Shown here piece after piece: positions 1 to 64,000 of a stretch of 64,000 bases of DNA (its first letter is position 1; each line of letters starts with the position of its first letter). The notes below the pieces were generated by a model that was not told the origin of the DNA, did no database searches, and saw nothing but the letters and a program-made list of their open reading frames with translations. The position numbers and the translations under genes are program-made. Source of the DNA: an uncultured cyanobacterium (GTDB lineage Bacteria > Cyanobacteriota > Cyanobacteriia > PCC-9006 > JAAUQQ01); the NCBI GenBank assembly GCA_963718615.1, contig OY970368.1, positions 4,160,001 to 4,224,000 on the forward strand. Reading direction: 5' to 3'.

Positions 1-321
1 AAGGGGAGTTTTGATTGCTTATAAGCCCTTAAATTTGTTGACTACGGGGTAATGACTGAGCTTAGACATAGGAGCTAAAACCAATTACTTGCCAGTGGGT
101 TAGACAAGACTTTTCAAGCGATCTGCTTAGCCAAAAGATAGACGATTTTTCGCAAAATTCCTGTACATTTTTGTGGTTATTCTTGTATTGTATCAAGCAA
201 AAAATAGTCAACTAAAAGCAAATTCATTAATTCTCAAACTGTATCAAGTTTAAATCGTTTCGGGATGCTCTATTTAGGTGGCGATCGTGCTCTTCCCAAA
301 AGCCAAAAGCGTCAGCCCAGC

Positions 322-353
322 AAAAGCTCCTATCCCAAATTTGGAATAGGAGC
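322..353 (-). terminator. Probable intrinsic terminator of the metalloprotease gene
   Basis: Minus strand reads GCTCCTATTCC-AAATTT-GGGATAGGAGC then TTTT, about 120 nt past the stop at 472. Confidence 0.5.
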
Positions 354-471
354 GAGAAAAAGGGCTAGGCCGTTATTACCAGAGATTTAAGGTTTTCATG
401 GTCAGGTTTCTGCCTGAGAAAACTGCCCTTGTCCATCTGCAATGGGGTTACAAGTAGATGAGTCATCCCCC

Positions 472-3444
472 TCAATAAGAAAAGAGAGGACTCACCCAGG
501 AACTCAGTCCTAGCAACCCAAAACTATTTTTATTCGTTTGCACTGGAGTTAGTTCTAATAGAGGATTAACCTCTAGAGTCGCGGCTCCATATTCATTCGC
601 ATTCGTGATTGAACTTAATCCGGCGTCAGCGTTAGGAAAGGCGTTTGACGATACGCTAGGTGGATTGACAATAGGTTCTATCTCCAAGGCATCAGTCACA
701 GCTGATATCAATGGGTCATTTTCAGTCGCATTCTGAAAACTTCCTGCTTCTGCTGATTGCAAAAGCGTTTCGCCAGTCACCCTGCTCGTTTCAGGAAGTC
801 CAAAATCATTAAATCTGATTCTCAGGTCTTGGCGATCTATGCTTTCTTGGCCCTCTAAGCCAAATTGGGTGGCAGCAACGGTGACTTCAAAAATATTATC
901 TTGATCCGCATCAGAGCCAGTACTGGCGATCGCCTTAAAGTTGAGTTGTCCGCTAATGGGATCAAGCTGAAATTGATTTGAATCTCGTCCTCCTACGATG
1001 CTGTAAGTGATTTCTGGTGCTATGCTGTAGCGATCTATCGCATGATTAAGGGACTCTGCAATGAAAGGAATATCAACCTCCAGAGTTTGGGAGTTGCCCA
1101 GGCCCACATAGGTCACCTGCGGTCCATTTAAAGAGAATTGCGGTTGGTTCTCAAATTGAGCAATCACATCATTACGATAGAGCAGTTGATTACGTTGAAT
1201 TCTGTAATCCGATACCTTGCCGAAGAGTTGAAGTTTATCTGAGCTATCAAAATCCGAGAGAGTCGCATGGCCTGAGCCTTGGAAATATGCCCCTTTGACA
1301 TCACCCAAAATCACAATGTCACTGCCGCCTCCCGTCGTAATTTTGGCATTCTTGCCTTGGGCGCGAATGATGTCATTGCCATTGCCCGTGGTGACAACCA
1401 TGGCCTGAGAGTCATAGCCTTGGATGGAGATAACATTGTTGCCCGACCCGGCATTGACCTCATAAGTACTGGAAATAGAGGGTTGAAGCAGTCGTCCAAG
1501 ATTCAGGAAACCTAAAAGACCACCGGACTGGGAGCTGGAGGAGCCAGAGTTGGCCGTTCCATCCAAGGGTTCAAAGTAAATGGTGTCATTTCCATCACCG
1601 GTTCGGATGGATTGATTGTCGTCCTTCGTGCCTTTGGTCCAAATTACATTGTCCCCTCCTAGGTCCTGGATGACCGTTTTTCCACCCTGGACAATTAGCG
1701 TGTCGTTGCCCAGACCCCCATTAATCTGGCCCCCTTGACGTCCCAGCACCGCAACATTGTTGCCATTCCCCGTCTCAAGAGTCTGTGCTTCGTCATAGGC
1801 CGGAAGAATCAAATCATTAGCATCATCTCCCCGCAGATTTTGCGTCCGCAGAATGAGCGGAACGCTAGGGATGGCCTGTACTTGGGTGACATTAAGGGAA
1901 CGATTATCCAGGATGATCTCAGCGCTGTTTCCCCTGCCATTGCTGATGATCTGCACAGAGGCTACATCAAAACCCTCTTCTTGCCAAAAGGAAGCGGAGC
2001 TACTACTGACAGCGGCACGCCGCCGTTCGTACAGCCCGGTGCTTGCCGATGGTGCTAGGCTGTTATAGAGGGCTTGCAGCCTACTATTTTCAAGAGATGA
2101 GGGCAGTGAGTTGCTAGATGCTGGGCTGGAGTTGCTCTGTTCGGGCAAGTTACCTTGCAATGCGTCTCGTAATTCCTCTACTTCAATGCCGAGCCGGGCC
2201 GCGAGGGAGAGCTCAGCCTGGGCTCGGAGCTGGCTGTAATCGGGATTGGCAGTTGAGGCATTGGTCAAATCGTAGCCAATGGCATCGAAGGCGCTGAGGT
2301 CAAGGTCAGAAATGCTGGAGCGATCGCCCAGCGCTACACTCGGATCCATAATGCCTAGCGTATTCACCGCTTCATCCGAGGACTGGGGAGCTAAGGTCTG
2401 TTGAGCTCCAGAAGAAGGACCCGTCAAAAGTGAACCGAGCAATCCGTCCACGAGATTAAACAGCCCCCCCAGTAAAATGCATCCTTCCCCCAAAGAGCTT
2501 TGCGAGGTGGTTTGCTGGTTTGGCGGGGCAAATAAACGATTGGGAGAATCGACCCAGTCTGCCTCACTGACTTCAAAGGACAGGTCAAACAGAATTTGAA
2601 CAAAGGCTTGTAAATTCTCGGATGAGGAGCCTTCTAGTTTAAGATCGTTTGAAAGACGGCGATCGGCGGCGGCATTGCCTGGTCCCCAATGGCTCGCCTG
2701 GTAACCATCCGCATAGTTACCCAAGGGAACAATTCCGGTGGAAAAATTAGCCAAGGAGGTCTGACCACCATCCAAGGAAAAGTATGCCGCCGCCCCTCGG
2801 GTCAATTCTCGACTGTTTTGTTCAAGGCTGCGATCGCTATAGCGGAAGAGGTCTAGCAGGGTTGTCTGGGCTAACTGTTGGGACAGTCCCCCTTGAGAGG
2901 GTGCATCTACGCCGCTGATGAAGCCGAGAATATGGCCAATTTCATGGAGCGCAACACCCAATAAATCTAAGGTGTTGGGTTCCATCTCGCCGTTGCGCTG
3001 CAAATCCTCATCCCAGGAGAGTTGCCTATTCTTGCTCAAGTCGTTAATGATAATTTGGCCATCTAGCTCCTTGGAATCAGCATAGGAAATGCCTAGAGCC
3101 TCTGCTTGAGCCTGCGTTAATGTGATGCGCTGACCGAGATAGGTTTCATCCTCCAACAGTACCGAAAAGCCATTCTCAACCTGAAGATTGGCGAGGGCTG
3201 TGGTATCCCGTCCGGATGTTGCATCAGCCGCAAGAGCCGCCTTGACCTGGGCCACATCTACTTCCACATAGGTGGGTAATGCTCCACCCAGAACATTGTC
3301 CGGTAGAGCCGATGTCGCGGCAACTTGAATATCGACAGTAATGTCATCCTGGAGATAATTAGACCACAGTTGCCCAGCCATCTCGAAGGCCAACATCTGC
3401 TGGATGGAGGTCTGTGGGGAGAATGTGAAATTAACAACAGCCAT
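472..3444 (-). CDS. Secreted Zn metalloprotease (NF038122-like N-terminus) with RTX-type Ca-binding repeats and a cadherin-like domain
   Basis: HEXXH motif ALHEIGHILGF; LLDLFRYS, YFSLDGG, ASHW and IMDP motifs; Gly/Asp nonapeptides (GGLGNDTL, TGDGNDTI, TGNGNDII); cadherin-like YSIVGGRD...D.D.DNIFEVTV. Confidence 0.8.
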   Translation of the reverse strand: MAVVNFTFSPQTSIQQMLAFEMAGQLWSNYLQDDITVDIQVAATSALPDNVLGGALPTYVEVDVAQVKAALAADATSGRDTTALANLQVENGFSVLLEDETYLGQRITLTQAQAEALGISYADSKELDGQIIINDLSKNRQLSWDEDLQRNGEMEPNTLDLLGVALHEIGHILGFISGVDAPSQGGLSQQLAQTTLLDLFRYSDRSLEQNSRELTRGAAAYFSLDGGQTSLANFSTGIVPLGNYADGYQASHWGPGNAAADRRLSNDLKLEGSSSENLQAFVQILFDLSFEVSEADWVDSPNRLFAPPNQQTTSQSSLGEGCILLGGLFNLVDGLLGSLLTGPSSGAQQTLAPQSSDEAVNTLGIMDPSVALGDRSSISDLDLSAFDAIGYDLTNASTANPDYSQLRAQAELSLAARLGIEVEELRDALQGNLPEQSNSSPASSNSLPSSLENSRLQALYNSLAPSASTGLYERRRAAVSSSSASFWQEEGFDVASVQIISNGRGNSAEIILDNRSLNVTQVQAIPSVPLILRTQNLRGDDANDLILPAYDEAQTLETGNGNNVAVLGRQGGQINGGLGNDTLIVQGGKTVIQDLGGDNVIWTKGTKDDNQSIRTGDGNDTIYFEPLDGTANSGSSSSQSGGLLGFLNLGRLLQPSISSTYEVNAGSGNNVISIQGYDSQAMVVTTGNGNDIIRAQGKNAKITTGGGSDIVILGDVKGAYFQGSGHATLSDFDSSDKLQLFGKVSDYRIQRNQLLYRNDVIAQFENQPQFSLNGPQVTYVGLGNSQTLEVDIPFIAESLNHAIDRYSIAPEITYSIVGGRDSNQFQLDPISGQLNFKAIASTGSDADQDNIFEVTVAATQFGLEGQESIDRQDLRIRFNDFGLPETSRVTGETLLQSAEAGSFQNATENDPLISAVTDALEIEPIVNPPSVSSNAFPNADAGLSSITNANEYGAATLEVNPLLELTPVQTNKNSFGLLGLSSWVSPLFSY

Positions 3445-3789
3445 TGAGAGCTTAGCCGATAAGGTGTCGGGAATAAAGGGGACTTGAAGTGGTCGATGCG
3501 GTGGATCCTGAAAAAGCTCGGGACAGTCAGGGAGTTTATCTGGAGAACAACAGAAATTAATCCCTTAGGCGTCAATGTTTCATCAAAAAAGAGAAGTTAC
3601 TCCATTAGAATCTCGCAAAACTCAAATTTTAGAACAGGGCAATGACTCTATGGAGATGTTGGAATTTGTGAGATATAGGCATCATGTCATAGAAACTAAT
3701 TCAGGAAAAGATATATCCATATATTCACGGAGAGTTGACAGCAATTCCTTTGATTTTTTTGTTATCTTGACTTGAAAAAACTTGATTAT

Positions 3790-4067
3790 TTAGGCAAAAG
3801 AAGATGTCCCAAATTTTATGCCTAACAAAATAAAAGACAAATCTTTGCATCACAAGAGATTAAGATATTCCAATTCAATGTCGATTTAAATCATCATCAA
3901 ATGAAATAGAACGTCAGGTTTTAGTTGATGGTTATTTCCCAAAATGATTCTCTGTCAACTTCACTCTCTAATAATCCCTGCCTCAAGACAGACGATGTTG
4001 GGGCTGCCTTCCTCCAGCATTGAGGCTGAGTTCGTGCGTCGAAAAAGGTGAAATTAACAACTGCCAT
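3790..4067 (-). pseudogene. Heavily decayed tandem copy of the metalloprotease 5' region
   Basis: 4048-4067 matches 3425-3444 at 19/20 nt (MAVVNFT, with F next in both). Downstream broken frames give SFDDDLNR (cf. SWDEDLQR) and HKI/GHLL (cf. HEIGHIL); many stops. Confidence 0.45.
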
Positions 4068-4454
4068 GACAACAATCGCCAAGGTAACTTGGTCTCACAG
4101 AGTTTCAGCCCTGAGATAGGCGATCGCAGGCCCTGGAACCACGGAGAGCAAGAACCACAATCGGATATTCAACCCAGACTCATAAAACAAGTGATGATTT
4201 TACTGATAGCATCACTGACTAGGGATCTATGACGACTCGTAGCGAGTATGTCACAGGTATTGTTAGATCTAGGGATAATTCTCCGTTGCTTTACTAACTA
4301 TTAATCGGTTTCTACTGGATACTTTTCCTGTCTTGATTCAGAAAAACTGAGAGTGACGCCCTAAGATGGGGAACGCTGTAGGAAGAGTCTGGTCCTTGCA
4401 TTTGCCACCTTTCGTTACGGTTTTCGCTACAGATGTGGCTGCTGGCTTATTGTC

Positions 4455-7427
4455 GTGACTCATCCCAATGGTTACTTACCCGTTGCATCTGCTTCGCTGT
4501 CCTGGGTTCCTGCACTTGTGCTTCTCCCTGGAGAGTGGCTTGGGTTTGGGCTGGCTGCACAGGCTCAGGTCGTGCCCGATGCAACGTTGCCGATGCCATC
4601 TGTGGTCTCTGGGGATGGCACACCCGGTTTGCAGCGCATTACTGGGGGAACCCGGCAGGGGAATCATCTCTTCCATAGTTTTGAACAGTTCTCCATCCCC
4701 ACCGGGGAAATCGTTGAGTTTGCGAATGAGCTGGATTTAGAGATTATTTTTAGTCGGGTGACCGGGGGCGATCGCTCCACCCTAGAAGGCACCCTCACCA
4801 CCCAGGGCAACGCCGACTTCTTTTTGATCAATCCCCATGGGTTTCTCTTCGGCCCAGACGCCCAGCTCAATGTCGGTGGCTCCTTCATTGCGAGCAGCGC
4901 CAGCCAGGTGGAGTTTTCTGATGGTACAACCTTCAGCGCGGTGGCTCCCGAGGCAACGGGCCTGCTGAGCATCAATCTTCCCGTGGGATTGCAATATGGG
5001 GCAGCACCTGGCGAGATTCAGGTGCAGGGTCCGGGCCATGGCCTCGAAATTGATCCAGCCACCCTAGCTATCGCGCCGGTCAATCCGCCCTCAGCTCGCT
5101 TGGCGGTGAATCCGGGCCAGACCCTTGCCCTTGTGGGAGGCCCTGTTTGGCTAGCGGGGGGAAATGTAGCGGCTCCGGACGGGCGCATTGCCCTGGGAGG
5201 TGTCGGTGGGGGCAGTCTTGTGGGATTGCAGAGAGATGACCTCGGTTGGCAATTGGATTACCAAGAAGTGCTCCAGTTTGAAGATGTCTGGTTGGACCAG
5301 GCCGCTTCTGCGGTGACCACGGGGCCGGGGGGCGGCGAGATCGAAGTGGTAGGTCAGTTTGTGGATCTGCTGGAAGGATCAACGCTGCTGGCGAATACGA
5401 CGGGGGACCAGACCGGTCGTGGCATTACCCTCACAGCGGCAGCGGGTAGCCTCATCCAAGGCGCGGCCTATGATCCGAGTGGGGCGATCGCCGTCTTTCC
5501 CACCAGCCTCTTTGCGGAAGTGGACCTAGACGCGCTAGGGAACGGCGGCACTATTGCTATCACAACCCCCGTTTTGGAGGTGAGTGACGGCGCTCAAATT
5601 TCGACTTCAACGTTCGGGTTTGGCAATGGCGGCGATCTGATGATTCGAGCCGATGAAGTGTTATTGTCTGGCGGTACGGTGGAGCTTGGCCCCAGTGGTT
5701 TTTATTTAGATGTAGCGGATTTCTTCGCTGAGGGCAATGGAGGCAATCTGGATCTCTTGGCAGAGCAACTGACGATCGCCAACGGAGCCAATATTGCCGC
5801 CAATATCTTTGGATTAGGAGATGGCGGTCGGTTGCGGCTCCAGGCCAATCAAATCGATCTCCTGGGGGGAGCAGCGGGCTTAGGGCCGAGCCGCATTGTC
5901 GCCCAGGTTGAAGGTGGCCTGGGCAACGGTGCTCAAATCGACCTGGTGGCCGATCAGCTTAATCTCTTGGACGGTGCCCAGATTTCCAGCAGTCTGTTTT
6001 TGGCCGAAGGGAATGGCGGTGCGATTAATATTCAGGCCAGGGATCTAAATCTGAGGGGGGCCTCTCCCAGTGGGATTTCTAGCGGTATTATTTCCCAGGT
6101 GGAGGCAGAGAGTCTAGGGCGGGGCAGCGATATTACAATTCAGGCGGAGCGGGTGGCGATCGCCCAGGGAGCCGAGATCAACAGTCTCACCTTTGCCTCA
6201 GGTGACGCTGGCAATATTACCATCGACGCCACCCAGATTGACCTCGTCGGAGTAGCGGGAGATGCCACCGGCATTTTTACCACGGTCGAAACCGGGGCTT
6301 TGGGTAACGGGGGTCGCATCGACCTCAAGAGCCAAACAATCCAGATCCAGGACGGAGCTCAGGTTGCGGTGGGCACCAAGGGTCAGGGCAATGGGGGCAG
6401 TCTGGTGGTGCAGGCGAGTCAACAGGTCTTGCTCCAGGGGGGCAATGATGAGGGCCGCAGTGGTCTGTTTGCCAATGCACTGATCGATACCGGGGCAGGA
6501 GGCGATATTCAGGTGCGCAGCGATCGCCTCACCCTCCAGGATGGGGCCACAATCAGCGCCAGTAATTTTTCTAGTCAAGACAATCTCCCGCCGGGGCAGG
6601 GTCCAGCGGGCAGCATTACCGTCCAAGCCCGCCGGATTGAGCTGTTGAACGGTTCAACGATTACAGCCTCGACCTCAGTGGGCGATCGCGGCAACATCAC
6701 CCTGACCGGGGAACAACTGTTGCTGCGCCAAGGCAGCAGCATTACCACCGATGCCCAAGGCTCCGCCACGGGCGGCAACATTGCCATCAACAGTCAATTT
6801 CTCATCGCCCCCGCCGCCGAAAATAGTGATATTACCGCCAACGCCATCCAGGGCCAAGGCGGCAATGTGACGGTGACGGCCACCAGTCTTTTGGGAACTG
6901 AATTTCGGCCACGTCTGACCCCCCAAAGCGACATTACCGCTAGCTCCGAGTTTGGCCTCAATGGCACGGTCGTGATCGATCAACTCAAGGGTGATCCCGC
7001 CTCTGGCAGTACGGAATTGCCGGAAACCTTAGCGGATCAGGGCGATCGCCTCGTGGCCAGTTGCCCCTCCGAGGCCCAGGCAGAATTTATCGTCTCAGGG
7101 CGCGGCGGCATTCCCGCCGATCCGGGGCTGGCACTAGAAGAGCAAGTCTTGGTCACCCGCCAACCTCTGATCCAGACGCTCCCCACCGCCCAGGCCAATC
7201 TCCCCCAACCCGAACCGTCCCAGGTTGAATGGTCCGAAACAAGAACGCTCCCGACCCGCATCACAGAAGCCCAGGCTTGGCGCAGAACGATGAATGGAAC
7301 CATACAACTGCTGGCAACTGTTCCCTCTAGAAACTCTACGGCCTCAGGATTACCGACCCCTGGAATTGCCTCTGCACCGCCGCTCACCTGTCGTCAGCTC
7401 AAAGCCCAAGCCCCCTCTTTAAGATGA
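4455..7427 (+). CDS. Filamentous-hemagglutinin N-terminal (TPS-like) domain beta-helical exoprotein, cyanobacterial type
   Basis: AQAQVVPDATL, NHLFHSFEQFSI, FSRVTGG, NPHGFLFG; GNGG-xIxI beta-helix repeats; C-terminal ITASSEFGLNG and FIVSGRGGIP...EAQAW. Confidence 0.9.
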   Translation: MTHPNGYLPVASASLSWVPALVLLPGEWLGFGLAAQAQVVPDATLPMPSVVSGDGTPGLQRITGGTRQGNHLFHSFEQFSIPTGEIVEFANELDLEIIFSRVTGGDRSTLEGTLTTQGNADFFLINPHGFLFGPDAQLNVGGSFIASSASQVEFSDGTTFSAVAPEATGLLSINLPVGLQYGAAPGEIQVQGPGHGLEIDPATLAIAPVNPPSARLAVNPGQTLALVGGPVWLAGGNVAAPDGRIALGGVGGGSLVGLQRDDLGWQLDYQEVLQFEDVWLDQAASAVTTGPGGGEIEVVGQFVDLLEGSTLLANTTGDQTGRGITLTAAAGSLIQGAAYDPSGAIAVFPTSLFAEVDLDALGNGGTIAITTPVLEVSDGAQISTSTFGFGNGGDLMIRADEVLLSGGTVELGPSGFYLDVADFFAEGNGGNLDLLAEQLTIANGANIAANIFGLGDGGRLRLQANQIDLLGGAAGLGPSRIVAQVEGGLGNGAQIDLVADQLNLLDGAQISSSLFLAEGNGGAINIQARDLNLRGASPSGISSGIISQVEAESLGRGSDITIQAERVAIAQGAEINSLTFASGDAGNITIDATQIDLVGVAGDATGIFTTVETGALGNGGRIDLKSQTIQIQDGAQVAVGTKGQGNGGSLVVQASQQVLLQGGNDEGRSGLFANALIDTGAGGDIQVRSDRLTLQDGATISASNFSSQDNLPPGQGPAGSITVQARRIELLNGSTITASTSVGDRGNITLTGEQLLLRQGSSITTDAQGSATGGNIAINSQFLIAPAAENSDITANAIQGQGGNVTVTATSLLGTEFRPRLTPQSDITASSEFGLNGTVVIDQLKGDPASGSTELPETLADQGDRLVASCPSEAQAEFIVSGRGGIPADPGLALEEQVLVTRQPLIQTLPTAQANLPQPEPSQVEWSETRTLPTRITEAQAWRRTMNGTIQLLATVPSRNSTASGLPTPGIASAPPLTCRQLKAQAPSLR

Positions 7428-10120
7428 ACATTTCTCCGCTTAAACCCTGGCGTTTTCTGGCATTAGTCGGTCTCACGTTTTGCCTGATTCTGGTAAGTGG
7501 GATGGGCAGCAGTGCGCGAGTGCAGGCTCGCATCGCTCCGATAGTTCAAACAGCGGCTGTTCCCGCAACTGTTGCCCAGGCCGAAATCAAGGCCGAAATC
7601 AAAGCCGAAATCAAGGATTGGGCCACCTGGGGACAACACCAACACCAAGCGGCGATCGCCCTCCAATCCCAAGGCCAATGGGCACTTGCCGATGCGATCC
7701 TCAGCCCCGCCATCGAGAAACTTGCCCCAAAATCCTTCCCCTTGCTGAGAGCCCAACTCCTGGATAGCCTCGCCCTAGGCCAACTCCAACAGGGACAAGC
7801 CGCCGCCGCCCTCGAAACCTGGCAGCAGGCGGAGCAATCCTATCGACAGGTCCGCCCTGGCCAAACCTCTCCTGAGACGGTTTCCGCCGAACAAGTGCAG
7901 CAAGCCCTGCTGGGTAATCGCATCAACCAAGTGCAGGCCCTGCGAAACCTGGGTTTCTATCGCCGAGCCCAAACCCAGCTAGAGCAGATTCAGCAAACCC
8001 TCCACCAGCGCCCCGACGATGGGCTCAAGGTGAAAGCCCTGCAAAGTCTGGGGGTAACCCTGCGAGCTGTCGGGGAGGGGGAACGCTCCCAAACCACCCT
8101 CGAAACCGCCCTGCGACTCGCCCAATCGCTTAATTTACCTCAAGCCGAGATCAATGCTCTCCGCCTCAGCCTAGCCAAAACCCTGGAAGCTCAGGGCAAT
8201 GGCCAAGCTGCCCAAGCGTTGTATCAGCAAATCAAAGATCAACCCGTCCCAAATCTGCTCTCCTCAAAACCGTCCCATCAACCCCTTCAAAACCAGCCCA
8301 CGACCCCCGCAGCCTGGGAAGCCGAACTGCAACAGCTCCGCCTCTGGAGTCAAAATCGTCAGACCGATCGAGTCTGGCAACAGGCCCCAGGCTTAGCCGC
8401 CCAGCTCATTGCTCTGCCAGCCAGCCGCTGGGGGATTGACGCCCAGGTGAATCTGGCAAACACCCTGATGGACAGCCGAGGCACCGATTCCGCCCTCAGA
8501 CCCCACCAAGCTGCGGCGATCGCGCAACTCCTCCAAAATGCCCTCCAGCAAGCCCGCAGCCTCTCCGATCCCAGGGCCGAATCCTACGCTCTGGGCTACC
8601 TCGGCCATCTGTATGAACAACAAGGACAAACCAGCGATGCCCTCAGTCTGACACGACAGGCGATCGCCCTCGCCCAGCAAGCTCAAGAAGCCAACGCCCT
8701 CACCCGCGCCCTCACCCAATGGCAATGGCAGTTGGGTCGTTTGTTAGCAGCTCAGGGGGATCGCAAAGGGGCGATCGCCCTCTATACCGAAGCCTTCCAG
8801 GGTCTCGAAACCCTCCAGCTCGATCTCGTCACCATGAACCCCGAGGTTCAATTCAGCTTTCGCGAACAAGTAGAGCCGGTCTATCGCCAACTGGTCGATC
8901 TGCTGCTCACCGATCTGGATAACCTCCCTACGCCCCAACAGCAACTGCAACTGCGTCAGGCCCGTCAGGTGATAGAGGCCCTGCAACTGGCAGAATTGCA
9001 AGACTATTTCCGCAGCGCCTGTCTCACCTATGAAGAACAGGCCATTGAGGACATCGATCCTCAGGCGGCGGTGCTGTATCCGATTGTGTTGGGCGATCGC
9101 ATCGAAGTCATCGCCTCCCTCCCCAATCAACCCCTGAAGCACTACAGCACCCAGATCTCAAGCCAGTCGCAACAACAACTGTTTGCAACGATGCAAACGG
9201 CCCTGCATCCCATTCAGCCCGCCACCCAAGTCCTCAAACCGGCTCAGCGGTTTTACGATATCCTAGTACGCCCCCTAGAGACCGAACTGGCCCAGCAGGA
9301 TATCCAAACCCTCGTTTTTGTCGCTGATGGCTTTCTCCGCAGCGTTCCCATGGCAGCCCTGCACGATGGCCAACAATTCCTCGTGGAAAAATATGCCCTG
9401 GCCCTCAGCCCCGGTTTGCAATTACTCAATGCAGCCAAGATTAGCGCCCAAACGCTACAAAAACCGGAACAACTGCTCCTAGCGGGTATTTCTCAATCGA
9501 TTCAGGGCTTCCTCCCCCTGCCTGCGGTTCCGCGAGAACTGGACAGTATCCAACAACGTTTACCCAGTAAAGCCTTGTTGAATGAGAACTTTACCCGCAG
9601 TGCTTTAACCCAGCAACTTGAGAAGAATAATCTATCCATTCTTCATTTAGCCACCCATGGTCAATTCAGTTCAAAGGCGGAGGACACTTTTGTATTGGCC
9701 TGGGATGATCGAATCAACGTTAGGGATCTTGACCCGCTCCTCGCCCCCCAGGGGCGGACAGCTCAAGCTCGCGCAGGGCTAAGGTCAGGGCTACGGTCAG
9801 GGGCAGGGTCGGGAGCATTGCGATCGCTCGAACTCCTCGTCCTCAGCGCCTGCGAAACCGCCAAAGGCGATCAGCGAGCCACCCTAGGCATGGCCGGGGT
9901 AGCAGTTCGTTCCGGAGCCCGCAGCACTGTTGCCAGTCTTTGGAGCGTCTTTGACACCTCGACATCCCTAGCCATGCCCACCTTCTACGAAAATCTCATC
10001 GAACCCGATGTCTCCCGAGCCGAGGCCCTGCGTCGTGCCCAATTGAGCTTATTGAAGAATCCGGCATATCAGCATCCCTACTACTGGGCACCGTTTGTTT
10101 TGATTGGAAACTGGCAATGA
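7424..10120 (+). CDS. Exported TPR-CHAT (caspase-like) peptidase
   Basis: N-terminal hydrophobic signal/TM; TPR-like helices; CHAT motifs LHLATHGQF (His), LVLSACET (Cys), ASLWSV, HPYYWAPFVLIGNW; overlaps upstream gene by ATGA. Confidence 0.92.
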   Translation: MNISPLKPWRFLALVGLTFCLILVSGMGSSARVQARIAPIVQTAAVPATVAQAEIKAEIKAEIKDWATWGQHQHQAAIALQSQGQWALADAILSPAIEKLAPKSFPLLRAQLLDSLALGQLQQGQAAAALETWQQAEQSYRQVRPGQTSPETVSAEQVQQALLGNRINQVQALRNLGFYRRAQTQLEQIQQTLHQRPDDGLKVKALQSLGVTLRAVGEGERSQTTLETALRLAQSLNLPQAEINALRLSLAKTLEAQGNGQAAQALYQQIKDQPVPNLLSSKPSHQPLQNQPTTPAAWEAELQQLRLWSQNRQTDRVWQQAPGLAAQLIALPASRWGIDAQVNLANTLMDSRGTDSALRPHQAAAIAQLLQNALQQARSLSDPRAESYALGYLGHLYEQQGQTSDALSLTRQAIALAQQAQEANALTRALTQWQWQLGRLLAAQGDRKGAIALYTEAFQGLETLQLDLVTMNPEVQFSFREQVEPVYRQLVDLLLTDLDNLPTPQQQLQLRQARQVIEALQLAELQDYFRSACLTYEEQAIEDIDPQAAVLYPIVLGDRIEVIASLPNQPLKHYSTQISSQSQQQLFATMQTALHPIQPATQVLKPAQRFYDILVRPLETELAQQDIQTLVFVADGFLRSVPMAALHDGQQFLVEKYALALSPGLQLLNAAKISAQTLQKPEQLLLAGISQSIQGFLPLPAVPRELDSIQQRLPSKALLNENFTRSALTQQLEKNNLSILHLATHGQFSSKAEDTFVLAWDDRINVRDLDPLLAPQGRTAQARAGLRSGLRSGAGSGALRSLELLVLSACETAKGDQRATLGMAGVAVRSGARSTVASLWSVFDTSTSLAMPTFYENLIEPDVSRAEALRRAQLSLLKNPAYQHPYYWAPFVLIGNWQ

Positions 10121-11058
10121 ACAGGGAGAACGGGGAGAACTGGAACTGGCAAGTGGCAAAGATTATGGTAAATCCTCAAGCAATGGCGGCTCCAACCCCT
10201 TCCGTTTCTGGGTGGCCGCGCAGGATGGCGATCGCCTGCACTCTCGTTCTGCTGACTATCCCCGCCCAAAGCCTCAGGCCAGCCCAAGCTCAAACCCAAA
10301 CCCAAACCCAAACCCAAACCCAAACCCAAGAGACCTCAACCCAGGAACGCTCCCAGAAACGCCCTCAGTCCAGATCATCCAGGAATTCTATCCTGCAACG
10401 CCTGAGGAATTTTGTCAGCAACAGGTCACGGCTTGGACCCACCTTGGCAGAAGACCTGGGCTTTAACGATGCCTTTGTTCCACCGGGAAATAAAGCCCCA
10501 AAATCGACGGAAAATGGCAGCGCCCGCGACGAACTTCACTGCAAGGCGGGTGAACCAACAATTACAGCACTGATGCCCAAGGGGAATTACGGACTCACCA
10601 CCCAGTCCCGGCCCATTCTTTTTGTGGCAGCCTCCCAGCTCTCAGCGCAACGGGTGGTTATTGCCTTTCAAACGGAAACGGGAGAGGATTATCGTCAGGC
10701 CATTTTGCCCCTGCCCCGTGGTGATTCAGCCGAAAATCCCTTAGCCCAGCCTCCCTCCGGTAAGAATTCCTCCAGGATTTTGCGGTTTCAACTGCCTGAA
10801 TCCCTGGGTCCACTGGCGGTGGGTCAAAACTACCGCTGGTCCCTGGCCTTTATCTGCGGCGACTATCTGGAGCCCAGCGATCCGATGCTTAGTGGCTGGG
10901 TGCAACATGTCGAAGTGAGCCCGCTCAAGCAACAGCTTAAGGAGGCGGACATCCCATCGCTCAGTCAACAGGGCTATTGGTACGACGTGCTTAAACTTTT
11001 GGATGAGCAACTTTTGGATGAGCAACTTTTGGATGAGCCAGGAAATTTAGCCCCATAA
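10117..11058 (+). CDS. DUF928-like protein (true start may be a later Met)
   Basis: Signal-like hydrophobic stretch; ITALMP..NYGLTT..RP.LFV, L.VGQNYRW, GWVQ, GYWYD motifs; ATGA overlap with the CHAT gene. Confidence 0.8.
   Translation: MNRENGENWNWQVAKIMVNPQAMAAPTPSVSGWPRRMAIACTLVLLTIPAQSLRPAQAQTQTQTQTQTQTQETSTQERSQKRPQSRSSRNSILQRLRNFVSNRSRLGPTLAEDLGFNDAFVPPGNKAPKSTENGSARDELHCKAGEPTITALMPKGNYGLTTQSRPILFVAASQLSAQRVVIAFQTETGEDYRQAILPLPRGDSAENPLAQPPSGKNSSRILRFQLPESLGPLAVGQNYRWSLAFICGDYLEPSDPMLSGWVQHVEVSPLKQQLKEADIPSLSQQGYWYDVLKLLDEQLLDEQLLDEPGNLAP
10291..10329 (+). repeat. (CAAACC)6+ in-frame hexamer tandem repeat (Gln-Thr)
   Basis: Read directly; encodes QTQTQTQTQTQTQ. Confidence 0.95.
10994..11038 (+). 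repeat. 15-bp tandem repeat x3 (AACTTTTGGATGAGC)
   Basis: Encodes LLDEQ/LLDEP repeats at the DUF928 C-terminus. Confidence 0.9.
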
Positions 11059-11258
11059 AGCTTGGTTCACTGGTGTTTGCCCATGTTTCCGCCCATGCCC
11101 AATCCTGCATCCAAGTCACCGCTTCCCGAAGGTCAAACGGTTGGGAGGGTATTATCCGGGATAATCTGAGTTTGGAAGAGTACCCATAGCAATCCTGAAG
11201 AGTGATATCGATTTGATTCGGATTGAGACCCTCGCTCTGTTTCTTGAACAACTCACTC

Positions 11259-11290
11259 AAAAAAACCGAAGGCAACAAGCTGCCTTCGGT
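11259..11290 (-). terminator. Intrinsic terminator of the adhesin gene
   Basis: Perfect 10-bp stem ACCGAAGGCA/TGCCTTCGGT, 6-nt loop, followed by a T-run on the minus strand. Confidence 0.75.
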
Positions 11291-11351
11291 CCTGAATTCA
11301 GAATTTCTCTGAAATGAGCTGGGATTGCATCAATAGAAGATGCTGTGCGGT

Positions 11352-14300
11352 CTAACCAATGAACTGGAAGCTGGAGCTTGCTAAGTTCAAGTTGGTATTG
11401 CCCTCAAAGACGGCGATCGCATCCCGACTCTTACCGGCACTATCACTCAAACAATAGAGGGTAGTAGAACCCAGTCCTGGGTGAACCTCCAGGCTGTACT
11501 GACTGGCAGGGCCATGGAGAACCGCAACATCTTCACCCACGGAGAAGTCCTTGATGACGGCAAAGCCACCCCATTCATCACCGAAGTAGTAGGAGGTATC
11601 GTTGTTGGTGAGGATGAAGCGATCGCGACCGGCACCGCCAGTTAGCGTATCAACTTCAAACCGGCCTAGCGTCAGATCATTGGTACCATTGACTGTGTCG
11701 TCACCAGCGCCACCCAGCAAGTGGTCATTGCCAGCTCCGCCGCTGAGGTGGTCGTTGCCCCCCAGACCTTCCAGTTTGTCATTGCCACCCAAGCCAAAGA
11801 TGGAGTCAGCTCCATCCGTACCCTTGAGGGGCCAATCGGCTCTCTCAGTGCCAAAGATCTCATTCTTGCCACCGCCCTGCAGTTTCACAATCCCTGCATC
11901 CACAGCGCTATTGAACTCAGCCGGAGCCAAGGCAATCACACCTGTCATGCCAGAAACGGGATCTGCATCAGAATCCAGTGCTTCGTTGCTCCCCACATTA
12001 GCGGCAGTCAAACCAAAACCGGGTGCCACTTGGCTAAAAGTCACTTTGTAGTTACCAGCAGCCAAGTTACTAAAGCCGTAGTAGCCATTATCACCGACCA
12101 CTTGACTACCCACCTTAACATCATCGCCAGTACCAATGACGCCGTCTTGACCTCCACCTGTCAGAGTCACGCGCACGCCGCCAAAGCCACCTTCGCCATT
12201 GTCATGAATTCCATTGGCATTGGCATCAAAGAAAACGCGGTTGCCAATAAAACCCGTTTTGGGATCAACCAGTGCATTAACAGACACCTGCACCTGAGCA
12301 GTATCTTCGCCACCGTTACCGTCATTGACGTGGTAAGAGAAGACCTCGTTACCCACAAAGCCAGCATTGGGAGCAAAGCTTAGTTGACCATTGGGTCGCA
12401 GCGTCACAGCACCATTGGCCGTAGCAACCGTTTGTCCTGGAGCAATGGGCCGACCATTCAAAGAGGTGATGGACAGAGGGTCTCCGTTCGGGTCGGTATC
12501 GTTCGCGAGGGCGTTGATCGTGACGGGCGTTCCAACGGTGGTGCTGGCGCTGTCGTTGACCGCATTGGGGGCCTGGTTACGGTTGACTTCCACCAAACCC
12601 GCATCAACGGAACTGAGAGATTGCCCCGGAGCCAGGTTAATGATTCCTGTTACACCAGTGGTGGGATCCGCATCGGAGTCAATGTTGTTGTTGATGCCTA
12701 CCTTGGCTGCGGTAAAGCTTAGACCATTGGGTAGCTGACTAAAGCCAACTTTGTACTGATCTGCCCCTAGGCTACCGAAACCGTAGAAACCTCCATTGCC
12801 CGTGGTTTGGGTGCGCACTACATCGTCGCTGCTGCCAAAGGCACCGTCTGATCCTGCCCCGACTAGAGTGACTCGTACGCCATCTACACCGCCTTCACCG
12901 TTATCTTGAACACCATTTTGGTTGGCATCAAAGAAAACACGGTTGCCGATAAAACCGGTCTTAGGATCGACAGGAGCATTCACCCTTACTTGGACTTGAG
13001 CCGTATCTTCGCCACCGCGCCCATCATTGGCATGGTAGGAGAAGGTTTCTGTGCCAGTGAAACCAGCATTCGGTGCAAAACTCAGTTGCCCATTGGGTTG
13101 CAGCGTCACGGAACCATTAGCGGTCGGAACTGTTTGTCCTGGTGCAATCGACTGACCATTCAAAGAAGTAATCGCCAGTGGGTCACCATTGGGGTCTGTG
13201 TCATTGCCGAGGGCATTGATCGTGACGGGTGTTCCAACGGTGGTGCTAGCGGTATCATTGACCGCATCAGGTGCTTGATTGCGGTTAACGGCCACCACCC
13301 CCGCATCAACGGAGCTGAGGGATTGTCCCGGAACCAGGTTAATGTTGGCGGTCATACCGTTGGCTGGATTGGCATCGGAATCACGAGCTTCGTCACCACC
13401 CACATCAGGAGTTGTAAAGGCACGGTCAGCAGGAAGGTTGCTGAAGGTAACCTTGTAGGTGTCAGCCGCGAGGTTGTTGAAACCATAGAAGCCACCATCA
13501 GCCGTCACTTGGCTGCCAACAGTGACATCATCGAAAGTGCCGATTGTACCGTCTTGTCCAGCACTGGTTAGGGTGACACGAATGCCAGCAGCACCTCCTT
13601 CGCCGTTGTCTTGAACACCATTTTGGTTGGCATCGAAGAAGACACGGTTGCCGATAAAACCCGTCTTGGGGTCAACCGGTGCATTAATAGACACCTGCAC
13701 CTGGGCAGTATCTTCGCCCCCCTTACCATCGTTGACATGGTAGGAAAAGACTTCATTGCCCACAAAACCAGTATTGGGGGCAAAACTCAGTTGACCATTG
13801 GGCTGCAGCGTCACAGAACCATTAGCTGTAGCAACCGTTTGTCCCGGTGCGATGGGCCGACCATTGAGAGACGTGATGGACAGCAGGTCTCCGTTGGGGT
13901 CGCTATCGTTCGCTAGGACATTGATCGTGACGGGAGTTCCAACCGTGGTGCTCGCAGTATCGTTGTTGGCATTAGGAGCCTGGTTAGGGCGAGGTGCAAC
14001 AGCAACCTCAACCTGAGCTGTATCTTCGCCTCCATTACCATCACTCACATGGTAAGAAAAGTTTGCGCTACCTACAAAGCCTGGGTTGGGGGTGAAACCC
14101 AGTTGACCATTAGCTTGTAAAGTCACAGATCCATTTGCAGTTGCAATGGTTTGTCCTGGTGCAATGGGTTGACCATTGAGGGATGTGATAACTAAGGCAT
14201 CACCATCAGGATCACTATCATTACCCAGGACATTGATGCTGACAGATTGACCGGAGATAACGGTAGCCAAATCATTCTGAGCGTTCGGAGCCTCCTGTAC

Positions 14301-14645
14301 ATTCTTAACCTTGACAGACAGAAGCTGGCTATCGGTATACCCTGCAGCATCCTTAACCTGAATTTTTACGTCATAGATGCTATCCCGAGAAATAGCATCA
14401 CGGGGATTCTCAAAGTCTGGAGCCTGTTTAAAGAAAAGTTGACCATTGCGCGCATCAATTTCAAAAAGATGGGCATCGGCCCCACCAACAATACTATATC
14501 TCAAGCGTCCATTGGCCTCGGTACTAACAGCGCCAGAGGTTTCCACATCGGTCACGAAACGGGTATTTTCGTTGACGTCAACATGGGCCTTATCACCACC
14601 GCCATTACTCTTAATGACGGGCTTATTATTCCAAAAAAAAGTCAT
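11352..14645 (-). CDS. RTX-type surface adhesin: cadherin + 4 Ig-like (Big_9/tandem-95) + 3 SdrD B-like domains + RTX repeats
   Basis: NENT..V, PDFENP.D cadherin motifs; P.A.ND...INVL.ND.D.GD Ig repeats; IGNRVFFDAN.NG.QD.GE.G...DSDA...VDAG SdrD-B repeats; GGxGNDxL nonapeptides. ATG at 14645 preferred over TTG at 14735. Confidence 0.85.
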   Translation of the reverse strand: MTFFWNNKPVIKSNGGGDKAHVDVNENTRFVTDVETSGAVSTEANGRLRYSIVGGADAHLFEIDARNGQLFFKQAPDFENPRDAISRDSIYDVKIQVKDAAGYTDSQLLSVKVKNVQEAPNAQNDLATVISGQSVSINVLGNDSDPDGDALVITSLNGQPIAPGQTIATANGSVTLQANGQLGFTPNPGFVGSANFSYHVSDGNGGEDTAQVEVAVAPRPNQAPNANNDTASTTVGTPVTINVLANDSDPNGDLLSITSLNGRPIAPGQTVATANGSVTLQPNGQLSFAPNTGFVGNEVFSYHVNDGKGGEDTAQVQVSINAPVDPKTGFIGNRVFFDANQNGVQDNGEGGAAGIRVTLTSAGQDGTIGTFDDVTVGSQVTADGGFYGFNNLAADTYKVTFSNLPADRAFTTPDVGGDEARDSDANPANGMTANINLVPGQSLSSVDAGVVAVNRNQAPDAVNDTASTTVGTPVTINALGNDTDPNGDPLAITSLNGQSIAPGQTVPTANGSVTLQPNGQLSFAPNAGFTGTETFSYHANDGRGGEDTAQVQVRVNAPVDPKTGFIGNRVFFDANQNGVQDNGEGGVDGVRVTLVGAGSDGAFGSSDDVVRTQTTGNGGFYGFGSLGADQYKVGFSQLPNGLSFTAAKVGINNNIDSDADPTTGVTGIINLAPGQSLSSVDAGLVEVNRNQAPNAVNDSASTTVGTPVTINALANDTDPNGDPLSITSLNGRPIAPGQTVATANGAVTLRPNGQLSFAPNAGFVGNEVFSYHVNDGNGGEDTAQVQVSVNALVDPKTGFIGNRVFFDANANGIHDNGEGGFGGVRVTLTGGGQDGVIGTGDDVKVGSQVVGDNGYYGFSNLAAGNYKVTFSQVAPGFGLTAANVGSNEALDSDADPVSGMTGVIALAPAEFNSAVDAGIVKLQGGGKNEIFGTERADWPLKGTDGADSIFGLGGNDKLEGLGGNDHLSGGAGNDHLLGGAGDDTVNGTNDLTLGRFEVDTLTGGAGRDRFILTNNDTSYYFGDEWGGFAVIKDFSVGEDVAVLHGPASQYSLEVHPGLGSTTLYCLSDSAGKSRDAIAVFEGNTNLNLASSSFQFIG
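11890..13985 (-). repeat. Three ~700-bp intragenic [Ig + SdrD-B] units
   Basis: Units start (NQAP) at 13985, 13280 and 12578; clearly homologous at DNA and protein level. Confidence 0.9.
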
Positions 14646-16291
14646 AGCAAATAGTCCTAACCAGAGAACATTGACAACGCACCGAATAAGCCCATAACCC
14701 AACTCACGCACTACAAAAATCCTACAAAGATTCAACTCTCAGCTTTCGGGAGGTAGGTTAAATGTAATTTTGGGATTTGCGATCGCCATACCAAAGACAA
14801 TCCAAATCACCGACAAGAGATGCAAGCAATTACTGATGCGATATTGAAATCGTACCAGACAAACTCAGCTTGTCAAATTCACCATCCTCCTTTTCAAGAA
14901 GCCATGAATTTGAATGAAAGAACACCTAAACCCCCAAAAACAAAGGAGTTTACAATCCAGACAAAAATTCATTTTTGACGAAAAATTACTTCACAGAAAA
15001 TCTTTTTATAACACTTTAATTAAGTTTCACATTAGCCACAAAAGCTCTAAATAGCATCAAGAATACTTGATACTTTCTGGTAATCAATTGTATTCTTTTG
15101 TGCCCATCGATCACACAATTCAGACAACATCGCTCTAGCACGAGAATTAAAAAAAGACATTGAAATTTACGCCAATGGCCAAGCAAGAGAGAAAAGAATG
15201 CTGTCTTGGCAGTCGACATCCAACACAAAAAAGCTAGGGCAAAGAGTGAAGAAAAAATTTTGATATAAACCCCAAGCAGCAGATCCGGACTGTTAGTTGA
15301 CCCTATTATTTGCTATTGCCGCCGTTGCTTTTAAGGCATAAATAATAGACTGATTGACAAGCTTTATTTGAGGATTGCTTTTCTTGACTATCCCTTAAAG
15401 GCAAACAAGCCATGACTGATTTTTTAATTATTCAACTTCAATCTCTAATCCCAACAGACATCCTCTTGGAGAACTTATACATCTTACAAACATAAAAAAC
15501 AGCGATTCAAATATAGAGTTTCAAAAATACGAAAGAAATCGAATGGTTTTCTCTTTCTATTTTTATCTTGTGCCGTGGACTCAGTATTGCGTGGCTTCAA
15601 AAAACTTCAATCTTATCAACCTAAATCATTCCCATCGGATGTGATCGGAAGAGAAGAAGCGGAACAGAAGCAAATACTCCTAGCTCACTGAAACGAGGGA
15701 ACCATAGTGCCTGGAAGCTCGTGAATCAGAGCTCGTGAAACAGCAGCAGATTACAACTTACTTTCACCTTAGGATCAATTCTGACTGCATTATTGCTCTA
15801 AATTTGTAGGCATCTGGATATAAGATAGATGAGTATACGCAGAAGCACTGTATACTTTTGTGGCCAGTATTGTGTTTTTTGAGGAACGGCATAGTCTGAC
15901 CGTTGAACGCGCTCAGGCTAGGAACAGGGAGTCTCACCCCTTTGGGAAAGTAAATGAGTAGCCGACAGCGCTCAATGATTTCTAGAAATATTAAGTCTAA
16001 AAAATACAGAATAAAACTTTAATCCACGTTCAAGCAAAACGACTGGTTTTTGGACCTTAATTATGCTTTAAGCATGGATCAAATTGCCTCTTGGCGTTTT
16101 TAGAGGGCTGTTTTACGATGCAAGGGCTTGCCCAAAAGAAACATTTAAAAATCAAAAACCCAATAGATTTTCAACAGTTTTTACGGATTTTTCTGGCCAC
16201 TAAAGCACCACTAAAGCAGCACCCAAGCGATAGCTCTGCGCAACAGAGTAGATCTCTGCATTTTTGTACGTACAGGAGATATTGAACCAAG

Positions 16292-18139
16292 ATGGTACCC
16301 TTGACTTTGACAACGGTTCCCTGCGAAGTGAAAGATCTAATTGATCTCACAACTTTTCGTGCAGCGAATACACCAGATAAGTTGGCCTATCGTTTTCTGG
16401 AGAACGGAGAGACCCTAGAGACCACTCTGACCTATGCTGAATTGGATCAGCGGGCTCGGGCGATCGCAGCTTGTCTTCAGGATCTTCAGCTCTACCAAAA
16501 ACCTGTACTGTTACTCTATCCCCCTGGATTGGAGTACATCTGCGCCTTTTTGGGATGTCTGTATGCGGGGGCGATCGCGGTTCCAGCCCCTCCGCCTCAA
16601 CGCAACCAAAATCTCAGCCGATTGCAATTCATTGCACACAATTGTCGAGCGAACACCTTGCTGACCAATGAGGCTGTTTGGCGTAAACTCCAAAATAATC
16701 CAACGATCCACACCGTTCTCAATCAGCTCAATCTGTACGGGGTGGTTACGGATGAGCTTGAATCCGCCACCGCCCACCTCTGGTCCAGACCGGACATTCA
16801 GCCCGAGGACATTGCCTTTTTACAATACACCTCAGGCTCAACTGGAGATCCAAAAGGGGTCATGATTAGCCATCGAAATATTTTACAAAATTCCGAATCC
16901 ATCTATCGCTTCTTTGGACATTCCAATCAAAGTCATACCCTGAGCTGGCTGCCTCCGTACGATAGTATGGGTCTTGTCGGCAGTATTTTGCAACCGCTCT
17001 ACGGCGAGTTCCCCAGCACACTATTTCCCCCCATCTACTTCCTGCGGAATCCTCTGCGCTGGTTGCGAGCGATCTCTCGATACGGAGCCACGACCAGCGG
17101 CGGACCCAACTTTGCCTACGAGCTTTGTCTCAAAACAGCAAAATCAGAGGATTTAGAAAACCTGAATTTGAGCCATTGGGCGGTTGCATTCAACGGGTCT
17201 GAACCGGTTCGCCCTCAAACCCTAGAGCGTTTTGCACGAACCTTTTTGTCCTGCGGTTTCCGGCCCGAAGCCTTCAACTCTTGCTATGGCATGGCGGAGT
17301 CTACGCTGATGCTTACAGGCGGAGAGCTTCAGACCCTCCCAACCCTCTGTCATCTGGACAGTGCTGCGCTGGAACGAGGAAAAGTAGTCGTAAAAACCCG
17401 CCCCAACGTCGGGAGTCGCACCTTGGTCAGTTCCGGTTTCCCCCAAACCCACGGAAAACTGCTGATTGTAAATCCACAGTCTGAAGAGGTCTGCCCTGAG
17501 GGTACTGTGGGAGAAATTTGGGTCGCAGAGTCAAGTATTGCCCAGGGCTATTGGGGGCGTCCGGAACAAACCCAGGCAGTCTTTCAGGCTTGGCCCTCGA
17601 AGGAGAAGAAAGGTCCCTTTTTACGTACAGGAGATTTAGGCTTCCTGTGGAAAAATGAGCTGTACGTCACAGGGCGTCTGAAGGACTTAATTGTTATCCG
17701 GGGACAAAATTACTATCCCCAAGACATTGAACTCACCACCGAACAAAGTCATCCCAGTTTGGCGGCTGGGGCGGGTGCTGCGTTTAGTGTGACCGATGTT
17801 CAAGGCGAAGAACATTTGATCATTCTGCAGGAGGTGGAGCGTTCGTTCGTCCGTCATATCGATGATAAAGCAGTTATTGCGGCAATTACTCAAACCGTAG
17901 GACGTGAGCATAACCTTCAGATCTATGCGGTTGCTCTCCTTAAACCGGGAACCCTTCCAAAAACCTTCAGCGGAAAAATTTGTCGTCGGGCTTCACGTCT
18001 AGCTTTTCTTGCAGGCAATCTTCCGATTATTAATGATTGGAGTGAAAATCCCCGTATCAAACGTCAGTTTCAATCACTACAAGCCGATATGGACAAACTG
18101 CTGGCCCAACTGGCTAAAGTCTATGCGGTTAAAGTCTAA
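16292..18139 (+). CDS. Stand-alone fatty acyl-AMP ligase (FAAL)
   Basis: FLQYTSGSTGDPKGV, SGGPNFAY, YGMAEST, FAAL-type insertion (LDSAALERGKV), RTGDLGF, GRLKDLI..RGQNYYPQDIE, PKTFSGK; no fused ACP. Confidence 0.88.
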   Translation: MVPLTLTTVPCEVKDLIDLTTFRAANTPDKLAYRFLENGETLETTLTYAELDQRARAIAACLQDLQLYQKPVLLLYPPGLEYICAFLGCLYAGAIAVPAPPPQRNQNLSRLQFIAHNCRANTLLTNEAVWRKLQNNPTIHTVLNQLNLYGVVTDELESATAHLWSRPDIQPEDIAFLQYTSGSTGDPKGVMISHRNILQNSESIYRFFGHSNQSHTLSWLPPYDSMGLVGSILQPLYGEFPSTLFPPIYFLRNPLRWLRAISRYGATTSGGPNFAYELCLKTAKSEDLENLNLSHWAVAFNGSEPVRPQTLERFARTFLSCGFRPEAFNSCYGMAESTLMLTGGELQTLPTLCHLDSAALERGKVVVKTRPNVGSRTLVSSGFPQTHGKLLIVNPQSEEVCPEGTVGEIWVAESSIAQGYWGRPEQTQAVFQAWPSKEKKGPFLRTGDLGFLWKNELYVTGRLKDLIVIRGQNYYPQDIELTTEQSHPSLAAGAGAAFSVTDVQGEEHLIILQEVERSFVRHIDDKAVIAAITQTVGREHNLQIYAVALLKPGTLPKTFSGKICRRASRLAFLAGNLPIINDWSENPRIKRQFQSLQADMDKLLAQLAKVYAVKV

Positions 18140-18383
18140 ATAATGCTCCTGATTCTAGAATCTATGGTAACTTTTGAAGTAACATTGTTCCTGGGCTGAC
18201 CCTTGAGCACAAAACTCAACCCAAGCCAAAGGAATATGAAAAGTTATGCGAAGTTGCCGGATAGATAGCTCTCCCTGGGAATTCTGGAATGAGTCAGTTG
18301 CCACAATATCAACCTGTGCCCGGTTCCTTAAAAACCTCTGCCTGGTTGTCTGAATCCTGATTATTCCTGAAATCACGACGGCC

Positions 18384-19964
18384 TTGAGCCAACGTCTTCG
18401 GGGAATATGGTGCATCCACCGTTTCCCAGTGAATGTCAGCTCAAGAGGGTTCTCTGTGCACAGTCAGTCCTTATCTAATCATCCCACCTCATCACCTGCA
18501 CTGGCAGGTCTATCCGGTTGGCCCACTCATATTCAGCCCCTGTCCCCCAGACAAGAGGAAGAATATGGAGCCGCCCTCAATTTTCTCTTAAATCTTCATA
18601 CTCCAGGCAGTCTGACAACGGTTCAAACTGCCATTTTCTACCATTGCTGGCTGGGCTTAACCTATCAGGAAATTGCCGAAGAACTGGGCTACGACGCTAG
18701 CTACATTCGCAAAAATGGGTCGCAGTTGTGGCGTTTTCTCTCAGAGCAATTGGGTGAGGAGGTCAAAAAAAGCAATTTTAAGGTCATCATCCAACGACAA
18801 CTGATCCAACCGACAGCGAGTCCATTCAACTCCCCTGGAACCGCTCCCTCTACCCGAATGCTGAGCCCCATTAATCCCTCTGCAAAACTGGTCTCTATCG
18901 CTACACAATCAACGACTCACTCCATTGCTACCGTTCATTCCAATACAGCATCCACAAGGTCTGCGGATGGCGTATCAGACTACTATCAGGAGCGGCCTCC
19001 TATTGAACATCGCTGTTGTGAAACCCTAATGAAGGAGGGCTCACTGATTCGCATTAAAGCTGCGGCCCAGATGGGCAAAACGGCGTTAATGAATCAAATT
19101 TTACAATATGCCCATCAGCAACAGTTTCAAACTGTTACGCTCAGTTTTCGGTTGGCCAGTGATTCGGTTCTTTCCAGTGTCGATCGTTTCTTTCGTTGGT
19201 TCTGTGCTACCGTGGGCCATCAGCTAGATTGCCCTAATCAGGTCGAGTCTGAATGGGATGATATTTTTGGAGAAAGTTACAACTGTACGCATTATTTTGA
19301 GACCCATTTACTTCAGAGAGATGCCTCTGCCATGGTTCTGGCCTTAGATGATGTAGATCGATTGTTTCAATATCCGGCGGTAGCCACAAATTTCTTCCAA
19401 CTGTTACGAGCTTGGCACGAGAAGGCCAAACACGGCGGTGGCAGCGGTGAAGTCTGGAAAAAGCTTCGTTTAATCATCGTCCATTCCACAGAGGTCTATC
19501 TTCCTCTCCATCACCATCAATCTCCTTTTAATATTGGACTTTCTATCAAACTACCTGAATTTACCGAGCTACAAGTTCAACAATTGGGTCAAGCCTATGG
19601 CTTGGAGCTTCCGCTCCATCAGGTTCATCAATGGGTTAACTTAGTGGGCGGTCATCCTGGTCTTGTGGAGTTAACGCTGGAATGGTTGCAACAGGAAAAC
19701 GCATCGTTGGAGCAGGTTCTGAGTAATGTTATGGAACCAGAGGGGCTTTACTACGACTATTTGCAACGACAACTGCGATCGCTACAACAATACCCAGATT
19801 TGATGCCGTTGGTCCAAGAGATCATGACCGCAGATGCCCCAGTCACGGTCGAAATCCTCCAGGCATTTCGGCTAGAGAGCCTCGGACTCGTGAAGCTTCA
19901 GGGCCATCGGGCCGTTCCCAATAGTGAACTTTATCGACAATATTTCAGGAAAGTGTTGGGCTAA
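18384..19964 (+). CDS. HTH + AAA-like (AAA_35-type) ATPase; start uncertain
   Basis: N-terminal [20 protein letters not shown]...GSQLW..LS..LG; YQERPPIE; [13 protein letters not shown]; LALDDVD; HSTEVY; SPFNIG; GGHP. Confidence 0.82.
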
Positions 19965-19969
19965 GACAA

Positions 19970-22828
19970 ATGCACCGTCCGGTTAATTTTTCTGGCAGCC
20001 AGTATCAGGTTGGTGGCAGTCTTTCCCCCGACACTCCCTACTATGTCCAGCGTCAAGCGGATAGCGAGCTGTACGATGCATTACTGGCAGGGGAATTTTG
20101 CTATGTGCTCAATTCCCGGCAAATGGGAAAATCGAGTCTGCAAGTTCGAACCGCAGAGCGGTTGCGCCAGCAAGGGATTAGCTGTGCAATTCTCGATTTA
20201 ACCAGTATTGGAAATGAGCGAATCACAGCGGAACAGTGGTATGCCAGCTTGCTTCACAGCTTGAGTACTAGACTGAAGTTAGATAGATTTCGTCAGGAGT
20301 TTCGTTCCTGGTGGAATGGAGTGAGTCAGTTCTCTTTAAGTCAGCGGATGGTAATTTTCTTTGAGCAGATTTTGCTTCGAGAGATTGAAGAGCCCATTGT
20401 CATTTTCATTGATGAAATTGATAGTATTCTGGGGTTAGATTTTCCCTGTGATGATTTTTTTGCACTGATTCGTCATTGTTATAACCAACGGGCAGATGCT
20501 CCCCAGTGGAGGCGTTTGACCTTCGCCATTGTGGGGGTAGCTTCTCCTGCTGAACTGATTGCCGACGAGTATCAAACCCCTTTTAATGTGGGCCGAGCGA
20601 TTGAGCTTCAAGGCTTTAGCAAACAAGAAGCTCAACCCTTACTCAGTGGTTTAGAGACCCTGTTACCCGAGCCAGAACAAGCCCTTAAGGAAATCCTATA
20701 CTGGACCCAAGGGCAACCCTTTTTAACCCAAAAGATCTGTCAGCTCGTTGTTGATATTGAAACCGGACAACGCCTAGTTAAATCTTCCGCAACCTCGCTC
20801 CAACTACAGTATCAAGACTTTCCTATAGGGAACTACTCGGATTATATTGCCAACTTGGTGCATCACTGTGTAGTTGACAACTGGATGGAAAATGATGAAC
20901 CGGAACATCTTCGTAGTATTCGCGATCGCATCCTCCATGATTCGCGCAATGTCAATCTATTACTGAGCCTTTATCAGCAAATTCTCCAAGGAGAACGGAT
21001 TGTTACGAACAACAGCCAAGGCCAAACAGAACTCAGGTTATCTGGCTTAGTCACGACGGTTCAGAATCATTTACAGATTAAAAATCCGATCTACCAAGCG
21101 GTCTTTAATCAGGATTGGGTCACTCACCATTTAGATGCCTTAAGGCCCTATGCTTCATCTTTAAACGCCTGGGTCGAGTCCCATTATCAGGACACCTCCC
21201 ATTTGCTGAAGGGTGAGGCCTTGCAGCAGGCCCTGCTTTGGTCTCAGCAGCGACAACTGGGAAAGGTTGACTATCAATTTTTAAACGCCAGTCAGGCCGA
21301 GGAAAAGTACCAGCTTGAATATCAACTTACTCAAGAAAAAAGACGGCGGCAGCAGGCTCAAGCGACAGTGCAATCCGCCCAAAAAGCCCACCAGCTCCTA
21401 AGTCAGGCCCGAAAACAGGCGCGAATCAAGATGGCTCAGCGATCCCTAGGAAAACGTTGGTTAGTGAGCCTGAGCTGCCTAGTGACCATAGGCGTTGCAT
21501 TACTGCAATATTCAGGGGCCTTGCAGCCAGTGGAGTGGTGGCTGCTAGATGCGTTTATTCAATGGCGTTCTAATGATCGGCGACTCGCTGGCGATACATT
21601 GGAGCACACCGTTACTCACAACCTTGACCCCAAGCTCGCCTTCGCCAGCCCTCCACGGGTTGCCAACGATCGGTTTTTAGCCCCGATCACCGTGATTACG
21701 ATTGACGAAGCAGATGCCCAACAGTTGGGGCAGGCACCGGTCAGCGATGCCATTGTGCTACAAGCGCTTCAGCAGATTCAAGGCTGGAATCCCCGCCTCA
21801 TTGGCCTCGATTTGTATCGCAATTTGCCCCTAGAACCGGGTCATGACCCGCTCATGGGGTTTTTGGCGGAAAGCAATCATGTTATTGGCATCAACCGTGT
21901 AGTAGAATCTCCCCTGCCGCCAGCGCCAGCCTTGGCTAAAACTGGGCGGTTTGGTTTTGCAGATCAAATCGTCGATGGGGATGGAACTGTGCGTCGGGCT
22001 CTGCTCTCCGTCGAAGATGATGCGGGAGAGGTGCAATACAATTTTGCACTGCGCTTAGCCCTAGAATATCTTGAGGCCGATGGGATTACCCTCCAGACCC
22101 TGCAAAATCATCAGATTCAACTGGGAAAGCTACGGATAAGACCCTTCCAAAGTTATGACGGAGCCTACGTTAGAGCAGATGCAGGCGGCTACCAAGTTTT
22201 GCTCAACTATCGAGGCCCCCAGGAGCGGATTCCAACATTCTCCCTGTCTCAAGTTTTAGCCGCTCAGGTTCCTCCCCAAGCCTTCCGCGATCGCATTGTT
22301 CTGATCGGATCGATCGATCCCACCTGGAGCAACCGTCTGCTCATCCCCTACAGACAAAGGGTTTTCGGTTTACCGGAATACGCTTCTGGGGTCATGCTCC
22401 ATGCTCAGATCCTGGAACAACTCCTGGCAGGTGCGATCGCTGGCCGACCGTTGTTGCAGACTTTGCCAGAGGAATTGGAGTTGGCTTGGCTTGGCCTATG
22501 GACGCTAATCGGTGTCCTGATTAGTAGCCGCCATCGCTTTCCCCGACAGATGGTGCTATTGCTGTTGTTGGGAGAGGGAGGGTTGGTGGCGATCGCCTAT
22601 CTCTGTTTTGTAGGCAGTTGGTGGATTCCACTCGTCCCTTGCATTCTGGCCTTAAATCTAGCCACGCTGATTCATCCCCTCTGGATGGGACGTCGCTACG
22701 AGAAACAACTCATTCAAGAAATTACCCAATATTTACTGCACTCGACGGAGAGTCCCCCCGATGTGATTCACCTGGCGATCGAATATCTAAAGCAAAGCGA
22801 AAAACCGCTCTATCATCCCAAGCCGTAA
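19970..22828 (+). CDS. AAA-like ATPase - TM - CHASE2 - 3TM membrane receptor
   Basis: [47 protein letters not shown]; coiled coil; TM; CHASE2 motifs [33 protein letters not shown]; 3 C-terminal TMs with only a short tail. Confidence 0.88.
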
Positions 22829-22882
22829 TGACGGGGATTGGGTATATTCTAGAGACCTAGAGACGTTAACTTTGAGCAGACT

Positions 22883-23653
22883 ATGACGTACGGACTGGGC
22901 ATCATCACGCAGTTTGGGTTGGTTATGGCTGCCGATTCTCGTACCAATGCGGGAGTTGACTATATTTCGACCTATCGCAAACTGTTTGATTTCTCGTTGG
23001 CGGGTGAGCGGGTGATCTTGATGGTTTGCTCTGGCAATTTGTCAGTAACCCAGGCGGTGATTACGGGGATTAATCAGGATTTACGGCATCAGTCCGACGA
23101 AAATCTGCATTCGATCGGCAGTATGCACGATATTGCCCGGTATGTGGGCAGCAAAATTCGGCAGGTGCATGAGCGCGATCGCCCCTGGCTCGAAAAAGAC
23201 CGCCTCGACTATCACTGCAATTTCCTGGTCGGGGGACAGATTCGGGGCGAAGAGCATCAACTACACTTGATTTACAGCCAAGGCAACTCAATCCAGGCCA
23301 TGCCTGAGACACCGTTTTTGCAAATTGGCGAGGCCAAGTATGGCAAACCCATTCTCGATCGCACGCTAACCTTCAACACGTCGATGGATGCGGCGGCGAC
23401 CTGTGCATTACTATCGATTGACTCGACGATGAAATCAAATATTTCCGTGGGTCCGCCGATCAATTTAGTGATGTATGAGACCAATAGCTTCGCCATTCGC
23501 AATCAGCTTCAGTTGCGGTTGGGCGATCCTTATTTGGCGAAGGTTCGCAAGGCTTGGGAGACAGCCCTGAAGGCTGCGTTTGAACACATGCCTCCGATTG
23601 AATGGCAGCAGCCCATTATCGAAACCGCCGATGAGGACATTTTGATTGACTGA
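22883..23653 (+). CDS. Anbu proteasome-type (Ntn) protease
   Basis: MTY..G...GLV.AADSRTNAGVD (Thr2 nucleophile), QIGE.KYGKPILDR, SIDSTMKSNISVGPP. Confidence 0.92.
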   Translation: MTYGLGIITQFGLVMAADSRTNAGVDYISTYRKLFDFSLAGERVILMVCSGNLSVTQAVITGINQDLRHQSDENLHSIGSMHDIARYVGSKIRQVHERDRPWLEKDRLDYHCNFLVGGQIRGEEHQLHLIYSQGNSIQAMPETPFLQIGEAKYGKPILDRTLTFNTSMDAAATCALLSIDSTMKSNISVGPPINLVMYETNSFAIRNQLQLRLGDPYLAKVRKAWETALKAAFEHMPPIEWQQPIIETADEDILID

Positions 23654-23676
23654 AATTGAATCCCATTCAAATGCAG

Positions 23677-23702
23677 AAAAAGGGAGGCGCGATCGCCTCC
23701 CC
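23677..23702 (-). terminator. Terminator between convergent Anbu and tkt; contains a HIP1 site
   Basis: GGGAGGCG/CGCCTCCC stem with AAAAA on the + strand side (U-tract for tkt). Confidence 0.6.
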
Positions 23703-23722
23703 CAGAATTTCGTCAGTCCACC

Positions 23723-25723
23723 CTATGCCAGGAGCGCTTTAGCCCGAGCCACCACATTGTCAACGGTGAAACCAAACTCCTTCATAATCGTGCCGCCGGG
23801 AGCCGATGCACCGAAGGTATCAACACTAATCATGTCGCCACTGTCACCGATGTACTTGTGCCAGCCAAAGCTCGACGCCGCTTCCACCACAAGACGCTTC
23901 ACACCCTTCGGCAAAATCGAATTGCGGTAGGCTTCATCCTGTTCTTCAAAGAGCTCCACACAGGGCATCGAAACCACACGAATCTTCTTATCGCCCATGG
24001 CTTTAGCCGCCTCAACACAGAGACTGACTTCGCTTCCCGTTGCCAACAGAATCAGATCCGGGTTATCGCAGCCACAATCCACCGCAATGTAAGCACCTTT
24101 TGCGACCGCTTCAATCGAACTTCCCTCTAGCTGGGGCAAGTTCTGACGGCTCATCGCCATGATGGAAGACTGCTTCCGACGCTCGATCGCGACCTTATAA
24201 GCCCCAGAGGTTTCGTTGCCATCCGCCGGACGGAATACCAACAGATTGGGAATGGCACGCAGGGACGGAATCGTCTCAACGGGCTGGTGGGTGGGACCAT
24301 CTTCACCGAGGGCGATGGAGTCGTGGGTCAAAACATGAATCACCTGGCACTGGGACAGGGCCGACAGACGAATCGCCGCCCGCATATAGTCCGCAAAGAC
24401 CAAGAAAGTTGCGTCGAACGGAATCAAACCCGTGTTGTGCAAAGCGATGCCATTACAAATCGCGCCCATGGCATGCTCCCGCACACCGAAACGGAGATTG
24501 CGACCGGCGTAGCTACCCTTTTGGAAATCCGTGGAGCACTTCAAGTAGGTGAGGTTGGAGTGGGTCAAATCCGCAGAACCGCCTACGAGTTCAGGGACAG
24601 CCTCGGCGATCGCATTCAGCGTCATCTCCGAAGTTTTCCGCGTCGCTACGGGCTTGTCTTCCGGGGTGTAAGTGGGCAAACACTTTTCCCAACCCTCAGG
24701 CAGACGATAGTTAATTTGGCGATCGAATTCCGCCGCCTCTTCAGGATATTGATCCTTGTAGGTTTGCCAGGTGGTGTTCCAATCAGACTCCGCTGCCGCA
24801 CCCCGCTCAACGGCCTTGCGCCAATGGGCCAGCGCATCCTCAGGAACCACAAAGGACTCGTGGTCCCACCCCAGGTTCTTGCGGGTTTCAGCAATTTCCG
24901 CTGCCCCGAGGGCCGCGCCGTGAATCCCAGCGGTCCCCGCCCGGTTGGGGGAACCAAACCCAATCGTGGTGCGAATCTTCAGGAGTGAGGGCTTGTCGGT
25001 GACGGCCTTGGCCGCTTCGATAGCCTGGGCGATCGCCCCCAGATCCGTATCCCCATTCGGCACTTCAATCACATGCCAGCCATAGGCTTCGTAGCGTTTG
25101 CCTACGTCTTCGGTGAAGGAAACCGTCGTATCACCATCAATGGAAATGTGGTTGTCGTCATAGAGCGCGATCAGCTTGCCCAGACCCAGGTGGCCCGCCA
25201 GGGAGCAAGCCTCACCAGAGACCCCCTCCATGTTGCAGCCGTCGCCCATAATGGCGTAGGTGTAATGGTCGATCAGCGTGCAATCGGGCTTATTAAACTT
25301 CGCCGCCAGATGCGCTTCCGCCATGGCCAGACCCACAGCGTTACAAATCCCTTGACCCAGGGGACCCGTTGTCACTTCAACCCCTTTGGTCTCAAAGTTC
25401 TCGGGGTGACCAGGAGTGCGAGAGCCCCACTGGCGGAACTGCTTGATGTCGTCGAGGTTAACACTGTCATAGCCCGTCAGGTAAAGCAGCGCATATTGCA
25501 GCATTGAACCGTGACCGGCAGACAGGACAAAGCGATCGCGATTCACCCAAGCCGGATTCTTGGGGTTGTAGCGCATGAACTGGTCCCAAAGGACAAAGGC
25601 CATGGGAGCCGCACCCATAGGCAGGCCCGGATGACCCGAGTTTGCTTTCTCAACGGCATCGATCGCCAGAAAGCGAACTGAATTAATACAAAGTTCTTCG
25701 AGGGATTGGCTTGCAACAACCAT
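23723..25723 (-). CDS. tkt: Transketolase
   Basis: [32 protein letters not shown] motif, GEDGPTHQP. Confidence 0.98.
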
Positions 25724-25842
25724 GGGTGTCTACCTAACGTGCGTTAACGAGTTGAGACCAAAAATAAGCAGTTATACTCAATCATCCCATTGACGGCGAG
25801 GATGAACAAGTGTTAAGCAAAGGACGAGATCTACAGTCGGTT

Positions 25843-27099
25843 CTAATGGTCCCGATATTTGCGGAAAACCAGCGTAACGTTGTGCCCGCCAAATCCGAAG
25901 GAATTGGATAAGGCCACCTCGACGGCTTGCTGACGGGATTGATTGGGAACGTAATCGAGATCGCAGTCAGGGTCCGGATTTTCAAGGTTGATCGTTGGCG
26001 GGATTAGATCCTGGTTGACCGCCATAACCGTTGCCACCGCCTCAATTCCACCGGAGCCTCCCAGCAAATGTCCCGTCATTGACTTGGTGGAGCTGATGGC
26101 AACCCGGTGGGCGCTCTCCCCAAGGGCTTTTTTGATCGCAGCGGTTTCCGTCGAATCATTGGCCGGAGTGCTGGTGCCGTGGGCATTGATATAGCTCACT
26201 TGGTCCGGTGTTACCCCTGCATCTTTCATCGCGAGCTCGATCGCCCGTGCAGCCCCCAATCCACCGGGAACCGGCAGCGTCATATGGTAAGCATCACAGG
26301 TCGTTCCATAGCCAACGATTTCGGCGTAGATCTTCGCGCCCCTAGCCTGGGCATGTTCCAGCGCTTCTAAGACCAAAATACCGGTGCCTTCACCCATGAC
26401 AAACCCATCCCGCCCCGTATCAAACGGGCGACAGGCATGGGCCGGATCGTCATTGCGAGACGACAGGGCGCGGCAGGCGGAAAAACCGGCGATCGACAGG
26501 GGCGTAATTGCAGCTTCTGTTCCCCCACATACCATGGCGTTGGCGTAGCCTCCTTTAATTAATCGAAAGGCATCCCCCACCGCATTGGCTCCGGCGGCGC
26601 AGGCCGTTACGGTACAGGAATTTGGCCCTTTGGCACCCAGATGAATCGCCGTCAAGCCTGCGGCCATATTGGCGATCATCATCGGAATCATAAAGGGACT
26701 ACAGCGAGACGGACCCTTCTCCAGAAAGATCGTCTGCTGCTCTTCCATAATCTTGATGCCGCCGATGCCGCTGCCGATTAAGACCCCAATATGGTCAGCA
26801 TTCAATTCCGTGATTTCCAGACCAGAATCCGCCACGGCCTGTTTTGATGCAGCCACTGCAAACTGCGAAAAGCGGTCCATCCGCTTCGCATCTTTGCGGT
26901 CCATAAAATCTTCTGGATTAAAGCCCTTGACTTCCCCCGCGATCCGGCAGGCGTGCTGAGAAGCATCAAAGAGCGTAATGGTCGCGATCCCATTGCGACC
27001 TGAAGAAAGCCCTTCCCAATAATCTGTCAGGGTATTACCAATGGGAGTAATTGCTCCCATTCCGGTGACGACAACCCGTCTGCCCGTGGAGTAAGTCAT
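25843..27099 (-). CDS. fabF: Beta-ketoacyl-ACP synthase II
   Basis: RRVVVTG, TACAAG (catalytic Cys), INAHGTST, KSMTGHLLG, SNSFGFGG. Confidence 0.97.
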   Translation of the reverse strand: MTYSTGRRVVVTGMGAITPIGNTLTDYWEGLSSGRNGIATITLFDASQHACRIAGEVKGFNPEDFMDRKDAKRMDRFSQFAVAASKQAVADSGLEITELNADHIGVLIGSGIGGIKIMEEQQTIFLEKGPSRCSPFMIPMMIANMAAGLTAIHLGAKGPNSCTVTACAAGANAVGDAFRLIKGGYANAMVCGGTEAAITPLSIAGFSACRALSSRNDDPAHACRPFDTGRDGFVMGEGTGILVLEALEHAQARGAKIYAEIVGYGTTCDAYHMTLPVPGGLGAARAIELAMKDAGVTPDQVSYINAHGTSTPANDSTETAAIKKALGESAHRVAISSTKSMTGHLLGGSGGIEAVATVMAVNQDLIPPTINLENPDPDCDLDYVPNQSRQQAVEVALSNSFGFGGHNVTLVFRKYRDH

Positions 27100-27400
27100 A
27101 AGATTTCAGCCAAGCTGGGTGAAAATTAGCAAAGCCCCCGATCAAGGAAACTTGAAATAAATGCGGTTTTGAAGCAAGGCGTTGGCGAATCCGCCTGCTA
27201 GAGTCGATAAAACGCGGAGGGAATCGGAATGTTCCGACCGCGCTTATGACTGCGTGGTTAACTGTGTGATTGAAGGGCGCTTTTTAAAAGCAATTTTGCA
27301 AAAAGCAATTTTACGTTTTGGCTAGCATTCCCTTTCAACATTTTCAACCTTATAAAGCAAGAGTCTGAGCGTCAGGCGATCGCCCCGAAGGGCAACATCC

Positions 27401-27646
27401 CTAAGCCGCAGACTTTTCTTCAATGTAGGCCACAGCTTCACCGACGGTGGTGATTTTTTCCGCAGCTTCATCAGGAATTTCGATATCAAATTCCTCTTCT
27501 AGTGCCATCACTAGTTCAACGGTATCCAGGGAGTCCGCACCCAGATCATTAGCGAAGCTAGCTTCTGGCTTGACCTCAGCGATATCGACACTGAGCTGCT
27601 CAGCGACGATACCTTTGACCTTGGACAAGATTTCCTCTTTGCTCAT
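27401..27646 (-). CDS. acpP: Acyl carrier protein
   Basis: [20 protein letters not shown]; ATG at 27646 (MSKEE); adjacent to fabF. Confidence 0.97.
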
Positions 27647-27856
27647 GAATTTTCCTCTGCACAACACCAGTTGCTCGGTCAGCGTTTTGGCATTTTTTCA
27701 TCTTATCGGCAAAGGGTGACAGCGATTTTAATTCTAGGGAGAAAGGTTAAGGGTCATGGCGAAATGGGCGATCGCCCCTATCCCACCCCATCATAAAAAA
27801 ACATCACCCCATCACCCCATCACTTCCCCACCCTTCTCTCCACCCCCATTTCCACC

Positions 27857-28777
27857 ATGCCCATCCTCCGCTACGCCTACTACCCCGGCTGCGTCGCCCA
27901 AGGGGCCTGCCGCGAGCTCTACCAGTCCACGGCCATTTTGGCCCAGGCCCTAGATATCGAACTGCTCGAACTCAAAAAGGCCGCCTGCTGCGGTTCCGGG
28001 ACATTTAAGGAAGAATCCCCGTTGCTCGAAGACACGGTGAACGCCCGCAATATCACCCTAGCAGAACAGCTAGGCTTGCCGCTACTGACCCATTGCAGTA
28101 CCTGTCAGGGGGTGATTGGCCATGTGGATGAGCGGTTGAAGGAGGCCCAAGGTAACGATCCAGCCTATGTTGCTCAAGTCAATGGCTGGCTCGCTCAGCA
28201 GGGCTGCCAACCCTACCAAGGTTCCACGGAGGTGAAGCATTTGCTCTGGGCCTTGGTGGGGGACTATGGCCTCGATCGCCTAGCAGAAAAAGTGACCCGA
28301 CGGCTCAGCGGCCTCAAATGCGCGGCGTTTTATGGCTGCTACCTGCTGCGGGCCCAGAAGCATTTGCCCTTTGATGACCCGTTTAATCCGCGATCGCTCG
28401 AAAATCTCTTCGAAACCCTCGGCGCAACCCCAGTGGTTTACCCCGGCAGAACTCAATGCTGCGGCTGGCCCCTATCGAGCTACGCCACGGAGACTTCGTT
28501 CAAAATGGCGGGATCCCATATTCAAGCAGCCCTTGATGCCGGAGCCGACTGTATTGTTACCCCCTGTCCCCTTTGCCATTTAAATTTAGATTCGCGTCAG
28601 CCAGAAGTGGAAAAGGTGGTGGGGCGATCGCTCAGCCTTCCGATTCTGCACCTCTCCCAGCTTGTGGCCTTGGCCCTAGGGGTGGAACCCAAAGCCCTAG
28701 GGCTCGATCGCCATGGGGTGAGCACTCAATCGGTTTTAGCAAAGCTCACCCCAGCAACCGTTTCAGCCCGTCACTAG
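27857..28777 (+). CDS. HdrB-like CCG-domain Fe-S protein (cyanobacterial HdrB/SdhE-like)
   Basis: YAYYPGC, CCG, CSTC, FYGC, CCG, PCPLCH two-CCG-domain pattern. Confidence 0.88.
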   Translation: MPILRYAYYPGCVAQGACRELYQSTAILAQALDIELLELKKAACCGSGTFKEESPLLEDTVNARNITLAEQLGLPLLTHCSTCQGVIGHVDERLKEAQGNDPAYVAQVNGWLAQQGCQPYQGSTEVKHLLWALVGDYGLDRLAEKVTRRLSGLKCAAFYGCYLLRAQKHLPFDDPFNPRSLENLFETLGATPVVYPGRTQCCGWPLSSYATETSFKMAGSHIQAALDAGADCIVTPCPLCHLNLDSRQPEVEKVVGRSLSLPILHLSQLVALALGVEPKALGLDRHGVSTQSVLAKLTPATVSARH

Positions 28778-28997
28778 CCAAGGGGAGCCCGGATTATTAC
28801 AATCCTTGAAGTTTTGATTACAGTCCGCCGGGGCCAGTAAATCCTAGGTGTAGACTGAAATTCAATTCTGATAACAATGCCGACAGCCTGCCTAGGCAGA
28901 AGCTGCGTTACCAGATTAGCGCTCCAGGGATTCCCATGGGCGTTTTTCAGTATCGTTTGCTTTTTCTGGGTAGCTGTTATTTCACGGTGATCCTTAG

Positions 28998-29294
<297 letters not shown>

Positions 29295-29316
29295 ACTTTT
29301 TCGTTATCTAGATTTG

Positions 29317-29348
29317 GCCGAGGGAAGCTCTGTTTCCCTCGGTTTTTT
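29317..29348 (+). terminator. psaC intrinsic terminator
   Basis: GCCGAGGGAA-gctctgt-TTCCCTCGGT then TTTTT. Confidence 0.8.
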
Positions 29349-29379
29349 ATATGGGTTTTTTATATGGGTTTTTTATATG
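29341..29379 (+). repeat. 13-bp tandem repeat x3 (GGTTTTTTATATG)
   Basis: Three perfect copies starting in the terminator tail. Confidence 0.95.
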
Positions 29380-29487
29380 GCTCGACAAATGAGCCCCCAC
29401 CAGTCCACCATGGTCTATCGATCGCCAAACGCTGCGCTACCATAACAGCGATCTGCGTTCTTGTCCGCGTTCTAGGGAGTTGACCAT

Positions 29488-31416
29488 ATGTGCGGCATTG
29501 TCGGTTATGTCGGAACTCAAGCCTCGACCCCCATTCTGCTTGAAGGTCTGCGTAAGCTGGAATACCGGGGCTATGACTCGGCAGGAATTGCCACGGTCTG
29601 GGACGGCAAACTCAATCGCATTCGGGCCAAGGGCAAGCTCCTCAATCTAGAAGCCAAACTGGCAACCCATCAAACTCCCGCCCAAATCGGCATTGGCCAT
29701 ACCCGCTGGGCGACCCACGGCAAGCCAGAAGAGCATAACGCGCATCCCCACTTCGACATAACTAGCCGGGTGGCGGTCGTCCAAAACGGCATTGTGGAAA
29801 ATTACCGGGAACTGCGGGAGGAGCTCAAGGGCGGTGGCTGCGAGTTCTTTTCCGAAACGGACACAGAAGTCATTCCGAATCTGATTGAGCGCACCCTGGC
29901 GGAAATGCGGAGCCAAGGCGAACTTGATGCCTTTGATTCCCCCCTCACCGAAGCGACCAGGCGGGTGGTGAATCGGCTGGAGGGAGGATTTGCGATCGTG
30001 GTTCTCTGTGTGGACTACCCCGATGAGCTGGTGGCAGCTCGGCAACAGGCCCCGCTGGTGATCGGCTTTGGTCAGGGGGAATTTTTCTGCGCGTCGGATA
30101 CGCCGGCCCTGCTCAACCACACCCGCGCTGTTTTGACCCTGGAAAATAGTGAAATGGCGACGCTGACGCCTTTAGGGGTTTCGATCAGCGACTTTAAGGG
30201 TCGTCGCCTGCGCAAACAGCCTCGCCTCCTCAGCGGCACCCTCGATACGGCGGAAAAGGGAGGCTACAAGCACTTCATGCTCAAGGAAATCCATGAGCAA
30301 CCGGGCGTCGTGCGGGCTTGTCTAGAAGCTTATATGCCCCAGCGCCAAGAGCCTGAGGGCACCCACACTGAAAAAAATCCAGCGGTTCCCCCCCATCGCT
30401 CCCCGGTACAGCTCAATCTGCCAGAAACGCTCTATACGGATCTCCAGCATGTCCAAATTTTGGCCTGTGGCACCAGTTGGCATGCGAGCTTGGTGGGCCG
30501 TCACCTAATCGAACAATTGGCGGGAATTCCAACGACCGTTCATTACTCTTCCGAATTTCGCTATGCGCCGCCGCCCATGATGGCCCATACGCTGACCATT
30601 GGGGTGACCCAGTCTGGTGAAACCGCTGACACGCTGGCGGCTCTGGAGATGGAAAAGGAACGCCGCAAAGGCTATGCCGATCCGACTTTTGCTGCCCGAT
30701 TTTTAGGGATTACCAATCGCCCAGAAAGCACTCTGGCCCAGTTCACGCCCCATTTAATTACAACGCCTGCGGGGATTGAGGTGGGGGTTGCGGCGACGAA
30801 AACCTTCTTGGCACAGTTGGTGGCGTTTTATTTGCTGGCGATCGACCTCGCTCATTCCAAGGGGGTTGGGGGCGATCGCCTCACCCCAGTCATGGAAGGT
30901 CTCCGCAAACTCCCCCACCAGATCGAACATATTCTCGAAACCCAAGCCAGTGCCATTGAAACCCTCGCCCACGAATTCACTGAAACTCAAGACTTCATCT
31001 TCATCGGTCGGGGCATTAACTTCCCCATTGCCCTAGAAGGGGCGCTGAAGTTGAAGGAAATTAGCTATATCCATGCGGAGGGCTACCCAGCGGGTGAAAT
31101 GAAGCATGGTCCCATTGCGTTGCTCGATGCCAAGGTGCCGGTGGTGGCGATCGCCATGCCGGGACCGGTCTACGACAAAGTCCTCTCCAACGCCCAGGAA
31201 GCCAAAGCCCGCGATGCCCGTCTCATCGGCATTATGCCCGAAGATAACGACGCTGACTTCTTTGATGACCTCCTGACCGTTCCCACAGTGGATGAGCTGC
31301 TCTCGCCCATTCTCTCGGTGATTCCTTTGCAGCTCCTGTCCTACCACATCGCCGCCCGCCGGGGCCTTGACGTCGATCAGCCAAGGAACCTGGCCAAGAG
31401 CGTTACAGTGGAATAA
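29488..31416 (+). CDS. glmS: Glutamine-fructose-6-phosphate aminotransferase
   Basis: MCGIVGY, LEYRGYDSAG, GHTRWATHG, QSGETAD, KEISYIHAEG, PRNLAKSVTVE. Confidence 0.99.
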   Translation: MCGIVGYVGTQASTPILLEGLRKLEYRGYDSAGIATVWDGKLNRIRAKGKLLNLEAKLATHQTPAQIGIGHTRWATHGKPEEHNAHPHFDITSRVAVVQNGIVENYRELREELKGGGCEFFSETDTEVIPNLIERTLAEMRSQGELDAFDSPLTEATRRVVNRLEGGFAIVVLCVDYPDELVAARQQAPLVIGFGQGEFFCASDTPALLNHTRAVLTLENSEMATLTPLGVSISDFKGRRLRKQPRLLSGTLDTAEKGGYKHFMLKEIHEQPGVVRACLEAYMPQRQEPEGTHTEKNPAVPPHRSPVQLNLPETLYTDLQHVQILACGTSWHASLVGRHLIEQLAGIPTTVHYSSEFRYAPPPMMAHTLTIGVTQSGETADTLAALEMEKERRKGYADPTFAARFLGITNRPESTLAQFTPHLITTPAGIEVGVAATKTFLAQLVAFYLLAIDLAHSKGVGGDRLTPVMEGLRKLPHQIEHILETQASAIETLAHEFTETQDFIFIGRGINFPIALEGALKLKEISYIHAEGYPAGEMKHGPIALLDAKVPVVAIAMPGPVYDKVLSNAQEAKARDARLIGIMPEDNDADFFDDLLTVPTVDELLSPILSVIPLQLLSYHIAARRGLDVDQPRNLAKSVTVE

Positions 31417-31461
31417 TTCCCCAAATGAAACAAAAGCACTACTAGGGAATAGGAATGCCCC

Positions 31462-32301
31462 ATGTATCTCACGAGTCAACAGTTCGAGGCCCTGATGCCC
31501 GACGCCAGTCAGCTTTTGAGCGATGAACCGGAAATGGAGAGTTCTTTGCACTACATGCAGCTGCTGCTTTTGGTGACTTGCTTAGAATGGCTCTGGCGAG
31601 ATCGCGAAGATTTTTTTATCGGAGCCAATCTGACGATCTATTTCAGCCGAGAACAGCTCAAAAGCCGAGACTACCGAGGCCCAGATTTCTTTTTGGTCAA
31701 AGACACTGAGAAACGCCCTCGCCCTTCCTGGGTCATTTGGGAAGAGGATGGGCAATATCCCAATGTCATCATCGAATTGCTGTCTCCCTCAACGGAGGCG
31801 GTGGATCGGGGGCTAAAGAAAACGCTTTACCAAGATCGCTTCCGCACACCGGAGTATTTTTGGTTTAGTCCTGAGACGCTGGAATTTCAGGGATTTCGCC
31901 TGGTTAGAGCCCAGTACGAAGGGATCCTGCCCAATGAACAGGGTTGGCTTTGGAGTCAGGAGTTAGGGCTGTATTTGGGCATTGAGGGGAGGCATTTACG
32001 CTATTTCACCGTGACCGGCGATCGGGTTCTGACGCCAGAGGAAACTGCGGAAGCCGAGGCCCAGCGCGCGGAAGCCGAGGCTCAGCGCGCAGAAGCCGAG
32101 GCCCAGCGTGCAGAAGCCGAGGCCCAGCGCGCAGAAGCCGAGGCCCAGCGCGCAGATCTGGCTGAAGAACGGGCCGAGGCGGAACTCCAGCGGGCTAACC
32201 GCATGGCGGAGTATTTGCGATCGCTCGGCCTAGATCCCGAGCAACTGCCCAACGCTCAAACCGATCCTGAAACCGGGAGACAAAGCCATGGCGGAGAATA
32301 G
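31462..32301 (+). CDS. Uma2-family (DUF820) PD-(D/E)XK protein with heptad-repeat tail
   Basis: SDEPEMES..H, GPDFFLV, P.VIIELLSPST, EYFWF.P, C-terminal (AEAEAQR)n...LRSLGLDP. Confidence 0.92.
   Translation: MYLTSQQFEALMPDASQLLSDEPEMESSLHYMQLLLLVTCLEWLWRDREDFFIGANLTIYFSREQLKSRDYRGPDFFLVKDTEKRPRPSWVIWEEDGQYPNVIIELLSPSTEAVDRGLKKTLYQDRFRTPEYFWFSPETLEFQGFRLVRAQYEGILPNEQGWLWSQELGLYLGIEGRHLRYFTVTGDRVLTPEETAEAEAQRAEAEAQRAEAEAQRAEAEAQRAEAEAQRADLAEERAEAELQRANRMAEYLRSLGLDPEQLPNAQTDPETGRQSHGGE
32047..32151 (+). repeat. 21-bp tandem repeat x5 (AEAEAQR)
   Basis: GC(G/A)GAAGCCGAGGC(C/T)CAGCG(C/T) units. Confidence 0.95.
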
Positions 32302-33118
32302 CGTCAAAGACTGGAGCCTACTCTACGACCTCTCCAAAGCCTCAGAAGAGCATCCTGGCGGCGTACCGCGTCCAGCCTCAGAAACCTTGCCGACAATGTA
32401 CGACTTACCCAGTGAACAAGTGGGGGAGGCCGGATTGCCAGATGAATTTCATCGTATCCAAGCGGACTTATTAACCGAGACCTGTGTACTGGAGCCAGCA
32501 ACAGAATCCCTGGTGGCCAGTGACTTGAATCTCTACTACGACGTGCGCCATCCACTCTGGTACAAGCGACCGGACTGGTTTTTGGTCGTCGGGGTACCCC
32601 GGTTTGTCAACCAGCAGGAACTGCGCCTGAGCTATGTGATTTGGCAGGAGGGGGTGCGACCGTTTGTCCTGGTGGAGCTGCTTTCGCCCAGCACTGCCGA
32701 CGAAGATCTCGGACGACGGTTGCGGGAGGTGAACCAGCCCCCCACCAAGTGGCAAGTCTACGAACAGATTTTGGGGATCCCCTACTACGTGGTCTACGAC
32801 CGCTATCGGAATGATTTCCAAGTTTTTCGGCTAGTCGCAAGTCGCTATGAACCGGTGGATATGAGCTCAGGGCGATTGTGGTTTGACGAGCTAGAGCGGG
32901 GAATTGGCCTCTGGCAAGGGCGCTATCAAGAGACGGAGGGCCTCTGGCTGCGTTGGTATGACGCAAACGGTTGGCTGCCCACCCAGGCCGAGCAAATGAC
33001 CCAGGAACAGCAGCGAGCTGAATCCGAGGCCCGCCGAGCTGAAGCGGCTGAGCAGCGCGCCGAACGCTTGGCTCAGTTCTTGCGGGAGCAGGGAATTGAG
33101 CCGCCAGAAGGGATTTAG
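32288..33118 (+). CDS. Uma2-family protein, second subtype
   Basis: LPTMYDLPSE..GLPDEFH, RPDWF, VELLSPST.DEDLG, KWQVYEQIL.IPYY, WLRWYD, RL..LRE.GI.P. Confidence 0.92.
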   Translation: MAENSVKDWSLLYDLSKASEEHPGGVPRPASETLPTMYDLPSEQVGEAGLPDEFHRIQADLLTETCVLEPATESLVASDLNLYYDVRHPLWYKRPDWFLVVGVPRFVNQQELRLSYVIWQEGVRPFVLVELLSPSTADEDLGRRLREVNQPPTKWQVYEQILGIPYYVVYDRYRNDFQVFRLVASRYEPVDMSSGRLWFDELERGIGLWQGRYQETEGLWLRWYDANGWLPTQAEQMTQEQQRAESEARRAEAAEQRAERLAQFLREQGIEPPEGI

Positions 33119-33275
33119 GCAGGTGGGCGATCCTTCGGATCTGGGCGAAGCCAATCGCAATCCTTGGCACGGTCTTATCAGCCATGCGCGGCTTAGATCG
33201 ACAAACCGCGTTAAAACATTTCACCGAACTTAAATTCTGCTACCTTTGTACAGTGATCAAGCAAGGTAAAGGCCT

Positions 33276-33785
33276 GTGGTTCAAGGAATACTCGGACGAG
33301 CAAGCCAGTTGAGGCAGATTCTACCCATCCGCGAGGCCCAGTGGGCAAAATTTGATTTGCTGCGGACGTTGGTTCGACGCGATCTAGAATCTCGCTATAA
33401 AGGCTCGGTTCTGGGAAATTTGTGGCCACTCCTCAACCAAATTGCCCAGATGCTGATTTACACCTACGTCTTCTCCGTGATTTTGAAAGTCAAGCTGAGC
33501 ATTAGTGGTGGGGGAGTCAATGAGAATCTGACCTTTGGCCTTTGGCTTTTCGCAGGGTTGCTTCCCTGGATAGCGTTTTCGAGTGGGTTTTCCCAAACCG
33601 CAACTTCGGTTCTTGCCCAGGCCAATCTGGTGAAGAAAGTCGTTTTCCCGCTGGCGTTGCTTCCCCTCATCCCGGTCTTTTCAGCGTTTGTTGAGAGTAC
33701 CATCGGAATTGCGGTTTTGATTGTCATGGTGGCCTTTGCTTCCGGACGCCTACAACCCGACCCTGGCACTGTTCCCGCTCGTCTA
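33276..33785 (+). pseudogene. Truncated and frameshifted wzm (ABC-2 permease) paralog
   Basis: First ~160 aa align with 36054-36917; +1 shift near 33757 restores TLALFPLV, then TAG where the intact copy has W; the rest is missing. Confidence 0.85.
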
Positions 33786-33860
33786 GGAGGATTAACTGAT
33801 TTTTCGGACTTCTCTGCGACCTAAAGGATGCACAACCTATGCTTGATAGGAGAGCTCTCG

Positions 33861-34162
33861 ATGTACGGCACCCATTCATACCTCACTAGCCAAGAATTCG
33901 AGGCATTAATGCCCGCTGCTAGCCAGCTTTTGAGCGACGAACCGGAAATAATCGGCCTATTCCTAGGTCTCTGGCAAGACCGGCTGCGCTACTTTACAGC
34001 ATCCGGAGAACTTGTCCCTACCCCCGAAGAATCAGCAGCGGCAGAGATGCGGCGGGCGGAGGCGGAGGCGCGGCGGCGGAGGCAGAGGCGCATCGGGCGG
34101 ATAGGATGGCGAGTTATTTGCGATCGCTAGGTCTAGACCCAGATCAGTTGCCAGATCGTTAA
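33861..34162 (+). pseudogene. Internally deleted, frameshifted Uma2 remnant (paralog of 31462-32301)
   Basis: YLTSQEFEALMPAASQLLSDEPE joined directly to GLFLG..LRYFT..TPEE; second frame ends YLRSLGLDPDQLPDR*; about 140 core codons absent. Confidence 0.85.
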
Positions 34163-34199
34163 ACCGATGAAATGGGGAGGCAAAGCAAGCATTGCAAAA

Positions 34200-35471
34200 C
34201 TACTTTTGACAGTAGGCAACAGCATACTGAGTTAGTCCCAGTTCAATACATTTATCATCAAACTCCATCGCAAGATCTAAGGTAGACTGATCATCTGCTT
34301 CAAGAATATTGTGCAGAATATCTGATAAACCAAGGTGGTAAACACCGCCTCCTGTCAATAATATGTGCGCTTTGGGGAAGTACTCGCGTATGGCTGAGAG
34401 GATATTAGCGGAATCAGCACATTCTGAAGGATCCATCGCAAATAGATCATCTTCGTCTGGTGACACACAATTTACGCCAAGCAAGCTAGATGGTTCATAC
34501 GGGTTCTTTAGGTAATTTTCTGGAAGAAGTGACCGAAATTCAGTGCTGATTTGCAACATCTCTTCAGGAAATTGCATCCGTGTTGCTCCCACGTAATCGT
34601 CCATTAAAAACAATCCACCAGATTTAAGAACCCGATGACTCCAAGCCACAGCAACTCTTGTATCTGGCATATGGTGCAATGCGTTATTCCAAAACACCAT
34701 ATCGTAGATATCTCGCCCAGAGACAAAATCAAATGCATCGGCCAAATAAAACGAAACCTGATTCTCTAGGCCTCTTTCCTTCGCAAGGCTACGACCACGC
34801 TCTACTGCATATTCAGAGACTTCAAACAGATCAAAACATGTCGCTAGACCAGCTTCGATCGCGTCCATCTCTTTTTCACCAAATCCAGCACCGACTGATA
34901 CTGCTTTTTGAACTGGTAATAAATCAAAAAATTGGCGGTTAACCAATCGATACAAACCAGCCGAAAGCCCCGGAATATCTTCACCACAAACTCTTTTATT
35001 GATAGCCCGAATAAGATGTTCACTTTGCCACCAACGCGTCTGGAGATTTTCAAAAGTTGAATACTCCTTAGACCAATGATCTCCTGCCAATTTATCTCTG
35101 TTGAAGTTGACTTCACACAGTCCATTAGGGATTATCTCTTTTGTAGATTTGAAAATCACCTCTACGAGGTTTCGGCCATCCTGTAGATAGCGTGAAATTT
35201 TTCGATATATCCCGACCGCCCTCTGTCCGTGAACCATTGAGGCATCATCACGAAGATTTGTAAGATTCAACTCTGCGACAACTTTTCCATTAATCCTTAA
35301 TAATGGATTGACAAAAACCCCATTGCGATTTTCAAGAATCCAACCCTGCACGTGGTACTCAGAAATTTCGTCAATGTATCCAATCTCACATTCCAGCAAT
35401 GAGTCTTTTGTACTTATCCCATCAACTTGACTAGGAGTAGAAGTGGAAGTGGAAGCTGGGTCGTATTGCAT
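34200..35471 (-). CDS. Class I SAM-dependent methyltransferase with an N-terminal accessory domain
   Basis: VSVGAGFG motif I, YDMVFWNNALHH, LKSGGLF..DYVG; AT-rich. Confidence 0.8.
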   Translation of the reverse strand: MQYDPASTSTSTPSQVDGISTKDSLLECEIGYIDEISEYHVQGWILENRNGVFVNPLLRINGKVVAELNLTNLRDDASMVHGQRAVGIYRKISRYLQDGRNLVEVIFKSTKEIIPNGLCEVNFNRDKLAGDHWSKEYSTFENLQTRWWQSEHLIRAINKRVCGEDIPGLSAGLYRLVNRQFFDLLPVQKAVSVGAGFGEKEMDAIEAGLATCFDLFEVSEYAVERGRSLAKERGLENQVSFYLADAFDFVSGRDIYDMVFWNNALHHMPDTRVAVAWSHRVLKSGGLFLMDDYVGATRMQFPEEMLQISTEFRSLLPENYLKNPYEPSSLLGVNCVSPDEDDLFAMDPSECADSANILSAIREYFPKAHILLTGGGVYHLGLSDILHNILEADDQSTLDLAMEFDDKCIELGLTQYAVAYCQK

Positions 35472-36053
35472 TGATTAAAGTTGTCAAATCTGATGAAATA
35501 TATAGCCCAGTAAGCCGCCTGGAGCAATTGCTTTTATGCATACTACTGAGAACGAACGAAAGACGAAGAGAGACCCTCGCGAACATTCAGAAATCAATCT
35601 GTAAGGTTATACTACAGAATAGTCTCGAATTTTATTTTTTCTTATAGGACGATACAGTTTCTCAGTATATCAAATTACATCAGACTTGTCTTCCAGAAAC
35701 TAATTCTATGCAAAACATCAATGGCGTCGTCATTGGAGAGATTTTGTCATTACGCAGTTAGTACACGTAGGGTCGCAATGAAAATTTTCATGATTAACAA
35801 AGAACTCAATACACCGAGACATCCTGTGATTGATCTTCAGACAGAGTGTAGACCGAGGCACTTACCATCCCAGACAAAGTCTCATTAGACCAAAGACGAA
35901 GCAAACACTCCTCCAGACTCTATGATATGCGCCTTTGTCTTAACACAGGTCAGACAGTACGGAAATACCATAACTACCTCGATTTCTATGTTGCCCTAAT
36001 GGCAATATAAGGAGGCGCTAAATTCTGTTACTTTTATACGATTGGAGATTAGG

Positions 36054-36917
36054 ATGCAAAAATCTGGAGTTATAGAGATGCTGGCTCGGGCAGTACGTCT
36101 AAGAGAAATTTTGCCTATCACAACTCATCAATGGGCAGCATTTGGTCTGCTCCGGGCCCTAATCCGCAGAGACCTCGAATCTAGGTACAAGGGTTCTATG
36201 TTGGGTAACTTTTGGCCCCTAATAAATCAGCTATCCCAGCTTTTCATCTATACCTATGTATTTTCTATCGTACTAAAAGTTAAGCTAAGTCTTGGAGGAA
36301 TTGCTGCTAATGATACAGTAACCTTTGGTCTATGGCTATTCGCAGGGCTTCTTCCCTGGTTTGCATTTACAGGAGGGCTTGGACAAGCTGCGGCCTCAGT
36401 CATTACAAATCCTAATCTAGTTAAGAAGGTAGTTTTTCCTCTTGGCCTGTTGCCACTTGTTCCAGTGCTATCTGCATTCATCGAAAGCTCAGTTGGTTTA
36501 GCCGCTCTCATTATTATTGTGGCAATTGCCTCTAAAACCCTTCATTCTACCTTAGCTCTACTCCCCCTGATCTGGATTCCTCAGCTATTGTTTACATCTG
36601 GTCTCAGTTATTTAGCAGCAGCGCTAACAGTTTTTCTGAGAGATATTCCGCAATCCCTAGGAGTTTTACTGAACTTATGGTTTTATGGTACGCCGATCAT
36701 CTACCCTGCATCTGAAATTCCTGAACCTTGGCAACATCTAATAACTTGGCTCAATCCAATGGCACCTATTGTCGAGTTCTATCGTGAAGCAATATTGAGT
36801 GGAAAAATAGAGAATTGGCCACAATGGTGCTGGGCCTCATCTATTTCTCTTGTAGTTTTTCTTCTGGGGGTCACAGTCTATCAGCACTTGCGTTCAGCCT
36901 TTGCAGATGTTTTATAG
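36054..36917 (+). CDS. wzm: Polysaccharide ABC transporter permease Wzm
   Basis: RDL.SRYKGS.LG..W, LVKKVVFP, LRDI.Q, FYGTPIIYP, LNP, FADVL. Confidence 0.92.
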   Translation: MQKSGVIEMLARAVRLREILPITTHQWAAFGLLRALIRRDLESRYKGSMLGNFWPLINQLSQLFIYTYVFSIVLKVKLSLGGIAANDTVTFGLWLFAGLLPWFAFTGGLGQAAASVITNPNLVKKVVFPLGLLPLVPVLSAFIESSVGLAALIIIVAIASKTLHSTLALLPLIWIPQLLFTSGLSYLAAALTVFLRDIPQSLGVLLNLWFYGTPIIYPASEIPEPWQHLITWLNPMAPIVEFYREAILSGKIENWPQWCWASSISLVVFLLGVTVYQHLRSAFADVL

Positions 36918-36968
36918 GTTGTTCTTTCTGAATTAAATCGATTTATTTAGGTTTCAAGGATTGATCGT

Positions 36969-38327
36969 ATGAATGAAAGTATTGCCATTTCACTTCAGAA
37001 TATCTCAAAGTGCTTTAAACGATATCATCATCCAAGCGATCGCCTCAAAGAACTTTTCTTTGCCAATCACAGTCATGCTCAAGAGTTTTGGGCATTAAAA
37101 GACATAAACCTATCAATTCCCAAGGGTAAAACTGTTGGCATCTTAGGACGCAATGGATCAGGAAAAAGTACACTGCTTCAGATCATTGCAGGAACCCTAA
37201 CACCTACTACAGGAACTGTTCAAGTGCACGGTAGGATCTCTGCATTGTTGGAATTGGGAAGTGGCTTTAACCCTGAGTTCACTGGTCTTGAAAATATTTT
37301 TTTCAATGGTCAATTGCTCGGCTTAAGCAAACAAGAGATTGAAGACAAACTAGAGGAAATTATTGGCTTTGCAGATATTGGAGAGTTTATCGAACAACCT
37401 GTTAAAACTTATTCAAGTGGGATGTTCGTACGACTAGCTTTTGCCGTTGCAGTCAATGTTTCTCCTGAAATATTAATAGTAGACGAAGCTCTTGCGGTTG
37501 GAGACGTTTCGTTTCAGCATCGCTGTATGAGACGCATCAGGAAGTTAATGGATTCTGGTGTGACAACACTTTTTGTCTCTCATGACACAGGTGCAATCAA
37601 AACGCTGTGCAACTCAGCCATTATGATTCATGACGGAGTCATTCAAGGAGTTGGAAATCCAAATAAAATTACAACTGACTATTTGAGGTTAATGACTGAA
37701 ATCGAGCTAGAGATTGAGCAACGTAACGGCAATAATAACTTAGATGCTATAGTGACCGATGCGTCATCGGAAGAAAATATAGATTCAAGTGTTGTGTTAA
37801 TAGAGAAGTCTAATGCTCAGGAGAAAAACCAAAGAATAGGAAGTGGTAAAGCGAGAATAGAAGAAATAAAAATCCTCAACAGTCATGGTGAAAAGGCTAG
37901 TAAAGATCCTGTATTTGCCTTTAACGAAGAGGTAGAAATTATCACTTGCTTACGAACCTATACAAGCCTCGACAGTTGTATCGTTGGTTTTTTTGTTTGC
38001 GATAAGAACGGCAACGAAGTAATTGGAAGTAACACCTTAGAAGAGGGGATGGCTATTGGGCCTGTTGCAAACAGGCAGGAAGTAATAGTAAGTTTCAAAT
38101 TCAAACTACCTCTAAGACCTGGCTCCTATAGCCTAACAGTTGCAGGCGCGGAAAGTTATAACTCAGTTACTTTTGACTGGGTTGACAATGCTATCGTTTT
38201 TCAAGTTTTGCCACCCGATACAGGGAAAAATGTTCATGCCTTGATTGATCATCCTATGTTAGTTGATATCAAAAAGTTAGACCCAAAAGATAAATGCCAA
38301 CTGGAGGTCGAGAAAATTCATGGATAA
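36969..38327 (+). CDS. wzt: Polysaccharide ABC transporter ATPase Wzt with C-terminal carbohydrate-binding domain
   Basis: FWALKDI, GRNGSGKST, YSSGM..RLAFA, LIVDEALAVGD, VSHD; ~170-aa C-terminal beta-domain (GSGKARI, L.PG.Y). Confidence 0.93.
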   Translation: MNESIAISLQNISKCFKRYHHPSDRLKELFFANHSHAQEFWALKDINLSIPKGKTVGILGRNGSGKSTLLQIIAGTLTPTTGTVQVHGRISALLELGSGFNPEFTGLENIFFNGQLLGLSKQEIEDKLEEIIGFADIGEFIEQPVKTYSSGMFVRLAFAVAVNVSPEILIVDEALAVGDVSFQHRCMRRIRKLMDSGVTTLFVSHDTGAIKTLCNSAIMIHDGVIQGVGNPNKITTDYLRLMTEIELEIEQRNGNNNLDAIVTDASSEENIDSSVVLIEKSNAQEKNQRIGSGKARIEEIKILNSHGEKASKDPVFAFNEEVEIITCLRTYTSLDSCIVGFFVCDKNGNEVIGSNTLEEGMAIGPVANRQEVIVSFKFKLPLRPGSYSLTVAGAESYNSVTFDWVDNAIVFQVLPPDTGKNVHALIDHPMLVDIKKLDPKDKCQLEVEKIHG

Positions 38328-41300
38328 AGATTGGGTTAAGGACTATCCATCCGCTGAGGGTCTTGTTGAGGAGACTCTTGATGAAAATAGCAGCTTAAAA
38401 CAAGTAGTTCGCTTGGTTGGAAAAGACAAAAAAGTTGTTGACTTTGGCTGTGCGACAGGCTATCTTGCTTCTCTGTTAAAACAAAATGGCTGCATAATTA
38501 CAGGAGTTGAGATTAATCCTGAGGCAGCCAGGGTTGCTGAGAAACACTGTCGTAAAGTCGTGGTTGCCGATCTTGATTTTGCCTCGGTCCTTGACATCCT
38601 GCATGGAGAATCTTTTGACGTAGCTGTGTTTGGAGATGTGCTAGAGCATTTGCGCAATCCATGGAAAGTTTTACAAGAAGTTAAAAATTTAATTAATCCA
38701 GACGGTTACATTGTTGTTTCCATTCCTAATGTTGCCCATGGAGCCGTAAGGCTTTCGCTTTTAAAGGGTGAGTTTAATTATGAGGAGTTTGGTGTTTTAG
38801 ATGAAACACATTTAAGATTCTTTACTCGTGAAAGTATTCAGAAGATGCTTATTTCAACGGGGTATTTAATCGACGAGTGGAGGACAACAAAAAGTGATGT
38901 TTTCCTGGGTCAATGGATTCCAAAAGTGAACGAAGCAGAATTTGATCCAGCTTTAGTCAATCAAATTCTTGCAGAAGAAAATAGCGATGTACTTCAGTTT
39001 ATAGTCAAAGCAATGCCTGAGCCTTTAGAGAATAGACTGCGAAGCATGAAAGTGTTTTTCAAGGACGCAGTCAATGGTTTGGAAGAGTCCAGCTTAAAAT
39101 TGAAATATTTTCAAGACGAGTTGCTTAAGGTCAAGGCACAGTTGGAAGCGGCACAGTCTCAGATTGAAGAACACGAGCAACAAATTGCGAGTTTATATCA
39201 ACAGAAGCTTGAAGTTGAAAATCAAAGCGCCCACTATCAGGAATTACTGATCAAGAAGGATGGGGAGGTTCATCAGCTTCAACATCACCTTGGTGAAACA
39301 CTTCAAAATATTGAGGCAGAAAGAAGTAGGGGACAAGAGAAGCTCAATGAGCTATATGAAGTTCATCAGTTAGAACTTCTGCATCTGCGCCAACAATTAA
39401 CTCAGCGAGACCAAGAGCATGAAGGGGAAGTCAGCGAGTTACGTCAACACCTAGCAGAAGCCTTCCACAATATAGGGATTGAACGATTTCATTTCCATCA
39501 ACAGCGTGAAGCGCTGAGGCAAGGTGAAGGGATTCCTATTCCTTACTTCATGCTCAAAAAAAGTCAGCGCTGGATCAGCCGAATGGTTGGTAGACCTATC
39601 AACAAAACTACTCTTAAGTCAATTCCCGGCAAGCTTAAGCAAAAACTGCGCTTGCCCGCCATTAAACGCAAATTGCTCAAGCTCACAGCAAAAGTTCAAG
39701 ATCAAGTTTTCAGCAACCCTCACGAAGAACTATTGGCCCGGACTAACGTTTCTCCTCAGACCTTTCTAGAAGCTGTTACTCCGTTCAGCCCAACTCCTCC
39801 TTCAGCGATCTCCACCCACTCGCCCAAGATCAGTATCCTAACACCGACCTGGAATTCTTCTCTTGATTGGTTTCTCGAAACCGCCCTTAGCGTGTTGAGC
39901 CAAACCTACGACGATTGGGAATGGTGCATTGTAGATGACGGCTCCCAAAATCAAGAACTGCGAGAACTGTTACAGCAGTTTGCCAAATTGCATCCTCAAG
40001 TCAAGGTTGTTTTGGCAGAATCGGGTGGGATTAGTTCAGCAACGAACCACGCTCTGGCGATCGCCAGAGGCGAATACATCTGCTTCCTCGATCACGACGA
40101 TACCCTCACGTCTAATGCCCTTGCAACCCTCGTGAGCAAGTTAGAGGAAGGATTTGATATCGTCTATTCTGATGAAGACAAGATAGATTTTTCTGGCAAA
40201 CGCTATGTCGAGCCCTTTCACAAACCGAACTGGTCACCGGAATATTTTCGCGGCGTTATGTACGTGGGCCATCTGCTGGGTATTCGCAAAGAACTAGCCC
40301 AAACAGTTGATGGTGTTCGCAGTGAATTCGATGGCGTTCAAGACTATGACTTGATGCTACGCCTCTCGGAGAAAACAGAAAAAATTGGTCACATTCCCCA
40401 AATTCTTTATCACTGGCGCAAAATTCCGGGAAGTATTTCCGGCGATGTCAACGCAAAAAGCGAAAAGATCGAACAGCTTCAGCAGCTTGCCGTCAACGAG
40501 CATCTCAAACGTCTGGGCCTGCCAGCCCAAGCCGAGGCCATGGGTTTCCATCGATTGAAAATAGTTCCCAAGCCTGAAAGAACAAGCTATCCACTTATCA
40601 GCATCATCATCCCTACTAAAGATGCACCAGATTACCTAGAACGCTGTTTGAGCAGTCTTGTCAATGCCTCATCTTATCCTAACTTTGAAGTAATTCTGGT
40701 AGACAACGAGACCCGCGATAAGCGTGCTCTTGAACTTATAGAAAACTATGTAAAAACCCATAGGGTTACACGTATTTCTCTACAAAATCCCTTTAATTAC
40801 TCCCGTGCCAATAACACTGGTGTAGCAGCAGCCCAGGGCGAATACTTGGTTTTCCTCAATAATGACACCGAAGTTATCACCGCCAATTGGTTGGAGAATA
40901 TGCTTTATTATGCCGAGCAAGACTCTGTAGGTGCAGTAGGAGCCTTACTCCTCTTCCCTGATCGTACGGTTCAGCACGCAGGGGTTGTCATGGGATTTAG
41001 GGGCACGGCTGACCATGTCATGCGTAACTTTCCTGCCGATAGCGATGGCTATGCAGGTTCTCTCTGTTGTACCCGAGAAGTCTCAGCGGTTACAGCGGCT
41101 TGTCTGATGATGAAACGTATGGACTTTGAAAAAATCGGCGGATTCAATGAGTTTTTTTCCACCCACTATCAGGATGTCGATTTGTGCTTAAAGCTTACAG
41201 CTCAAGGAAAAACTAACATCTGTACACCTAGAGCCGTTTTGATTCACCACGAATCCAAGACTCGCAAGGCTTATTATGATTGGGGGGATCGCCTTCTTTT

Positions 41301-41394
41301 ACTTGATCAATTTCAGGACTACATTGACCAGGGCGATCGCTACTATAATCCTAACTTCGACCTCGGCAAACATGACTATAGCCTAAAAGGATGA
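38320..41394 (+). CDS. Methyltransferase - coiled coil - GT2 - GT2 multidomain glycan polymerase/terminator (WsaE-like architecture)
   Basis: VDFGCATG, DVLEHL..P, G.LDETHLRFFT; Glu/Gln-rich heptads ~aa 250-400; GT2a ISILTP, VDDGS, FLDHDD, YSDEDK; GT2b SIIIPT, FLNNDT, AVTAACL, DVDLCL. Confidence 0.88.
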   Translation: MDKDWVKDYPSAEGLVEETLDENSSLKQVVRLVGKDKKVVDFGCATGYLASLLKQNGCIITGVEINPEAARVAEKHCRKVVVADLDFASVLDILHGESFDVAVFGDVLEHLRNPWKVLQEVKNLINPDGYIVVSIPNVAHGAVRLSLLKGEFNYEEFGVLDETHLRFFTRESIQKMLISTGYLIDEWRTTKSDVFLGQWIPKVNEAEFDPALVNQILAEENSDVLQFIVKAMPEPLENRLRSMKVFFKDAVNGLEESSLKLKYFQDELLKVKAQLEAAQSQIEEHEQQIASLYQQKLEVENQSAHYQELLIKKDGEVHQLQHHLGETLQNIEAERSRGQEKLNELYEVHQLELLHLRQQLTQRDQEHEGEVSELRQHLAEAFHNIGIERFHFHQQREALRQGEGIPIPYFMLKKSQRWISRMVGRPINKTTLKSIPGKLKQKLRLPAIKRKLLKLTAKVQDQVFSNPHEELLARTNVSPQTFLEAVTPFSPTPPSAISTHSPKISILTPTWNSSLDWFLETALSVLSQTYDDWEWCIVDDGSQNQELRELLQQFAKLHPQVKVVLAESGGISSATNHALAIARGEYICFLDHDDTLTSNALATLVSKLEEGFDIVYSDEDKIDFSGKRYVEPFHKPNWSPEYFRGVMYVGHLLGIRKELAQTVDGVRSEFDGVQDYDLMLRLSEKTEKIGHIPQILYHWRKIPGSISGDVNAKSEKIEQLQQLAVNEHLKRLGLPAQAEAMGFHRLKIVPKPERTSYPLISIIIPTKDAPDYLERCLSSLVNASSYPNFEVILVDNETRDKRALELIENYVKTHRVTRISLQNPFNYSRANNTGVAAAQGEYLVFLNNDTEVITANWLENMLYYAEQDSVGAVGALLLFPDRTVQHAGVVMGFRGTADHVMRNFPADSDGYAGSLCCTREVSAVTAACLMMKRMDFEKIGGFNEFFSTHYQDVDLCLKLTAQGKTNICTPRAVLIHHESKTRKAYYDWGDRLLLLDQFQDYIDQGDRYYNPNFDLGKHDYSLKG

Positions 41395-41401
41395 GCAGCA
41401 T

Positions 41402-43399
41402 ATGAATATTTTGTTTGTCCTTTACCATGACTTTTCATCCAACAGTGCCGTTCATGTCCATCACTTTGCCAATGGATTGATTGAACTAGGCTGCGATTGT
41501 ATTGTTGCGGTACCGAATCGGGCGGATACCATTTCGATTTTAGTAGAGCCTCATTATCAAACTCTTGAGTTTGACCAAGTTGCCCAAATATCTACTAAAT
41601 TTAGCAATGGTCAAGGTCCCGATATAGTTCATTGCTGGACGCCTCGAGAGATTGTTCGCCAGTTTTGTGATTCTCTTCGTCAGCTATTTACCTTTGAACT
41701 GGTGATTCATCTCGAAGACAATGAAGAACATGTCACAGAAAAGTTTATGGGGCAGCCGTTCCAGCAACTGCAAGTCCAGCAAGAGTATTTACAGGTTCCT
41801 CCTGCTCTATCACACCCGGTTTACTATCGAAAATTCTTAGAAAGTGCAACTGGTATAACGGTCATTATTGATCAACTTAAAGATTTTATCCCACCAGCTA
41901 TCCCCAGCCTTGTTCTTTGGCCTGGTGCTGACCATACTCTCTTCTATCCTCAGACTGCCGATGCAGCGCTGTTGAAAAAATTCAAAATAGAACCCAATGA
42001 TTGGGTGATTTGCTATACCGGAAATGTTCATCCGGTCAATGCTCAAGAGGTACGAAGTCTCTATATTGCTATTGGATTGTTAAATCGTGAAGGATATCCC
42101 ACAAAACTGATTCGTACAGGCAGAGACTTTGTTGATTTTTTAGAAGGTGGTAAAGAATGGACTGCTCCTTATTGCATTGAACTTGGATATGTCGACCGCC
42201 CTGAGCTTCCCAAAATTTTGAGTTTGGCCCATACTTTAGTACAACCTGGCAAAGTGAATGCGTTCAACCAGTATCGCTTCCCTTCAAAAGTTCCTGAGTT
42301 TTTAGCCATGGGGAAACCCGTCATCTTGCCCGACACCAATATTGGCAAGGATTTAAAACACCTATCTGAAGCCGTTATTCTACCTATCGTTGATGCAATT
42401 CACATTGTTGAGTCGATTCAGTTACTCCGATCCAAGCCTGAATTAGTCAACAAAATTGGGCAAGGAGCTGCGGCTTTTGCACAGAGTAAACTAGTCTGGA
42501 GTATACAAAGTCAGATGCTTAAAGATTTTTATGGCTCTCTGTCTGAACGTTTGCGTCAGTCTGCCAAAAAAATTAAAAATGAGGTGATCATGAAACCTGT
42601 TCATTTGCTCAATGAAACGACTAAAGTCCAGCTAATCGAACGCTATGAGAATTGCGATCGCTATAAACGATCTCTCGATTATGCGACTGTTCGTGACTTT
42701 TGTGACAGCGTCGATCACCTTCCTCAAGTCTGTTTTCTGAATGGCGATCTCAAAAATGTTCAACGAGCCTGGACTGTCAAAGCCATTCTCAGTAACGTTC
42801 CCATTGGCAGCAGGCTTCTGGAGATTGGTGGGGGTGTTCCTCTAGTTGCAGGGTTACTCTCAGAACTAGGCTATGATGTTACTCTCATCGATCCCTATGA
42901 AGGATCAGGCAACGGACCAACGAGTGAGTATCAGCAGTATGTTACTCAATTTCCCCATGTTAAAATCGTCAAGGATCTCTTTGGTTCTCATATTGACTAC
43001 TTTGAGCATAAATCCTTTGATGCAGTTTACTCAATCTCCGTGATTGAGCACATTCCCTTGGCTGGAATTTCTGACGTTTTCGAGGCTATTTTGACCTTTG
43101 TGAAGCCGGGGGGGGCATCTATTCACTGCATTGATGACGTTGTTCAAGGCAATGGAACAGAAGGCCATGCAGAAATGGTCAAACATGTTTTACTTAACCA
43201 AAAACGTCTTGCCAAACCAGCATACGCTGATGAGCAGATTGAATCTGATTTTTCTAACTTAATGCAAGCACTTTTTGAAGATCTAGAAACATTTTATCTG
43301 TCTCCCCTCGGCCATAATCTTTGGCGAGGTCAAATGAGCTACGATGAGTTTCCATTCCGAAAAGTTGTTTCGATCCAAACCTGCGAATTTTTACCCTAG
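41402..43399 (+). CDS. GT4-like glycosyltransferase fused to a C-terminal SAM methyltransferase
   Basis: FPSKVPEFLAMGKPVI (GT-B); LLEIGGG, FDAVYSISVIEH, VKPGG. Confidence 0.82.
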   Translation: MNILFVLYHDFSSNSAVHVHHFANGLIELGCDCIVAVPNRADTISILVEPHYQTLEFDQVAQISTKFSNGQGPDIVHCWTPREIVRQFCDSLRQLFTFELVIHLEDNEEHVTEKFMGQPFQQLQVQQEYLQVPPALSHPVYYRKFLESATGITVIIDQLKDFIPPAIPSLVLWPGADHTLFYPQTADAALLKKFKIEPNDWVICYTGNVHPVNAQEVRSLYIAIGLLNREGYPTKLIRTGRDFVDFLEGGKEWTAPYCIELGYVDRPELPKILSLAHTLVQPGKVNAFNQYRFPSKVPEFLAMGKPVILPDTNIGKDLKHLSEAVILPIVDAIHIVESIQLLRSKPELVNKIGQGAAAFAQSKLVWSIQSQMLKDFYGSLSERLRQSAKKIKNEVIMKPVHLLNETTKVQLIERYENCDRYKRSLDYATVRDFCDSVDHLPQVCFLNGDLKNVQRAWTVKAILSNVPIGSRLLEIGGGVPLVAGLLSELGYDVTLIDPYEGSGNGPTSEYQQYVTQFPHVKIVKDLFGSHIDYFEHKSFDAVYSISVIEHIPLAGISDVFEAILTFVKPGGASIHCIDDVVQGNGTEGHAEMVKHVLLNQKRLAKPAYADEQIESDFSNLMQALFEDLETFYLSPLGHNLWRGQMSYDEFPFRKVVSIQTCEFLP

Positions 43400-43402
43400 C
43401 TG

Positions 43403-44347
43403 ATGCGCTCAATGAGCCATATCCTGACCAATCCTTTAGTTAGTGTTTGTGTACCCACGCACAATGGCGCTCGATACCTAATCCAAGCTTTAGAAAGTAT
43501 CGAGCGTCAGACATACAATAACTTAGAAATTATTATTTCAGACGATGGCTCTTCTGATGAAACGGTTGAAATAATCCAACAATTTAATGAATCTCGCCTG
43601 CGTCTATTTTTGCATGATCGCTTAGGAATAGCCTCAAACTGGAATTTCTGCATTCGCCAGTCTAGAGGTAAATATATCAAGTTTTTATTCCAAGACGATT
43701 TGCTTCACAAAACCTGCATCGAAATGATGGTAAGAGCTGCCGAACAAAATCCCACTGCTGGCCTCATTTTCAGCAAAAGAGTGGTACTGGCTGAAGAAAA
43801 CTTATCCTATGTTAAAAGTCTTAATAATCTTCATTTAGCATGGACTTATTTAGAAGATAAACAATCTGGAACAGCTTTGCTAGAAGACAGACTTCTTTGT
43901 CAAGTACCTTACAACAAAATTGGAGAACCGACCAATCTACTTATTCCAGCAGATGTGTTTAAGAAAATAGGAGGATTTGATCAATCATTTCAACAGTTTG
44001 TCGATCTGGAAATGTGGTTTCGAATTATGATGTCCTATGACGTTGTGTTTATCGATAACTTTTTGTCATCCTTTCGCGTTCATTCGTCTCAGGCTACTTC
44101 TGTACACAATCAATCTAAAGATGAGAGCTGGGCTGAAATCTATCGTCTGTGGATAAAGATGCTTTTTCATCAAGACTTTCACCGATTACCTCATACCATT
44201 CATCGCCGACTGCGTCAGGCTCTGTTGTTGAATCTGCTGAAAGAAAGCTTGAAGATGACACTAAAGCAAGAGATGTGGAAAACACGGACTGTGTTCCGGC
44301 TCATTTTACAGCTACTTAGAGAAAATACTGAAGGATACGCTGATTAA
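43403..44347 (+). CDS. GT2 glycosyltransferase
   Basis: LVSVCVPTHN, DDGSSD, NWN, KFLFQDD, IGEPT, DLEMW. Confidence 0.9.
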   Translation: MRSMSHILTNPLVSVCVPTHNGARYLIQALESIERQTYNNLEIIISDDGSSDETVEIIQQFNESRLRLFLHDRLGIASNWNFCIRQSRGKYIKFLFQDDLLHKTCIEMMVRAAEQNPTAGLIFSKRVVLAEENLSYVKSLNNLHLAWTYLEDKQSGTALLEDRLLCQVPYNKIGEPTNLLIPADVFKKIGGFDQSFQQFVDLEMWFRIMMSYDVVFIDNFLSSFRVHSSQATSVHNQSKDESWAEIYRLWIKMLFHQDFHRLPHTIHRRLRQALLLNLLKESLKMTLKQEMWKTRTVFRLILQLLRENTEGYAD

Positions 44348-44593
44348 AGGACAATTTCAGAAAAAGCATTATGGTGCATCAGTGACAATACCTATAACTC
44401 ATTTTCACTTCTCTACTTAATCAAAAATTAATGTGTAAAAAAAAAACTGATGAATGCTTTGCAGATTCTGATGGGTACCCTATATAGTACGTATTCGTAG
44501 GGTAGAGTTTTGTGTCCAAGTTGAGTTTAGATATTCTTTCCTTCTGATTAAAATTCTCGATTGAGTATTTAAGGCGGAGAAACAACGCTATTT

Positions 44594-45505
44594 ATGACTA
44601 TTAATCTTTTCGATGCTCAGTATTACGCTGCTGCGAACCCAGATTTACTTGCTGCGGGCCTGACGACAGAGGTGCAGCTTACCAATCATTTTAATAATTT
44701 TGGTCTTGCAGAGGGTAGAAAATTCTCTCCGCTAGCAGATTTGAGCTATTATAGACAGCTCAATTCTGATCTAGCCGCAGCGGGACTAGTTAGTAATTCG
44801 CAAGTCTATAACCATCTGACGAATTTCGGTGTTGCAGAAGGTCGCACATTTTCCCCATTTGTGGACGTCAGTTTCTACTTGTCTGCCAATGGAGATGTGG
44901 CCCAAGCATTTAATAACAATCGCGAGTTAGCCCTTCAGCATTTGGATGACTTTGGTTTCGCAGAGGACCGCCTCTTCTCTCCCATTGCAGATGTTGATCT
45001 CTATCTATCCGCTAATGGGGATGTAGCCCAGGCCGTTAATAACGATCGAGAGCTGGCGTTTGAGCATTTAACGCTGTACGGATTGGGTGAAGGTAGAAAG
45101 TTCTCCTTGGAATATGATGTTAACGAGTACAAGATTTATAATCCTGATCTTTTCAATGCAGGAATAGACACCAATCAAGAGTTGTTTAACCATTTCTCTC
45201 TTTATGGCCTTGAGGAAGGTCGCACAAGTTCTTCCGTCTTCAATCCTAATTTCTATAGTTCTAATAACTCAGATCTCGTCAGTGCTGGGTTGACTCTCAA
45301 TTCCCAGCTTTTGCGTCATTTCCAGGCCTTTGGACTTTCTGAGGGGCGGCAAGCATCGAGTACTTTTGACGTAAATGTATATCGTCAAAATAATCCAGAT
45401 CTGGCACTAGCTGGAATTTCAACAAATCGTAAGGCTGCAATACATTATGTAGCCTTTGGTATCAATGAGGGACGAGTTGCGATCGCACCGACAGGTCCTT
45501 CATAG
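44594..45505 (+). CDS. Protein built of ~7 tandem ~40-aa repeats, function unknown
   Basis: Repeat consensus (F)D..(Y/F)Y...N.D(L/V)..A........H...(F/Y)G..EGR. Confidence 0.85.
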   Translation: MTINLFDAQYYAAANPDLLAAGLTTEVQLTNHFNNFGLAEGRKFSPLADLSYYRQLNSDLAAAGLVSNSQVYNHLTNFGVAEGRTFSPFVDVSFYLSANGDVAQAFNNNRELALQHLDDFGFAEDRLFSPIADVDLYLSANGDVAQAVNNDRELAFEHLTLYGLGEGRKFSLEYDVNEYKIYNPDLFNAGIDTNQELFNHFSLYGLEEGRTSSSVFNPNFYSSNNSDLVSAGLTLNSQLLRHFQAFGLSEGRQASSTFDVNVYRQNNPDLALAGISTNRKAAIHYVAFGINEGRVAIAPTGPS

Positions 45506-45539
45506 ATTCAATTGTCTTAGGGTTTTTGAGGGCAGTTTC

Positions 45540-46622
45540 TCATGGGAGCTGCCCAATTCGTCTCTGATGCCATTGCCAAGCATCCTGAATGATGGTCTCT
45601 AGAGCTGAGTGGGTTGGAGTCCAATCGAGAATTTTTCTGGCTTTTTCTGCACTACCAATCAAAACAGGAGGATCACCGGGACGGCGATCCTCTTTTTTCA
45701 TGGGAATTTCTCGATTCGTAATCTTACAAGCAACATCAATCACCTGCTGGACCGAAAAGCCATTGCCGTTGCCGAGGTTGAAGCGATCGCTCTCCCCCCC
45801 CGCCAGCAAATATTCCAATCCCCGAACATGAGCATCGGCTAAATCTGTAACATGGATATAGTCACGGATACAGGTCCCGTCGGGGGTGGGATAGTCAGTA
45901 CCAAAAATGGAAATGTAGGGACGCAGACCTAAGGCCGTTTGGAGGGTGAGGGGAATGAGATGGGTTTCGGGCTCATGGTCTTCGCCCAGTTGACCATCGG
46001 GGTCAGCTCCAGCAGCGTTGAAGTAGCGGAAGATGACGGATTTTAGACCATAGGCTTTGTCATAGTCCTGCAAGATCCGCTCGACCATCAGCTTCGTTGC
46101 CCCATAGGGATTAATCGGGTTTTGGGGATGATCTTCGGTAATGGGAACCTCATGGGGGACGCCATAGGTGGCACAGGTGGAGGAGAAGACGATGTGATTG
46201 ACCCCCGCTGAGACCATGGCGTTTAAGAGGCTGAGGGTGCCGACAACGTTGTTTTGGTAGTACTTCGCTGGATTAGTGACGGATTCACCCACATAGGCGT
46301 AGGCGGCAAAGTGGAGAACGGCGGCGATCGCCTGCTCCGAGAACAGCCGTTCCAACAAAGCCCGGTCTTCGAGCTCACCCACAATCAACCTGGCTTTAAA
46401 ATTCCGCTCGACAATCTCCCGATGGCCGTAGACAAGATTGTCGAGAATAATCACGGTGTAACCGGCTCGCTCCAGTTGTTTGACCGCATGGGAGCCAATA
46501 TAGCCTGCACCTCCAGTGACGAGGATGGTTTTGGGCGATCGCCCCTGCAAATCAAGTTCAACATCGGAAGAGAAAGTCATAGCCTCAGCAAGCAAGGGTT
46601 TAGAGAGGGGGTACGAATCCAT
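45540..46622 (-). CDS. galE: UDP-glucose 4-epimerase
   Basis: LVTGGAGYIGSH, HFAA.AYVGES, FSSTCATYG, YGATK, RYFNAAGA, DGTCIRDYIHV. Confidence 0.95.
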   Translation of the reverse strand: MDSYPLSKPLLAEAMTFSSDVELDLQGRSPKTILVTGGAGYIGSHAVKQLERAGYTVIILDNLVYGHREIVERNFKARLIVGELEDRALLERLFSEQAIAAVLHFAAYAYVGESVTNPAKYYQNNVVGTLSLLNAMVSAGVNHIVFSSTCATYGVPHEVPITEDHPQNPINPYGATKLMVERILQDYDKAYGLKSVIFRYFNAAGADPDGQLGEDHEPETHLIPLTLQTALGLRPYISIFGTDYPTPDGTCIRDYIHVTDLADAHVRGLEYLLAGGESDRFNLGNGNGFSVQQVIDVACKITNREIPMKKEDRRPGDPPVLIGSAEKARKILDWTPTHSALETIIQDAWQWHQRRIGQLP

Positions 46623-46691
46623 ATTCGCCTACAATTATGGTCTAGCAGTAACAAAACTGCACAGTAGCGCAAGTACGGGAGAGGAAATCGC

Positions 46692-47240
46692 TTGAAACAG
46701 TGTTCTGCCACGCAACTTGCAGGGGTGTATTTGCTAGAACCCAAGTATTTTGATGATGAGCGGGGCGGATTCTTTGAATCCTTTAATCAGCGGGCCTTTG
46801 AGACTGAGCTTGGCCTAGACCTTCAGTTTGTTCAGGATAATCACTCGATTTCCCAAAAAAATGTGTTGCGGGGGCTGCATTATCAGGTGGGTCAGCCCCA
46901 GGGAAAGTTGGTGCGGGCGATCGCAGGCCGGATTTTCGACGTCGCTGTAGATCTACGCCAATCTTCCCCCACCTTAGGTCAATGGGTGGGCTATGAGCTG
47001 AGCGCCGAAAACCGCCATCAGCTCTGGATCCCGGTAGGATTTGCCCATGGATTCGTAGCGTTATCTGAACGGGTGGAAGTCTTGTACAAGGCGACGGATT
47101 ATTATTATCCTGAGGGCGATCGCTCCATTCGCTGGGATGACCCGGATTTGGCGATTGTCTGGCCCCTCCAAACCCAGCCGATCCTGTCTGCAAAAGATGC
47201 CGCAGCCGTTCCCTTTGCCCAAGCTGACTTATTTCCCTAG
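46692..47240 (+). CDS. rfbC: dTDP-4-dehydrorhamnose 3,5-epimerase
   Basis: DERG.F.E, QDNHS, RGLHYQ, DVAVDLR, GFAHGF, LS.KD; TTG start. Confidence 0.95.
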   Translation: MKQCSATQLAGVYLLEPKYFDDERGGFFESFNQRAFETELGLDLQFVQDNHSISQKNVLRGLHYQVGQPQGKLVRAIAGRIFDVAVDLRQSSPTLGQWVGYELSAENRHQLWIPVGFAHGFVALSERVEVLYKATDYYYPEGDRSIRWDDPDLAIVWPLQTQPILSAKDAAAVPFAQADLFP

Positions 47241-47366
47241 CTGACTTTCTTGTGTAGGCATTGGGCTGAGATTAGGGCCGTTTATCTCTGATTTCTGTGC
47301 TCTCTTGCACCCTTACAAAGGCGAGCACTCCTCTATACTGAACCCTAGACTTAAGTTCCGGGAGGT

Positions 47367-48284
47367 GTGATGCAATCGATTCTGCTGATCGGAAGCCAGG
47401 GACAGGTCGGTCGAGAACTTCAGTCCACCCTTTTACCCTATGGCACAGTCATTGAAGCCGCTCGCAATGAGGTGGATCTGACGGACTTGGCGGCGGTGCG
47501 ATCGCTCATCCGTCGCATCCAACCCACAGTTGTGGTCAATGCCGCTGCCTACACCGCTGTGGATCGAGCCGAGCAGGAACCGGAACTCGCAGCCTTGCTC
47601 AATGCTCAAGTGCCCCAGGTCCTAGCCCAGGAATGTGAGCGCTTGGGCGCGGCGTTGCTGCATATTTCCACGGACTATGTCTTTGATGGACAGGGCTATC
47701 GACCCTATCGAGAAGACGATCTCACCCATCCCCTTAGCATTTATGGCCAGACCAAACGGGCGGGGGAACAGGCCATTCAGGAAACGAAGATTCGCCACGG
47801 CATTCTGCGCACAGCCTGGGTTTACGGAGCCTATGGTAAAGGCAATTTTGTTAAAACCATGCTGCGGCTAGGGGCAGAACGGGAAGAGCTGGGCGTGGTT
47901 GCAGACCAAATTGGGTCACCGACCTGGGCGGGAGACATTGCCCAGGCCCTGGGCGCGCTCTTGCCTAAAATCCTGGCAAAGCCTGAATATTCGGGTATTT
48001 ATCACTACACTGATAGCGGCGTAGCGAGCTGGTATGACTTGGCAATCGCCATCTTCGAAGAAGCCCGCAGCCTCGGCTATCCCCTAACCCTTCAGCGCAT
48101 TGCCCCCCTCACCAGTGAAGAATATCCAACCCCCGCTCGACGTCCGCACTACTCCGTATTAGACTGTGGCAAAATAACAGCGATACTCGGTACTCGCCCA
48201 CCCCATTGGCGACAGTCCCTGCGTTTGATGCTCCAGGAACTTTATACCCAAACCTATGAAAGGGCTGATTCTCTCCGGCGGTAA
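47367..48284 (+). CDS. rfbD: dTDP-4-dehydrorhamnose reductase
   Basis: GSQGQVG, NAAAYTAVD.AE, ISTDYVFDG, YGQTK, DQIGSPT, RP.YS.L. Confidence 0.95.
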   Translation: MMQSILLIGSQGQVGRELQSTLLPYGTVIEAARNEVDLTDLAAVRSLIRRIQPTVVVNAAAYTAVDRAEQEPELAALLNAQVPQVLAQECERLGAALLHISTDYVFDGQGYRPYREDDLTHPLSIYGQTKRAGEQAIQETKIRHGILRTAWVYGAYGKGNFVKTMLRLGAEREELGVVADQIGSPTWAGDIAQALGALLPKILAKPEYSGIYHYTDSGVASWYDLAIAIFEEARSLGYPLTLQRIAPLTSEEYPTPARRPHYSVLDCGKITAILGTRPPHWRQSLRLMLQELYTQTYERADSLRR

Positions 48285-49332
48285 AGGCACACGCTTGCGT
48301 CCGCTCACCTATACGGGGGCGAAGCAACTCGTCCCCGTGGCCAATAAGCCCATCCTTTGGTATGCCATTGAAGAGATGGCGGCAGCGGGGGTGCAGGACA
48401 TTGGCATTGTCATTAGCCCGGAGACGGGCATCGAGGTGCGCAGCCAAACGGGTAGCGGAGAACAGTTTGGGGTGCGGCTCACCTATATTCTGCAAGATGA
48501 ACCCGCAGGTTTAGCCCATGCCGTTAAGATTTCCCAAAACTTCCTGGGGGATTCACCCTTCTTGATGTTTTTGGGCGACAACTTGATTCAGCAGGGTGAC
48601 CTCAGTCATTTTCTCGACGTCTTCAAGGCCCAACAACCGGATGCCCTCATCCTGCTGCGGGAAGTCGAAAATCCCAGCGCCTTTGGGGTCGCTGAGGTCA
48701 GCGGACAGGGGCAGGTCATCCGCTTGATCGAAAAGCCAAAGGACCCGCCCTCAAATTTGGCCCTGGTGGGGGTCTACTTTTTCTCCGCTGCGATTCATGG
48801 GGCGATCGCCCAAATCCAGCCCTCCGCCCGAGGGGAGCTCGAAATTACCGATGCCATTCAATACCTCATCGACCATCAAAACTCAGTCGTCGCCCGTCAA
48901 CTGCGGGGCTGGTGGTTGGACACTGGCAAAAAAGATGATCTGCTGGAGGCCAACCGATTGGTCTTAGATACCTGTTTAATCAGTGCGATTGAAGGCCAAG
49001 TGGATCCCCAGAGTCAGGTGATCGGGCGGGTTCAACTGGGGCGATCGTCCCAGGTGCTCAACTGTACAATCCGAGGCCCGGTTGTGATTGGAGAAGGGTG
49101 TTATTTAGAAAATTGTTTTATCGGTCCGTACAGCAGTATTGCCGATGGTGTCAAGCTGATCGATGTTGATTTAGAGCACAGCGTCATTTTGCAAGGGGCT
49201 CAAATTGTCAATATCAACCAGCGAATTATGGATAGTGTCATCGGTCGCCGCTGTCGCATCATTGCCGCGCCACCGCGTCCCAAAGCCCTCCGGTTTTTAA
49301 TTGGTGATGACAGCCAAGTAGAGATGACGTGA
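48256..49332 (+). CDS. rfbA: Glucose-1-phosphate thymidylyltransferase, long form
   Basis: LSGGKGTRLRPLT...KQLVP, GLAHA, LGDN, EKP, PSARGELEITDA, W.DTG; C-terminal beta-helix. Confidence 0.9.
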   Translation: MKGLILSGGKGTRLRPLTYTGAKQLVPVANKPILWYAIEEMAAAGVQDIGIVISPETGIEVRSQTGSGEQFGVRLTYILQDEPAGLAHAVKISQNFLGDSPFLMFLGDNLIQQGDLSHFLDVFKAQQPDALILLREVENPSAFGVAEVSGQGQVIRLIEKPKDPPSNLALVGVYFFSAAIHGAIAQIQPSARGELEITDAIQYLIDHQNSVVARQLRGWWLDTGKKDDLLEANRLVLDTCLISAIEGQVDPQSQVIGRVQLGRSSQVLNCTIRGPVVIGEGCYLENCFIGPYSSIADGVKLIDVDLEHSVILQGAQIVNINQRIMDSVIGRRCRIIAAPPRPKALRFLIGDDSQVEMT

Positions 49333-50252
49333 TTTATTTCATCACTGTTAACTATCATTCCTCAACCCTAGTCACTCGGCTGATCCAATCCATGCCGCGC
49401 AATCCAGCGCGCTATCGTGTGGTCATTGTCAACAATTCGCCGGAGGATACGGGGCTTTATGAGTTGGAATCTCGCTGGGTCAAGATCATCGAGGCAGGGC
49501 ACAATCTTGGGTTTGGCTGTGCCTGCAATTTGGGGCTGCGCTGGGTCTATGAGCGGGATCCTAATGCTTTTGTCTGGATTATTAACCCCGATGCCTATCT
49601 CCTCAAGAACCCCTTAGACACCCTAGAGATCCTCTTCAGACGCTGCCCAGAGCTTTCCATTGTTGGAACCGTCGTCAAAACCTTTGATGGGGGTATCTGG
49701 TTCGCTGGAGGACAGTTTCGGGCCGAAACAGGCAGCATCCGGGTGCAAGAAACGCTGCCCCAATCCAGTCAATCCTATTGGTCCTGCGATTGGGTCTCGG
49801 GCTGTAGTCTGATCATTAATCTCAAGCACTTTTCCGACTGTCCTCAATTTAGTGCCCGGTACTTTTTGTACTACGAAGACTTTGAGTTTTGTCGCCGCTA
49901 TGCAGCGGCAGGCCATGTGGTCGCGATGACCCAGGCGATCGCGATCTTTCACGAACCCTCTTCGATTACCAATCGCAATCTTTTTCTCAAAATGCGTCAC
50001 AGCACCTTTAGCTATCTACTGACGCTGGAAGAATTCGCTTCCCCCCAAGCCTTTACCACTCGCCTCGTTCGCCTCCTGTTCCATGCGCTTTACCTCATGG
50101 CCGTCAAACCTCAGACCGCCCTAGGTAAACTTTATGGCCTCTGCCTCTATGGACAATATCGTTTGCAAACCCCCGCCCCGCCCGCCCAGGAGCAGGATTG
50201 GCTCCAGCAACCCAGCCCCAGCCTAGTCGCCCTGCCTCGATCAGAAGGTTGA
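49329..50252 (+). CDS. GT2 glycosyltransferase (rhamnosyltransferase-like)
   Basis: N.GFG.ACN.G, INPD, WVSGCS, YFLYYED. Confidence 0.85.
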   Translation: MIYFITVNYHSSTLVTRLIQSMPRNPARYRVVIVNNSPEDTGLYELESRWVKIIEAGHNLGFGCACNLGLRWVYERDPNAFVWIINPDAYLLKNPLDTLEILFRRCPELSIVGTVVKTFDGGIWFAGGQFRAETGSIRVQETLPQSSQSYWSCDWVSGCSLIINLKHFSDCPQFSARYFLYYEDFEFCRRYAAAGHVVAMTQAIAIFHEPSSITNRNLFLKMRHSTFSYLLTLEEFASPQAFTTRLVRLLFHALYLMAVKPQTALGKLYGLCLYGQYRLQTPAPPAQEQDWLQQPSPSLVALPRSEG

Positions 50253-50356
50253 CCAGAGGGTTGATTAGGGGGTTGAATTGAGCCCCTGAGATTGGGCAAC
50301 TTAGAGAAAAGACCCGCCGCTCTAGTCCCCAACCCGCCTCAAGCTTCAGATTCATC

Positions 50357-51325
50357 ATGAAAAATGCACTCATCACAGGATTGACTGGACAAGATGGTTC
50401 CTATCTTGCAGAGTTTTTACTCAATAAGGGCTACCAGGTCTATGGGCTAGTGCGTCGGTCTAGTACGTCCAGCTTGGGCCGGATCGCCCATTTTGCAGAC
50501 CAGGTTCACATCATTTCGGGGGATTTGCTAGATCAATGCTCCCTGATGGATGTGATTACAGAGACTCAGCCGGATGAGATCTATAATCTGGCCTCCCAGA
50601 GCTATGTCCCGCTCTCCTGGACCCAGCCTGCGTTGACGGCAGAATATACGGCCTTGGGAGTCTCCCGGTTGCTGGAGGCCATTCGTCGCTGTAAACCCGA
50701 CGCCCGCTTCTATCAAGCCTCCAGTAGCGAAGTCTTTGGCCAGCCCAGCGAATCTCCCCAGTCGGAAATGACCGCCTTTCGACCCCGCAACCCCTACGGC
50801 ACCGCCAAGGCCTATGCCCATTGGATGACGACCAATTATCGCGAGAAGTACAATCTCTACGCCTGCTGTGGCATTTCCTATACCCACGAGTCGCCCCGAC
50901 GGGGGGCTGAGTTTGTCTTCCGCAAGGTGACCCGCACCGCCGCCCAAATCAAACTGGGACTGGCCTCAGAATTACGACTCGGCAATCTTGAGGCTCGACG
51001 GGACTGGTGCCATGCCCAGGATGTGGTAAGCGCCATCTGGCTGATGTTGCAGCAAACTCAACCTGACGACTACATCATTGCTAGCGGTGAAACCCATTCC
51101 GTGCGCGAATTGGTGAACTGCGCCTTTGAGTACCTCAATCTGGACTGGGAAAAGTATGTAACTGTTGACCCACAGTTCTATCGACCGGATGAACCGGTTC
51201 AGCTTGTTGGTAACATTGAAAAGATTCAATCCCAGCTTCAGTGGGACCCTCGATACTCATTTCGTCAACTGGTGGAAACCATGGTTGACCACGATTTGAA
51301 GCAGTTGAGTGGAGTCCAGGATTAA
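50357..51325 (+). CDS. gmd: GDP-mannose 4,6-dehydratase
   Basis: ALITGLTGQDGSYLAE.LL, YNLASQS, YQASSSE.FG, PYGTAK, HESPRRG, LGNL.A.RDW. Confidence 0.92.
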   Translation: MKNALITGLTGQDGSYLAEFLLNKGYQVYGLVRRSSTSSLGRIAHFADQVHIISGDLLDQCSLMDVITETQPDEIYNLASQSYVPLSWTQPALTAEYTALGVSRLLEAIRRCKPDARFYQASSSEVFGQPSESPQSEMTAFRPRNPYGTAKAYAHWMTTNYREKYNLYACCGISYTHESPRRGAEFVFRKVTRTAAQIKLGLASELRLGNLEARRDWCHAQDVVSAIWLMLQQTQPDDYIIASGETHSVRELVNCAFEYLNLDWEKYVTVDPQFYRPDEPVQLVGNIEKIQSQLQWDPRYSFRQLVETMVDHDLKQLSGVQD

Positions 51326-51425
51326 CGATTTTCGTTAGGCCTTGTCCTCAATCCCAGGGTTTTCTCTGTCTAGGCTCTTTTAACCTAGAGTCCTCGCCTC
51401 CTATTCTCCGAGCTTCTTCCTTGGC

Positions 51426-52685
51426 ATGTTGAAGGTTCTTGTTGATTCGACGCCTGTGTTGCCTCGGCCTAGCGGTGTTGGGTTCTATGTGAAGAATCTC
51501 GTCCGGGCTCTTCAAGCCCTTTCGAGTTCTGAAGCGTTTGATCTCAAGCTGTTTTATCAGCCTTCGTTTAAAGATTGGTTGCTCCCTGGGCAGAGCCCTG
51601 ATGCGATAGTCCATCGGGATCAAGCTGCTAGGCGACTAAATTATCCGGTACGACTGTCGGCGGCACTGTTGGGGAGTCTGGCGCGATCGCCCCAGCTCAA
51701 ATCCGCCCTGGCGGCCTACCTAGACCAGCAGCTAGGGAATCCCAGCATCATCCACGGCACCAACTACATTGTTTATCCGTCCCAGCGGGCTCGGACCATT
51801 CTGACCATTTACGATCTGACGTTTATCCGCTACCCAGACTACGCCGATGCAGTGGCGAAAACCTACGAGCGTCGGGTTCGGCATTGCCTGCAATGGACCG
51901 ACTTAGTCCTGACGATCTCCGAAAGCTCCAAGCAGGACATTGTGGAGTACTTGGCGGTTGAACCGGACCGGGTTTGGGTGACGCCTTTGGCGAGCCAGTA
52001 CCATGCCTTGGCTCCGGCGTTGACCGCGACGAGCCGTTTGCCCCAACGCTCCCCCAGTCCTCAGGCTCCCGTGTCTTCTCTCAATTGGTCCTCCCCGGCA
52101 CCGCTGCCGAGTCTGCCCCCAGCGCCCATCGACTATGACCTCAACCGTCCCTATCTGTTGTTTGTCAGTACGATTGAGCCCCGCAAAAACCTGGTCAATT
52201 TGATCAAGGCGTTTAATCTGCTCAAGGGCGAGGGAAAAATCGAGCACAATCTGGTTTTGATTGGCAAAAAGGGCTGGAGTTATACGTCTATTTTTGCGGA
52301 AATTGAGCGATCGCCCTGGCGCTCACACATCTTCCACCTCGACTATCTCCCCAACGGTTGGGTCCAGGAATTTTACCGCCGTGCCGATGTTTTTCTGTAT
52401 CCGTCCCATTACGAAGGCTTTGGGTTGCCGGTTTTAGAAGCAATGACCTTTGGGCTGCCGGTGGTGACGTCCAATACCTCTTCGTTGCCGGAAGTAGCGG
52501 GTCAGGCGGCGCTCTATGCGGATCCGCTTTCCCCTGAGGCGATCGCCACCCAAGTCCTACGAATTTTGTCCGACGACGGCCTCCGACAAACCTTGGTTCA
52601 ACGGGGCTATGAACAGGTCCAGCAGTTCTCCTGGGAAAAAACCGCTGAGGAAACGCTGCGAGCCTACCGGAGTCTTTTAAGATAA
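51426..52685 (+). CDS. GT4 glycosyltransferase
   Basis: TIEPRKNL, YPSHYEGFGLPVLEAM, SSLPEV, FSWEKTA. Confidence 0.9.
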   Translation: MLKVLVDSTPVLPRPSGVGFYVKNLVRALQALSSSEAFDLKLFYQPSFKDWLLPGQSPDAIVHRDQAARRLNYPVRLSAALLGSLARSPQLKSALAAYLDQQLGNPSIIHGTNYIVYPSQRARTILTIYDLTFIRYPDYADAVAKTYERRVRHCLQWTDLVLTISESSKQDIVEYLAVEPDRVWVTPLASQYHALAPALTATSRLPQRSPSPQAPVSSLNWSSPAPLPSLPPAPIDYDLNRPYLLFVSTIEPRKNLVNLIKAFNLLKGEGKIEHNLVLIGKKGWSYTSIFAEIERSPWRSHIFHLDYLPNGWVQEFYRRADVFLYPSHYEGFGLPVLEAMTFGLPVVTSNTSSLPEVAGQAALYADPLSPEAIATQVLRILSDDGLRQTLVQRGYEQVQQFSWEKTAEETLRAYRSLLR

Positions 52686-52722
52686 AGGCTCTCTGGCTGC
52701 ATTTGCTTGAAGGCCGACTGTT

Positions 52723-54531
52723 GTGATCCAAATCTTTCGAAAAGCTTTGAGTTTACTGGAGCGACGCGATCGCCTTCGGCTGGGAGTCATTATCCTCCTA
52801 ACGTTTGTGGGGGCGATCGTCGAGACCCTAGGGATTGGCATCATTCCGTCCTTTGTGGGCCTCCTGGGCAGCGAGAAAGTTCTGCGAGATGTCGGCATTG
52901 TCCGCTGGGCCTATCACCTCACCGGCTTCCAGGACTACAAGGCCTTTGTGCAATGGTCTTGCATCGCCCTGATGGTTCTTTATATTCTCAAAAATCTTTA
53001 TCTGGCTTGGCTCGGCTATATTCAGACCCAGTTTATTTATTACCAGCAATATAAAGTCTCCCGCCGCCTCCTGGCCCGCTACCTGCGGCAACCCTACCCC
53101 TTCTATTTGCAACGCAATACCGCTGAGCTCCAGCGCAATCTCAATGTGGAAGTGCCAACGCTGTTCACGGAGGTGATGCGAGATCTGCTAATCGTGCTCA
53201 GTGAACTGTTGGTTTTGTTCTGTGTTTCTCTGCTGCTGCTGTCAGTGGAGCCCATGTCTACGTTAGTGGCCGTGGTGGTCTTAAGCAGTTCAACCCTGGT
53301 GTTTTACCAAACCGTGCGGCGACCCATGGGGCGGTGGGGCAAGCTCCAGCACGACAATATGGGTCAGATGATGCAGTGGGTCAACCAAGGACTGGGTAGC
53401 ATCAAGGAAACCAAGGTTTTGGGCCGAGAATCGTTTTTTCTCCAGCAGTTTCGCCTCAATACAGCGGCCTATAGTCAGGCCATGCAGCATCTCCAGTTTG
53501 TCAATAAGCTGCCCCGTTTGTTTATGGAAACCGTGGCGGTGGTGGTGTTGCTCTTGGTGCTGGTGCTGGATTTGAGCCAAGGCAGACGGCCTCGGTCGGT
53601 GCTGCTGTTGCTGTCGCTGTTTGCCATGGCGGCGTTTCGGTTGATGATGTCGATGAATCGTATCGTGGCAGCGGTGGCGACGATTCGGTTTTATAGCCAT
53701 GCCTTGGATGCGGTCTATCAGGATTTGCAAGGGGTTCCCCCCGGCGTTGCCCCTATCCTGCCAGCCTTGCCCCCCGGTGCGGCGGGCAGCCAGCGGCCTA
53801 TTTTGACCCAACATATTGTGTTTGAGCGGGTGAGCTATACCTACCCCGAAGCCCAAACGCCTGCATTAGCAGAGGTTTCCCTCAAGATTGGCCAGGGAGA
53901 GGCGATCGGCTTAGCGGGTCCTTCGGGCTCGGGCAAGACCACATTGGTGGATTTGCTGCTGGGCCTTCTAGAACCCACCGAGGGCTCGATTGTGCTCGAT
54001 GGCCAGCCACTGGCCGATTGTCTTGGGCCTTGGCAGCGATCGGTAGGGTATATTCCTCAGTCGGTGTACCTCTCCGATGACACGATTCGCCGTAATGTGG
54101 CCTTTGGCTTGATGGAAGCCGAGATTGAGGAGGAGCAGGTCTGGCGGGTGTTGCATTTGGCCCAGCTTGATGAATTTGTCTCGGGTTTACCGCTGGGGAT
54201 CGAAACGCCGGTGGGAGAGTTGGGGGTGCGCCTATCGGGGGGGCAGCGGCAGCGAATTGCCATTGCCCGCGCCCTGTATCACGATCCCGAAATCATTGTT
54301 ATGGATGAAGCCACTGCGGCCCTCGATAACGAAACCGAACGCAGCATTGTCCAAGCGATGGAAGAGCTGATGGGGGAGAAAACCCTGGTGATTATTGCCC
54401 ACCGCCTGAGTACGCTGCGCAATTGCGATCGCATCTACTGGATCAAAGACGGTCATCTCAAAGATTCCGGCAGCTATGACGAGCTACTGCGCCACAATCC
54501 AGAATTTCAGTCCATGGTCCAGGGCCGTTAG
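52723..54531 (+). CDS. ABC transporter, fused TMD-NBD (PglK/HepA/MsbA-like flippase)
   Basis: Multi-TM N-half; GPSGSGKT, YIPQ, LSGGQRQR, DEATAALD, IAHR. Confidence 0.88.
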   Translation: MIQIFRKALSLLERRDRLRLGVIILLTFVGAIVETLGIGIIPSFVGLLGSEKVLRDVGIVRWAYHLTGFQDYKAFVQWSCIALMVLYILKNLYLAWLGYIQTQFIYYQQYKVSRRLLARYLRQPYPFYLQRNTAELQRNLNVEVPTLFTEVMRDLLIVLSELLVLFCVSLLLLSVEPMSTLVAVVVLSSSTLVFYQTVRRPMGRWGKLQHDNMGQMMQWVNQGLGSIKETKVLGRESFFLQQFRLNTAAYSQAMQHLQFVNKLPRLFMETVAVVVLLLVLVLDLSQGRRPRSVLLLLSLFAMAAFRLMMSMNRIVAAVATIRFYSHALDAVYQDLQGVPPGVAPILPALPPGAAGSQRPILTQHIVFERVSYTYPEAQTPALAEVSLKIGQGEAIGLAGPSGSGKTTLVDLLLGLLEPTEGSIVLDGQPLADCLGPWQRSVGYIPQSVYLSDDTIRRNVAFGLMEAEIEEEQVWRVLHLAQLDEFVSGLPLGIETPVGELGVRLSGGQRQRIAIARALYHDPEIIVMDEATAALDNETERSIVQAMEELMGEKTLVIIAHRLSTLRNCDRIYWIKDGHLKDSGSYDELLRHNPEFQSMVQGR

Positions 54532-54543
54532 GAGCAGGAATTC

Positions 54544-55626
54544 ATGGGCAATTTGTGGATTAACCTGGCGCTCTTGATGGAAAAGCCCACGGGCATCAGC
54601 AACTATGGGCTGAATTTGGTGCCGCAGTTGCGATCGCTCCAGCCCCATCTGCTCACGGCCCAGGCCCAACAGTTTCCCGGTTTCGACTGCTATCCCACCC
54701 CGGCGCATCTCACCCCAGAATTCGGCTCGCGGGGACATGTGCAACGACTGCTCTGGACACAAACGGTGTTGCCCAAAATTCTACAAACTGATGGCGGAAC
54801 AGCTTCGCCTTTGCTTTTTTCGCCGGTGCCCGAAATGCCCCTATGGCGGGGCTGTCGCACGGTGGTGATGGTCCATGACTTTATTCCACTGCGGTTTCCT
54901 CGTGGGCGATCGCCCCTCACCCAATATTTCCGCTGGGTTGTGCCCCAGGTGTTGAGCCAAGCGGTTCACATTATCTGCAATTCCGAGCAAACGGCGGCGG
55001 ATGTGGTGCAATTTGGCCAGGTGCCCGCTGCGAAGGTGACGCCCATTCCCCTGGCCTACGACGCCAGCCATTTCCGTCCGTTGAATCTCCCGCGCCGCAA
55101 TTATTTTCTGTATCTGGGCCGGTTCGATCCCTACAAAAATTTAGCGACTCTTCTGCGTGCCTTTGCTCGACTGCAATCCTCCAACTGCGAACTCTGGATG
55201 GCCGGTTCCCCCGATCCTCGCTTTACGCCTGGGCTGCGTCAACAGGCGAAGGAGTTGGGCATTGCGGACCGGCTGCGGTGGTTGGAGTATGTGCCCTATG
55301 GGGAGTTGCCCCGGTTGTTGAATGAGGCGATCGCCCTGGTCTTCCCCAGTCTCTGGGAAGGCTTTGGCCTGCCGGTGCTGGAGGCTTTGGGGTGTGGAAC
55401 TCCGGTGATTGCGGGAGCGGTGGCTTCGCTGCCGGAGGTGGGGGGGGATGGGGTGTTGTGGGTGGAGGTGGAAAAGGGGGAGGCGATCGCGGCGGGGATG
55501 GAGCGTTTGCTACGGGAGCCTCAGTTGGGGGAGCAACTTAGTCGGGCAGGCTTGCGACAGGCTCGGCGGTTTAGCTGGGAAAAAACGGGGGAGGCTACGG
55601 CTCGGGTTTTGGAGGGGTTTCTTTAG
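54544..55626 (+). CDS. GT4 glycosyltransferase
   Basis: VHDFIP, PYKNL, FPSLWEGFGLPVLEA, FSWEKT. Confidence 0.9.
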   Translation: MGNLWINLALLMEKPTGISNYGLNLVPQLRSLQPHLLTAQAQQFPGFDCYPTPAHLTPEFGSRGHVQRLLWTQTVLPKILQTDGGTASPLLFSPVPEMPLWRGCRTVVMVHDFIPLRFPRGRSPLTQYFRWVVPQVLSQAVHIICNSEQTAADVVQFGQVPAAKVTPIPLAYDASHFRPLNLPRRNYFLYLGRFDPYKNLATLLRAFARLQSSNCELWMAGSPDPRFTPGLRQQAKELGIADRLRWLEYVPYGELPRLLNEAIALVFPSLWEGFGLPVLEALGCGTPVIAGAVASLPEVGGDGVLWVEVEKGEAIAAGMERLLREPQLGEQLSRAGLRQARRFSWEKTGEATARVLEGFL

Positions 55627-55630
55627 TTAA

Positions 55631-55727
55631 GGGGATGAGCTAGGTGAGGCGGTTGGCGAGGGCTTGGGCGGTTTGTTGGCGTTGTCGGAGGTAGGTTTGG
55701 AGGCTGTCGCAGAGGGTCATGAGTTGT
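55631..55727 (-). pseudogene. hsdS 3'-end remnant, copy 1 (direct repeat)
   Basis: Reads QLMTLCDSLQTYLRQRQQTAQALANRLT*; 87/97 nt identical to 56510-56606 by manual alignment. Confidence 0.8.
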
Positions 55728-55749
55728 GGAAGCTCAGTCGTTTTTGAGC

Positions 55750-56172
55750 CTACTGACTCCAGTCTTGGGCCTTGAGTTCAGCAATTTTGCTAAAGTCGGA
55801 GAGGTTGCGAGTGAGGAGTGTAGCGTCTTGGGAGATGGCGATCGCAGCAATTTTCAAGTCCATTTTCCCTAACCGACGATAAGTACGTCGTAGCTGCTGA
55901 AAGGTTTGTGCGGCTTGCTGGGTGTAGCTGACAATCGGCAAGCGGGAGAAGAGAGCGAGATGCTTTTCTAATCGTTGGTACGCCAGGATTTCGTCTTCTT
56001 GAGTTTTGGTTTTGGCGAGGAGTTGAAACCAGCCCCGAGTTTGCTCTTCGTAGGTAACAATCGTGACCGCTAGCTCATCGGACTGTAGCGACGAGAGTCT
56101 GCTCAGCAACGTTTGTGCTGTTGTGCCCTTACGTTCGAGGAGGGTGAGGTGGTCGGTGTCGAGGAGATACAT
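55750..56172 (-). CDS. PIN-domain (VapC-like) toxin
   Basis: MYLLDTD, TYEE..G, MDLKIAAIA, LLTRN.SDF. Confidence 0.92.
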   Translation of the reverse strand: MYLLDTDHLTLLERKGTTAQTLLSRLSSLQSDELAVTIVTYEEQTRGWFQLLAKTKTQEDEILAYQRLEKHLALFSRLPIVSYTQQAAQTFQQLRRTYRRLGKMDLKIAAIAISQDATLLTRNLSDFSKIAELKAQDWSQ

Positions 56173-56173
56173 C

Positions 56174-56464
56174 TCAGGGCTCGGCTGATTCCAGGGATTG
56201 CTCGCTGGAGCGTCGGTATTCTGCTCCGAGGGTCATGGCTTGGTCAAAGAGGGGATCGTTTGCGAAGCTTCCGGCAATGTCTTCCCACCAGGGGGCAAGC
56301 TGAGGAACTTGTGGGTTGAGCTGATTATTTTTGAGTTGACTGACTTCGGCTTCGAGTTTGGCGATTCGTTCTTCTAGAGCGTTGGAGGGCTTGGGTTTCG
56401 GCAGGAGGCGAATCCACAGTCCTCTGATGAATGAACCTAGGTTGGGGAGACTTGGAGCAGACAT
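56174..56464 (-). CDS. Probable cognate antitoxin
   Basis: Small ORF ending 1 nt before the PIN gene; LEERIAKLEAEV..LK coiled coil and PWW..IAG.F..DP.FD.AM..G..YR pattern; ATG at 56464. Confidence 0.75.
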   Translation of the reverse strand: MSAPSLPNLGSFIRGLWIRLLPKPKPSNALEERIAKLEAEVSQLKNNQLNPQVPQLAPWWEDIAGSFANDPLFDQAMTLGAEYRRSSEQSLESAEP

Positions 56465-56491
56465 AGTTAGAGCACTGGCAGGGTATGCCAA

Positions 56492-56653
56492 TTATAGCGA
56501 TGGGGCTTGGGGGGTGAGCTGGGTGAGGCTGGTGGCAAGGGCTTGGGCAGTTTGTTGGCGTTGGCGGAGGCTGGTTTAGAGGCTGTCGCAGAGGGTCATG
56601 AGTTGTTCAACTTTAGCGACGATGCGTTTTTGTTCGGCTAAGGGGAGAATGGG
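56492..56653 (-). pseudogene. hsdS 3'-end remnant, copy 2 (type I R-M S-subunit conserved helix)
   Basis: PILPLAEQKRIVAKVEQLMTLCDSL*TSLRQRQQTAQALA; P.EQ..IV..(V/L) is the HsdS conserved-region signature; internal TAA at 56576-56578. Confidence 0.8.
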
Positions 56654-57656
56654 TAGAAACAAAAACTTGTCCCCCCCTCTGGGCATAGCTAGCAAACTCT
56701 TCAGCAAGTTCATGGAGTAGACTAGGATACAGTTGATTTTCAGGCTCTTCAACACAAAGTAAGGGATGGGGCTTAGGACCAAACAGTAGAATCAAATAGG
56801 CAAACATCTTCATCGTGCCATCGGAAACGTAGCGATCGATAAAAGGATCTTTAAAGGCTTGGTCCTGAAATTTCAAAATCAGCCTGCCATCTTCGGTTTC
56901 TTTCGCTTCTACCTGAGAGACACCAGGAACTCGCTCTCTCATTTTATTGAGAATCGTTTGAAAAATATCAGCGTGATTTTGATAAATATATTGGGCGACA
57001 ACTGCCATATTGTCACCGGTCGGAGAGAGATGCTCAGCATAAAGCGCATCTTTACTACCTCTTGCATCACTGATATGAAAATCAGACACGTGCCAATTTT
57101 CGATGAGAGATCGGAAAGCACTAGCCGCTTTAAATCGTTGAAACTGACCTAACCCTTTGATCGCCAGAATATCTTGAGATTCAAGTTGCTGCTCTTCACG
57201 CTCTAGCTCCTCATCCGTTTGTTCAAAGTTTTCTTCATTTGTAATTGCGTAACCCTTCCCTTTCTGAAAGTCCAGAAAATGATAAGGTGAACCATATTCA
57301 CCACGCTTGTAACGCAGAATTTCTCTTTTGACTACGGGCCGTTTTTCTTCTTGCCCTACGCTTAAAACATAGGAAACCAGCCGTTCTGTGTCCAGAATAT
57401 TCATACGAAACTTTAGTTCTATCTCAATATCTTCTTGCTCTTTTCCTCTAGTAACGACTTCGTGGAATCCACCTCGGACCTGGAGAGCTTGGCGAATGTT
57501 ATTCTTGAGGGCATCTCGCAGAAAGCCAAAAATATCGAATAGCGTTGACTTACCAGTACCGTTGGCCCCGATAATCACACAAAAGGCTGGAATATCTTTA
57601 ATTTCCAGTGATTCAAAGACGCGATAATTTTTGATCTTTATGGAAACAATTTTCAC
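56613..57656 (-). CDS. ABC-superfamily (AAA_21/OLD-like) ATPase, probably C-terminally truncated
   Basis: IKNYRVF, GANGTGKST, SDGT, CVEEPEN, VFVSTHSP, then runs out of frame into hsdS debris and stops after 9 aa. Confidence 0.8.
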   Translation of the reverse strand: MKIVSIKIKNYRVFESLEIKDIPAFCVIIGANGTGKSTLFDIFGFLRDALKNNIRQALQVRGGFHEVVTRGKEQEDIEIELKFRMNILDTERLVSYVLSVGQEEKRPVVKREILRYKRGEYGSPYHFLDFQKGKGYAITNEENFEQTDEELEREEQQLESQDILAIKGLGQFQRFKAASAFRSLIENWHVSDFHISDARGSKDALYAEHLSPTGDNMAVVAQYIYQNHADIFQTILNKMRERVPGVSQVEAKETEDGRLILKFQDQAFKDPFIDRYVSDGTMKMFAYLILLFGPKPHPLLCVEEPENQLYPSLLHELAEEFASYAQRGGQVFVSTHSPLSRTKTHRR

Positions 57657-57713
57657 AGGTCAATCCTGATTTCAGGGTCAGGTCATCCTTTTCAGAATAA
57701 GGAAGTTTTTCAG

Positions 57714-59138
57714 TTAGTCTAGGAGTCGATGAGCCTCAGCGATCGCCCCCCTCACCCGCTCAAACCCCGTCCCGCCAAAACTATTCCGCGCCGCCACCAC
57801 CTGCCGGGGCTGAATCGCTGCGTAAATATCCTGCTCAAACTGCGGATGCAACGCCTGCCATTCCTCCAGCGTCAAATCCTTCAGCAGCTTGTTCTGGGCC
57901 AGACTCGTGCGGACCACCTTCCCGACGAGGTTGTACGCCTCCCGGAACGGCACCCCCTTCGCCGCCAAATAATCCGCCACATCCGTCGCATTGGAAAAAT
58001 CCTCCGCCACCGCTTCCGCCAATCGCTGAGGCTGAAATTCTAGCCCTTCCCGCAGCAGAATGGTCATCGCTTCCAGGCACCCCTCAACGGTTTTGACCGT
58101 ATCAAACAGTCCTTCCTTGTCCTCTTGCAAATCCTTGTTGTAAGCCAAAGGCAAGCCCTTGAGAATCACCAGCATCGCCTGCAAATGGCCAAAGACCCGC
58201 CCGGTTTTGCCTCGGACGAGTTCAGGAATGTCCGGGTTTTTCTTCTGGGGCATGATGCTCGATCCCGTGGAGCAACTGTCCTTGAGGCGAATAAAACGAA
58301 ACTCCTCCGAAGCCCAGAGGATCAGTTCTTCCGAGAGGCGGCTGAGGTGGACCAGGATGAGGCTGGCGGCGGCGAGGAATTCTACGGCGAAATCGCGATC
58401 GCTCACCGCATCCAAACTATTGGCATACACCCCCCCAAACCCCAGCAACTCCGCCGTGTAGTGTCGATCGATAGGAAACGTCGTCCCCGCCAAAGCACCC
58501 GCCCCCAACGGCGACAGATTCACCCGCTTGAGCGCATCCCCCAGACGATTCCAATCCCGCTGGGTCATCTCAAAATAGGCCAGAAGATGGTGGGCCAAGC
58601 TCACCGGCTGAGCCCGCTGCAAGTGGGTATAGCCAGGAATCAGGGTTTCGACATTGGCTTCAGCCAGCGTCAGCAGTACAGCTTGGAAATCCCGCAACTG
58701 TTGACGGATGCCTTGGATTTTGTCCCGCAGATAGAGGCGAATGTCGGTGCCGACTTGATCGTTGCGCGATCGCGCCGTATGCAGCTTCTTCCCCACATCC
58801 CCCAAAATCTCCGTCAGCCGATGCTCCACCGCAAAATGGACATCCTCATCGGCCACAGTGGGCCTGAGCTTCCCCTCGCGGTACTCCTGGCGCACCTGCT
58901 CCAGCCCCTGGACCAATTGCTCAGCCTCCTCGGGGGAAATGATGCCCTTGTGGGCCAGCATCTGAGCGTGGGCTTGGGAGCCAGTGATGTCGTATTCAAT
59001 CAACTCGATGTCGAAGCCGATACTGGCGTTGAACTGGGCGATCGCCGGATGTAACGCCGACTCAAACCGTTGGCTCCAAGTATTCGGACTACCGGGAGCA
59101 TGGGCGGCAGGATTAGCGGGGGTGGATTCTGGGCTCAT
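57714..59138 (-). CDS. argH: Argininosuccinate lyase
   Basis: [49 protein letters not shown]. Confidence 0.98.
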
Positions 59139-59175
59139 TACGATGTCAAAAACGATCTCGAACTTAACCTTAGGC

Positions 59176-59484
59176 TTAACCGTAGGATGTCAGACTCTTG
59201 AAGATATATCCAAGGACAAAACCAATCAATAGCGCCCACACTTGACCCGATTCAACAAAATGGGCAAAGGCTCCGTTCATATCACCCAAAATATCCTGGT
59301 CAAACTGCTGGGCAAGCACCAGATTTTCGGTATGAACCGGCAGGGCGGCTGGGAGTAACGAAGAGGCCGTCAGGGGGGATACGTCAGCCTGGAGCAAATC
59401 AGCCTGGAGCAAATCAGTCTTGATCAAAACAGAGGGTTGGCCAAGGGTTGGCGGAGCTTCCAGTAGAAGGGAATTCCAGGTCAT
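59176..59484 (-). CDS. Small hypothetical membrane protein
   Basis: C-terminal LAQ..DI...[19 protein letters not shown] hydrophobic helix; start uncertain. Confidence 0.7.
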
Positions 59485-59563
59485 GGGTCTCAAGATTTCC
59501 TGAGCTTTGAGGATTGCTGCTGATTGTACTATGGGTGTTCTAAAACGGAACCCGAATGCATCG

Positions 59564-59609
59564 AAAGTGCTGGATATAAAGCGCCGGATATAAAGCGCCG
59601 GATATAAAG
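59564..59609. repeat. 14-bp tandem repeat x3 (AAAGCGCCGGATAT)
   Basis: Intergenic; first copy has 2 mismatches. Confidence 0.9.
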
Positions 59610-59626
59610 TTCTGGAAACAAAGCCC

Positions 59627-61159
59627 TTAGTGCTCTGGATGAACCTTCATCACCACCAGAGTCATGTCGTCGTCATTTTGTTTACTCGGGCCGATAAAGT
59701 GCTGGACGCGATCGAACAATGTTTCCAAAATCCGCTGGGGATGGTCATAGCGCTGGCAGGCCCACTGCACAGCACGGATGAGATTGTCTTCGTCAAACCG
59801 TTCTCCCGTGGGAGCCGCAGCATCCGTAAAACCATCGGTATAAAACACCACCACATCACCGGGTTCCAATTCAACCTTGCCGTCTTCATATTGGCTGTCG
59901 TCATGGAGCCCGACCAGCATCCCCAAGGTGTCTAGCCGGTGCATCGTTTGCGTGGCGCAGCGCCAGAGCAGCGGTGGATTATGGGCGGCGTTGCTATAGG
60001 AGAGCGTGCGGCTGGTGGGATCGTATTCGGAATAAAACAGCGTCACAAAGCGGTTGGAATTTTCCAGATCCGTGTACATCACCCGGTTAAGGTGCTGCAA
60101 AATTCGAGCCGGAGAGTGACCATTGAGCACTTCTGCCCGCAACATCCCCCGCAACATTGTCATGATGAGTCCGGCGGGAACGCCTTTGCCCATAACATCA
60201 CCAATGGTGATCCCCCAGCGTTCGGTCTCGGGGCGATTGGGTTTTGTGGAATTGGCTGGATTGGCTGGATTAACTGGATTGGCTGAACTGGTTGAACTGG
60301 TTGAATTGCTTTGAGTAAGGTCTGTCTCACCCTGCCGCCGCTCAACTTGGGTGGGAATAAAGTCGTAATAATCTCCCCCAACCCGGTTCGCGGTTTTGCA
60401 GCGAGCTGCTAGTTCCATGCCCTCAATTTTGGGACATTGGCGCGGGAAGAGCTGCCGCTGAATTTCTGCTCCGATTTCGAGTTCGCGATCGAGTCGTTCT
60501 TTTTTGCGTAGCTCGGTGGTGAGCTCATCCTGCTCGATGGCCACCGCCGTTTGATCCGCCACAAACCGCACCAGCTTCTGCCGTTTTTCGGTCCACTGAT
60601 AATTGGGGCTATAGCTAAAGACATATAGGCGTCCTCGCTCAACGGTGCGATTGAGAATCGCCGTGCCAAACAACTGCACCCCAGCTCCCAGGGTATTGGA
60701 GACACGCTCATCTAGAACCGTTGACAATCCTTCTTGGACCGTCAGACTGCTTTCCGTGCTGGAGAACTGACGGGTGGCATTTTCGAGCGCGGTCTGGATC
60801 AAGCCACAGCGTTCATCATTGCTGCAATGAAACCGCTCTAGTCGCAATTCACCATCGGGTCGAAACACAAACAAGGCTCCCCCATCGGCCTTGGTGACGC
60901 GGCTGGCCACCATGGGGATGAGTTCTAAAAACTGATTGAGATTGGTGAAGCTGCGCAGGGCAAATCCGAGGGAGCTAAACAGGTCTTGCGTATTGCTCTG
61001 CTCACGATTTAACCGTGCCACCAATTCTTTCAGCGCAATTACGGGCGTCGTTTCAGAGGTTGACGCACCGAGGGCTGTAGGGGGTGTAGAGGGTTTTGAT
61101 AGGGGCACGGTTGTTATGGTAACGGACAAACCCAGAAGGAGGCGGCTCAAACGCACCAA
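59627..61159 (-). CDS. GAF + PP2C/SpoIIE (RsbU-like) phosphatase; start probably a later codon
   Basis: LKELVARL, ELEIG.EIQ, VGGDYYD, IGDVMGKGVPA, NAAH.PP, YTDG, DDMTLVV. Confidence 0.92.
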   Translation of the reverse strand: MVRLSRLLLGLSVTITTVPLSKPSTPPTALGASTSETTPVIALKELVARLNREQSNTQDLFSSLGFALRSFTNLNQFLELIPMVASRVTKADGGALFVFRPDGELRLERFHCSNDERCGLIQTALENATRQFSSTESSLTVQEGLSTVLDERVSNTLGAGVQLFGTAILNRTVERGRLYVFSYSPNYQWTEKRQKLVRFVADQTAVAIEQDELTTELRKKERLDRELEIGAEIQRQLFPRQCPKIEGMELAARCKTANRVGGDYYDFIPTQVERRQGETDLTQSNSTSSTSSANPVNPANPANSTKPNRPETERWGITIGDVMGKGVPAGLIMTMLRGMLRAEVLNGHSPARILQHLNRVMYTDLENSNRFVTLFYSEYDPTSRTLSYSNAAHNPPLLWRCATQTMHRLDTLGMLVGLHDDSQYEDGKVELEPGDVVVFYTDGFTDAAAPTGERFDEDNLIRAVQWACQRYDHPQRILETLFDRVQHFIGPSKQNDDDMTLVVMKVHPEH

Positions 61160-61296
61160 TTTAGGGCAATTCTGAGATCCGAGCCTGGGCTTGGAAAAGA
61201 TGCCCCATAGTAATAGCGTGAATTGTCAGAATTGCCAATAGCAATTCTGGGAGAGTTTGCCGGTGCTCTGTCTAGCGCTATCCAGCACAAATTGAT

Positions 61297-61349
61297 AGGG
61301 CACTAAACAGGGCACTAACAGGGAACTAAACAGGGAACTAAACAGGGCA
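61297..61349. repeat. ~12-bp tandem repeat x4 (AGGG[C/A]ACTAAAC)
   Basis: Intergenic between ftsY and the phosphatase gene. Confidence 0.9.
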
Positions 61350-61382
61350 TTGCCCTGGGCTGATATTTTCTTCTAAAGAAAT

Positions 61383-63080
61383 TTATCCATTCAGCAAGGC
61401 TTCGACAAATTCGTAGCTGGAGAAAGGGCGTAGGTCGCTGATGCCTTCTCCGGCACCAATAAAACGAATGGGGAGGCCCAGTTGACGGACGACTGCGAGG
61501 GCAACGCCACCCCGAGCCGTTCCGTCTAGTTTGGTCAAAATGACACCGCTCAGTTCCGCTGCCTCGGCGAAGACTTCCGCTTGGCGCAGACCATTTTGGC
61601 CTAGGGTGGCATCTAGGACGAGCAAGGATTGAACCTTGGCTCCGGGGGCTTTTTTGTCGATGATACGGCGAACTTTGGACAGCTCGTCCATGAGGTTTTT
61701 CTTGTTTTGCAGACGACCGGCGGTGTCTATGAGGAGCAGTTCGGTGTTGCGGGATTGGGCGGCGGCGATCGCATCAAACACCACCGCAGCAGGATCCGTA
61801 TTCTGTCCAGGATTAGCGATGACTTCAATGCCACTGCGTTCGCCCCAAACCTTCACTTGCTGAACGGCTGCGGCCCGGAAGGTATCAGCGGCAGCGATGA
61901 GACAGCGATAGTCGGATTTGGTGGCCAGGTGGGCGAGTTTGCCAATCGTCGTGGTTTTGCCTGCGCCGTTGACGCCAGCCATCAGCCAGATATTGAGCTG
62001 ATCTTTTTCCGGCGCGAGCACCGGGATTTCGTCATCCTGGATCGGGGCATCCAGAAGTTCGCGAATGATGCGTTTGAGGTAGGCGATCGCCCGATCCGGC
62101 GGCAGCGCTTCTTCCCGCAGTTTGCCCTGGAGCGAGGCAATGATATAGTCCGTCGCATCGACGCCGACGTCCGCTTGCAGCAGCAGCGACTCAATTTCGA
62201 GGACAGCATCTTCGTTGAGGGGTCCCTGTCCAACGATCGCCTTGAGCTGATTGACTAAATTGCGACGGGTTTTGCCAAGCCCTTGGCGGAGACGGCTGAG
62301 CCAGGTAATTTCTTCGTAGGAAATCTCTTCTGGGCGACGACCTTGAGCCGCAAGGATTTCAGCAGACCAGATAAAGTTTTCATCGAACGTAATACGAGGA
62401 CCCTCCTCTAGGTCATCGGCTAGGTTATCGGTGCGATTTAGCGTTTCGGGATCCGGCTCTGGTTCTGGTTCCTCGATCGCCGTTGCCTTCAGACGCTCCA
62501 GCCGAGCCTCTCGCTCTGCCTCAGCACGAGCCAGTAAGGATAACGGTGCCGGAGCAGGGTCTGAATCCGGTTCTGGCTCCGGTTCTGGCTCCGGTTCTGA
62601 ATCATGCTCAGAACCCTGTTCCTCAGCGAGTACAGCCGCTCCAGTCTCCGCTTCTGAAACGGATTCAAGGGCTTCAGCTTCAATGGCTTCAGCTTCAATG
62701 GCTTCAGCGGATTCAGCCTCTGCTAGTTCAGCCTCCACCGGTTCAGCTTCCGCCGGTTCAGCTTCCGCCGGTTCAGCTTCCGCCAGTTCAGGGAGTGTAA
62801 GATCAGGTCCAGTCTCCCTTTCCGGTTCAGCCGCTACCGATTCTGTCCGTTCGGCGGGTTCAGCTGCCTCTGGCTCCGCTTCCTGGGTTTCCTGCTTCTG
62901 CTTGATGTGCTGAAACGCAGCCTTGGCCCATTCCAGATAGTCCTCATTCGGCGAATCTTCCGCTGTCTCTGTTTCAACTCCCTCAGCAGACATAGGCTCT
63001 GTAGCCTCCTCAGTCGTCTCCTGAGACAATTCATCGGATGTGTTCGCAGCGAACTTACGACGGAACCAGTCAAAAGCCAT
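61383..63080 (-). CDS. ftsY: SRP receptor FtsY
   Basis: Acidic repetitive N-terminus; GVNGAGKTTTIGK, DTFRAAA, DTAGR, TKLDG.A.GG, G.GE...DL. Confidence 0.98.
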   Translation of the reverse strand: MAFDWFRRKFAANTSDELSQETTEEATEPMSAEGVETETAEDSPNEDYLEWAKAAFQHIKQKQETQEAEPEAAEPAERTESVAAEPERETGPDLTLPELAEAEPAEAEPAEAEPVEAELAEAESAEAIEAEAIEAEALESVSEAETGAAVLAEEQGSEHDSEPEPEPEPEPDSDPAPAPLSLLARAEAEREARLERLKATAIEEPEPEPDPETLNRTDNLADDLEEGPRITFDENFIWSAEILAAQGRRPEEISYEEITWLSRLRQGLGKTRRNLVNQLKAIVGQGPLNEDAVLEIESLLLQADVGVDATDYIIASLQGKLREEALPPDRAIAYLKRIIRELLDAPIQDDEIPVLAPEKDQLNIWLMAGVNGAGKTTTIGKLAHLATKSDYRCLIAAADTFRAAAVQQVKVWGERSGIEVIANPGQNTDPAAVVFDAIAAAQSRNTELLLIDTAGRLQNKKNLMDELSKVRRIIDKKAPGAKVQSLLVLDATLGQNGLRQAEVFAEAAELSGVILTKLDGTARGGVALAVVRQLGLPIRFIGAGEGISDLRPFSSYEFVEALLNG

Positions 63081-63185
63081 AGCAGGTCTAAGGGTTTCTA
63101 AATGCGTGAATGGTCAAAGATAAAGATAAGGGAGGACAGGACCGGCCTTCCGGCAGACAGACTATTGGCTTGAGGCCGATTTGCC

Positions 63186-63866
63186 TTAGGCTGGATCTGC
63201 AATGACGGCCACCGGAGCCGATGAAGACTCTGAGTCTTTCTCCGTCGAGGAGGGCCCTGAATGTCGGGCATCCACAACCCGCCGTAAAACCCCATTGATG
63301 AACCGTTTGCCTTCCTCATCACTGTATCGTTTTGCCTGTTCCACTGCGGCATTGATCGACACCTGATGGGGGACGCCGAGGTAATTCATCTCGGCGATCG
63401 CAATTCGCAAAATATCTTGATCCAACTTAGGCAACCGGCTCAACCGCCACTCCACCATGGCCGATCCCAAGGCTTGATCAATGGTTTCCCGATGGGTCTT
63501 GATACAGCGGCTAATTTCTAGGGCGTAGGCTTGCACTTCCCGTTGGTTGGTCATTTGCAGCATCTCGGGAAACTCTAAAGCTCGTGCCGCGCGGTTGATG
63601 GCATTGCGCGTCAGTTCACTAGCCTCCCGCACCATGGCCTTGCTGCTCTCTAGGGTGACCGCATTAACATCGGTACGAAAAAGCTGATTGTTGCTCTGGA
63701 TGAGTTCATCACTGGCCGCAGCCAATAAATCCTGGGCCTCTCCACTGAGAATCCGCACCGCAGCCAAGACAAGCTCCTGCAACGACACGTCTTTTTCGAG
63801 GGAACGTTTAGAAAACTGACTCAAACTCAACAGTGCGAGTTCGCGGGCAACTTGACGGGCTTGCAT
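63186..63866 (-). CDS. nusB: Transcription antitermination factor NusB
   Basis: RQVARELAL, W...RL..LD.DILR.A..E, V.IN.AVE.AKRY, FINGVL. Confidence 0.95.
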   Translation of the reverse strand: MQARQVARELALLSLSQFSKRSLEKDVSLQELVLAAVRILSGEAQDLLAAASDELIQSNNQLFRTDVNAVTLESSKAMVREASELTRNAINRAARALEFPEMLQMTNQREVQAYALEISRCIKTHRETIDQALGSAMVEWRLSRLPKLDQDILRIAIAEMNYLGVPHQVSINAAVEQAKRYSDEEGKRFINGVLRRVVDARHSGPSSTEKDSESSSAPVAVIADPA

Positions 63867-64000
63867 GGCAGATCCTCAAAATCAAACAACAAAAACTGGA
63901 TTGTCAAGGTTCGAAGGGTGAACAGTAGAACCTAAGAAGGCTCCTCTTCCAACGGCAGGGAAGAAATTCGGCGCTCTGAACGGAGATTACTCACGGAACG

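Follow-up and report, generated by a model that had tools for sequence, protein, structure and literature searches.

A candidate kinase-free pathway linking the cell envelope to gene regulation, with a proposed split AAA_35-CHASE2 switch, in an uncultured cyanobacterium

The window, i.e. the whole stretch of 64,000 nucleotides that was analysed, contains two groups of genes on the forward strand. The first is an operon for a TpsA-like TPS exoprotein (4455..7427), a TPR-CHAT protein (7424..10120) and a DUF928 protein (10117..11058). ATGA overlaps are visible in the DNA at both the TPS/CHAT and the CHAT/DUF928 junctions, the latter holding only if ATG 10117 is the true DUF928 start (alternative ATGs are found at 10165, 10183 and 10225). 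The second group is a pair of AAA_35 genes separated by 5 nt, the A subunit (18384..19964) with an HTH-like module and the B subunit (19970..22828) with a CHASE2 sensor. Between the two groups lie 7.3 kb of DNA and two unrelated genes, and the receptor starts 8.9 kb after the DUF928 stop. The operon and the gene pair had both been described in an earlier note made from the sequence alone, and its domain calls for these five proteins and for a nearby FAAL proved right, the HTH of A being tentative. The locus carries no kinase, cyclase or GGDEF, in line with the kinase-free system that the note had proposed.

Three other genes accompany these groups. A metalloprotease of the NF038122 family with Gly-rich repeats is encoded at 472..3444 on the reverse strand (NCBIfam, 8.5e-71), and an adhesin with cadherin-like, Big_9, SdrD_B and RTX domains (Pfam) is encoded between the groups at 11352..14735, also on the reverse strand. 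The earlier note had described both as RTX/cadherin exoproteins, which is correct for the adhesin; in the metalloprotease, Pfam detects neither RTX nor cadherin at E <= 0.01. Inspection of its sequence by eye shows Gly-rich GGxGxD-like repeats and a stretch that resembles cadherin. The third gene (16292..18139, forward strand) encodes a fatty acyl-AMP ligase, as had been claimed (AMP-binding, 2.3e-62, and FAAL-type NCBIfam matches), and is separated by 244 nt from the A subunit gene, which follows in the same orientation. Among the open reading frames of 134 related loci, the metalloprotease has no match, FAAL has one weak match, and the adhesin has only six weak, repeat-level matches and is missing from compact versions of the cluster. 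The metalloprotease and FAAL are outside the system, the adhesin is probably so, and all three are read as bystanders. Since none of them is a conserved neighbour, nothing marks any of them as a target of the HTH protein, which the earlier note had predicted to control the adhesin and protease genes and to bind 3445-4454 or 14646-16291.

The exoprotein (990 aa) matches the Pfam TPS profile at 1.4e-53, aligned over positions 1-251 of 252, and TIGR01901 at 1.7e-22. Its TPS secretion domain, which also matches the solved secretion domains of HMW1 (2odl) and HxuA (4i84, 4rm6), is N-terminal and is followed by Gly/Ala-rich repeats, and the motif FIVSGRGGIPADP lies approximately 80 residues ahead of the C-terminus. 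Of the 24 TPS proteins of the source genome, 10 contain the pattern G[RK]GG[LIVMF]P, which is found in only 11 of 2651 open frames of at least 300 aa. It is present in every complete TPS gene checked that adjoins an AAA_35-CHASE2 receptor, and in none of eight TPS-CHAT fusions. Fusions of this kind were found four times in the source genome and four times in others. The window contains no match to ShlB (TpsB), the cognate transporter of a TpsA protein, and export of the exoprotein would therefore need one of the three TpsB proteins encoded elsewhere in the genome (1.07, 2.17 and 5.70 Mb). TpsB is found inside the orthologous clusters L075, L176, L180 and L182 and inside one cluster of the source genome.

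The second protein of the operon (898 aa) is a predicted exported TPR-CHAT protease. Its CHAT domain (Pfam, 8.4e-61) spans profile positions 2-289 of 289 and is accompanied by TPR_12, and a hydrophobic, signal-like segment occupies residues 6-29. The translation contains the motifs ILHLATHGQF and LVLSACETAKG, whose HG and SAC correspond to the His/Cys catalytic dyad of the family. A signal-like segment is also found in 12 of 14 stand-alone CHAT relatives checked. At E <= 0.01 the protein has no sequence match among solved structures.

The DUF928 protein (313 aa from ATG 10117) matches PF06051 at 8.8e-29 and scores 101 bits, where the cut-off is 26. The match covers profile positions 3-152 of 184; the last approximately 32 positions, with the helices that end other family members, are lacking in the alignment, and no remnant of them was found downstream in any frame. 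The protein consists of a signal-like segment, which begins approximately 37 residues after ATG 10117, a low-complexity linker, the Arg/Cys motif that the family conserves, a beta-sandwich of Ig-like type and, at the C-terminus, short helices. Its structural model (pLDDT 71) has an Ig/FN3-like core and two conserved cysteines, and the conserved N-terminal motif is disordered.

The A subunit matches AAA_35 at 9.7e-122 (Pfam) and may start at TTG 18384, GTG 18429 or GTG 18456. The HTH-like module (approximately residues 55-141) is followed by a disordered linker and a STAND-like NTPase, in which Walker A (AAAQMGKT) and Walker B (LALDD) can be read from the translation; the Walker motifs are conserved in both subunits. 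The model of A (pLDDT 82) contains the NBD, helical domain and winged helix, and Foldseek matched it to 2qen, 2fna, CED-4, Apaf-1, NLR resistosomes (NRC, Sr35), Avs3, MalT and ORC/Cdc6, with probability 1.00 for CED-4, Apaf-1, the NLRs, Avs3, MalT and ORC/Cdc6. By sequence, no solved structure was matched by the AAA_35 proteins, and no paper was found under the Pfam accession of the family. The two ATPases noted earlier belong to a widely conserved gene pair: of 79 loci, 63 contain an A gene at some position, and in 52 it directly precedes B. The two types carry different partner domains. In a set of 69 A-type proteins, fusions were seen to CHAT (12), TIR (11), Pkinase (7), cyclase (6), GGDEF (5) and, in a few, HTH-type families, and caspase and trypsin domains also occur on A-type paralogues; the C-termini of 96 B-type proteins are WD40 (67), CHASE2 (9) and other (20). 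Comparative genomics and the predicted fold thus show AAA_35 as a STAND/ORC-type NTPase that probably works as a two-gene switch, in which A would be the output half and B the sensor half.

The B subunit (952 aa; AAA_35 7.8e-38 and CHASE2 1.3e-51, Pfam) has a cytoplasmic AAA_35 NTPase, a charged helical stretch, a first transmembrane helix (TM1, approximately 498-516), a periplasmic CHASE2 domain (approximately 517-835), three transmembrane helices within approximately 838-906 and a tail. Hydropathy gives segments at approximately 498-516 and 862-906, i.e. one before CHASE2 and a cluster after it; the additional helix at approximately 838-856 was identified by eye. Beyond residue 850 there is no Pfam domain, and a conserved tail of approximately 46 residues alone follows the last helix, in agreement with the earlier reading of a receptor that lacks an enzymatic output at this position. 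Across 61 homologues, the Walker A GKS, the Walker B DE and the tail residues show little or no variation, and both Pfam domains are present in 118 of the 120 best database matches. CHASE2 paralogues in the source genome bear Ser/Thr kinase (two), GGDEF (three), GGDEF-EAL, histidine kinase (three) and cyclase outputs, and six carry an N-terminal CHAT domain in place of the NTPase.

The earlier note had suggested examining whether these genes recur together, and the operon and the AAA_35 pair are in fact co-conserved across cyanobacterial families. The comparison comprised 21 non-redundant AAA_35-CHASE2 loci (two sets of nine, L137, the window and a paralogue at 2.754 Mb). Their fetched DNA contains A in 12, DUF928 in 13, CHAT in 13, TPS in 10 and TpsB in 4. 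At least one partner gene is present in 17 of the 21 loci, from at least nine GTDB families; no partner was found in the fetched DNA of the other four (L046, L049, L051 and L057, all Nostocales by title), which extends only 1.6 and 2.9 kb downstream at L049 and L057. In L060, A, B-CHASE2, DUF928, CHAT and TPS lie within 11 kb with nothing between them, and its TPS gene is the closest to that of the window among the fetched loci (606 bits). The TPS, CHAT and DUF928 proteins of the window are each nearest to copies that adjoin AAA_35-CHASE2 receptors in other genomes; the CHAT domain is 56% identical to that beside the receptor in L066, within a poorly resolved CHAT tree. The arrangement is repeated at the paralogous locus of the source genome (2.754-2.764 Mb), where the nearest DUF928 gene is approximately 18 kb away. 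Conserved gene neighbourhoods thus indicate that the TPS-CHAT-DUF928 operon and the AAA_35 pair belong together.

The link of DUF928 to CHASE2, which had also been proposed earlier, is supported by adjacency, by phylogeny and by correlated divergence. Across 55 DUF928 loci (one per genome), a CHASE2 gene is present in 30 and is nearly always adjacent, whereas CHAT is present in 12 and TPS in 9. In the source genome, 10 of the 16 DUF928 genes have a CHASE2 gene no more than 3 kb away; random placement gave a mean of 0.42 such genes and never more than 4 in 10,000 trials. For 15 of the 24 TPS genes, a CHAT domain is found within the gene or within 5 kb (random expectation: mean 2.5, maximum 10 in 5,000 trials). 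Clustering of DUF928 with CHASE2 and of TPS with CHAT is beyond chance. In the tree, DUF928 subfamilies track the type of the neighbouring CHASE2 receptor: the DUF928 of the window and the five DUF928 genes adjoining AAA_35-CHASE2 receptors elsewhere make up a clade of six with no other members (SH-aLRT 97), and the neighbours of CHAT-CHASE2 receptors form a separate clade of seven (SH-aLRT 95). Distance matrices of DUF928 and CHASE2 correlate across 46 adjacent pairs (r = 0.64; 0 of 5000 permutations as high) and across nine paralogous pairs within the source genome (r = 0.33; 141 of 5000 as high), although a pair duplicated as a unit would also give correlated divergence with no physical contact. 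On this comparative-genomic evidence, the CHASE2 sensor domain has DUF928 as its predicted cognate partner outside the cytoplasm.

Taken together, the TPS, TPR-CHAT and DUF928 proteins, A and B-TM-CHASE2-3TM of the window probably constitute a single conserved envelope-to-cytoplasm signalling system. The five-gene set looks like an undescribed pathway by which an envelope signal would reach gene regulation with no kinase involved, and no description of it was found in the literature searched. Points that count against a single system are the distance between the two groups, the four receptor loci with no partner in the fetched DNA, the missing TpsB and the truncated C-terminus of the DUF928 protein. 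The AAA_35 pair with CHASE2 is read here as a split, membrane-spanning STAND switch, with DUF928 as the cognate periplasmic partner of CHASE2 and with TPS and CHAT acting before them. Both the sequence of steps and any proteolysis are predictions. The periplasmic CHAT protease would alter either the TPS filament protein or DUF928; its candidate sites of action are, in TPS, the conserved ...TGRGG(L/I)P... close to the C-terminus and, in DUF928, the invariant Arg of the disordered motif GxPGxRxGGGTRGxC. DUF928 would pass the change on to CHASE2, and a conformational change could reach the NTPase of B by way of TM1 and the charged helical stretch. B might then nucleate co-assembly with A, comparable to a sensor NLR recruiting its helper, and this would gather the N-terminal modules of A and alter transcription.

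The last step depends on the module of A, which is tentatively taken as a likely DNA-binding head. The model of A is confidently helical over this region, and the pattern L..E..vL...W.G.TY.eIA...GYS..Yl......LW.KLS fits the helix-turn-helix layout of sigma-70 region 4. A itself has a sub-threshold match to Sigma70_r4_2 (0.0022; 21.3 bits against a cut-off of 25.7). Among 27 module sequences, four match Sigma70_r4 and three match Sigma70_r4_2 (E <= 1, below the Pfam cut-offs), the best members reaching 3.9e-05 for Sigma70_r4, and one A-type protein matches Sigma70_r4_2 at 7.3e-09. A PDB profile search with the module gave a sole match, Cpl-7, which is repeat-inflated. The module is shared by 19 of 68 other A-type proteins, including those of L033, L060, L066 and the paralogue in the same genome, and in a second sample each of the eight A genes that adjoin a CHASE2-type B gene has it (L177-L184). 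Because it is also found in three other proteins of the source genome (AAA_35-GGDEF, NB-ARC and WD40), always at the N-terminus of a STAND-type NTPase, the module could instead be an adaptor, in which case the A/B-CHASE2 switch would be genuine and its output would be protein recruitment rather than transcription. Every Pfam HTH match being under its curated cut-off also favours an adaptor, and adaptor domains occupy this N-terminal position in the systems described by Kaur et al. (2020). The five copies of the module in the genome, however, include none on a stand-alone effector, unlike adaptors that are common to receptors and separate effectors. With the sigma-like pattern and the best Sigma70_r4 and Sigma70_r4_2 matches also against it, an adaptor role is considered unlikely.

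A role of the whole set in conflict or kin discrimination is given a similarly small chance. TPS would here deliver or display CHAT as a contact-dependent effector of the CDI type, DUF928 would be a periplasmic immunity or neutralising protein, and the CHASE2-STAND pair would be an attack alarm. The strong family expansion in the genome (24 TPS, 16 DUF928, 19 CHASE2 and approximately 49 CHAT genes) is compatible with this, as are the TPS-CHAT fusions, which put CHAT at the position of a CDI toxin, and the place of DUF928 straight after CHAT, as immunity genes follow toxins. In addition, the TIR, CHAT, caspase and trypsin domains of A-type paralogues are typical of death or immune effectors, and the AAA_35 STAND fold resembles Avs and NLRs. 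Yet DUF928 adjoins CHASE2 far more often than CHAT or TPS and co-diverges with receptor type, and its CHASE2 partners bear ordinary outputs (GGDEF, EAL, kinase, cyclase, histidine kinase). In the window, CHAT stands on a polypeptide of its own that begins with a signal peptide and is not a C-terminal toxin domain, and the output of the subfamily is an HTH-like module rather than a killing domain. PADLOC v2 has no family matching TPS, DUF928, A or B, and gives only a weak TPR match for the CHAT protein. Very improbable, and already disfavoured, is independence of a TPS-CHAT-DUF928 surface or secretion module and an unrelated AAA_35 regulator, both abundant and close by accident: the adhesin and FAAL genes separate the modules, G+C differs (approximately 0.59 in TPS/CHAT vs approximately 0.46-0.52 in the AAA_35 genes) and four of the 21 loci lack partners in the fetched DNA, but the partners at 17 loci, the receptor-neighbour clade of DUF928 and the repeated paralogous arrangement contradict it.

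The single-system reading can be compared with several known systems. AAA_35 resembles the STAND NTPases (Apaf-1/CED-4, plant NLR resistosomes, Avs, MalT) in the predicted fold of NBD, helical domain and winged helix and in effector-NTPase-sensor logic, its paralogues having WD40 sensors and TIR or caspase-like effectors. It differs in being its own Pfam family and in splitting effector and sensor onto adjacent genes, each with an NTPase, whereas STAND proteins hold effector, NTPase and sensor in one polypeptide. Classical STAND proteins are also soluble, whereas the sensor of the CHASE2 subfamily is predicted to be extracytoplasmic, between membrane helices. Paired sensor/helper NLRs and NAIP-NLRC4 are the closest STAND parallels to the A/B pair. 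Like other CHASE2 receptors, that of the window has CHASE2 between an N-terminal transmembrane helix and a C-terminal cluster of helices; those receptors usually end in an enzymatic output, whereas this one has a 46-residue tail and an N-terminal cytoplasmic NTPase. Caspase-CHASE2 fusions are noted in two papers (PMC8195603, PMC7475262). No mention of the AAA_35-CHASE2 architecture was found in the literature searched.

Two-partner secretion systems (FhaB/FhaC, HMW1, HxuA) have maturation proteases. The TPS domain of the window matches their solved TpsA secretion domains, and TpsB is present in some orthologous clusters. Unlike in these systems, a CHAT protease of clan CD type is the constant companion or C-terminal fusion, the operon ends in DUF928, which is tied to a CHASE2 receptor, and TpsB is lacking from the window, with 3 TpsB for 24 TPS genes genome-wide. 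The CRISPR-associated Csx29 (“Craspase”) is a TPR-CHAT protease, and the protein of the window likewise has TPR repeats followed by CHAT with a His/Cys dyad; unlike Csx29, it has a signal peptide, is predicted to be extracytoplasmic and has no CRISPR context. Regulated proteolysis at the envelope, or surface signalling of the FecA-FecR-FecI type, offers an analogy only. The components are not homologous, and the transducer here would be an NTPase switch rather than an anti-sigma factor, but in both the signal may run from a protein on the outer surface through a periplasmic relay and a transducer in the inner membrane to a sigma-like output, without phosphotransfer.

The genome that holds the window is a single contig of 6.10 Mb, and the open frames of the locus agree with the earlier note, whose observation as a whole was largely right. 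Family searches place a TPS secretion domain (1.4e-53) in the gene at 4455-7427 (+), TPR repeats and a CHAT domain (8.4e-61) in the gene at 7424-10120 (+), and DUF928 (8.8e-29, profile positions 3-152 of 184) in the gene at 10117-11058 (+). Both ATGA overlaps reported between these genes are present in the DNA; the second requires DUF928 to start at ATG 10117, and three in-frame ATGs lie nearer to its signal-like segment. The TPR-CHAT protein has the expected N-terminal hydrophobic segment and the His and Cys motifs. The A gene at 18384-19964 (+; AAA_35 9.7e-122, with a Sigma70_r4_2 match below threshold) is separated by the described 5 nt from the receptor gene at 19970-22828 (+; AAA_35 7.8e-38, then CHASE2 1.3e-51), whose product has, as described, a hydrophobic segment ahead of CHASE2, a cluster behind it and then 46 residues. 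The gene at 16292-18139 (+), called a FAAL, encodes an AMP-binding enzyme, and its NCBIfam matches are of FAAL type. The interpretation offered earlier was right in outline but went wrong on the flanking exoproteins: of the two said to be of RTX/cadherin type, the one at 11352-14735 (-) is a Big_9/SdrD_B/cadherin-like/RTX adhesin, whereas the gene at 472-3444 (-) encodes an NF038122-family metalloprotease (8.5e-71) with no HMM support for RTX or cadherin domains.

A 48-codon open frame at 3921-4067 (-), in a 1-kb spacer, starts with MAVVNFTF, the first eight residues of the metalloprotease (gene start 3444), and may have arisen by duplication of the 5' end of the metalloprotease gene. Rfam gathering thresholds gave no match in window positions 1-26000, promoter-like sites (14 vs 14.7 in shuffles) and terminator-like sites (19 vs 22.7) showed no excess, and the repeat search found nothing beyond the repeats inside the adhesin and short matches containing GCGATCGC. 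The G+C content is ~0.59 across the TPS and CHAT genes (4000-11000), ~0.46-0.52 across the AAA_35 genes (16000-23000) and 0.38-0.42 in two long spacers.

The linkage of these genes was followed in other genomes. Among the best 120 database hits to the receptor, the query included, 118 combine AAA_35 with CHASE2 at 38-50% identity, under names of Nostocales, Oscillatoriales-type genera and Gloeobacterales. This architecture is common, and AAA_35-CHASE2 genes number in the hundreds. A first sample comprised 79 loci around relatives of the receptor NTPase, searched with HMMs built from the paralogues of this genome. Nine of these fetched loci (L-numbers) contain an AAA_35-CHASE2 gene: in L060 the A, B-CHASE2, DUF928, CHAT and TPS genes are directly contiguous; some of the A, DUF928, CHAT and TPS partners are present in L066, L033, L044 and L075, the last of which also has the ShlB-type transporter TpsB; and L046, L049, L051 and L057 have no A, DUF928, CHAT, TPS or TpsB gene within the DNA fetched. 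The second sample was independent of the first: 151 genomes of the class were searched with a profile of 61 receptors, and the matches listed were full-length in 10 genomes and partial in 2. The surroundings of ten receptors contained A in eight, DUF928 in eight, CHAT in seven, TPS in five and TpsB in three; locus L184 of this sample is on the same contig as L060. The small fetched loci L086, L124 and L142-L144 played no part in the analysis. Counted without redundancy, and with L137, the window and its paralogue included, there are 21 receptor loci (A 12, DUF928 13, CHAT 13, TPS 10, TpsB 4). One or more of these partners is present at 17 of the 21, and the TPS, CHAT, DUF928, A and receptor genes are co-conserved. 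Among the open frames of 134 loci, the best match to the window TPS protein is the TPS gene of L060 (606 bits). The same frames hold no match to the metalloprotease, one to the FAAL and six weak ones to the adhesin, and all three were rejected as parts of the system. The conclusion from the partner counts and these few matches is that the five genes form one unit in the window, and one of six genes elsewhere, with the metalloprotease, FAAL and adhesin as bystanders.

Frames weakly like the adhesin repeats (E 1e-18 to 1e-26) are located at L103:12983-18237 and L130:4157-7075, within CHAT-CHASE2/DUF928/TPS clusters of two other genomes, and clusters of this kind may now and then include a repeat-rich surface protein. 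Two full-length AAA_35-CHASE2 genes in other genomes, G495:C78:114104-116782 (TAA) and G504:C39:11812-14472 (TGA), contain one in-frame stop each, and either may be a pseudogene or the product of a sequencing error.

CHASE2 is among the commonest sensor domains in cyanobacteria; to our knowledge no ligand has been described for it, nor any function for DUF928. A cognate pair would therefore give each of the two families a testable partner. DUF928 is present in 129 of the 151 genomes (70 of 81 genera). Around the best-scoring listed copy in each of 55 genomes (~9.7 kb per side), CHASE2 occurs at 30 loci, nearly always adjacent, together with a CHAT domain at 12, TPS at nine, TpsB at five and B-type AAA_35 at two. 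In a tree of 66 DUF928 proteins the window copy falls in a clade of six (SH-aLRT 97), whose other five members are exactly the DUF928 neighbours of AAA_35-CHASE2 receptors (L033, L044, L060, L066, L137) and which contains none of the remaining 60 proteins. A second clade (SH-aLRT 95) unites seven genes from six CHAT-CHASE2 loci, L107 having two. Pairwise distances between adjacent DUF928 and CHASE2 domains are correlated over 46 pairs (r=0.64; 0 of 5000 permutations as high), and over nine paralogous pairs within this genome (r=0.33; 141 of 5000 as high), where species history cannot be the cause. The correlation could reflect co-duplication as a unit, although this would in itself mark DUF928 and CHASE2 as a unit. 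The pairing of the two families is shown by comparison. In the structural model of DUF928 (pLDDT 71) the N-terminal half is disordered, residues 113-228 (277-residue form) make an Ig/FN3-like sandwich, and short helices come after it; the structures that match best are those of a carbohydrate-binding module, of complement MG domains and of FN3 domains, and no sequence relative was found among solved structures. The alignment conserves FxPPxxGxPGxRxGGGTRGxC inside the disordered part; an Arg in this motif is invariant and two Cys are conserved, and some paralogues have more than one copy of it. A proteasome-subunit-like gene (22883-23653, +; Pfam Proteasome 2.9e-06) begins 54 nt past the receptor and has strong homologues (243-384 bits) in L098, L102 and L110 at a distance of 4-7 kb from DUF928 genes, which could be old synteny or a genuine link.

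Paired AAA_35 genes, an A-type output half and a B-type sensor half, extend well past the CHASE2 receptors. B-type AAA_35 (E<=1e-120) is found in 100 of the 151 sampled genomes, and 63 of 79 loci with a B-type gene also have an A-type gene, which in 52 loci immediately precedes the B-type gene on its strand. The 69 A-type proteins carry CHAT (12), TIR (11), protein kinase (7), cyclase (6) or GGDEF (5) domains, with a caspase or trypsin domain in single ones. The C-terminus of 96 B-type open frames is WD40 in 67, CHASE2 in nine and other in 20, six of which end at contig ends. Within this genome the A partners have a CHAT-TIR, TIR, CHAT or HTH-like module, and the B partners have WD40 in three and CHASE2 in two. 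Both subunits conserve Walker A and Walker B; the NTPase of the receptor is joined to TM1 by a charged helical stretch (residues ~440-495), and the receptor's C-terminal tail is short and conserved. The model of the A protein (pLDDT 82) has a disordered segment (1-49), a helical domain (55-141), a disordered linker (145-192) and then NBD, helical and winged-helix domains (200-526). AAA_35 has no sequence match among solved structures, and the best Foldseek matches of the A protein are the archaeal Walker ATPases 2qen and 2fna, CED-4, Apaf-1, plant NLR resistosomes, Avs3, MalT and ORC/Cdc6. Comparison shows A/B pairing with exchangeable outputs and sensors, and a STAND-like fold of AAA_35 in the model. 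On Microcoleus and Drouetiella contigs (L005, L029, L010, L043) one A-type gene precedes a tandem array of B-type AAA_35-WD40 genes, two to four in number and ~1200 residues each, which looks like a single output subunit for several sensors.

Residues ~76-140 of the A protein have matches in 19 of 68 other A-type proteins, including the receptor neighbours in L033, L060 and L066 and its own paralogue, and in 8 of 8 A genes in L177-L184; the HTH-like output is constant in the CHASE2 subfamily. The pattern is like sigma-70 region 4, and Pfam gives Sigma70_r4 in four and Sigma70_r4_2 in three of 27 members, all sub-threshold (best 3.9e-05). The module occurs five times in this genome, each time at the N-terminus of a STAND-type protein, AAA_35-GGDEF, NB-ARC and WD40 proteins among them. 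DNA binding is therefore a likely prediction for the module, and an adaptor role is the rival explanation. A match of the module profile to Cpl-7 lysozyme wall-binding repeats (2.9e-08) was rejected because repetition inflates the score: taken singly, the three repeats have E-values of 0.6-7.

On the exported side, a signal-like N-terminal segment is present in 12 of 14 stand-alone TPR-CHAT relatives. TPS-CHAT fusions, four in this genome and four in others, place CHAT on a protein with an outer-membrane secretion domain. Support of at least 95 was reached on 2 of 25 inner branches of the CHAT-domain tree, and an orthologous clade was not definable. Many TPS proteins have the motif F..(T/S)GRGG(L/I/V)P..P 66-93 residues before the C-terminus: 10 of 24 in this genome (vs 11 of 2651 open frames of >=300 residues), 10 of 13 stand-alone TPS frames checked in other genomes, and, among those checked, all complete TPS genes adjoining an AAA_35-CHASE2 receptor, the motif-less frame of L066 covering just the N-terminal part of a TPS gene that is divided between two frames. 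The motif is found in none of the eight fusions. It could be a docking or cleavage site for the separate protease, or could belong to a C-terminal module whose place is taken by CHAT.

Whole-genome scans gave 3 ShlB (TpsB), 25 TPS, 17 DUF928, 50 CHAT, 19 CHASE2 and 12 AAA_35 matches, which map to 24 TPS genes, four of them with C-terminal CHAT, and 16 DUF928 genes; the N-terminal domain of CHASE2 genes is CHAT in six and AAA_35 in two. DUF928 lies within 3 kb of a CHASE2 gene in 10 of 16 cases (random placement: mean 0.42, maximum 4, 10,000 trials), and 15 of 24 TPS genes have CHAT inside or <=5 kb away (random mean 2.5, maximum 10). The paralogue locus at 2,754,294-2,764,134 repeats the window design, with AAA_35-CHASE2, AAA_35, TPS and CHAT. 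Elsewhere on this contig (G000:C1), 1,957,523-1,990,766 holds six CHAT genes in 33 kb, one fused to a weak CHASE2 match; 1,010,420-1,012,408 (L171) encodes 662 residues with an nSTAND1 NTPase (weak AAA_35 match), Cas_csx3 (9.5e-26) and TPR; and at 2,059,871-2,064,563 open frames for TPS and for a 246-residue CHAT overlap in different reading frames, which looks like a TPS-CHAT fusion with a frameshift. The system also sets the CHAT and TPS families of cyanobacteria, which are large and puzzling, in a context.

In the accessible text of the sources, Nostoc punctiforme is noted to have a CHASE2/DUF928/WD40 cluster and sll1891 to respond to acid stress (PMC5587647), caspase proteins bearing C-terminal CHASE2 or STAND modules are mentioned (Kaur et al. 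2021; PMC8195603), and CHASE2-orthocaspases have been speculated to receive death signals (PMC7475262). STAND NTPases and cyanobacteria are treated by Kaur et al. 2020 (PMC7159879), in whose accessible text the words CHASE2, CHAT, hemagglutinin, two-partner, AAA-like and paired are absent. The literature searched yielded no mention of DUF928 by name outside PMC5587647 and no paper on CHASE2 together with the CHAT domain, on the CHAT domain and filamentous hemagglutinin in cyanobacteria, or naming PF14516. It is possible that the system was described elsewhere, e.g. in subscription journals or supplements.

The proposed mechanism would have four steps: CHAT would process the TPS protein and/or DUF928, DUF928 would bind CHASE2, B would nucleate A, and A would regulate transcription. 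On a further-reaching reading the receptor would be split between an NTPase in the membrane, the "sensor", and a soluble one with a DNA-binding head, the "helper"; the exported caspase-like protease would cut a surface filament exported by two-partner secretion and/or DUF928, as an Ig-like co-receptor, and the exposed Arg/Gly-rich peptide would be the CHASE2 ligand. That this is an NLR-like (STAND) receptor with a periplasmic sensor, split in two and gated by extracellular proteolysis, and hence a new form of bacterial transmembrane signalling, is a tentative proposal and rather unlikely to hold in full. If it were true, the dozens of TPS/CHAT/DUF928/CHASE2 paralogues per genome would be parallel surface-sensing channels with c-di-GMP, cAMP, phosphorylation, cytoplasmic proteolysis or transcription as outputs. 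The ties to two-partner secretion and to an exported caspase-like protease suggest that, in mostly filamentous and surface-attached organisms, the cell surface is connected to gene expression without a kinase.

There is a fair chance that the pathway as a whole is new in kind; the system is best filed with STAND-type and CHASE2-type signalling, as a new version. STAND proteins and AAA_35 have the effector-NTPase-sensor logic in common, whereas in AAA_35 this logic is spread over two polypeptides and an NTPase is kept in each. A split STAND switch of this type, if confirmed, would add to bacteria an arrangement of the sensor/helper NLR type, and would show that this sort of switch can be driven from outside the cytoplasm; the nearest analogy is the pairing of sensor and helper NLRs, or of NAIP and NLRC4.
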